Assembly: GCA_045645175.1 (NCBI GenBank)
Contig: JAZRIH010000007.1
Location: 1-32,315, forward strand
Reading direction: 5' to 3'
DNA: 32,315 bases
Origin: Eubacteriales bacterium
Lineage (GTDB): Bacteria; Bacillota; Clostridia; Oscillospirales; CAG-272
Part shown: piece by piece, positions 1 to 32,315 of the stretch
How the letters are laid out: each line of letters opens with the position of its first letter
Numbering within the stretch: position 1 is the first letter of the stretch
Program-made: the position numbers and the translations under genes
The notes under the pieces: generated by a model
Database searches by the model: none
What the model was told of the DNA's origin: nothing
Seen by the model: only the letters and a program-made list of their open reading frames with translations

Positions 1-79
1 TGCTTTTGAATTTTACACTGCTTGAGTATACTCATTGCAGAACTCAAATGAAGTCGAATTTAATTCTAAGGAGTATGAA

Positions 80-1825
80 ATGGATATTTTCGCAGTATTT
101 ACACTATTAGGCGGTCTCGCCTTTTTCCTCTTTGGCATGAATGTCATGTCCACCGGTCTGGAACAGCTGGCAGGCGGTAAGCTGGAGCAGCTGCTTCGGA
201 AAATGACCTCTAACCGATTGAAGTCTTTGCTCTTGGGCGTAGGCATTACCGCCGTGATCCAGTCCTCGTCTGCCGTGACCGTTATGCTGGTAGGCTTGGT
301 GAACTCCGGCATCATGCAGCTGGGTCAGTCCATCGGCGTGATCATGGGCTCCAACATCGGTACCACCGTCACCGCATGGTTGCTTTCTCTCACCGGTATT
401 GAGGGTGATGCATTCTGGATCAAGATGCTCAAGCCTTCTTCCTTTGCTCCTCTCCTGGCGCTGTTGGGCATCGGACTTATGATGATGGGAAAGAGCAACA
501 AGAAGAAGTCTATCGGCTCGATCCTGCTGGGCTTTGCAGTCCTGATGAACGGCATGGAACTCATGAGCGATTCGGTTGAGCCTCTCAAGGACAGCCCCGA
601 GTTTGCAAGCGTTCTGACGCTGTTCACCAATCCTCTTGTCGGCGTGCTGGTCGGTGCAGTATTCACCGCCATCATCCAGTCTTCTTCTGCATCGGTGGGT
701 ATCCTGCAGGCATTGACCACTACCGGCAATATCACCTTCGGTAATGCCATCCCCATCATCATGGGTCAGAATATCGGTACCTGTGTGACCGCATTGATCT
801 CCTCCGTGGGCGTTAATCGCAATGCGAAGCGCGTCAGCATCGTTCACATTTCCTTCAACCTCATTGGTACGCTGGTATGGCTCTCCGTATTCTACCTCGT
901 ACACGCATTTGTCAACTTCTCCTTCATTAACCAATCCATCGATGCGGCATGGATCGCCATTATTCACTCGATCTTCAACGTACTGACCACGCTTGTGCTG
1001 CTCCCCTTCACCAAGCTGCTGGAAAAGCTGGCGTATCTCATCATCAAAGAGAAGGGCAAGAAGGCAGAAACTGCCAGCTTCCTGGACGAACGTCTTCTCT
1101 CTACTCCCTCGGTTGCTGTATCCGAGTGCAATGCCAAGACAGTTGAGATGAGCCACGTAGCCTTTGCAACCTTGGAACACTCTTTTGCGATTCGAGGCAA
1201 TTATACAGAAGATGGCGTTGGAAAGATCCTTGCAGGCGAAGATGAGCTGGATCTCTACGAGGATAAGCTGGGTACCTTCTTGGTGAAGATCTCTGCAAAG
1301 GAGCTTTCCGATGCAGACAGCCGTCAGGTGTCCCGTATGCTCCACTCCATCGGCAACTTCGAGCGTCTGGGCGACCATGCAGTAAATCTGGTTAAGGTTG
1401 CGCAGGAAATGCACGAAAAGAAGATCTCCTTCTCCGATGAGGCAACCCGTGAGATCGCCGTATTGCAATCTGCCATTGATGAGATCATCATCCGAACCAA
1501 GGAAGCATTCGTCCAAAACGACTCCGCAAAGGCGGCTATGGTTGAGCCTCTGGAGCAGGTTATCGACCACCTGATTGCAGATATCAAGAACCGTCACATT
1601 GCCCGTCTGAAGAACGGCTACTGCACCATCGAGCTGGGCTTCGTTCTGTCTGATCTGCTCACCAACTACGAGCGCATCTCCGACCACTGCTCCAACATCG
1701 CAGTTGCGGTTATTGAGGCAGAGCAGGACAGCTTCGATGCACACCGCTATCTGTCGGGCGTCAAGGAAAACGATGCAGACTTCGCAAACGAATATGCCCG
1801 TTGCCTTGCAACCTACAAACTGTAA
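80..1825 (+). CDS. Na+/phosphate cotransporter family protein with C-terminal PhoU-like helical domains
   Basis: Two QSSS repeats (TAVIQSSSA, TAIIQSSSA), GSNIGTT/GQNIGTC motifs, hydrophobic N-half, ERLGDH/ERISDH C-terminal motifs; ATG at 80 follows AAGGAG. Confidence 0.92.
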   Translation: MDIFAVFTLLGGLAFFLFGMNVMSTGLEQLAGGKLEQLLRKMTSNRLKSLLLGVGITAVIQSSSAVTVMLVGLVNSGIMQLGQSIGVIMGSNIGTTVTAWLLSLTGIEGDAFWIKMLKPSSFAPLLALLGIGLMMMGKSNKKKSIGSILLGFAVLMNGMELMSDSVEPLKDSPEFASVLTLFTNPLVGVLVGAVFTAIIQSSSASVGILQALTTTGNITFGNAIPIIMGQNIGTCVTALISSVGVNRNAKRVSIVHISFNLIGTLVWLSVFYLVHAFVNFSFINQSIDAAWIAIIHSIFNVLTTLVLLPFTKLLEKLAYLIIKEKGKKAETASFLDERLLSTPSVAVSECNAKTVEMSHVAFATLEHSFAIRGNYTEDGVGKILAGEDELDLYEDKLGTFLVKISAKELSDADSRQVSRMLHSIGNFERLGDHAVNLVKVAQEMHEKKISFSDEATREIAVLQSAIDEIIIRTKEAFVQNDSAKAAMVEPLEQVIDHLIADIKNRHIARLKNGYCTIELGFVLSDLLTNYERISDHCSNIAVAVIEAEQDSFDAHRYLSGVKENDADFANEYARCLATYKL

Positions 1826-1837
1826 TACAACGAAAGC

Positions 1838-1868
1838 AAACTCCCGTCACATTGTGACGGGAGTTTTT
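1838..1868. terminator. Bidirectional intrinsic terminator
   Basis: aaactcccgtcac-att-gtgacgggagttt hairpin between convergent genes. Confidence 0.85.
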
Positions 1869-1882
1869 GTTATTGCATTGGA

Positions 1883-2821
1883 TCACGCCTTGCAGAGCGC
1901 CTTCATCTCGTCGTCGGTGAGGGTCAGCTCAACGCCGCGGAGATTGTCCATGAAATGCTCGGCGCTGGAGGAGCCGAACAGCGGGATCACACGGGGGAAT
2001 CCCTCACAGCGGTGGAGATTGACCATCCATGCTACCGCAAGGGTGCTGGCGGAGACGCCCTTTTGGGCAGCCATCTCTTTCAAAAAGGCAAGACGATCCC
2101 CTGCGATGAGATCGCCGGGCAGACGATCGGCTACCTCGTAACCGCCCTTGGCAAGGGAAGAGTAGGCAACCAGAGGAATGTCCTTGGCAGTCAGATAGCG
2201 CAGACACTCGCGGGTCACCGCTTCATTGAAGATGTAATCGGGTGCGATGTCAGCACGGGGATGGAGATAGGTGAATTTCTGCTGTAAAACGGTGTAGGGT
2301 GTTTCGCCCTTGGCAGTTGCGATGGAGTTTGCCTCAGCAAAGCGCCAGGTGTCGTAGTTACTGCCGCCTAGGGTGCGTACCTTGCCCTTTTTCACCAGAT
2401 TGTGGAAGGCTTCCATGGTTTCTTCCAAGGGAGTGGTGGGATCATCGGTGTGGGCGTAGTAGAGGTCGATGTAATCGGTGCCCAGCTTGCGCAGGCTTTC
2501 GTCGATCCAGTATTCGATCTGCTCCTTTTTCAGGCCCTGACCCTTTCCGTGACGGGCAAAGCCTACCTTGGTGGCGATCACCAAACGATCTCTGCCTCCG
2601 CGCTCCTTCAGCCACTCGCCGAGGAGAGTTTCACTCTCGTCGCCGGTGCCCTGCCAATGGGCATAGTTGTTGGAGGTGTCGATAAAATTACCGCCGAAGT
2701 CGATGTAGGCGTCCAAAACCTTGTAGGCGTCCTCTTTGGAGGTGGTGGTACCGAAATTCATTGCGCCCAGTGCGGTGGGAGCAACTTCAAGTCCGTTTGG
2801 AAGTTTGATCTTGTTCATCAT
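1883..2821 (-). CDS. Aldo/keto reductase
   Basis: LGAMNFG, GGNFIDTSNNY, IATKVG, SLRKLGTDYIDLYYAH motifs. Confidence 0.93.
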   Translation of the reverse strand: MMNKIKLPNGLEVAPTALGAMNFGTTTSKEDAYKVLDAYIDFGGNFIDTSNNYAHWQGTGDESETLLGEWLKERGGRDRLVIATKVGFARHGKGQGLKKEQIEYWIDESLRKLGTDYIDLYYAHTDDPTTPLEETMEAFHNLVKKGKVRTLGGSNYDTWRFAEANSIATAKGETPYTVLQQKFTYLHPRADIAPDYIFNEAVTRECLRYLTAKDIPLVAYSSLAKGGYEVADRLPGDLIAGDRLAFLKEMAAQKGVSASTLAVAWMVNLHRCEGFPRVIPLFGSSSAEHFMDNLRGVELTLTDDEMKALCKA

Positions 2822-2856
2822 GGTTCACCTTTCTGATTAGTTGTAGGATTTCTTTT

Positions 2857-2885
2857 ATTATAGCAAATTTTCCCGAAAAACACAA
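2857..2885 (-). promoter_or_regulatory. Sigma-A-type promoter for the aldo/keto reductase
   Basis: Minus strand TTGTGT-17 nt-TATAAT with TGn extension. Confidence 0.6.
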
Positions 2886-2909
2886 TGGGATTTGCGAATT
2901 TCGAAAAAA

Positions 2910-2936
2910 GAAAACCAACGCATTGCGTTGGTTTTC
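2910..2936 (-). terminator. Intrinsic terminator after the sensor kinase
   Basis: gaaaaccaacgca-t-tgcgttggttttc hairpin next to the stop codon, T-run on minus strand. Confidence 0.75.
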
Positions 2937-2939
2937 AGG

Positions 2940-4610
2940 TTACCCCTCCCAAGCAGGGAAGAGGATGGAGATGACAGTGCCTTGCCCCAGCGTGCTGTCC
3001 AGGGTAACGGTGGCACCATGGAATGCCGCACCGTGTTTGACAATGGAAAGTCCCAAGCCGGTACCGCCGATTGCTTTGGAATGGCTCTTGTCCACTCGAT
3101 AGAATCGTTCAAATACCCGTGCGCGGTCAGCTTCGGGAATGCCGATGCCTGTGTCGCGGACGGTCAGACGCACCTTCGCGCCCTCTTTTTGCAGGGTGAT
3201 GTAAACAAAGCCCTTGTCTTTGTTGTATTTGATGGCGTTTTCGGTGAGATTGTAGATCATCTCTTCCAAAATTCGCGGCACACCGTAGACACGCAAAGCC
3301 GAAAGATGGCTTTCCAAGGTCACCATGCGCTTCTCGGCAAGGGGATGGAGACGCGTCACCACTTGACTTACAATCTCGGACAGCTCAACCGCTTCCTTGA
3401 CCTCGGGCAGACGGGCTTCATCCAGCTGGGAGAGCTTGATGATGTCATCAATCAGCCCCAGCAGACGTTGGGATTCGCTGTGAATCTTGCCGGCAAAGCC
3501 GCGGATATCGTCAGGACGGACGATGCCCAGAGTGATCATTTCGGCAAAGCCTGAAATGGAGGTGAGGGGGGTCTTCAATTCGTGGGATACGTTGGCGGAA
3601 AATTCACGGCGGAGGGTTTCTCTCTCCTCGCGCTCGGAAATGTCCAGAATCAAAAGTACCGCACCCACAATCTCGGTTTTGGCATACACGGGATTGGCGA
3701 TGATCTGATAGATCTTGCCGTCGTGGAGCATTCGCTCCTCGCAATGCTTGCCATCAAGACTCTCCCGAATGGCATTGCCAAAGCCCTTGTTTTGGGTGAG
3801 CGTTTGGACGCTGACGCGCGCATCTCCGGGAATCGCATCTAACAGACGCATGGCAGAGGTGTTGTAGGAAAGGAGTTCGCCATGGCGGTCAATGACCAAC
3901 AGTCCCTCGCTCATGTTTTCGGTGATGGCGGAAAACTCTTCCTGTCTGCGGTGAAGCTCCTCCACCTGCTCGCGAATCTGCTGATTTTGCTTCTCCAATT
4001 TCTGGAGGAGGGGGGACAGCTCGCTATAGGTGTTCACCTTTTGGGGATTGGCCAGATCCAGTTTGTTTAAAGGTCCTGTGATCCGTCTGGAAATGCCATA
4101 GGCAAGGAGCAGAGAAACGGGAATGGCAATGAGAATGGTAATGGAAATGGGTTGCAGAAGGGGAATCAGCAAGGACAGCAGGGAATCGCGGGTGTCGGAC
4201 AGGCGGAGCACCGATCCGTCGGACAGACGCAGGGCATAGTTGAGGGTTTCGGTGGTAAGGGTGTCCGAATATCGGGTAGCAAGTCCTTCCCCGGTGCTCA
4301 ATGCCTCCCCGATCTCCTCGCGGTCGGTATGATTGCTCAGCGTTTGAGGATCCACATGGCTGTCAAAAAGCACATTGCCGGCGGGATCCACCCAAGTGAT
4401 GCGGGCGCGGTGGGTGGATTTGTCCAAGGAACGGAGATAATCCATGCCGCCCTTTTCCACACCGCGGGCGATGTAATAAGCTTCCTCTTTCAGTTGACTC
4501 TCATACTGACGGTCAAACGTGCTGTAAAGCATTCCGATGGTCAGAGGCAGGCAGGCAATCAGCACGCCCAGCGCAACTAAAAAAATGGATTTGAAAATTC
4601 GTTTGGTCAT
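2940..4610 (-). CDS. phoR: PhoR-like sensor histidine kinase (2 TM, PAS, HisKA, HATPase)
   Basis: EFSANVSHELKTPLTSI H-box, NLTENAIKYN, DTGIGI, FERFYRVDKSHS, GGTGLGLSIVKH. Confidence 0.85.
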   Translation of the reverse strand: MTKRIFKSIFLVALGVLIACLPLTIGMLYSTFDRQYESQLKEEAYYIARGVEKGGMDYLRSLDKSTHRARITWVDPAGNVLFDSHVDPQTLSNHTDREEIGEALSTGEGLATRYSDTLTTETLNYALRLSDGSVLRLSDTRDSLLSLLIPLLQPISITILIAIPVSLLLAYGISRRITGPLNKLDLANPQKVNTYSELSPLLQKLEKQNQQIREQVEELHRRQEEFSAITENMSEGLLVIDRHGELLSYNTSAMRLLDAIPGDARVSVQTLTQNKGFGNAIRESLDGKHCEERMLHDGKIYQIIANPVYAKTEIVGAVLLILDISEREERETLRREFSANVSHELKTPLTSISGFAEMITLGIVRPDDIRGFAGKIHSESQRLLGLIDDIIKLSQLDEARLPEVKEAVELSEIVSQVVTRLHPLAEKRMVTLESHLSALRVYGVPRILEEMIYNLTENAIKYNKDKGFVYITLQKEGAKVRLTVRDTGIGIPEADRARVFERFYRVDKSHSKAIGGTGLGLSIVKHGAAFHGATVTLDSTLGQGTVISILFPAWEG

Positions 4611-4621
4611 GCCGCGCTCCC

Positions 4622-5305
4622 TCAGCTGTTTGTGCTGAGTCGGTAGCCTACGCCGCGGACGGTTTCCACCAGCTCGCCGCAGTCACCCAGTTTAGTGCGC
4701 AGCGTACGGATGTGTACGTCTACCGTACGGCTTTCGCCGTCGAAGGAGTAGCCCCAAATGCGGTCCAGCAGTTGATCGCGGGTGAACACAATGCCCGGAT
4801 GCTCCAAAAAGAGGATGAGGAGCTGGTATTCCTTGTTGGTCAGGGCAATCTCAACCCCATCTACCGTTACCGAGTGACGGGCGGTATCCACCGAAAGGGC
4901 ACCGTGGGTGTAGGAAGCGGGATTCTTATCGGCAACTTTTCGATCGGAGCGTCGGAGGAGGGCGCGGATCCGGGCAAGCAACTCCATAATGCCGAAGGGC
5001 TTGGCCAGATAATCGTCGGCACCGCTGTCCAGTCCCACTACTTTGTCGTACTCACTGCTCTTGGCGGTGAGGACCAAAATAGGCAGGTCGGCGGTTGCAG
5101 TGTTGCTGCGCAGTTTACCGAGAATGGTCAGCCCGTCCTCCTCGGGGAGCATGATATCCAGCAGTAAGAGATCGGGGGTCTCTTGCTCCATCGCCTTCCA
5201 GAAGGGGGTGGGGTGGTCAAAGCCGCGGGCTTCCATGCCATAGCTTTGCAGCGTATAGATGATCATCTCGCGGATGGCGGCATCATCTTCTAAACAATAG
5301 ATCAT
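4622..5305 (-). CDS. OmpR/PhoB-family response regulator
   Basis: LEDD, LLLDIMLP, GADDYLAKPF, winged-helix SRTVDVHIRTLR and ETVRGVGY; ATG at 5305 after AAGGAG. Confidence 0.92.
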   Translation of the reverse strand: MIYCLEDDAAIREMIIYTLQSYGMEARGFDHPTPFWKAMEQETPDLLLLDIMLPEEDGLTILGKLRSNTATADLPILVLTAKSSEYDKVVGLDSGADDYLAKPFGIMELLARIRALLRRSDRKVADKNPASYTHGALSVDTARHSVTVDGVEIALTNKEYQLLILFLEHPGIVFTRDQLLDRIWGYSFDGESRTVDVHIRTLRTKLGDCGELVETVRGVGYRLSTNS

Positions 5306-5352
5306 TGAACATTCTCCTTGATTGGTTATCAAGTGACAGTATATTCCTTTTA

Positions 5353-5393
5353 GGTTAAATATACAATCGGAACTTTGTTAAATCGGCGTAAAA
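5353..5393 (-). promoter_or_regulatory. Possible Pho-box-like direct repeats upstream of the response regulator
   Basis: Minus strand TTTTACG and TTTAACA 11 nt apart, third TTTAACC 23 nt further on. Confidence 0.4.
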
Positions 5394-5601
5394 TAGAGGG
5401 TTCTCCTTCTATTGTATCGCATTTTGGTGAAAAAGGCAATAGGATGCAGGAAATTTGTCCGATTTTCCTACGGCGTGTTCATTGCTCGTTCATAGAATGT
5501 TTACAAATAGTATAAAATATCGCCATGAAAATGTAGTATCATAAATTGATAGATGATTTCAAAATACAGATTTGTGAAAATACAAGAATTGAGGTACAGC
5601 T

Positions 5602-6312
5602 ATGAGTATTCAGGCAAATGCCGGCAAGCAGTCCATTATTCAGGTAGACGGTGTATCCTATCGCCGACTGCCCATCAAAACCCACGTGGTGACCAATACT
5701 GACAATATTTGCGATGTAGCAGAGAAGTACGCCAAGGAGCATCTGCAGGAAGGCGATATCCTGTTCATGTCCGAGAAGATGGTTTCCTGCACTCAGGGCA
5801 GAGCTATCCCCATGGATGAGATCAAGCCCCGCAGACTGGCAAAGTTCCTTTGCAAATTCGTTCTCAAAACCAAGCACGGCATCGGTTTGGGCATCCCCGA
5901 GACCATGGAAATGGCGCTCCGTGAGTGCGGTACCATCCGTATCCTGTTCGCTGCCGCGATCAGCGCAGTAGGCAAACTCTTCCGCCGCCGCGGCTGGTTC
6001 TACAAGATCGCCGGTCCCAAGGCTTCTTCTATTGACGGACCTACTCCCAACACCCTCCCTCCCTACAACCGTTACGTTGTGCTGGGACCTGCTGATCCCG
6101 ACGCAGTTGCCAAGGATGTGGCTGAGCGCATTGGCACCTACGCCATCGTGGTAGACATCAACGATCTGGGCGGCAACATTCTGGGCGCATCTCACAAGGA
6201 GCTGGATCGCGACCGGTTGGTTCGCATTCTGGCGGACAACCCTCTGGGTCAGAGCGGTGAGCAGACCCCCATGGGCATCACCCGCGTTGCCGAGGAAGGC
6301 GCAACCGAATAA
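5602..6312 (+). CDS. Coenzyme F420-0:L-glutamate ligase (CofE)-like family protein
   Basis: PIKTHVV, GDILFMSEKMVSCTQGR, IDG, VDINDLGG, DNPLGQSGEQTP motifs; GAGGT RBS. Confidence 0.8.
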   Translation: MSIQANAGKQSIIQVDGVSYRRLPIKTHVVTNTDNICDVAEKYAKEHLQEGDILFMSEKMVSCTQGRAIPMDEIKPRRLAKFLCKFVLKTKHGIGLGIPETMEMALRECGTIRILFAAAISAVGKLFRRRGWFYKIAGPKASSIDGPTPNTLPPYNRYVVLGPADPDAVAKDVAERIGTYAIVVDINDLGGNILGASHKELDRDRLVRILADNPLGQSGEQTPMGITRVAEEGATE

Positions 6313-6317
6313 AAAAC

Positions 6318-6348
6318 AAATCCGTTTCGTGTATACGAAACGGATTTT
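6318..6348. terminator. Bidirectional intrinsic terminator
   Basis: aaatccgtttcgt-gtat-acgaaacggattt between convergent genes. Confidence 0.85.
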
Positions 6349-6361
6349 TGTTTGTGGGGAG

Positions 6362-7246
6362 TTATTCGGGGATGTGATAATATTCCTTCACGCATTCACG
6401 GAAAGCGGTGTCGTCGGCGTAGAAGGTGGCACGGCGATAGTCGATTTGGATATAGCCATAGTGTTCATACCAGTAAATATTCACATGAGGTCCAAACGGT
6501 TTGTGGGAATCGGAATAAAAACCCATGGAGAGGGCTTCCCCGTGACCGTGATCAACATTTTCCGGGATGGGAGGTCTCTCGGTGGAATCTGCTTGAATAG
6601 AGGGCATGATCTTTTTCCATTCCTCAACGGGAATTTCGTCCATCACATAATCGCCGTGATAGCTTCCTTTGAAATCGATGAGCTCAGACTCGCGCAGGAC
6701 TTTATTGACTTCATCCTTCAACATGGGAATCGTAGGCAGAGCGAAGAGCTGAATGATGGCAGAGGCGATCAGGATCAGGCAAACAGAATAGCAAACGATG
6801 TTGCTCCATCGCTTGAGCCTTATGCGTAAAAGCTCATTGATGCCCACTACTGCCGCTTGGAGGAAAATGCTTTTTCCAATGTGCAGACCGTAGAAGTAGC
6901 CCATGATCACCAAACCCAGCCAACCGCCGAAGAGCAGTCCGTACAGCATGAGCCCCAGCGCTAACAGTGCCTGCGGGATCAGTGCGCCCAGCCAATGGGT
7001 AAAGTTTTTGGACAGCGCAATAAAGAGGATCGCTTCCAAGGTGTACACCAACAGCCTTGTAATGCTCAAAGAGTGCGTATGAATGGTGGGGGTGCGCAGA
7101 ATAAACAGTTGATCGATCAGATCGCGCAACGGCTCATAGAGCAGAGGGATGAATAATCCCGCAAGGATCATGAGCAGGATGCGAAGCCAATCGAGCAGGG
7201 ACAAGTCCCGGTAAGGGAAGGGCATATGAAGCTGTTTTTCTTTCAT
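6362..7246 (-). CDS. Hypothetical membrane protein (about 5 TM segments plus soluble C-terminal domain)
   Basis: Long ORF, ATG at 7246 preceded by AAGGAGG, hydrophobic N-terminal two thirds. Confidence 0.7.
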   Translation of the reverse strand: MKEKQLHMPFPYRDLSLLDWLRILLMILAGLFIPLLYEPLRDLIDQLFILRTPTIHTHSLSITRLLVYTLEAILFIALSKNFTHWLGALIPQALLALGLMLYGLLFGGWLGLVIMGYFYGLHIGKSIFLQAAVVGINELLRIRLKRWSNIVCYSVCLILIASAIIQLFALPTIPMLKDEVNKVLRESELIDFKGSYHGDYVMDEIPVEEWKKIMPSIQADSTERPPIPENVDHGHGEALSMGFYSDSHKPFGPHVNIYWYEHYGYIQIDYRRATFYADDTAFRECVKEYYHIPE

Positions 7247-7430
7247 AGTGAACCTCCTTGGGGCGCGTTTGATATAGTCGGGTAGGTTGTTGAGTACAGT
7301 ATAACATGTCAATATGAACTGCATTGTAAGAAAGTGGAAATATTTTGTAAACGCGAGGGAGTATTGTGTTTTCGGGACTTATGCCGTTTGCAGAACCACT
7401 CAAAATAAAAACAGGTCGGCAAGTATTTGC

Positions 7431-7500
7431 AGGCTCCCCCTCTCCGTCACGGTAAGCCGCGACACCTCCCCCCGAAGGGGGAGGCAGGGTTGAGGGAGAA
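7431..7500. repeat. GC-rich double-hairpin REP-like element (family C, single copy here)
   Basis: gtcacgg-taag-ccgcgac followed by cctccccc-cgaa-gggggagg. Confidence 0.45.
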
Positions 7501-7514
7501 TTGCCGAAAAAAAG

Positions 7515-7613
7515 AGCAGGGCAAGAATTTGCCCTGCTTTAATAAAGTTTTTGGAGTTCCAAGAACCTTTTTGAAAAAAGGTTCTTGGCGGGGTGCGGGG
7601 CGGAGCCCTGCAT
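7515..7613 (-). repeat. Repeat family B copy 1 (three hairpins)
   Basis: Reverse complement aligns with 22148-22245. Confidence 0.8.
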
Positions 7614-7616
7614 AGA

Positions 7617-9443
<1,827 letters not shown>

Positions 9444-9546
9444 ATTTTTTCTCCTGTATTTTGATATTTTTGTTTGTAATTTGGATTTAGGATAATTACA
9501 TAGATTGAGTTGGTCAATTAGTAAACATTCCCTTTTAGATGCACAT

Positions 9547-9691
9547 AGCCAAGGAAAAGGGTGGGAGGTTTGGAGGGCGGGGATGGAGTTGTGCCATGCG
9601 CAACTCCGCGCAGTTGGCAAAGCCAACTGCTGAAAACATTCGGCGTTTGATGATGGTAGCAGTTGCAAAGCAACTGCCTCCCTCCAAGTCT
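9547..9691 (+). repeat. Repeat family A copy 1 (divergent, multi-hairpin variant)
   Basis: AGCCAAGGAAAAGGGTGGG 5' motif and AAAACATTCGGCGTTTGATGATGG core shared with the other copies. Confidence 0.75.
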
Positions 9692-9737
9692 AACTCGGTG
9701 ATAGAAATCTTCACCTTATCAAATATTCAACCATATT

Positions 9738-9746
9738 ATTATACCA
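9738..9746 (-). promoter_or_regulatory. Extended -10 element, likely typA promoter
   Basis: Minus strand TGgTATAAT; -35 is weak. Confidence 0.5.
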
Positions 9747-9808
9747 CAAATCCCGTTTTCAGAAAAGAGTTTTTGCGAAAAAAATCTTAAAAGATTGCAC
9801 AAATCGCA

Positions 9809-9837
9809 TAGACATTTGGAAAGAATTATGCTATAAT
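9809..9837 (+). promoter_or_regulatory. Sigma-A-type promoter
   Basis: TAGACA-17 nt-TATAAT with TGn extension. Confidence 0.7.
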
Positions 9838-9885
9838 AATACAAAATCAGTGATTATGCCCATTTGGGCAGTTGGGAGGATGGCT

Positions 9886-10209
9886 TTGGCATTCTGGAAA
9901 CGTAAACCCAAGGAGGGCAGTCTTGCCTTTCGGATGCAAATGGCGGAGAAGATCTCGGGCAAGCATATCAAGTATGTCACCGAGCGAATTGATAACGAGG
10001 ACATTGTCATCGGCAGAGAAGGCGCACTGAATCTGCGCAACGGCGAGCTGTTGGTCTACGCCTCTGCGGACATCCTTTTCCGTACCCCCGTGGAGTGTCT
10101 CACCGCATCCGAGCTGATGAGTCTGGACGGAGTCATCATCAGCGGCCCCGATATGGCACACGGCGGCGTAGAGCGCACGGTGATTGCCTACTATCTCTAT
10201 TACCGTTAA
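9886..10209 (+). CDS. Small hypothetical protein
   Basis: ORF with coding-like codon use after a strong promoter; GGGAGG at 9874-9879 is best spaced for TTG 9886 (ATG 9880 is the alternative). Confidence 0.75.
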   Translation: MAFWKRKPKEGSLAFRMQMAEKISGKHIKYVTERIDNEDIVIGREGALNLRNGELLVYASADILFRTPVECLTASELMSLDGVIISGPDMAHGGVERTVIAYYLYYR

Positions 10210-10253
10210 ATTGTGAAATTTTTCGGATGATTCAATAAAAATTGATTATCCTA

Positions 10254-10282
10254 TTGAAAAATAAAAATGAATGTAGTATAAT
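10254..10282 (+). promoter_or_regulatory. Sigma-A-type promoter for ireB-ribF-dac
   Basis: TTGAAA-17 nt-TATAAT. Confidence 0.7.
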
Positions 10283-10341
10283 AAAGTGGAAGGCTGTCCT
10301 TAGGGACAACCACTTGTCGCTATCAAAGGAGGAATTTGAAC

Positions 10342-10590
10342 ATGGCTGATCAGCGCACCATTACCTTCTCTCTGCCCGATGAACGGGAGATGGAAATCCG
10401 TACCACCTTGCAGGAGGTTTATAACGCTCTGAAGGAGAAGGGATATAATCCCATCAATCAGATCGTCGGCTATATTCTGTCCGAGGATCCCACCTATATT
10501 ACCAACTATAAGAATGCGCGCAGTCTGATCCGCAAGATCGACCGCGACGAGCTTCTGAACCTGATGGTCAGAAACTATCTGAAGCTGTAA
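10342..10590 (+). CDS. ireB: IreB/ReoM family regulatory phosphoprotein (DUF965)
   Basis: [29 protein letters not shown]...[14 protein letters not shown] signature; AGGAGG RBS. Confidence 0.93.
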
Positions 10591-10600
10591 TCTGTTTCGA

Positions 10601-11542
10601 ATGAACGTATATACCATTTCAACTACCTGTCGGGAAGAGCATCCGAAAGAGGGGCGTTCTTTTGTCGCCCTTGGAAATTTCGACGGTCTGCATCACGGTC
10701 ACGCCGCCATTTTGGAGGCGTGTCGGATGGGGGCGGAGAGATTGGATGCGATCCCCGGCGTTTTTACCTTTTCTACGGGAAAAGCGCCTCGTCTGACTAC
10801 TATGGAGGAGCGTCTTGCTCTTTTTGAGCAGGCAGGAATCGAAGCAGTATGGCTTGCCGACTTCGATGCCCTTCGACATCAGACCCCCGAGGAATTTGTT
10901 TCTATCACCCTTGCCAAGATGGGTGCGGTGGGCGTTGCCTGTGGATTCAACTTCCGCTTCGGAAAAGGTGCATCGGGAGATGTGGATCTCCTAAAGTCTC
11001 TTTGTCAGGCACAAGGGATCGACTGTCAGGTGCTTCCCCCGATTACACGGGATGGGCTGACGGTCAGCTCTACCGAGATCCGTCGCCGTCTGACCGAGGG
11101 AGATATGGAAGGCGTTACCGCACTGATGGGTCGCCCTTGGGCGATCACGGGTAGCGTTGCCCACGGCAGAGCCGTTGGCGGATCGGTGCTTTCCTTTCCC
11201 ACGATGAATCTGCCCATCAACGAGCCCCGTCTGCTTCCCCCGTACGGCGTGTATTTTACCCGTGCCATCATCGACGGCACCGCTTATCCTGCCATCACTA
11301 ATTTGGGTGTGCGCCCCACTTTTGGGGAGAGCGAGCTTCTGGCGGAAACCCATTTGCTTCGTGCAAGCGGCGATTTTTACGAAAAATCGGTGACCGTGGA
11401 ATTTCTCTCCTTCCATCGCCCCGAGCGAGTCTTTGCCACACCTGCCGAATTGGCGGCAACGATTGGGGAGGACGTTGCATCGGCAGAGCGATATTTTCAG
11501 ACTATTTCTACCCCCTCACCTGCTATGGAGGTGACTTTGTGA
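10601..11542 (+). CDS. ribF: Bifunctional riboflavin kinase/FAD synthetase
   Basis: ALGNFDGLHHGH, GFNFRFG, VSSTEIR, FPTMN, NLGVRPTF, ETH motifs. Confidence 0.95.
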   Translation: MNVYTISTTCREEHPKEGRSFVALGNFDGLHHGHAAILEACRMGAERLDAIPGVFTFSTGKAPRLTTMEERLALFEQAGIEAVWLADFDALRHQTPEEFVSITLAKMGAVGVACGFNFRFGKGASGDVDLLKSLCQAQGIDCQVLPPITRDGLTVSSTEIRRRLTEGDMEGVTALMGRPWAITGSVAHGRAVGGSVLSFPTMNLPINEPRLLPPYGVYFTRAIIDGTAYPAITNLGVRPTFGESELLAETHLLRASGDFYEKSVTVEFLSFHRPERVFATPAELAATIGEDVASAERYFQTISTPSPAMEVTL

Positions 11543-12882
11543 ATCGATTGACCAAGGGATTGTCCCTGTTTTTGGCAGTTTTACTGCTGCTGATGCCCAT
11601 GGCAGTATGGGCGAGTGAATCTGAAACCACTCAATCCGCCCAGGAAGCGCCTGCACCCGAGATTAAGGAAGCGGACCTTACTCATGCGGAGAATATTCTG
11701 CTTTACTGCATTGAAACCGATACCATTCTGCGGAAAAAGAATGAGGACAAATCCATTCAGCCTCTTACCGCCACTAAACTCATGACCGCCATTCTTGCCT
11801 ATGAGCGCATCAGCGATCTTAGCGCAGAGATCACCGTCACCAAGGAAATGGTGAAGGGGGTCAGCGGCACCTATTACGGTTTTCAGGCGGGCGATACGGT
11901 TTCGGCTGAGGATCTCATCAAGCTGATGCTCCTGCGCAAAAGCAACGATGCCGCAATGATTCTTGCCTATACCGCCGCAGGAGATTTTGATAGCTTCGTG
12001 GCATTGATGAATGACCGCGCACGCTCTCTTGGTATGGAGCACACCCGATTTACCAACTGCACCGGTTTGGAAGATCCCGAAATGACCACCACCCCTGCCG
12101 ATCTCTTGAAGCTGGCGGTGGAGTTTTACACAAACGATGAACTGTTGGCATGGTCGGGAGCAAGTGATCTCCAATGCGAAAGCTTGGATCGCAAGATCTA
12201 CAGTAACAATTTCTTCCTCAGCCGTTATTACAATGGTACGGGTACCTCCTACCTCTTTGAGGCGGTGAGCGGTATGATCAACGGCGGTACCGATGAGCTG
12301 GGCGATCTGCTCATTACCTCGGCTGCCAATAACGGACTCCACTATATCGTGGTGCTGACAGGCGGAGAAAAGGTGGAAAAACTCCCTGTTTGCTACGATA
12401 TTACCCGTGAACTCATTGAAAAAGATACCTTGAACTTTGCTTTTTCCAAGGTTCTCTTGAGTGCAGAGGTGATCGGCGAGCTGCCCGTTTTCCTGGGCTC
12501 CGGTGCCGATTATGCGGCGGTGTTCCCCAAGGAAACGCTGGAATATTATCTGCCCAAGCACACCGATGCCAAGAAATTCAAGCGTGTAGTCGAGTATACC
12601 GTAGAATCGTTGGAAGCCCCCATTGAGGAGGGCAATACCGTTGGACGGATCAAGATCTACTACGACGGCGTCCTGTTGGGCGAGACCGATCTGGTGGTGC
12701 GCAGCAACATCACCCGAAGCGGTGCAGAATATCGGGTGAAACAGATCACCACATTCCTCAGCAGTAAATTGTTTGCGATCATTGCTCTGTCTGTGGTGGG
12801 TGTAGTTGCTCTCTATTTTGTAGCAATGGCTATTTACCGTGATCAGGTCAAGAAAAAATACGGCAACACGGAGCCGTATTGA
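11539..12882 (+). CDS. D-Ala-D-Ala carboxypeptidase (peptidase S11) homologue with degenerate active site
   Basis: Signal peptide, TKLMTA, NDAA, FVALMNDRARSLGMEHTRFTNCTGL, PBP5-C-like LEAPIEEG region, C-terminal TM; GTG start overlaps ribF stop. Confidence 0.85.
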   Translation: MNRLTKGLSLFLAVLLLLMPMAVWASESETTQSAQEAPAPEIKEADLTHAENILLYCIETDTILRKKNEDKSIQPLTATKLMTAILAYERISDLSAEITVTKEMVKGVSGTYYGFQAGDTVSAEDLIKLMLLRKSNDAAMILAYTAAGDFDSFVALMNDRARSLGMEHTRFTNCTGLEDPEMTTTPADLLKLAVEFYTNDELLAWSGASDLQCESLDRKIYSNNFFLSRYYNGTGTSYLFEAVSGMINGGTDELGDLLITSAANNGLHYIVVLTGGEKVEKLPVCYDITRELIEKDTLNFAFSKVLLSAEVIGELPVFLGSGADYAAVFPKETLEYYLPKHTDAKKFKRVVEYTVESLEAPIEEGNTVGRIKIYYDGVLLGETDLVVRSNITRSGAEYRVKQITTFLSSKLFAIIALSVVGVVALYFVAMAIYRDQVKKKYGNTEPY

Positions 12883-12887
12883 CATAG

Positions 12888-12923
12888 AAAAAGGACTTAC
12901 TCATTTTTGAGTAAGTCCTTTTT
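12888..12923. terminator. Bidirectional intrinsic terminator
   Basis: aaaaaggacttactca-tttt-tgagtaagtccttttt. Confidence 0.88.
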
Positions 12924-12924
12924 G

Positions 12925-13254
12925 TTATAGGATCACACATCCCAAGGCAAAAGCGATCTGCAAAATCAAGAGCAAGGGGACGGTGAGGGTGAATTTCAGA
13001 TGCTTGGTCTTGTGGCGGAAGAACTGCATGCCTATGTATGCACCGAGTGCGCCGTAAAAGAGGGCAATGCCAATGAGATTGGCTTCGGGGATGCGCCACT
13101 TTTTCTTTTTGGCATAGAATTTGTCCAGTCCATAGAGGATAAACGCCACCAGATTTACCAAGGCGAGATAGAGATAGGCAGAGGGGGCGATGGAGCGAAC
13201 AAAGGCGAATACGCCCAGCTGAAAGTCCCAAAGAGTTGCAAGGAGAGCGTCCAT
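12925..13254 (-). CDS. DUF1294 family membrane protein
   Basis: LYGLDKFYAKKKKWRIPE, GALGAYIGMQFFRHKTKH motif. Confidence 0.88.
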   Translation of the reverse strand: MDALLATLWDFQLGVFAFVRSIAPSAYLYLALVNLVAFILYGLDKFYAKKKKWRIPEANLIGIALFYGALGAYIGMQFFRHKTKHLKFTLTVPLLLILQIAFALGCVIL

Positions 13255-13255
13255 C

Positions 13256-14266
13256 TTATACCTGTACGAAGCCCAGCTTCTTGTAAACCTTTCTCATGGT
13301 CTTCTTGGAGCGGTATGCGGCAGTCTCAGCACCCTGCTTCATGATGGATTCCAGATATGCCTTGTCAGCCATCAGACGGTCAAATTCTGCCTTCAGAGGA
13401 GCCAGATTGTCGGCAACGGTTTCGCCTACTGCCAGCTTGAACTCGCCGTAGCCCTTGCCTGCAAATTCTGCCTCGATTGCCTCGTGGCTCTTGCCGGTGA
13501 AGCAAGCGTAGATGTTCATCAGGTTGTTGATGCCGTCCTTGCCGTCTGCGAAGCGTACAACGGTGTCGGAGTCGGTAACGGCACGCTTGAATTTGCGGAT
13601 GATGTCGTCCTTCTTGTCCAGAATAGCAACGTAGCCGTTGGGATTCTCGTCAGACTTGCTCATCTTCTTGGTGGGATCGGAGAGGGACATGATCTTGGCG
13701 CCGGTCTTGGGGATGAAGCCCTCGGGTACCTTGAAGGTGTTGCCGTATACGCCGTTGAAGCGCTCTGCAACGTTTCTTGCCAGCTCGATGTGCTGCTTCT
13801 GGTCAACGCCTACGGGAACCAGATCGGTCTGGTACAGGAGGATGTCAGCCGCCATCAGGGCAGGGTAGGTGAACAGACCTGCGTTGATGTTGTCGGCGTG
13901 CTTCTGAGACTTGTCCTTGAACTGTGTCATACGGGAGAGCTCGCCGAACTGGGTGTAGCAGTTGAGCACCCATGCCAGCTCTGCATGAGCGGGATTGTGG
14001 GACTGTACAAACAGAGTAGACTTGGTGGGATCGATGCCTGCAGCGATGTAAACTGCCAGAGTTTCGTAGGTACGGCGGCGCAGATCTGCGGGGATCTGAC
14101 GGACGGTGATGGCGTGCTGGTCCACCACGCAGTACATACAGTCGTATTCGTCAGCAAGGGCAACCCAGTTCTTGATGGCGCCCAGATAGTTGCCGATGGT
14201 CAGCAGTCCGCTGGGCTGTACGCCCGAAAAAATGACCTTTTTTGCTTCGGTCTGATTGTTTTCCAT
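13256..14266 (-). CDS. trpS: Tryptophanyl-tRNA synthetase
   Basis: FSGVQPSG, TIGNYLGA, YPALMAADILLY, VPVGVDQKQH, KMSKS. Confidence 0.98.
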   Translation of the reverse strand: MENNQTEAKKVIFSGVQPSGLLTIGNYLGAIKNWVALADEYDCMYCVVDQHAITVRQIPADLRRRTYETLAVYIAAGIDPTKSTLFVQSHNPAHAELAWVLNCYTQFGELSRMTQFKDKSQKHADNINAGLFTYPALMAADILLYQTDLVPVGVDQKQHIELARNVAERFNGVYGNTFKVPEGFIPKTGAKIMSLSDPTKKMSKSDENPNGYVAILDKKDDIIRKFKRAVTDSDTVVRFADGKDGINNLMNIYACFTGKSHEAIEAEFAGKGYGEFKLAVGETVADNLAPLKAEFDRLMADKAYLESIMKQGAETAAYRSKKTMRKVYKKLGFVQV

Positions 14267-14307
14267 GATAAAATACCTTCTTTCTTATAAATGAATCTGC
14301 AAAAGCA

Positions 14308-14505
14308 AAAGAAAAAGCCCTTGACATACAGTCAAGGACGGAATGATCCGCGGTGCCACCTTGGTTCGGGAGAGACCTCCCGCGCTTTTGCACGAACATG
14401 CTCTTTGATTGCCTCGGGCGCCCAACGGAGTACTCGCTTCGGTCTGTCGGCTTCCACCACCCCGACTCGCTGTGTGACCCACACGCTCCAACACCTTCAA
14501 CGGCT
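14308..14505 (-). promoter_or_regulatory. T-box riboswitch leader of trpS
   Basis: Minus strand AGCGA and GGTGGAA stem I motifs, candidate TGG specifier, T-box AAGGTGGCACCGCG (14349-14362), terminator ccttgac..gtcaaggg plus T-run. Confidence 0.9.
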
Positions 14506-14514
14506 GATATGGGT

Positions 14515-14543
14515 AGTGTAGCACAAAGCAGGGGAAAAGTCAA
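14515..14543 (-). promoter_or_regulatory. Sigma-A-type promoter for the trpS leader
   Basis: TTGACT-17 nt-TACACT with TGn extension. Confidence 0.7.
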
Positions 14544-14608
14544 GGGATTATTCAAAATTATTTTACAGAGTTTATGGTGTTTTTAGCAAAAAAGAAGGAA
14601 AAAGTATA

Positions 14609-14637
14609 TTGAAAAAAATTGGCTTGTGTGGTACAAT
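14609..14637 (+). promoter_or_regulatory. Sigma-A-type promoter
   Basis: TTGAAA-17 nt-TACAAT with TGn extension. Confidence 0.65.
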
Positions 14638-14666
14638 AGATAGGTATCAGAAAAACGAAAGCGAGG

Positions 14667-15503
14667 ATGAATCCTTTGGAATACGATCACTATCCTTATG
14701 AAGAAAAGAAAGAGCACGGTCCTGTATATAAGATCTTCAAGTGGGCGGCAATTTTGCTGATTGTCGGCGTTTACCTCATGTTGTTCTTCCGAATGTGCTC
14801 GAAAGAAGACCCTGCCTCTGCCAAGAAATTTCTTTGGACAGAGAACACCCTGACCGCATACGAAACATGGCAAAAAGCCGATGCGGCGACCCGCGGCGAC
14901 TTTGCCTACACTCAGGAAAGCAGTTATACCATCTATAACGAGCAGACCCGTGAGAGCAAGACCTACCGCTACGATACCTTCTCCTGCCGCGAAAACGGCT
15001 ACTCGGGCGACGGAAGCAATCCCGAGGACCGCAAGAAGTATATCCACTACGGTCAGTTCCACACCTCCAATCCCGTGTATATCCCCTCTGCGGGCGAGGT
15101 GCAGATCACCATTCGTGTCAATGACGAGGGTATGGAAGAGCTGATGTCTACCTACAATCTCTCCCAGCTGCCCCAAGGCGAGGTGTTCGCGTATGCCCTT
15201 ACCGACGGCGAGCATTTCTACACCGAGTATCAGTACACCACCTCTGACCGCTTTACCTACAACTATCACCGTCTGACCTTCTCGGGCGTGGACTTTACCG
15301 ATCTGTATCAGCTGGAACTGCTCATTTACTACGTGGGCGACGGCACCGTTGATCTGGCCACCCCCTACGAATATCTCACCATTTATCTGGCGGATATTCC
15401 CATGAAGCCATATAATATGAAGGACGCCAAGCCTATCAAGCTCAGCGGTCTGGAAAAGCCCCCCTACGTGGTGTACAATGACAGCACCCGTACCGAAGAC
15501 TAA
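14667..15503 (+). CDS. Hypothetical protein, single N-terminal TM anchor, Tyr-rich extracytoplasmic domain
   Basis: 278-aa ORF, coding-like codon bias, hydrophobic segment WAAILLIVGVYLMLFF. Confidence 0.8.
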   Translation: MNPLEYDHYPYEEKKEHGPVYKIFKWAAILLIVGVYLMLFFRMCSKEDPASAKKFLWTENTLTAYETWQKADAATRGDFAYTQESSYTIYNEQTRESKTYRYDTFSCRENGYSGDGSNPEDRKKYIHYGQFHTSNPVYIPSAGEVQITIRVNDEGMEELMSTYNLSQLPQGEVFAYALTDGEHFYTEYQYTTSDRFTYNYHRLTFSGVDFTDLYQLELLIYYVGDGTVDLATPYEYLTIYLADIPMKPYNMKDAKPIKLSGLEKPPYVVYNDSTRTED

Positions 15504-15518
15504 ATCGGGAGGATCCAA

Positions 15519-16181
15519 ATGTTACTGAATATCAAAGAAACTACCCTTGCGTACCGTTGTCCCCATTGCGGAGCAGGTGTCATGAGTATGGTGGGAATCT
15601 TCTCGCTGTCCGGCGATCTGCTCAAGCTCAAATGCTCTTGCGGCAACAGCGAGCTGCTCATCGAAAAGAATGCCGATGGCAAGATCCGTCTGGTGGTGCC
15701 TTGCATTGTTTGCGCCAAGCCTCATGTGTATGTCCTTGGACAGAATCAGTTCTTCCGCAGAGGAGATGGTGATGTCTTCCGTCTGCCTTGCCCCTATACC
15801 GGATTGGATCTCTGCTTCGTAGGTGAGAAAAATGACGTGCAAGTGGCATTGCAGGAAGCCGATGACGCTCTCCTTGCGCTGATGCGAGATGCAGGTCTGG
15901 AGGATATCGAACAGCTCCACGCCGGCGATGAGATGCTGGAAGCCCGTGAGCAGGACCCTCAGGTTGCCGATATCGTGCGCTATGCCATCCGCGAGCTGGA
16001 TGACGAGGGTAAGATCACCTGCAACTGCCAGAACAATGCCATTGCCGATTATCAGTTCCGTCTGCATGACGGGGACGTGACCATCTGGTGTGAGGAGTGC
16101 GGAGCGACGATCACTCTGCCCATGCCCGGCGTATCGGCGGCAGAAGCCTTTTTGCAGAGAGATTCGCTGACTCTAAAATAA
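15519..16181 (+). CDS. Hypothetical protein with multiple Cys pairs (probable zinc ribbons)
   Basis: CPHC, CSC, CIVC, CNC, CEEC; GGGAGG RBS. Confidence 0.8.
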   Translation: MLLNIKETTLAYRCPHCGAGVMSMVGIFSLSGDLLKLKCSCGNSELLIEKNADGKIRLVVPCIVCAKPHVYVLGQNQFFRRGDGDVFRLPCPYTGLDLCFVGEKNDVQVALQEADDALLALMRDAGLEDIEQLHAGDEMLEAREQDPQVADIVRYAIRELDDEGKITCNCQNNAIADYQFRLHDGDVTIWCEECGATITLPMPGVSAAEAFLQRDSLTLK

Positions 16182-16194
16182 TTGCTCCAAGGAT

Positions 16195-16222
16195 GCACCG
16201 ATTTAAGTGTTCTCCATAGAAT
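16195..16222 (+). promoter_or_regulatory. Possible sporulation sigma (K/E-like) promoter
   Basis: GCAC-16 nt-CATAGAAT upstream of the Cys-rich ORF. Confidence 0.4.
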
Positions 16223-16288
16223 GGTAAAGGAGAGGGAAGCCTCGAGAGGCGGAGCCTCTACCTGATTAAAATTCAAGGAGATTAAAAT

Positions 16289-16489
16289 ATGGGTTGCTTC
16301 TGCAATATTTTTGAAAATTCCACTGTATGGCTGATTATCATCGCCCTGATCCTTCTGTTCTTCTTCTGCGGTAACGAAGGTTGCGGCGGATACGGCTACA
16401 CTCCCATTAACAATGGCTGTGGCTGCAACGGTTGTGGCGGTTGCGCAGCGTACAACAATAACAACGGTTGCGGCTGCGGTTGCAACTGA
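16289..16489 (+). CDS. Small Cys/Gly/Asn-rich membrane-anchored protein, probably spore-associated
   Basis: AAGGAG RBS; WLIIIALILLFFFC followed by GCGC/NNGC repeats; own terminator. Confidence 0.8.
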   Translation: MGCFCNIFENSTVWLIIIALILLFFFCGNEGCGGYGYTPINNGCGCNGCGGCAAYNNNNGCGCGCN

Positions 16490-16496
16490 GCATAAG

Positions 16497-16529
16497 AAAA
16501 AGAGAAGGACTTAGGTCCTTCTCTTTTTT
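16497..16529. terminator. Intrinsic terminator
   Basis: aaaaagagaaggac-ttag-gtccttctcttttt. Confidence 0.85.
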
Positions 16530-16555
16530 GTAGAGGAATTTGCGTACGTTATACC

Positions 16556-16665
16556 AAGGGGGAGGAGAAAACCATCTCAAACGCCGAAGTTTTTCTCCTC
16601 CCCCTTCGCTATCACCCTTGGTGATAGCTCATCCCCCTCCACATTCCTTGGCTGGTGCGGTTTCG
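16556..16665 (-). repeat. Repeat family A copy 2
   Basis: Reverse complement reads CAGCCAAGGAA..gctatcacc-aag-ggtgatagc..aagggggaggagaaaa-ACTTCGGCGTTTGAGATGG-ttttctcctccccctt. Confidence 0.9.
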
Positions 16666-16682
16666 CAAGTAGGTTCTCTTTT

Positions 16683-17714
16683 CTATTGTATCGGCTCGCC
16701 GTGGAAATCTCGTCGGCAGAGCTTTTCAAACACCATTCTCCTTTGGGATCCGTTAGAGAGGCTTTCCAATCGGCGCAACAAGGGGAGATAGCGCATCAGC
16801 GCGCGATCGTACAGCTCAAAGAAGCTATCGTGGGACACTTTCCCCGTATAGGGATCGCTCCATTTTTGATGGCGCAGATTGGCGGGATCGGGATAGTATC
16901 GGCTCTCACCCAAAAAGAGGGGGGAAAGATAGGGGGCGCAAAACGGTCGCTCGATGATCTTAGCAATCCTCGCCTTGCATCCGTGGGGATCGTAGAGGAT
17001 GCCCGTGGCAAGGTGGACCGCATGAAAGGCACGTCCCACTGAAGCGGGAGAGAGGTGGATAGAGTACACACGGCAGATAGTTTGTGACAGGAGCAGGGAC
17101 AGTGCGCGACGCTCCACGGGGGAGAGGTGGTAAGCGCTGGGGCGAGGGAGGCAGGCAAGGGGAATCTCCAAGCTTCGTTCCACTGTCAAACGGCTCAGAT
17201 CCGATTCCAAGGCATTGTGGACGGCAAAGCTCCTTGCCGATGGCTCCACCCCTGTACGGGCATAGATGAATGCGTGGGTGTGGCTGTCCAAGAGATAATG
17301 CCCCAAAAATCCGCAGGCATAGGCAAGCGCACAAAGACGACCATCGATGGAATGGTCGTCTTTTCTGTAAGGGTTAGTATTACTATAGATCGGAACTGCA
17401 CCAGCCAAGGAAAAGGGTGGATGGTGCGGAAGGAGGGGAAAATCATCTTTTATCCCATCTGCCGTGTCAAACAACTCACCAAGCAGGGTGGGGATCTTCT
17501 TCGTGTGGAGCAGGGAGCTGAGCTTTTTTCTCCCGATGGCGGCGGGGGGATAAAAGAGGAACAGATCGGGTCCCTGCATTCCCGTGAAAAAGGCGTGGGG
17601 ATGGGTGAGAATGGCATGAGAGAACTCGCCCACGGGCAGTCCGGCCTTCACAATATCCTTGAGCATCCTCAGACATTCCTCGGCAAAGGATGCGTGGGTC
17701 CAAAAAGCGGGCAA
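16683..17714 (-). CDS. Zinc-dependent phospholipase C family protein
   Basis: N-terminal PAFWTH, GMQGPDLF, GFLGHYLLDSHTH, HNALES metal-ligand pattern; TTG start after GAGGTG. Confidence 0.75.
   Translation of the reverse strand: MPAFWTHASFAEECLRMLKDIVKAGLPVGEFSHAILTHPHAFFTGMQGPDLFLFYPPAAIGRKKLSSLLHTKKIPTLLGELFDTADGIKDDFPLLPHHPPFSLAGAVPIYSNTNPYRKDDHSIDGRLCALAYACGFLGHYLLDSHTHAFIYARTGVEPSARSFAVHNALESDLSRLTVERSLEIPLACLPRPSAYHLSPVERRALSLLLSQTICRVYSIHLSPASVGRAFHAVHLATGILYDPHGCKARIAKIIERPFCAPYLSPLFLGESRYYPDPANLRHQKWSDPYTGKVSHDSFFELYDRALMRYLPLLRRLESLSNGSQRRMVFEKLCRRDFHGEPIQ
17391..17450 (+). repeat. Repeat family A copy 3 (partial, intragenic)
   Basis: cggaactgcacCAGCCAAGGAAAAGGGTGG..gcggaaggaggggaaaa matches copies 2 and 5. 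Confidence 0.8.
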
Positions 17715-17742
17715 AAAATCACCTCGAAACAGAATGATTCTG

Positions 17743-19059
17743 TCAATCCTCGATGATACCGGTGAGCCGACCGTCCCGAATTTCGGTGAGTCGGAGATTG
17801 AAAAGCTTGCCGTGGAGGGAAGCCTCAGAGGGGATCGCCACATCCAGGAAGGATGCGGTGTGTCCGATGGCGTAGCCATCCCGTTCCTCCTCAAAGAGAA
17901 CGGGGAGCACTTTGCCGATCTGCGCCTGCAACACACGTTCCCGACCTTGCTTGCAGACGGCGGTGAGGGCGTGTACGCGCTCCTCCTTCACCGCTTCGGG
18001 GACTTGTCCCTTCATGTCGGCGGCTTCGGTGCCGGGACGGCGGGAGTAGGGGAAGACGTGACAATCCAAGAGAGAAAGGGAGTCCACGTGGGCGCAGGTG
18101 GCGGCGAAATCCTCGTCGCTCTCACCGGGGAATCCCACGATTACATCGGCGGTGAAGCAGGCGTCGGGGAATGCGGCACGGATGGCATCCACGTTTCGCT
18201 TTACCATGGAAGTGTTGTAGCGGCGGCGCATGGCGGCAAGGGTCTTGTCGCATCCGCTCTGCAACGAGAGATGGAAGTGGGGGGCAAGATGGACCACCGA
18301 GCGGAGTTTTTCAGTATAAGCAGGGGTGAGGAGAGAGGGATCCAGCGAGCCCAGTCGGATGCGCGTGAGTCCCGGGAGCTTGTCCAGCGCGTACAGCAGA
18401 TCAGGGAGCTTGACTCCGTCCAGATCCTTGCCGTATGCCGAGATCTCGATGCCCGTAAGGACGATCTCCCGATAGCCGGCATCAATGAGGATCTTGGCTT
18501 CCTCCACCACCTCGTCCAAAGGCTTGGAGCGGATAGGACCGCGGGCGCGGGGGATGATGCAGTAGGCGCATTTGGACTCGCAACCGTCCTCGATCTTCAG
18601 ATAAGCGCGGGTGCGCTCACTGCGGTGGATGGTCATGGGCTCGAAGTCGGCGCCCTCCAGAGAGGGGACCTCCACGATGGGGGCACGGTCGACATAAGAG
18701 CCGTCCACGTAGGCAAGGGCAAACTCAGCGGCACGGCGCTTTTCGCGGTTTCCGCAAACGAATTTTACGCCGGGGAGGGTAGCCAGCTTTTCGCCGTCTA
18801 CCTGGGCGTAGCATCCCGTGACGATGATGCAGGCATCGGGGTTTTTATGGTTTGCACGGCGGATCATCTGGCGAACCTTGCGCTCGCCTTCGGCGGTCAC
18901 CGAGCAGGTGTTGATGAGATAAATATCGGCAGACTCCTGAAAGGGGAGCTGGGTAAGTCCTGCACGAATCAGCTCCTCGGAGAGGGCTTGGGATTCGTAT
19001 TGGTTGACCTTGCATCCCAGGGTGCAGATGGCAAAGGTAGCGGTGCGTGTAGCGTTCAT
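17743..19059 (-). CDS. mtaB: tRNA t6A37 methylthiotransferase MtaB (radical SAM)
   Basis: TLGCKVNQYES, INTCSVT, VTGCYAQ, RTRAYLKIEDGCESKCAYC (CxxxCxxC), IVGFPGE. Confidence 0.92.
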   Translation of the reverse strand: MNATRTATFAICTLGCKVNQYESQALSEELIRAGLTQLPFQESADIYLINTCSVTAEGERKVRQMIRRANHKNPDACIIVTGCYAQVDGEKLATLPGVKFVCGNREKRRAAEFALAYVDGSYVDRAPIVEVPSLEGADFEPMTIHRSERTRAYLKIEDGCESKCAYCIIPRARGPIRSKPLDEVVEEAKILIDAGYREIVLTGIEISAYGKDLDGVKLPDLLYALDKLPGLTRIRLGSLDPSLLTPAYTEKLRSVVHLAPHFHLSLQSGCDKTLAAMRRRYNTSMVKRNVDAIRAAFPDACFTADVIVGFPGESDEDFAATCAHVDSLSLLDCHVFPYSRRPGTEAADMKGQVPEAVKEERVHALTAVCKQGRERVLQAQIGKVLPVLFEEERDGYAIGHTASFLDVAIPSEASLHGKLFNLRLTEIRDGRLTGIIED

Positions 19060-19086
19060 ACTACTCCTTTATACTTCTATGGATTA

Positions 19087-19114
19087 GTATTGCCGGAAAA
19101 ACTTCCGGCAATAC
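19087..19114 (-). terminator. Hairpin after the SpoVM-like ORF
   Basis: gtattgccggaa-aaac-ttccggcaatac; no clear T-tail. Confidence 0.5.
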
Positions 19115-19126
19115 CCATCTGGATCA

Positions 19127-19204
19127 CTATGTTTTACTGATTTTGAACAGGCGGCGCAAAATGGGGCGCAGGATCCCCCTTGCCCGCAGGGTGACGATTT
19201 TCAT
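19127..19204 (-). CDS. spoVM: SpoVM-like small amphipathic sporulation protein (25 aa)
   Basis: GGGAGG RBS, MKIVTLRARGILRPILRRLFKISKT*, upstream CATATACT sporulation-type -10, lies downstream of rsgA. Confidence 0.65.
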   Translation of the reverse strand: MKIVTLRARGILRPILRRLFKISKT

Positions 19205-19262
19205 GGTGTTTCCTCCCACAGAGGCGATGAAAACTGCCTCTATCAAGAGTATATGCCATTTG

Positions 19263-20183
19263 TTATTTTTTGTCCCACTCGTGCTTGTTTTTCAGCACGT
19301 CGTAAAGGGCGGCAAAGGATGCGTGACGGCTATCGGGGATTCGTCCTGCCCGCTTTGCCGCAAGGATGGCGCAGCCTTCCTCTTTGGTGTGGGTGCATTT
19401 GGTGTATCGGCAACCGCCCAGCTCCTTCTCGATTTCGGGGAAGGTGTAGGGCAGGTCTTCTTTATCGAAAAAGTCGAAGCGGACGAAGTCCAGCATGGTG
19501 AAGCCGGGGGTGTCGGCAACCAGACCACCGTATTCGGTTTCGTAAAGGGTGACCGCACGGGTGGTGTGTCTGCCGCGGCTGATCTTACGGCTGACCTCGC
19601 CGGTGGAGAGAGCGAGGGAGGGGAAGAGGGCGTTGAGGAGGGTGGATTTGCCTACACCGCTGGCACCTGCAAAGGCACAAATGGGCATGCTCTCCTCGGT
19701 GGGGCGGAGCTTTTCTGCAAGGGTTTCTCGAAGGGCGTCCACGCCCAGACCTGCGGGGGAGTCGGTGACGAAAACGGTAAAGCCCACGCGGCGGTAGATC
19801 TCCGCCAGTTCATCGGCACGGGCGGGGTCCAGCTCTGCCTTGCTGATGATGGGAAGCACCTCGATGCCGTGGAAGGTGGCGATGGCGGTGAGCTTGTCCA
19901 CCGTAAAGAGGTCGGGAGCAGGCTTTGCCGTGGGGATCACCACAAACAGCAGGGTGAGATTGGCGAGAGGGGGACGGATGAGGGAATTTTTTCGCGGCAA
20001 AATATCGGCAAGGACATTGTTGCCCTTGTCGTCCTGATCGATGACTACCAGATCACCCACCAGAGGGGTGAGAGAGTCGTGGCGAAGTGCGCCCTTGGCG
20101 CGGCAAAAGATTCGCTCGTCTGCATTGGTTTTGATTTCGTAGAGACCGCCGGACGATCCCATGAGTCTGCCTTGAATTTCCAT
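19263..20183 (-). CDS. rsgA: Ribosome small subunit-dependent GTPase A
   Basis: LVGDLV, PRKNSLIRPPLAN, SKAEL, GASGVGKS, RGRHTTR, DTPGF, CRYTKCTHTKEEGC; ATG 20183 after GAGG. Confidence 0.96.
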   Translation of the reverse strand: MEIQGRLMGSSGGLYEIKTNADERIFCRAKGALRHDSLTPLVGDLVVIDQDDKGNNVLADILPRKNSLIRPPLANLTLLFVVIPTAKPAPDLFTVDKLTAIATFHGIEVLPIISKAELDPARADELAEIYRRVGFTVFVTDSPAGLGVDALRETLAEKLRPTEESMPICAFAGASGVGKSTLLNALFPSLALSTGEVSRKISRGRHTTRAVTLYETEYGGLVADTPGFTMLDFVRFDFFDKEDLPYTFPEIEKELGGCRYTKCTHTKEEGCAILAAKRAGRIPDSRHASFAALYDVLKNKHEWDKK

Positions 20184-20214
20184 GAATTCCTCGCTGATTT
20201 GGATAGATACATTC

Positions 20215-20290
20215 ATTTTACCACAAATTTTCGAAAAGAGCAAGCATTTTTCCAAAAACTCTTGCATCGGGGCAAGAAAAAATGTATAAT
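20215..20290. promoter_or_regulatory. Divergent sigma-A promoters (rsgA and PHP gene)
   Basis: Minus TTGCTC-17-TAAAAT (20215-20243); plus TTGCAT-17-TATAAT (20262-20290). Confidence 0.65.
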
Positions 20291-20318
20291 AGAAATATCA
20301 AAACGGGAGGTAACCCTT

Positions 20319-20987
20319 ATGAAAATAGATCTGCACGTTCACTCCTCCGACCTTTCCACCTGCGGAAAGCTCACCTCGGAGTTCACCATCGACCGCTACA
20401 TCGAGGCAGGCATCGACGGATTCGTCCTCACCAACCATTTCAACATGGATATGGCCAACCATTTCGAGCGCCACGGCATCCCCAAAGCCGATTATTTCAA
20501 GCATTACAAGTCCTGCTTTGAAAAGGCTCGGGCATACGGTGAGGAAAAGGGATTTTTGGTTCTGGGCGGTTACGAGCTTCGCTTTGTGGGCTCCTCCAAC
20601 GACTATCTGGTCTTCGGTATGCCCGACGAGGTTGCCGAAAACTGTCTGGAGATCTTCACCTGGGGACCCGAGAAATTCGGTCACTTTGCCCGCGAAAACG
20701 GCATCCTTTTCTATCAGGCGCACCCCTTCCGCAACCACATGAGAGTGGTCAGCCCCCGCGCCCTCTTCGGCATGGAGATCATCAATCGCAATCCCCGTCA
20801 CGACAGCCGCAACGACATCGCCAAGGCGTGGGCGGAGAAGTTCAATCTCCACAAGATCGCAGGATCCGACTGCCATCAGATCGAGGACATCGCTCTGGCA
20901 GGCATCGAGTTTGAAGGCAAGATTACTACCATAGACGAGCTTTGTCAAATTCTCCGAGAGGATCGGTACACGATTTATGAGCGCTGA
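20319..20987 (+). CDS. PHP-domain metal-dependent phosphoesterase
   Basis: IDLHVHS, LTNH, GYE, QAHPFR, GSDCH; ATG 20319 after GGGAGG. Confidence 0.88.
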   Translation: MKIDLHVHSSDLSTCGKLTSEFTIDRYIEAGIDGFVLTNHFNMDMANHFERHGIPKADYFKHYKSCFEKARAYGEEKGFLVLGGYELRFVGSSNDYLVFGMPDEVAENCLEIFTWGPEKFGHFARENGILFYQAHPFRNHMRVVSPRALFGMEIINRNPRHDSRNDIAKAWAEKFNLHKIAGSDCHQIEDIALAGIEFEGKITTIDELCQILREDRYTIYER

Positions 20988-22140
20988 ACTGGAACAATTG
21001 GAATCCTTGGTGCGCACCCACGGGAGCGTTCTGCGGAAAGTGGTCTTTTCCAAGCCCACCGATGCGGACACCGTGAAAGCCGAGGCAATCCCCGTGACCC
21101 TGCGGGGCGAAGTGGTGATGCAGATCAGCCGATACATGAAGGACGGCAAGGCGCTCCACGAAAACGTCACTCCCGATGCATTCCCCGAAAAGGTGCGGGA
21201 AATGGCGGAATCCTTCGGGCAGATCAATCTGCTGTCGGGTAGCGGTGAGGTGCAGGTTCGTTGCACCAAAAAGGGAAAATGGCTCTATTCGGGCAAAATC
21301 GCCGCCGATGCCAAGGTGGCGGAAGTCAAATCCCACAACAAAGAAAAACACTATCTCATTGACGCCGCCGAGCATAGCGCATTTTTGTCCCGACTGGGTG
21401 TGTGCGACGAAAACGGCAGAGTGTTTGATAAAAAGCGCGCGAAATACCGCCAGATCAATCGTTTCTTGGAACTGCTGGACGATGTGTACGGCAAGCTCCC
21501 TCAGGAGGGCAAGCTCACCGTCTGCGATCTTTGCTGCGGTAAATCCTATCTGACCTTTGCGGTGTACTATTATCTCACCGCGGTGAAGGGCAGAGAGGTG
21601 CATCTTTACGGCGTGGACCGCAAAGCCGATGTCATCGCCTACTGCAAGGAAACGGCGGAGCATCTGGGCTGTGAGGGCTTGGAATTCCTCGCCATGGACA
21701 TTATGGAGTTCGATCCCGGCACCGCCATCGATCTGGTGATCTCCCTCCACGCCTGCGACATTGCCACCGACATCGTTTTGGCCTATGCCATCAAGAAGCG
21801 GGCGAAGGTGATTTTGTCCACCCCTTGCTGTCATCACGAGCTTTTCCACACGGTGAAATCCGACGATGCCGATTTCATTCTCCGTCATTCCATTTTGGCG
21901 CAGAAATTCTGCGATGCCGCCACCGACAGTCTGCGACTCCTGCATTTGGAAGCGGCAGGCTACTCTGCCGAGGCGGTTGAGCTCATCGATCCTGAGGAAA
22001 CACCCAAAAACGTCATGCTCCGCGCCGTCCGCTCGGACAAGATCCAGCCCCACAAGAAAGAGATCGCCAAGCAGCGCCTCGCCGCCGCCGAGATCTTCCT
22101 AGGCTGCAAGCTGACTTTGAGCAAATTGTTAGAGGAATAA
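20977..22140 (+). CDS. Class I SAM-dependent methyltransferase
   Basis: KYRQINRFLE, DLCCGKSYLTF, GVD, SLHACDIATD, PCCHHE, TPKNVMLRA. Confidence 0.88.
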   Translation: MSAELEQLESLVRTHGSVLRKVVFSKPTDADTVKAEAIPVTLRGEVVMQISRYMKDGKALHENVTPDAFPEKVREMAESFGQINLLSGSGEVQVRCTKKGKWLYSGKIAADAKVAEVKSHNKEKHYLIDAAEHSAFLSRLGVCDENGRVFDKKRAKYRQINRFLELLDDVYGKLPQEGKLTVCDLCCGKSYLTFAVYYYLTAVKGREVHLYGVDRKADVIAYCKETAEHLGCEGLEFLAMDIMEFDPGTAIDLVISLHACDIATDIVLAYAIKKRAKVILSTPCCHHELFHTVKSDDADFILRHSILAQKFCDAATDSLRLLHLEAAGYSAEAVELIDPEETPKNVMLRAVRSDKIQPHKKEIAKQRLAAAEIFLGCKLTLSKLLEE

Positions 22141-22147
22141 ATAATAT

Positions 22148-22245
22148 ATGTGGGGCGTTGCCCCACGCCCCAGCAGGAACCTTTTGAAAAAGGTTCCTGC
22201 ACCTCCCAAACTTCTGAAAATGCCCCACAAATTCTTGTGGGGCAT
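22148..22245 (+). repeat. Repeat family B copy 2
   Basis: Three hairpins aligning with reverse complement of 7515-7613. Confidence 0.8.
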
Positions 22246-22277
22246 GAGTTTTATTAGACTTCCCCTTCAGCTGGATT

Positions 22278-22373
22278 CAGCCAAGGAAAGGGGTAGGGAG
22301 GAGCCGTCACCTGCGGTGACGGCGGAGGGAAGGGGAAAAACTTCGGCGTTTGAGATGGTTTTCCCCTTCCCTC
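22278..22373 (+). repeat. Repeat family A copy 4
   Basis: CAGCCAAGGAAA..gccgtcacc-tgc-ggtgacggc..gagggaaggggaaaa-ACTTCGGCGTTTGAGATGG-ttttccccttccctc. Confidence 0.9.
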
Positions 22374-22453
22374 GGTTTGGCATGGGACTTTTCGATACGC
22401 TCAAGGCGGCAAATACTTGCCGCCTTCTTTTATAATCTATCCCTCCACAACAA

Positions 22454-22477
22454 AACCCTCCGCAAATGCGGAGGGTT
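22454..22477 (-). terminator. Intrinsic terminator after lipoprotein 1
   Basis: aaccctccgca-aa-tgcggagggtt, T-run on minus strand. Confidence 0.7.
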
Positions 22478-22491
22478 CGTGTTAGAAATCT

Positions 22492-24651
22492 TTACTGCAC
22501 GTTGTACAGCTGGAATTCATACAGACGAATAGTGCCTGCACCGTTGTCAACGGTGTAACCCTTCAGCAGAATGTAGCGCGCAGTCTGCTCGCCTACGTTG
22601 AAGGATGCAACCTTTTCATTGTTATCGTAATCCTTCTGGTAGTCGATGGATACCCAGTTTTCCATGTCGTCGGAAATCAGGATCTCCCACTCGGTGGTGT
22701 TGCCGCCGGTTTCTGCCCATTTGGTGTTGTAAATGGTGTAGGTGTTGAAGGTGGTTTCCTTGCCCAGATCCAGAACGATCCACTGTGCGGTGCCATCCAG
22801 AGAGTACTTCTTGTTGGCAGCGGTGCCGGAGGTGGAGCACCACTTGGTGCCCAGTTTGCCGTCTACCAGACATTCGCCTTTTTCAGCGGCATTTACCTGA
22901 CCGGAAACCATGGGAACAGTCGCATTCAGCGCCAGATTTTCGCCTTCGGTTACGGGAGTTTCCAGTTTGGGTACGGTCTTATCGCCGGGATTCTTTTCAG
23001 TGAGCATAGGATAATCGGGGTTCACAACGCCGGGGAGGTTTTCGGTCATGAAGTGACCTTCGTAGTCAGCGAAGCCCTTGAAGTCCCATTCGCCGGACTT
23101 GAACTCTTCTGCGTACTTCTTACGGATATCTTCCATGCAGTCGTAGCCGGTTACTTCCTTGACGATCTTGTTGAACATGTTGTCTTTGTTGGTGGGATTG
23201 TCATCGCCGCCCTTCAGACGTCCTTGTTTGATCTCGTAGTTGATGGTGTCGATCAGACCGTTGACACGGTTGCCGTTTGCATCCTGAGTAGTGGGCCAAT
23301 GGTAGTCCATGTAAGCGAAGAACCATTTACAGCCGTTGCCGTAAGGACCGTAGGTGGTCTTGTCAATTTCGCTGGGCCAGTAATATACGGAATCTTCGCT
23401 CTTGTCAACCAACTGGATATAGTTGGCATCTGCCCAGTGGAAGTAACGGAAGCCGCCGTAGGTAGCCATGTTTTCGGTCCACCATGCGTCGTCGCCGTAC
23501 TTGAAGTCATACTGCTGTGCGTTGTGGGTCAGCTCGTGAGAGAAGAAGCCGATGTCGTGGGGATTTTCATTTGCGTACTTGGTTGCAACGGTAACGGTGT
23601 TGCCCATAGCGTATGCAACGCCGTTGTAAGTAACGTCCGCGTGGAAAATGATGGTGTTGGGCTCACCGCCGTAGCCCCATCTTGCGATCAGACGAGGATA
23701 TACGTTGTAGAACAGATCGATCATGTTCTGCTTGTAGTTGGGATCCTTGATCAGGTCCCAGTCGCCTGCCAGCATCAGATGGAACTTGTCGTTGCGGGGA
23801 TCGGAGCCTTCCTCGATGGTAATCGGGATGGACTTCAGGCACTTATTGCCGGCGATAAAATTGATGTAATACTTGCCGGGCTCAGCGGTGTAGGGAACGG
23901 TGAACTTAGCGGTACCTACGAAGCTGCCATCTTCAACCTGAGTGGGAACCAGATTCTTGTGATGGATGTAGCCGTCGTCGATGGAATTGGCCTGCTTGGT
24001 GAGGGATACCTTGTAGGTAACGGGCAGGGAGGTGTGGAAGCTTACGTTGATGAACTTACCGATCTGTGCAGTAACAGAGGTGTAGTCAACGGACATGTTC
24101 AGGGACAGCTCCTGATAGTATACAAAGAGTCTGCCTTCCTTGGTCTTCAGCTGAACGGCTGCACCCATGCAGGGGATTCTTCTCACCGAGTTCAGGTCCA
24201 TCTTCTTGTAGATTTCCTGCTTGGAATGGTCGATGCGGTAGAAAACGATCTTACCCTGATTGTAGTAGCGGGCGTAGTCGGGATTGTCCTCTTCGTTGGA
24301 GAGCATATCAACCAGTTCGTTGCCGCTTCCCATGAACTTGTAGATCTTGAAGTTCATGTTGGAGGGAATGGACCATTCTTCACCGGAGGTAACCATGGAG
24401 TAGCCGTCGTACTCTTCGGTCTTGGGCTCAGACTTTTCAACGACCAGCTTCGTGGTAGTGGTATCCACGTTGAGCTTTACGGTATGCTCAACAGAGCTGG
24501 AGGGGGGGAGGGAAATGTTGTTTTGGTTGGTGGTGGTGGCTGCGGTGGTTGTTTCAGCGGTGGTGGTGTCGGTAGGCTGCTCAGTGGATGCACAACCGGC
24601 GAAGCTGGTGAGCAACGTAGCGAGCAGCAAAAGGAACGCTGTTTTTTTCAT
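22492..24651 (-). CDS. Lipoprotein with basic-secretory-protein-type HEXXH metallopeptidase domain and C-terminal F5/8 type C (discoidin/CBM32-like) domain
   Basis: Lipobox FAGC, Thr-rich linker, GVAYA..SHELTHNAQ..WWTENMA, LVDGKLGTKW..WIVLDLG..ARYI..LYEFQLY. Confidence 0.85.
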   Translation of the reverse strand: MKKTAFLLLLATLLTSFAGCASTEQPTDTTTAETTTAATTTNQNNISLPPSSSVEHTVKLNVDTTTTKLVVEKSEPKTEEYDGYSMVTSGEEWSIPSNMNFKIYKFMGSGNELVDMLSNEEDNPDYARYYNQGKIVFYRIDHSKQEIYKKMDLNSVRRIPCMGAAVQLKTKEGRLFVYYQELSLNMSVDYTSVTAQIGKFINVSFHTSLPVTYKVSLTKQANSIDDGYIHHKNLVPTQVEDGSFVGTAKFTVPYTAEPGKYYINFIAGNKCLKSIPITIEEGSDPRNDKFHLMLAGDWDLIKDPNYKQNMIDLFYNVYPRLIARWGYGGEPNTIIFHADVTYNGVAYAMGNTVTVATKYANENPHDIGFFSHELTHNAQQYDFKYGDDAWWTENMATYGGFRYFHWADANYIQLVDKSEDSVYYWPSEIDKTTYGPYGNGCKWFFAYMDYHWPTTQDANGNRVNGLIDTINYEIKQGRLKGGDDNPTNKDNMFNKIVKEVTGYDCMEDIRKKYAEEFKSGEWDFKGFADYEGHFMTENLPGVVNPDYPMLTEKNPGDKTVPKLETPVTEGENLALNATVPMVSGQVNAAEKGECLVDGKLGTKWCSTSGTAANKKYSLDGTAQWIVLDLGKETTFNTYTIYNTKWAETGGNTTEWEILISDDMENWVSIDYQKDYDNNEKVASFNVGEQTARYILLKGYTVDNGAGTIRLYEFQLYNVQ

Positions 24652-24844
24652 TGATCAAACCTCTTTCTGAAAATTTCCGTATTCCGTATACGGTGGGGGC
24701 GGAGTAAAACTGTCAGCAGAAATTAAGTAAGGGAAAATCCATTGACAGAATTTGTTTGTACAAGTAGTATATCACAAAAGCAATAAATCTGCAATATGTT
24801 TAGCAAATTAGATTGAATTTTCTAAATAGTTCTGTAAAATCAGC

Positions 24845-24874
24845 AAAACCACCGCAGATTTGCGGTGGTTTTTT
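24845..24874. terminator. Intrinsic terminator between the paralogues
   Basis: aaaaccaccgca-gatt-tgcggtggtttt. Confidence 0.8.
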
Positions 24875-24883
24875 GGTTAAAAG

Positions 24884-27031
24884 TTATCTGTTATACAGCT
24901 GGAATTCGTACAGACGGATCGCACCGGTGCGGTTGCTGTCTACATTATAGCCGCGGAGCATAATGTAACGTGCGCTCTGGGTGCCGATGTCAAAGGATAC
25001 GATATCCTCGTCGCAGTCCACCTGATAATCCACGATCTTCCAATTGTGGCCGTCATCCGAGATGGAAATGGTCCATTCGGTCATGTTGGGCTGGTTTACT
25101 TGGGTCTTGGTGTTGTAGATGGTGTAGGTGTTGAAGGTCTTCTTCTCGCCCAGATCCATAACAATCCATTGCTTGGTGCCGTCCAGAGAGTAGGTCTTGT
25201 CCTTGGCAGTGCCTACGGAGGAGTACCATCTGGTGGTGAGATCGCCGTCGATGAGCTTTTCAGCTGCTTCGGTATCACTCGTCTGACCGGATTTCTGAGG
25301 AACGGTTGCGCCTGCCATCAGGTTTTCGCCTTCGGTGACGGGGGTGTCCAGTTTATCAGCGGTCTTGTCGCCGATGAGCTTATCGGTGATCATAGGATAA
25401 TTGGGATTGGGCACGCCGGGAAGATTTTCGGTCATGAAGTTGCCTTCGTAATTTGCAAAGCCATTGAAGTCCCAAGCGCCCGACTTGAAGTCTTCCTCGT
25501 ACTGCTTACGGATGTCCTCGATGCAATCGTAGCCGGTCACTTCCTTGACGATCTGGTTGAAGACGCTGTCCTTATCGTAGGGATTGTCTTCGCCGCCGGT
25601 GAGTCTGCCGCCCTTGATCTCGAAGTTGATGATGTCGATCAGACCGTTCACACGGTTGCCGTTTGCATCCTGGGTGGTAGGCCAACGATAGTCCATGTAA
25701 GCGAAGAACCACAGACAGCCGTTGCCGTAAGGATGCCAAGTGGTTTTGTCATCGCTGGGCCAGAAGTAGAGAGAGGAGTCATTCTTGTTATACTTCTTGA
25801 TCTGGTCGGCATAGCACCATTCAAAGTAACGGAAACGTCCGTAGGATGCCAGGTTTTCAGTCCACCAGCCGCCGTCGTATTTGAAGTTATACTGCTGTAC
25901 CGAGTGAGTCATCTCGTGAGAGAGGTAGCCAAGGTCTGTGGGGTTTTTGCTGGCGTAATCTGTGCTGACAACGATCTGCTGACCCGATGCATAGGCAACG
26001 CCGTTGTAGGTGGAGTCTGCGTGGAAGGTGATGGTCTTGGGCTCAGAGCCGGTGCCCCATCTTGCCATCAGACGGGGATATACCTCGTAGAACTGATCGA
26101 TCATGTTCTGCTTGTAGTCGGGATCGGTGATGTAATCCCAGTCGCCTGCCAGCATCAGATGGTAGGTGTCGCTGCGGGGGTCGGTGCCTTCCTCAATGGT
26201 AAAGGGGATGGACTGCATGCAAGAGCCATTGTTAATGAAATTGATGTAATAATTGCCGGGCTCAGCGGTGTAGGGAACGGTGAACTTAACGGTACCTACG
26301 TAGCTACCGTCCGCAGCCAGCTTGGGCACCAGATTCTTGTGATGGATGTATCCGTCATCGGTGGAGGAGGCAAGCTTGGTGACCGATACTTTGTAAGTAA
26401 CGGGAGCGGAGGAGTGGAAGGTGAAATTGATGAACTCACCCATCTTTGCGGTTACCGAGGAATAGTCGGAGCTCATGCGCACCTTGAATTCCTGATAATA
26501 AACAAACAGTCTGCCGGTGCGGGCATTGAACTGGATCACGGCGCCAAGGGATTTGAGTCCCTTCAGAGCGTTAACATTGGTCTTTTTGAAAACGCTGTCC
26601 TTGCTCTGATAATTGACACGGTAGCAGACGATCTTGTTGGTGTTGTAATACTTGAAGTATTCGGGATAATCATCCTCGTTGGACAGCATGGAGATCAGAT
26701 CGTCGCCGTTTCCAACGTAATCGTAGAGGGAGAAGTCGATTCCGGAATAAGCCGACCATTCTGCGCCCGAGGTGACCATGGAATAGTTGTCGTAGGTTTC
26801 GGTCGTGGGATTGGACTTTTGAACCACCAGCTTGGTAGAGGTCAGATCCTCGTTGAGTTTTACGTTGTGTTCTACGGAGCTGGAGGGAGGGGTGTTTGTG
26901 TTAGGCTGCGAAGTGGTGGTAGAGGCGGTGGTGGTGTCGGCAGGCTGCTCAGTAGACGTGCACGCTGTAAAGGCAGTCAGCGATGTCGTCAGTAGGCTAG
27001 CCAGCAGTAATAGGAGTGCTGTTTTTTTCAT
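24884..27031 (-). CDS. Tandem paralogue: HEXXH metallopeptidase/discoidin lipoprotein
   Basis: ATG 27031 after GAGGT; lipobox FTAC; SHEMTHSVQ..WWTENLA; colinear similarity with 22492-24651. Confidence 0.85.
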   Translation of the reverse strand: MKKTALLLLLASLLTTSLTAFTACTSTEQPADTTTASTTTSQPNTNTPPSSSVEHNVKLNEDLTSTKLVVQKSNPTTETYDNYSMVTSGAEWSAYSGIDFSLYDYVGNGDDLISMLSNEDDYPEYFKYYNTNKIVCYRVNYQSKDSVFKKTNVNALKGLKSLGAVIQFNARTGRLFVYYQEFKVRMSSDYSSVTAKMGEFINFTFHSSAPVTYKVSVTKLASSTDDGYIHHKNLVPKLAADGSYVGTVKFTVPYTAEPGNYYINFINNGSCMQSIPFTIEEGTDPRSDTYHLMLAGDWDYITDPDYKQNMIDQFYEVYPRLMARWGTGSEPKTITFHADSTYNGVAYASGQQIVVSTDYASKNPTDLGYLSHEMTHSVQQYNFKYDGGWWTENLASYGRFRYFEWCYADQIKKYNKNDSSLYFWPSDDKTTWHPYGNGCLWFFAYMDYRWPTTQDANGNRVNGLIDIINFEIKGGRLTGGEDNPYDKDSVFNQIVKEVTGYDCIEDIRKQYEEDFKSGAWDFNGFANYEGNFMTENLPGVPNPNYPMITDKLIGDKTADKLDTPVTEGENLMAGATVPQKSGQTSDTEAAEKLIDGDLTTRWYSSVGTAKDKTYSLDGTKQWIVMDLGEKKTFNTYTIYNTKTQVNQPNMTEWTISISDDGHNWKIVDYQVDCDEDIVSFDIGTQSARYIMLRGYNVDSNRTGAIRLYEFQLYNR

Positions 27032-27153
27032 GTGCAATACCTCGTTTTGTGAATTTCCGTATGCCAAATTTGGTTTGTGCAAATAGTATACCACAAACCA
27101 GTCCAATACGCAATACCTTTGTGAAAGTAGGCTGAAATTTTTATCGTCGCGGC

Positions 27154-27181
27154 AAAAAAACTGCCGCAAAATTGCGGCAGT
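27154..27181 (-). terminator. Intrinsic terminator after the flippase gene
   Basis: actgccgcaa-aa-ttgcggcagt followed by T7 on minus strand. Confidence 0.8.
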
Positions 27182-28746
27182 CAGGCAGAGGGGAGCGGAG
27201 AGGGGAGATTTTCCTTTCGTGTGATTTTCCCAATCGCCTTGGGAAGCGTCAGGAAGGCCACGTAAAGCAGAGCGATGATGATGATGTGCGCCGACAGCAC
27301 CCATCCATCGGTGGCGAAGGGGAGAGTAGCGGCAAAGATGAAGCGCGCCAGAGTGGTGGCGGCGAAAATGGCGAGGATGGGGCGTACCACCATCCACGGG
27401 GAAAGGCGGATGTTCAGCACGTCGATCAGGCGCATCACCGACAGAGAGGCGTTGATCAGCTCGCAGGCGAAGATCTCGATGATGTAACCGTAGATTCCCA
27501 CGCGGGGGAGCAAAAACAGCACGATGAGTACCGACATCGCCGCATCTAAAATGTTCACCCGCATACAAAAGAGCTGTTCGTCCAGCCCCTTGAGGATGCT
27601 GTCCACGGCGGTGTCCAGATACATGACCGGCACCAAGCGGGCTAAAAGTCCGATGTATTTCGCCGCCTCGGTGCTGTTGCAGATCACCTGCCCCAGCTCA
27701 CGGGAGAGGCAGAGGAAGATTCCCGCCGTGCCGATGCCCATGGCAAGGACGAAGTGAAAGACCCGCAGGGTGATCTGTTCCACACCCCGATGATCCTTCG
27801 CCGCCCGTTTTTCGGCAATCTCGGGGATGAGCAGATTGCAAAAGGGGGAGAGAAAGGCGTAAGGGAACATGATGATGGGTAGTGCCATTCCTTGCATCAG
27901 CCCGTAGGTGGAGAGGGCGGTGGTTTGGGAGTTGCCTTGCTTTTTCAGCCCCCACGGAATGAGGAGATGCTCGATGGTCACCAATCCCTGCCGCAGATAG
28001 GAGGAGAAGGCAACGGGGAGGGCAATGCCCAGGAGCTTTTTGCGCATGGGCGCGATCTCTCGCGGATCGGCAGAGCGTCCCCGATGGAATTTCCCCAGAT
28101 CCCGCAGATAAAGGACGAAGCAGTAGAGAAAGGAAAAGAGATTGCCCAGAACGCCTCCTGCCACCACCCATAGACAGGCGATCTCCAAGCCACCCGAGGT
28201 GAAGAGGGTGAGGAGGAGCATGGTTGCCCCGATGCGGAGGGCTTGCTCGAAGATCATGGTGAGGGCGTTTTTGCTCACCCGACGGACGGCGGTGAAGTAT
28301 CCGCTGAGGGCGGAGGTGAGGGCTTGAAAGGGAAGGGAGAGGGCGAGCAGACGCAGGGAGGGGATGGTGCGTGCATCCGAGAGCAGACTTTGCCCGATAG
28401 GCTGGGCAAGGACAAAGAGGAGCACTCCGGCAAGGAGTCCGAAGGAAAGGCTGTACAGGATGGACACTCGCATGGCGGCGAGGATGCGTCCGCTTTCTTT
28501 GGCAGGATCGCATTTGGCATCGCCCATGGCTTCGGAGACCAGTCGGGTGGATGCCAGCGTCACCGCCGAGGTGGCAAGGATGATGGCGAGCCCGTAGACC
28601 GTTCCCGTGAGGGTGAAGAGTCCCATGCCGTCTGCCCCCAGACGGTCGGTGAGATAGACGTTGAAATAGACCCCCGTGGTGCGCATGAGCAGCGACGTGA
28701 GGGTAAGCAGGAGGGTGTTTTTTAGAAATAGCTTGAATTTTGCCAT
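27181..28746 (-). CDS. spoVB: SpoVB-like MOP/MATE-superfamily flippase (polysaccharide biosynthesis protein)
   Basis: FLKNTLLLT..LMR..VYLTDRLGADGMGLF N-terminus, many TM helices, YGLMQGMALP, DSILKGL. Confidence 0.75.
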   Translation of the reverse strand: MAKFKLFLKNTLLLTLTSLLMRTTGVYFNVYLTDRLGADGMGLFTLTGTVYGLAIILATSAVTLASTRLVSEAMGDAKCDPAKESGRILAAMRVSILYSLSFGLLAGVLLFVLAQPIGQSLLSDARTIPSLRLLALSLPFQALTSALSGYFTAVRRVSKNALTMIFEQALRIGATMLLLTLFTSGGLEIACLWVVAGGVLGNLFSFLYCFVLYLRDLGKFHRGRSADPREIAPMRKKLLGIALPVAFSSYLRQGLVTIEHLLIPWGLKKQGNSQTTALSTYGLMQGMALPIIMFPYAFLSPFCNLLIPEIAEKRAAKDHRGVEQITLRVFHFVLAMGIGTAGIFLCLSRELGQVICNSTEAAKYIGLLARLVPVMYLDTAVDSILKGLDEQLFCMRVNILDAAMSVLIVLFLLPRVGIYGYIIEIFACELINASLSVMRLIDVLNIRLSPWMVVRPILAIFAATTLARFIFAATLPFATDGWVLSAHIIIIALLYVAFLTLPKAIGKITRKENLPSPLPSA

Positions 28747-28777
28747 GATAGATCCCCCACGATGGGTTTTTACAGAG

Positions 28778-28807
28778 ATTCTATGAAAAAAACTGCAAAA
28801 CTATGTC
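28778..28807 (-). promoter_or_regulatory. Sigma-E-like promoter of the spoVB-like gene
   Basis: Minus strand gacATAg..CATAGAAT with 16 nt between ATA and CATA. Confidence 0.5.
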
Positions 28808-28835
28808 AATATCTTGGAAGATTTTTCGGAGAAGA

Positions 28836-28865
28836 CTTGAATTTTTCGGAAGTTTATGATATACT
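28836..28865 (+). promoter_or_regulatory. Sigma-A-type promoter upstream of metG
   Basis: TTGAAT-18 nt-TATACT with TGn extension. Confidence 0.55.
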
Positions 28866-28911
28866 AACATATGAATCAGTTTTGTCGATAAGTTTTTCTT
28901 TCGAATGGCCT

Positions 28912-29006
28912 CAGCCAAGGAAAAGGGTGGGGAGGAGCCGGCGCAGAGGCGACGGCGGAGGGGAGGGGAAAAACTTCGGCGTTTGAGATGGTTTTCCCCT
29001 CCCCTC
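28912..29006 (+). repeat. Repeat family A copy 5
   Basis: CAGCCAAGGAAAAGGGTGG..gccggcgc..gcgacggc..gaggggaggggaaaa-ACTTCGGCGTTTGAGATGG-ttttcccctcccctc. Confidence 0.9.
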
Positions 29007-29087
29007 TTTCTCTGCCTAATCGATAATCTGTGTATGCAAAACAATCTGGCTGTCATCCCCGACAGCAAGAAACGGAGATATATAATC

Positions 29088-30698
29088 ATGAAAAAAAGAT
29101 TCTTTATTGGTGGCGCATGGCCCTATGCCAATAACTCCCTCCACGTCGGTCACCTGGCGGCACTTCTGCCCGGCGACGTGCTGGCTCGCTTCGGCAGACT
29201 GTGCGACTACGATGTCATTTACGTTTCGGGCACCGACTCCCACGGCACTCCCATCACCGAGCGCGCAAAGAGAGAGAAGGTAACCCCCGCTTCCATCGCA
29301 GAGCAGTATCACGCAGAATTTACCCGTGATTTCGATGCGCTGGGCTTCACCTACGACAAATACACCGCCACCTTTACCGATTATCACAAGAAGGGCGTGC
29401 AGGACATCCTGCGCAAGATCCAGGCAAACGGCTACCTCTACGAAACCACCGAGGAGCAGGACTGGTGTGATACCTGCGGTAAGTTCGTTTCCGACCGTGA
29501 GATCGAGGGTAACTGCCCCGTTTGCGGCAAGCTGACTCGCGGCGACCAGTGCGAATTCTGTAATGCTTCCTTCGATTCCAAGATGATGACCGAAAAGCGT
29601 TGCCGTACCTGCGGAAATAATACCACCACCCGCATGAACAAGCATCTGATGTTCGCGCTCTCCAAGTTCCAGAAGGACGTGGAGGAATTCACCGAAAAGA
29701 TGGCACCCAACTGGCGTCTGAATGCGGTGAACGAAACCCGTAAGTACCTCCAGCAGGGTCTGCCCGACAGAGCGGCAACCCGTGACCTGGATTGGGGTGT
29801 TGAAGTGCCCGTAGAAGGCTACGAGTCCAAGCGTATCTACGTTTGGTTCGAGGCGGTGCTGGGCTACATGACCACCGGTATGTGGGTTGCCGAGCAGAGA
29901 GGCATCGACTTTAACGAGTACATGACCGAGGACGGCAATCTCAACAATTACTATATCCACGGCAAGGATAATATTCCTTTCCACACCGTTATTTTCCCTG
30001 CGCTGTTGATGGCAATGGACAAATCTCTCTGTTTGCCTACTCACATCGTTTCCTCCGAATACGTGAACATGAACGATGAGAAAATGTCCAAATCCAAGGG
30101 CAACCTGATCTCTGTACACGAGCTGGCAGAGACCTTCCCCATGGATGCTACCCGTTTCTACACCATCCTCTACAATCCCGAGCGTCGTGACGTGAACTTC
30201 TCTATTCCCGACCTCATTTCCACCTACAATAAGTTCCTGGCAGGCGGTCTTGGCAACTTCGTAAACCGTAACCTCTCCTTCCTGAAGAAGAAGTTCGGCG
30301 GCGTTGTTCCCGCAGGTACCGTAGATGCAGAGGTAAAGGCGCACGTGGAAGAGCTGTACAAGACTCTGGGTGCTAAGTTCGAGAACGCTGAGCTGCGTTC
30401 TGCCGCTGAAGAAATGGTGACCCTGATCCAGTACGCTAACAAGTACTACGATGATCAGAAGCCTTGGGTACAGGCAAAGGCAGAGGACCTCACCGATTTT
30501 GCCAATACCACCGCTACTTGCATCTATCTGATGGCAAACATGGCAAATCTGTTTGCTCCCATCATTCCCGAGGGCTGTGAAAAGCTGGCGAAGGTGCTGG
30601 GCATGGACAAGCTGTCCTGGAATCCCGTGACTCTCCCCGAGACCTTTACTCTGGGCGAAGTACCGATCCTCTACACCCGTATCGACGAAAAGAAGTAA
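29088..30698 (+). CDS. metG: Methionyl-tRNA synthetase (short form, two zinc knuckles)
   Basis: GGAWPYANNSLHVGH, SGTDSHGTPI, four CxxC, RDLDWGV, YVWFEA, HGKDNIPFH, KMSKS; ATG 29088. Confidence 0.95.
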   Translation: MKKRFFIGGAWPYANNSLHVGHLAALLPGDVLARFGRLCDYDVIYVSGTDSHGTPITERAKREKVTPASIAEQYHAEFTRDFDALGFTYDKYTATFTDYHKKGVQDILRKIQANGYLYETTEEQDWCDTCGKFVSDREIEGNCPVCGKLTRGDQCEFCNASFDSKMMTEKRCRTCGNNTTTRMNKHLMFALSKFQKDVEEFTEKMAPNWRLNAVNETRKYLQQGLPDRAATRDLDWGVEVPVEGYESKRIYVWFEAVLGYMTTGMWVAEQRGIDFNEYMTEDGNLNNYYIHGKDNIPFHTVIFPALLMAMDKSLCLPTHIVSSEYVNMNDEKMSKSKGNLISVHELAETFPMDATRFYTILYNPERRDVNFSIPDLISTYNKFLAGGLGNFVNRNLSFLKKKFGGVVPAGTVDAEVKAHVEELYKTLGAKFENAELRSAAEEMVTLIQYANKYYDDQKPWVQAKAEDLTDFANTTATCIYLMANMANLFAPIIPEGCEKLAKVLGMDKLSWNPVTLPETFTLGEVPILYTRIDEKK

Positions 30699-30711
30699 TG
30701 ACAATTTGATT

Positions 30712-30740
30712 CAAAAAATGGGGCATTGCCCCATTTTTTG
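30712..30740 (+). terminator. Intrinsic terminator after metG
   Basis: caaaaaatggggca-t-tgccccattttttg. Confidence 0.85.
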
Positions 30741-30767
30741 TAATCGAAGTGAAGAAAGGTACATAGA

Positions 30768-31151
30768 ATGAAATATTTTCTGATTATCATCGGTCTGTTG
30801 CTTGCGCTGATCGGCTTTAGCTTTCTGATGAAATATCGCAATATCCGCAAGACCACCAAGAAATCGGTGGGCAAGGTAGTGGATCATCGTAAGGTGGATT
30901 CCACCAAAAATATGCCTGCGGGTTTTCTTGCCATCGCCGATTATAAGGTAGAGAGCAAGACCGTGCGCGGCATTTCCACCTTCCCCGTAGCCCAGAAGTA
31001 TTCGGTGGGTTACAATCTGGAGCTCCTTTATAACAAGGACAATCCCAAAAACTTCATCCCCATGGCATTCACCCGCGCCATGGAGATTTACGGTCTGCTT
31101 CTCCCCATCGGTATGGCACTCGCTATCTGGGGCGTAAGTATGTTTTTCTAA
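30768..31151 (+). CDS. Small membrane protein with N- and C-terminal TM (DUF3592-like)
   Basis: TM - GKVVD..Y..VG..YNKDNP - TM architecture; GAAAGG RBS. Confidence 0.7.
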   Translation: MKYFLIIIGLLLALIGFSFLMKYRNIRKTTKKSVGKVVDHRKVDSTKNMPAGFLAIADYKVESKTVRGISTFPVAQKYSVGYNLELLYNKDNPKNFIPMAFTRAMEIYGLLLPIGMALAIWGVSMFF

Positions 31152-31159
31152 AAAGCAAG

Positions 31160-31192
31160 AACACCCTATTGGATCAAATCCAATAGGGTGTT
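31160..31192. terminator. Bidirectional intrinsic terminator
   Basis: aacaccctattggat-caa-atccaatagggtgtt. Confidence 0.85.
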
Positions 31193-31195
31193 TTC

Positions 31196-32104
31196 TCATA
31201 TCCGATAGTTGATTGCGTGATGCGCAACCGACACATTTGCGCAGTCGGTTTGTTCAATCTCGCCGTCGATGCAGATCTGGGTGGTGCCGCTCACTGTGAT
31301 GGAACGAATGCGGCGGTAGATTACGATGTCTTCAAATCCCTTGGGAGGCAGATCGGTTTCGGGATCCAGCAGGGTGCCGTCCTTGTATTTGCCGATGAGC
31401 TTGATGAAGTTCAGTCGGCTGGTCTTCTTGACGAGAAGCATTTCCAAAACGCCGTCGCTCATGTCAGATGCGGGGGAGTTGTGGAATCCGCCGCCGCACC
31501 ACTGACCGTTGCAGATGGCGCAGAGCAGGCAAGAGCCCTCAAACTCAAAGGTGGAGCCGTCGACGCACTCTGCCACGATGTGGAAATCTTCGCCGAAGGG
31601 CTTGAAAAATTCGGTTGCCACGCCCATGATATAGGCGAAGGTGCGTCCCGAGAAACGCATTTTCTTGAATTTAGCGGCGCTGACCACCACATTGCAGTCA
31701 AAGCCGATGTTCAGCATATTGATGGCGTAACGGTTATTTACACGGATCAGATCCAGCGGGATCACTTTTCCCTTAGGCTCGGTGGGCAGGGACTTAATGG
31801 TGTCGTTGCCCGAACCGCTGGGGCAGATGGTTAGAGTTGCGCTATCTCCGGCATTCGCATCCATGACGCCGCAGACGGCATCGTTGATGGAACCGTCACC
31901 GCCGTAGATGTCAAAATGGGTGTTGGGATCTTCTCTCAAGCACTCGGCAACATAGCGGCGGCAATCACCCTCGCGGGCGGTGTAATAGGTGCGTGCGTAG
32001 GCAGGCTTCGCGGAATTGTCGGTGATGGTCACATTCTTTTGGCCGTTCTCTTTGGCAGCAGAGCCGCCACCTGCGGCAGGATTAATGACAGCGATCTCTC
32101 TCAT
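31196..32104 (-). CDS. Diacylglycerol/lipid kinase family protein (YegS/DagK-like)
   Basis: INPAAG, GGDGSIND, PSGSGND, IGFD, NGQWCGGG, DGE; ATG 32104 after AAGGAG. Confidence 0.9.
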   Translation of the reverse strand: MREIAVINPAAGGGSAAKENGQKNVTITDNSAKPAYARTYYTAREGDCRRYVAECLREDPNTHFDIYGGDGSINDAVCGVMDANAGDSATLTICPSGSGNDTIKSLPTEPKGKVIPLDLIRVNNRYAINMLNIGFDCNVVVSAAKFKKMRFSGRTFAYIMGVATEFFKPFGEDFHIVAECVDGSTFEFEGSCLLCAICNGQWCGGGFHNSPASDMSDGVLEMLLVKKTSRLNFIKLIGKYKDGTLLDPETDLPPKGFEDIVIYRRIRSITVSGTTQICIDGEIEQTDCANVSVAHHAINYRI

Positions 32105-32140
32105 AGGGTCTTCTCCTTGATTTCGACAGATTATGACAAT

Positions 32141-32169
32141 AGTATAGCACAAACTGGGTGAAATTGCAA
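32141..32169 (-). promoter_or_regulatory. Sigma-A-type promoter of the lipid kinase
   Basis: TTGCAA-17 nt-TATACT with TGn extension. Confidence 0.7.
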
Positions 32170-32245
32170 GATGCATGGGAGAAAAAAGGTGACCGAACAA
32201 CAAAAAGCAGGACGGTTTGGGCTCATTCTCATAAGGATGTTTACC

Positions 32246-32272
32246 GTAGCGGCGACCATTGGTCGCCCCTAC
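32246..32272. repeat. GTAG-type REP-like palindrome
   Basis: GTAGcggcgacc-att-ggtcgcccCTAC. Confidence 0.55.
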
Positions 32273-32315
32273 AAACGAATTTCGGCAGAGATATTGTTTT
32301 CTCTGCCGATTTGTG

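What the first reader, a model, noticed from the sequence alone, without database searches (positions are those of the whole stretch)
9547..29006. Dispersed structured repeat (family A): covarying stems around an invariant 19-nt loop, 5 copies in 20 kb
Seen: copies at 9547-9691(+), 16556-16665(-), 17391-17450(+, partial), 22278-22373(+), 28912-29006(+). Layout: (C)AGCCAAGGAA, purine tract, small hairpin, then a 15-16 bp stem closing ACTTCGGCGTTTGAGATGG, which is identical in copies 2, 4 and 5. Stem sequences differ but pairing is kept: gccgtcacc/ggtgacggc vs gctatcacc/ggtgatagc; gagggaaggggaaaa, gaggggaggggaaaa and aagggggaggagaaaa are each matched by their own perfect complement. The 5' GCCAAG could also pair with loop CTTCGGC (bulged pseudoknot). 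Copies lie in leaders (typA antisense, metG sense), between convergent genes and inside a CDS, so it is not a gene-specific riboswitch. Inference: a non-autonomous mobile element or structured RNA/ssDNA whose loop is read by a trans-acting enzyme (e.g. HUH/RAYT-type nuclease, RT or ribozyme core) encoded elsewhere. I do not recognise it as a named family.
Basis: partly seen in the sequence, partly recalled or inferred. Interest (0 to 1): 0.8.

Follow-up and report, generated by a model that had tools for sequence, protein, structure and literature searches.

The report
Triple-helix-forming core of a mobile repeat
The repeat is real: it is the folded core of a small non-coding mobile DNA element of gut Clostridia, and its sequence changes show that one strand folds into a long three-stranded helix, a structure rarely supported in nature.

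Summary
Observation confirmed. All five copies lie where stated. The genome (G000) holds 30 loop matches against 0 for the reversed pattern. No Rfam family matches.

The 5' purine tract is the mirror image, not the complement, of the stem's purine arm. In 52 gapless 78-nt copies, 690 of 728 cells obey purine-motif triplet rules (G*GC, A*AT, T*AT, T*CG). Slid registers give 33-57%, and 0 of 5000 shuffles reach the observed count. The 17-bp stem covaries at 16 of 17 pairs. The box-loop pseudoknot fits the sequence but is invariant.

The core sits inside a miniature transposon, modally 140 bp, with imperfect terminal inverted repeats. It inserts at terminator-like stem-loops and duplicates the whole hairpin: 26 of 166 copies against 0.25 expected. 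Copies 4 and 5 are missing from every orthologous locus examined in congeners.

Distribution is patchy: 21-88 copies in 10 of 20 genus members and 0-2 in the other 10. No RAYT-type transposase was found in 4 of 5 genomes examined, and no matching autonomous element was found.

DNA or RNA, and the fold's role, remain open. I favour single-stranded DNA. The nearest known things are the E. coli TMECO/BoxC triplex repeats and hairpin-targeting IS1182-type transposition.

The parts
9547..9688 (+). Copy 1 (elaborated, partly decayed). Box 9547-9555; third strand 9555-9568; turn 9569-9571; purine arm 9572-9583; accessory hairpins 9585-9607, 9610-9630 and 9659-9677; loop homologue 9636-9656 (one inserted base); 3' arm remnant 9678-9685.
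   Evidence: read directly. The mirror relation holds at 11 of 12 positions counted by eye, including a T opposite the arm's C. The accessory hairpins share an AGTT...AACT foot.
16555..16653 (-). Copy 2. Box 16653-16645; third strand 16645-16631; inserted hairpin 16628-16608; purine arm 16607-16591; loop 16590-16572; pyrimidine arm 16571-16556.
   Evidence: The stem has 16 bp. The third strand aatgtggagggggat mirrors the arm gaagggggaggagaaaa, with T opposite A three times. It lies directly 3' of the ORF 16683..17936 (-).
17403..17442 (+). Copy 3, the 5' half only. Box 17403-17411; third strand 17411-17424; turn 17425-17427; purine arm 17428-17442. There is no loop and no 3' arm.
   Evidence: The mirror holds at 13 of 14 positions by eye. 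It lies inside the long ORF 16683..17936 (-), antisense to it. Contigs of two DNA runs join 17375 to 17539 (table 5, letters between not known).
22246..22404 (+). Copy 4 with its arms. 5' arm 22246-22278; box 22279-22287; third strand 22287-22301; inserted hairpin 22303-22323; purine arm 22325-22339; loop 22340-22358; pyrimidine arm 22359-22373; 3' arm 22374-22404 with the TTTTCGATAC end motif.
   Evidence: The stem has 15 bp and all 14-15 triplets are compatible (T*AT at 22294). Folded as DNA: -29.4 kcal/mol, z -6.8. Folded as RNA: -46.7 kcal/mol, z -4.0. No box or loop occurs in the orthologous loci of 11 of 11 congeners.
22220..22245 (.). Terminator-like hairpin just upstream of copy 4 (loop CAAATTCTTG).
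   Evidence: Its partner on the far side is 22405-22424. The stems differ, so this is not a clean duplication at this copy.
22405..22424 (.). Terminator-like hairpin GGCGGCAAATACTTGCCGCC just downstream of copy 4, followed by a T-run.
   Evidence: The same hairpin type is the duplicated target in several other copies.
28876..29032 (+). Copy 5, whole inserted unit (about 157 bp). 5' arm with terminal repeat tCAGTTTTGTCGATAAG from 28876; box 28913-28921; third strand 28921-28935; imperfect inserted hairpin 28937-28956; purine arm 28958-28972; loop 28973-28991; pyrimidine arm 28992-29006; 3' arm to 29032.
   Evidence: The unit is absent from the orthologous metG leader in 5 of 5 congeners. Flanking TATGAA (28870-28875) and TATGCAA (29033-29039) are a possible short target duplication.

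Best explanation
[quoted passage not shown] The distance between its target duplications is modally 140 bp.

Mobility. The element carries imperfect 14-17-bp terminal inverted repeats (about CAGnCTGTmGAyAAA). It has no gene of its own, so it must be moved in trans. It lands at the feet of stem-loops, mostly intrinsic-terminator hairpins at gene 3' ends. It duplicates the whole hairpin, giving hairpin - element - hairpin - T-run. This is shown by sequence. I infer that the mover is a DDE transposase that attacks extruded stem-loops, as modelled for IS1272 of the IS1182 family. That enzyme was not found.

Fold. When the G-rich strand is unpaired, the core folds in three parts.
- A 15-17-bp purine/pyrimidine stem. 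This is shown by covariation.
- The 5' purine tract lies back, antiparallel, on the purine arm and forms about 14 reverse-Hoogsteen triplets (G*GC, A*AT, T*AT, T*CG). This is a class I intrastrand purine-motif triplex, also shown by covariation.
- The invariant box GCCAAG(G) pairs with CTTCGGC of the loop and caps the triplex like an H-type pseudoknot. This is compatible with the sequence but not shown.

Molecule and role. I infer that the molecule is DNA. Purine-motif triplexes are established for DNA and contested for RNA. I also infer, weakly, that the compact fold collapses the roughly 108-nt interior. That would bring the two ends together, or make the element present the stem-loop shape that its transposase handles.
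For: Triplex.
- 22 G000 copies score 12.09 of 14 compatible positions against their own stem and 9.97 against other copies' stems. 0 of 5000 permutations reach this.
- 74 copies from other genomes score 8.24 of 10 against 7.22, again 0 of 5000.
- In 52 gapless copies, 690 of 728 cells (94.8%) are compatible in the mirror register and 33-57% when slid by 1-3. The mirror partner has the highest mutual information in 11 of 14 columns, with values like those of the Watson-Crick pairs.
- By my tally of the triplet types listed, the third strand uses T opposite A-T pairs in about 80 of 279 cells. That fits only the G-rich strand.

Stem. 16 of 17 pairs change on both sides, and 0 of 500 shuffles reach the observed values.

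Mobility.
- G005 copies show a locus-specific hairpin on both sides of the element.
- 26 of 166 copies have an exact flank repeat of 14 nt or more, against 0.25 with shuffled partners. The repeats sit at fixed distances from the core.
- 12 of 18 measured units are 139-144 bp. Terminal-repeat identity is 9.33 of 14, against 6.94 and 5.0 in controls.
- Copy 5 is absent in 5 of 5 congeners and copy 4 in 11 of 11.
- Copy numbers in the genus are bimodal. In the order sample, 16 of 401 genomes have any hit.

Literature.
- Wan et al. 2017 (PMC5678879; abstract and sections 21, 22 and 29 read) report that IS1272 targets stem-loops just downstream of genes. Their model pathway b duplicates the whole stem-loop.
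- Holder et al. 2015 (PMC4666352; introduction, section 15 and passages read) describe intrastrand purine triplex repeats in bacteria. They state that the purine motif does not form in RNA.

A second family. An unrelated repeat family in G000 has the same tract-turn-arm-loop-arm layout and mirror relation: 8 copies with 3 stem variants, each mirrored.
Against: - No autonomous partner with these terminal repeats was found. The IS1182 model hit nothing in G000, G005 or G016. The one IS1182-like copy in G003 has other ends and no hairpin duplication.
- The hairpin duplication is clear in only a minority of copies: 26 of 166 exact, and 1 of 22 in G000. Generic terminal-repeat scans in G000 were negative.
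- The box and loop are conserved across lineages whose arms differ. That is the reverse of an ordinary MITE. It suggests the core, not the ends, is what matters. The loci were collected by exact loop match, so loop invariance is partly by construction.
- Nothing here shows that the triplex forms physically, or that the molecule is DNA.
- Optional hairpins at fixed positions and a tandem array of short units look more like a structured RNA.
- Insertion between the hairpin and T-run of terminators would put the core into 3' UTRs. Copy 5 sits in the metG leader in the sense orientation.
Confidence: 0.55

Rival explanations
1. The functional molecule is RNA. The core is transcribed, either as part of the 3' UTR or leader into which the element lands, or from a promoter of its own. 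It folds into an H-type pseudoknot whose loop 1 forms a purine-motif major-groove triple helix. Its job could be to block 3' exonucleases, bind a protein, or cleave itself. The element spreads it as cargo.
For: - The topology (box, tract, arm, loop, arm) is that of an H-type pseudoknot, where RNA triple helices usually sit (Brown 2020, PMC7583470, passages read).
- Optional hairpins occur at three fixed positions.
- A tandem array of short-form units lies in L014.
- The box and loop are kept while the arms differ.
- Landing between hairpin and T-run makes read-through into the core likely.
- Convergent-gene contexts number 32 against 13 divergent.
- Copy 5 lies in the metG leader in the sense orientation.
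- G.T outnumbers A.C in the stem, 12 to 4.
Against: - Purine-motif triplexes with RNA strands are contested or excluded (Holder 2015 introduction; Brown 2020 passage).
- In tandem-gene contexts orientation is 17 sense against 15 antisense, though the ORF calls were crude.
- No consistent promoter appears upstream.
- G.U-type pairs are rare, 16 of 697 stem cells by my sum of the per-pair counts. That is about as rare as the 18 unpaired cells.
- The shuffle z-score is stronger with DNA parameters, -6.8 against -4.0.
- No Rfam match.
Confidence: 0.3
2. It is a host-kept DNA site rather than a selfish element. The folded or duplex core would bind a chromosome-organising or replication protein, which would explain the conserved box and loop and the crowding near the replication origin.
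For: - In the closed genome G001, 53 of 55 copies lie between 563 kb and 1060 kb, around dnaA at 903 kb. The GC skew flips at about 900-950 kb.
- Both strands are used about equally, 24 against 31.
- Holder 2015 report that TMECO also clusters near the origin (passage).
Against: - Half of the genus lacks it: 10 of 20 genomes have 0-2 hits, several of them 97-100% complete.
- Orthologous sites are empty.
- Terminal repeats and target duplications mark transposition.
- Only one closed genome could be examined for clustering.
Confidence: 0.08
3. It is a REP/REPIN-like element moved by a RAYT or IS200/IS605-type HUH tyrosine transposase that reads the hairpin loop on single-stranded DNA.
For: A hairpin with a conserved single-stranded loop, high copy number, intergenic location and use of both orientations.
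Against: - PF01797 was found in 1 of 5 genomes searched, and not in G000, G001, G005 or G016. The control genomes gave hits, so the search works.
- The elements have terminal inverted repeats and target duplications, which HUH elements do not make.
- Orientation shows no bias with respect to replication direction in G001: by my count (+) against 23 (-) to the left of the origin.
Confidence: 0.03
4. There is no triplex. On this reading the mirror likeness comes from low-complexity G/A sequence, from shared descent of whole copies, or from a G-quadruplex alternative to the hairpin.
For: Both tracts are G-rich and many copies have four G-runs. Copies are related by descent, which inflates shuffle tests.
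Against: - Slid registers keep composition and relatedness, yet drop from 94.8% to 33-57%.
- The forward (non-mirror) control is much weaker.
- G-to-A changes are mirrored column by column, including run lengths such as 2,5|5,2 in copy 2.
- T appears only opposite A or C of the arm.
- An unrelated second family shows the same rule.
Confidence: 0.04

Closest known systems
TMECO / BoxC / PIT intrastrand triplex repeats of E. coli and other Proteobacteria (Holder et al. 2015, PMC4666352; Hoyne et al. 2000 as cited there)
   Same: - A dispersed intergenic repeat made of three consecutive blocks that can fold as a purine-motif triplex on one strand.
- Both orientations are used.
- Many copies in some genomes and none in close relatives.
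- Clustering near the origin is reported for TMECO, and I saw it in G001.
   Different: - TMECO is class II (pyrimidine, purine, then reverse-Hoogsteen block) with 9-nt blocks, short loops and a conserved sequence.
- Family A is class I, with about 14 triplets whose sequence varies and covaries.
- Family A has a 19-nt invariant loop and an invariant 5' box that can form a pseudoknot.
- Family A sits inside a transposon with terminal repeats and occurs in gut Clostridia.
- 'Clostrid' and 'Firmicutes' do not occur in that paper's main text. Its supplements were not seen.
IS1272 / IS1182-family structure-dependent transposition (Wan et al. 2017, PMC5678879)
   Same: - The target is a stem-loop of any sequence, usually just downstream of a gene.
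[quoted passage not shown]
   Different: - IS1272 itself replaced the stem-loop and made no duplication in the three new insertions they describe.
- No IS1182-type transposase with matching ends was found here.
- Family A is non-coding.
Bacterial MITEs in general (Correia, RUP, BOX and bcr1 are recalled by me, not checked here)
   Same: Short, non-coding, with terminal inverted repeats and target duplication, intergenic, in lineage-specific bursts, and able to fold.
   Different: The interior, not the ends, is the most conserved part across lineages. The interior encodes a covarying triplex. The target duplication is a whole hairpin of 17-33 bp rather than a fixed few bases.
H-type pseudoknot RNA triple helices (telomerase RNA, SAM-II and preQ1-II riboswitches, ENE-type elements; Brown 2020, PMC7583470)
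   Same: The strand order matches: the loop-1 strand lies in the major groove of stem 2 next to a second helix.
   Different: Known RNA examples use a U-rich third strand parallel to the purine strand (U*A-U, C+*G-C). Here the third strand is G/A/T-rich and antiparallel to the purine strand.
Polypurine reverse-Hoogsteen hairpins, synthetic DNA clamps (seen only as a title and abstract start in the listing)
   Same: Two antiparallel mirror-repeat purine tracts joined by a short turn clamp a pyrimidine strand by Watson-Crick plus reverse-Hoogsteen bonds.
   Different: Those are designed oligonucleotides that act in trans. Here the pyrimidine strand is in cis and the whole thing is a natural genomic repeat.
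REP/REPIN with RAYT
   Same: Dispersed, structured, extragenic repeats.
   Different: No RAYT gene was found in 4 of 5 genomes. There is no GTAG-type REP pair. Terminal repeats and target duplications are present.

Membership tests
MITE (non-autonomous DDE-type transposon) | Short, with no coding capacity | tested here: met
   Units between the duplications measure 132-172 bp, and 12 of 18 are 139-144 bp. The interior is the folded core.
MITE (non-autonomous DDE-type transposon) | Terminal inverted repeats | tested here: met
   In 18 delimited units the ends match at 9.33 of 14 positions, against 6.94 and 5.0 in controls. One unit is a perfect 16-bp repeat pair around a hairpin (L209). Generic scans in G000 were non-specific.
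MITE (non-autonomous DDE-type transposon) | Target-site duplication | tested here: met
   26 of 166 copies have an exact direct repeat of 14 nt or more between their own flanks, against 0.25 with shuffled partners. 16 of the 26 contain a hairpin stem of 5 bp or more.
MITE (non-autonomous DDE-type transposon) | Insertion polymorphism (empty sites) | tested here: met
   Copy 5 is absent in 5 of 5 congeners and copy 4 in 11 of 11.
MITE (non-autonomous DDE-type transposon) | An autonomous element with the same ends | tested here: not met
   All 15 hits with up to 2 mismatches to the end motif in G005 that I looked at are family A units or their deletion derivatives. MAGs often lose insertion sequences, so this is weak evidence.
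Intrastrand purine-motif triplex repeat (ITxF class I) | Block order: reverse-Hoogsteen block, purine block, pyrimidine block on one strand | tested here: met
   Layout read. Class definitions are from Holder 2015.
Intrastrand purine-motif triplex repeat (ITxF class I) | Triplet rules G*GC and A/T*AT along the stem | tested here: met
   690 of 728 cells are compatible, and slid registers give 33-57%.
Intrastrand purine-motif triplex repeat (ITxF class I) | The triplex forms physically | not testable with these tools
   This needs CD, NMR or footprinting on oligonucleotides.
Element moved by an IS1182-family transposase | The target is a stem-loop and the stem-loop is duplicated (model pathway b) | tested here: met
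   against sections 22 and 29 of PMC5678879.
Element moved by an IS1182-family transposase | An IS1182 transposase in carrier genomes with matching ends | tested here: not met
   NF033551 gave 0 matches in G000, G005 and G016. G003 has a broken copy with different 32-nt ends. G001 has only hits below the cut-off.
REP/REPIN-RAYT | A Y1 (RAYT) transposase gene in the carrier genome | tested here: not met
   PF01797 was found in 1 of 5 genomes (G013 only), and 6 of the 14 control genomes gave hits.
Any Rfam family (riboswitch, ribozyme, sRNA) | A covariance-model score at or above the gathering score | tested here: not met
   0 matches over the whole window. The best sub-threshold hits on 22200-22450 are hairpin-only miRNA models at about 20 bits against gathering scores of 60-100.
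H-type pseudoknot with box-loop helix | Covariation of the box with the loop | tested here: inconclusive
   All 6 pairs are invariant in 41 sequences. There is 1 compensatory variant (AGGCAAGGA with ACTTCGCC) in 203 distinct copies, and several uncompensated single changes.

The most novel reading that the evidence does not exclude
The fold works as RNA. It would then be the first natural all-RNA purine-motif (reverse-Hoogsteen) triple helix: about 14 layers inside an H-type pseudoknot, spread through gut Clostridia by a transposon as cargo. It might protect 3' ends or act as a new small ribozyme or protein-binding module. An equally bold variant is that the folded single-stranded DNA is itself recognised, or even catalytic, in the element's own transposition.
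Probability: 0.3. Interest if true: 0.88.

Novelty: new variant of a known kind. Interest (0 to 1): 0.72.

Why it matters
Intramolecular purine triplexes have been known in the test tube for decades, but their biological reality is still debated. The known bacterial example, TMECO/BoxC, has a fixed sequence, so evolution says nothing about its fold. In family A the stem differs from copy to copy, and the third strand follows it triplet by triplet as tightly as the Watson-Crick partner does. That is evolutionary evidence that the three-stranded fold itself is under selection.

This gives a natural, sequence-diverse test set for triplex rules, including T*CG at pyrimidine interruptions. It also gives a defined system in which to ask what a triplex does in a cell. 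Separately, it documents a transposon that lands on terminator hairpins and duplicates them. Such insertions rewire gene 3' ends in abundant gut Clostridia and break metagenome assemblies, since many copies lie at contig ends.

Tried and rejected
- Rfam. The whole window at gathering scores gave nothing. The stretch 22200-22450 at E up to 10 gave only sub-threshold, hairpin-like hits.
- RAYT/IS200 reading. Rejected.
- IS1182 partner. Not found.
- A degenerate end-motif scan of G000 was no better than its reversed control, 610 against 584 hits. A 6-mer enrichment test on the flanks of 18 G000 copies showed no inverted-repeat signal. The terminal repeats became clear only in the better-kept copies of G005 and others.
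- An all-against-all search of G000 ORFs for multi-copy genes gave 53 ORFs with paralogues. None stood out, and I did not scan them for families.
- Plasmid and phage collections gave no match to a full unit.
- The locus of copy 4 is a mosaic of several repeat modules and gave no clean junction.
- The locus of copy 2 was not bridged in relatives.
- Sequencing runs: no RNA holder is listed, and DNA holders have small shares only.
- Laying contigs of four DNA runs at 85% likeness gave joints 9447 to 9729 (one contig, X4) and 17375 to 17539 (X1, X2), with the letters between not known. I take these only as a hint that relatives lack copy 1 and the copy 3 stretch.
- Orientation relative to genes used crude longest-ORF calls.
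- GC skew of G001 was sampled at 20 stretches only.
- Paper searches. No paper holds the loop sequence. Of the 15 listed among 170 papers with at least 3 of my triplex/MITE terms, none held 'miniature inverted-repeat'. Searches for terminator-duplicating elements led to PMC5678879. PMC6199540 was looked at (passages only) and added nothing.
- Supplements of Holder 2015 (genome lists of triplex motifs) were not seen and might list Clostridia.
- The statements that T*CG is the accepted triplet for a CG interruption, and that ISfinder lists direct repeats of 0-60 bp for IS1182, are my recollection and come from no call.

Full report
**1.

The five copies are at the stated places. Copies 2, 4 and 5 share the identical 19-nt loop ACTTCGGCGTTTGAGATGG, closed by 15-16-bp stems of different sequence. 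Each begins with (C)AGCCAAGGA followed by a purine tract, and each has a small inserted hairpin that also covaries. Copy 1 is an elaborated form with three extra hairpins and a one-base insertion in the loop. Copy 3 is a 5' half that stops exactly where the loop should start.

The window's genome (G000: 2,009,004 bases, 254 contigs, 75% complete) has 30 places matching the loop with up to 2 mismatches. The reversed control pattern has none. With the 5' box as a second anchor I count about 40 copies, several of them at contig ends. No Rfam family reaches its gathering score in the window. A permissive scan of copy 4 gave only hairpin-type hits at about 20 bits against gathering scores of 60-100. 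No paper in the library contains the loop sequence.

**2.

Read 5' to 3', the tract after the box is the reverse, not the complement, of the stem's purine arm. T often stands where the arm has A. In copy 2 the tract aatgtggagggggat stands against the arm gaagggggaggagaaaa.

I tested this three ways.
- In 22 distinct full G000 copies, the tract matches the reversed arm of its own stem at 12.09 of 14 positions under the purine-motif rules (G*G, A*A, T*A, T*C). It matches the arms of other copies at 9.97. None of 5000 permutations reaches the observed total. The forward, non-mirror control gives 9.23 against 8.73.
- In 74 distinct copies from other genomes the result repeats: 8.24 of 10 against 7.22, and 0 of 5000.
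- In 52 copies of exactly 78 nt, which align without gaps, 690 of 728 cells (94.8%) are compatible in the register i+j=48. After sliding by 1-3 columns the figure falls to 33-57%. In 11 of 14 columns the mirror partner has the highest mutual information of all 14 arm columns. The values (0.45-0.91 bits in the variable columns) are like those of the Watson-Crick pairs.

Triplet use in the 74-copy set is G*GC 45%, A*AT 21%, T*AT 8% and T*CG 2%.

The stem itself is beyond doubt. In 41 sequences, 16 of 17 pairs change on both sides, 97.4% of cells pair, 0 of 500 shuffles reach the observed values, and slid controls give 43-63%.

**3. Which strand folds, and in what topology**

The tract runs antiparallel to the purine arm. 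The order is third strand, purine arm, pyrimidine arm. This is the class I intrastrand purine-motif triplex in the scheme of Holder et al. 2015.

The complementary strand could in principle form a pyrimidine-motif triplex. But wherever the G-rich strand has T opposite an A-T pair, the complement would place A there, which fits no pyrimidine-motif triplet. By my tally of the triplet types listed, that is about 80 of 279 such cells. It would also need a majority of protonated C+*GC triplets. In the stem, G.T outnumbers A.C by 12 to 4. So the G-rich strand is the folding strand.

The third strand starts directly after the box, next to the loop end of the stem. This puts GCCAAG(G) beside CTTCGGC of the loop, which gives 6 pairs with a bulged C, or 7 with an A.C. 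The whole has the strand order of an H-type pseudoknot.

That helix cannot be tested by covariation. All 6 pairs are invariant in alignment A3. Among 203 distinct copies there is one compensatory variant (AGGCAAGGA with ACTTCGCC) and a handful of uncompensated ones.

**4. The core sits inside a transposon**

Better-preserved copies in a congener (G005) show the full unit:
- a locus-specific hairpin;
- tCAG(T/C)CTGTCGA(T/A)AAACTATAAATTTAGAA(T/C)GCCGCC;
- the core;
- ...GACTTTTTCGACAC(G/T)CTGA;
- the same hairpin again;
- a T-run.

Across 166 copies with both flanks in hand (22 from G000, 30 from G005, 114 from other loci), 26 have an exact direct repeat of 14 nt or more between their own flanks. 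Shuffled partners give 0.25. The repeats lie at fixed distances, mostly 32-41 nt before the box and 41-48 nt after the loop. 16 of the 26 contain a stem of 5 bp or more.

In 18 delimited units the length is 132-172 bp, and 12 of them are 139-144 bp. The two ends are inverted repeats, matching at 9.33 of 14 positions against 6.94 and 5.0 in controls. One 58-nt unit is just a perfect 16-bp repeat pair around a hairpin (L209).

In the window, copy 5 is a 157-bp insertion (28876-29032) into the metG leader. It is absent from the orthologous site in 5 of 5 congeners. Copy 4 is absent from 11 of 11 orthologous loci. Copies in G000 are more decayed: only 1 of 22 has an exact flank repeat of 14 nt or more.

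**5. Distribution**

All are MAGs titled Clostridia, Eubacteriales, Oscillospiraceae, Candidatus Flemingiibacterium, or 'uncultured' Lachnospiraceae, Ruminococcus or Clostridium. They come from horse, deer, sheep, goat, buffalo and human gut.

Within the window's genus the counts are bimodal. Ten genomes, G000 included, have 21-88 hits. The other ten have 0-2, among them genomes 97-100% complete. The carriers are the closer relatives of G000. In an even sample of the order, 16 of 401 genomes have any hit, mostly single one-mismatch hits. This is the pattern of a mobile element with lineage-specific bursts, not of a housekeeping RNA.

**6. Who moves it**

No Y1/RAYT transposase was found in G000, in the closed genome G001 (55 copies), in G005 (52 copies) or in G016.

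Wan et al. 2017 describe structure-dependent transposition of IS1272, an IS1182-family DDE element. Its target is a stem-loop of any sequence, just downstream of genes. Their model pathway b yields duplication of a whole stem-loop of variable length (abstract and sections 21, 22 and 29 read). That is what I see here.

The IS1182 model, however, hit nothing in G000, G005 or G016. The one broken copy in G003 has other ends and no hairpin duplication. G001 has only hits below the cut-off. The transposase is therefore inferred, not found. MAGs commonly lose insertion sequences.

**7. DNA or RNA**

For DNA:
- Purine-motif triplexes are established for DNA. They are reported as excluded or contested for RNA (Holder 2015 introduction; Brown 2020 passage).
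- G.U-type pairs are as rare as other mismatches in the stem, 16 against 18 of 697 cells by my sum of the per-pair counts.
- Orientation is unbiased relative to flanking tandem genes, 17 against 15 on crude ORF calls.
- Orientation is also unbiased relative to replication in G001.

For RNA:
- The pseudoknot topology.
- Optional hairpins at three fixed positions, sharing an AGTT...AACT foot.
- A tandem array of short-form units downstream of a gene (L014).
- The box and loop are kept while the arms differ between lineages.
- Insertion between hairpin and T-run would carry the core into 3' UTRs. With bidirectional terminators that holds for either orientation.

No RNA run could be found. I put DNA at roughly 55-60% and RNA at about 30%.

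**8. What the fold is for**

This is inferred only. A 140-bp unit is stiff, and a compact triplex-pseudoknot would collapse the 108-nt interior. That would let the two ends meet, or let the element adopt the stem-loop shape that a structure-specific transposase handles.

The conservation of box and loop across different arm sets argues that something reads them directly. Part of that conservation is by construction, because the loci were collected by exact loop match.

An unrelated repeat family in G000 supports selection on the fold as such. It has 8 copies, a 5-nt loop CTTGG and a box CTAAGG. It shows the same tract-turn-arm-loop-arm layout, with three stem variants, each mirrored.

**9. Comparison and verdict**

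The nearest known thing is the TMECO/BoxC/PIT repeat, which is class II, has 9-nt blocks, a fixed sequence, and occurs in Proteobacteria. Family A differs in six ways: class, length, covariation, the conserved loop and box, its transposon setting and its host range.

It passes the tests for a MITE except for the missing autonomous partner. It passes the sequence tests for a class I intrastrand triplex. It fails the tests for REP/RAYT and for every Rfam family.

I rate it a new variant of known kinds. Its interest is well above that of an ordinary repeat, because it offers evolutionary evidence for a long purine-motif triple helix.

Noticed in passing
G000 contigs C98, C125 (2), C136 (2), C164, C185, C241 (not in the window): A second, unrelated repeat family has the same architecture. 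Its order is ...GCGACTAAGGA, a mirrored purine tract, TTACTTTT, a purine arm, a 5-nt loop CTTGG and a pyrimidine arm. I found 8 copies and 3 stem variants, each with its own mirrored tract. It has longer conserved flanks of its own.
   Followed up: partly
window 22220-22245 and 22405-22424; also many G000 and G005 loci: There is a family of terminator-like hairpins with a conserved loop (CAAATACTTG or near it) and freely varying, complementary stems. They are often preceded by ...AAGAACTTTTATAAA. They are frequent landing sites of family A. The pattern occurs 11 times in G000.
   Followed up: partly
G001 (closed 1.78-Mb chromosome), 563-1060 kb: 53 of 55 family A copies crowd into the 0.5 Mb around dnaA (903 kb), where the sampled GC skew changes sign. 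Other repeated 16-mers are concentrated there too.
   Followed up: partly
L005, L044, L067, L072, L106, L109, L110, L126-L128 (G001): In G001 the same core sits in a different and larger chassis. It has long conserved arms containing a GCAAGGGGCTTCGCCCCTTGC hairpin, arranged as long inverted repeats. A sub-type replaces the 5' half of the loop by a hairpin (GGCGGCGTTTGAGATGG).
   Followed up: no
L014:6100-6540: A tandem array of four short-form units (about 110-135 nt each) lies between two genes. The stems are only 4-5 bp and a small hairpin takes the place of the long triplex. Some units have a duplicated box.
   Followed up: no
window 9585-9607, 9610-9630, 9659-9677 and other G000 copies: Optional accessory hairpins are inserted at three fixed places (in the turn, before the loop, after the loop). 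They share an AGTT...AACT stem foot. 9 of 16, 3 of 4 and 4 of 4 occurrences of three such hairpin types lie within family A copies.
   Followed up: partly
window 28862-29095: Copy 5 landed between a -10-like TATACT and the metG start codon. The metG leader should therefore carry the whole unit in the sense orientation. Relatives have a different small hairpin in that leader.
   Followed up: no
L169 (G005): The two copies of the duplicated hairpin differ by an inverted loop (TTCG against CGAA), as if the palindrome had flipped after duplication.
   Followed up: no
L205, L206 (G005); G000 C32, C57: These are deletion derivatives that keep the ends and the box but lack the loop, or in which a hairpin replaces the loop.
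   Followed up: no
G000 C45, C65, C116, C121, C125, C191 and many contigs of congeners: Copies lie within the first or last 50 bases or so of contigs. The repeat breaks short-read assemblies.
   Followed up: no
L214:574-2078 (G003): A frameshifted IS1182-like element with 32-nt inverted ends (AAGGGGTGACCGAATGGGAGCCGTTGACAAAC). The inner part of those ends loosely resembles the family A end motif.
   Followed up: partly
window 17376-17538: Contigs of two DNA runs join 17375 to 17539, skipping 163 nt that include copy 3, inside the long ORF 16683..17936 (-). That ORF's weak phospholipase C match spans the same stretch. Whether the ORF is an intact gene was not tested.
   Followed up: no
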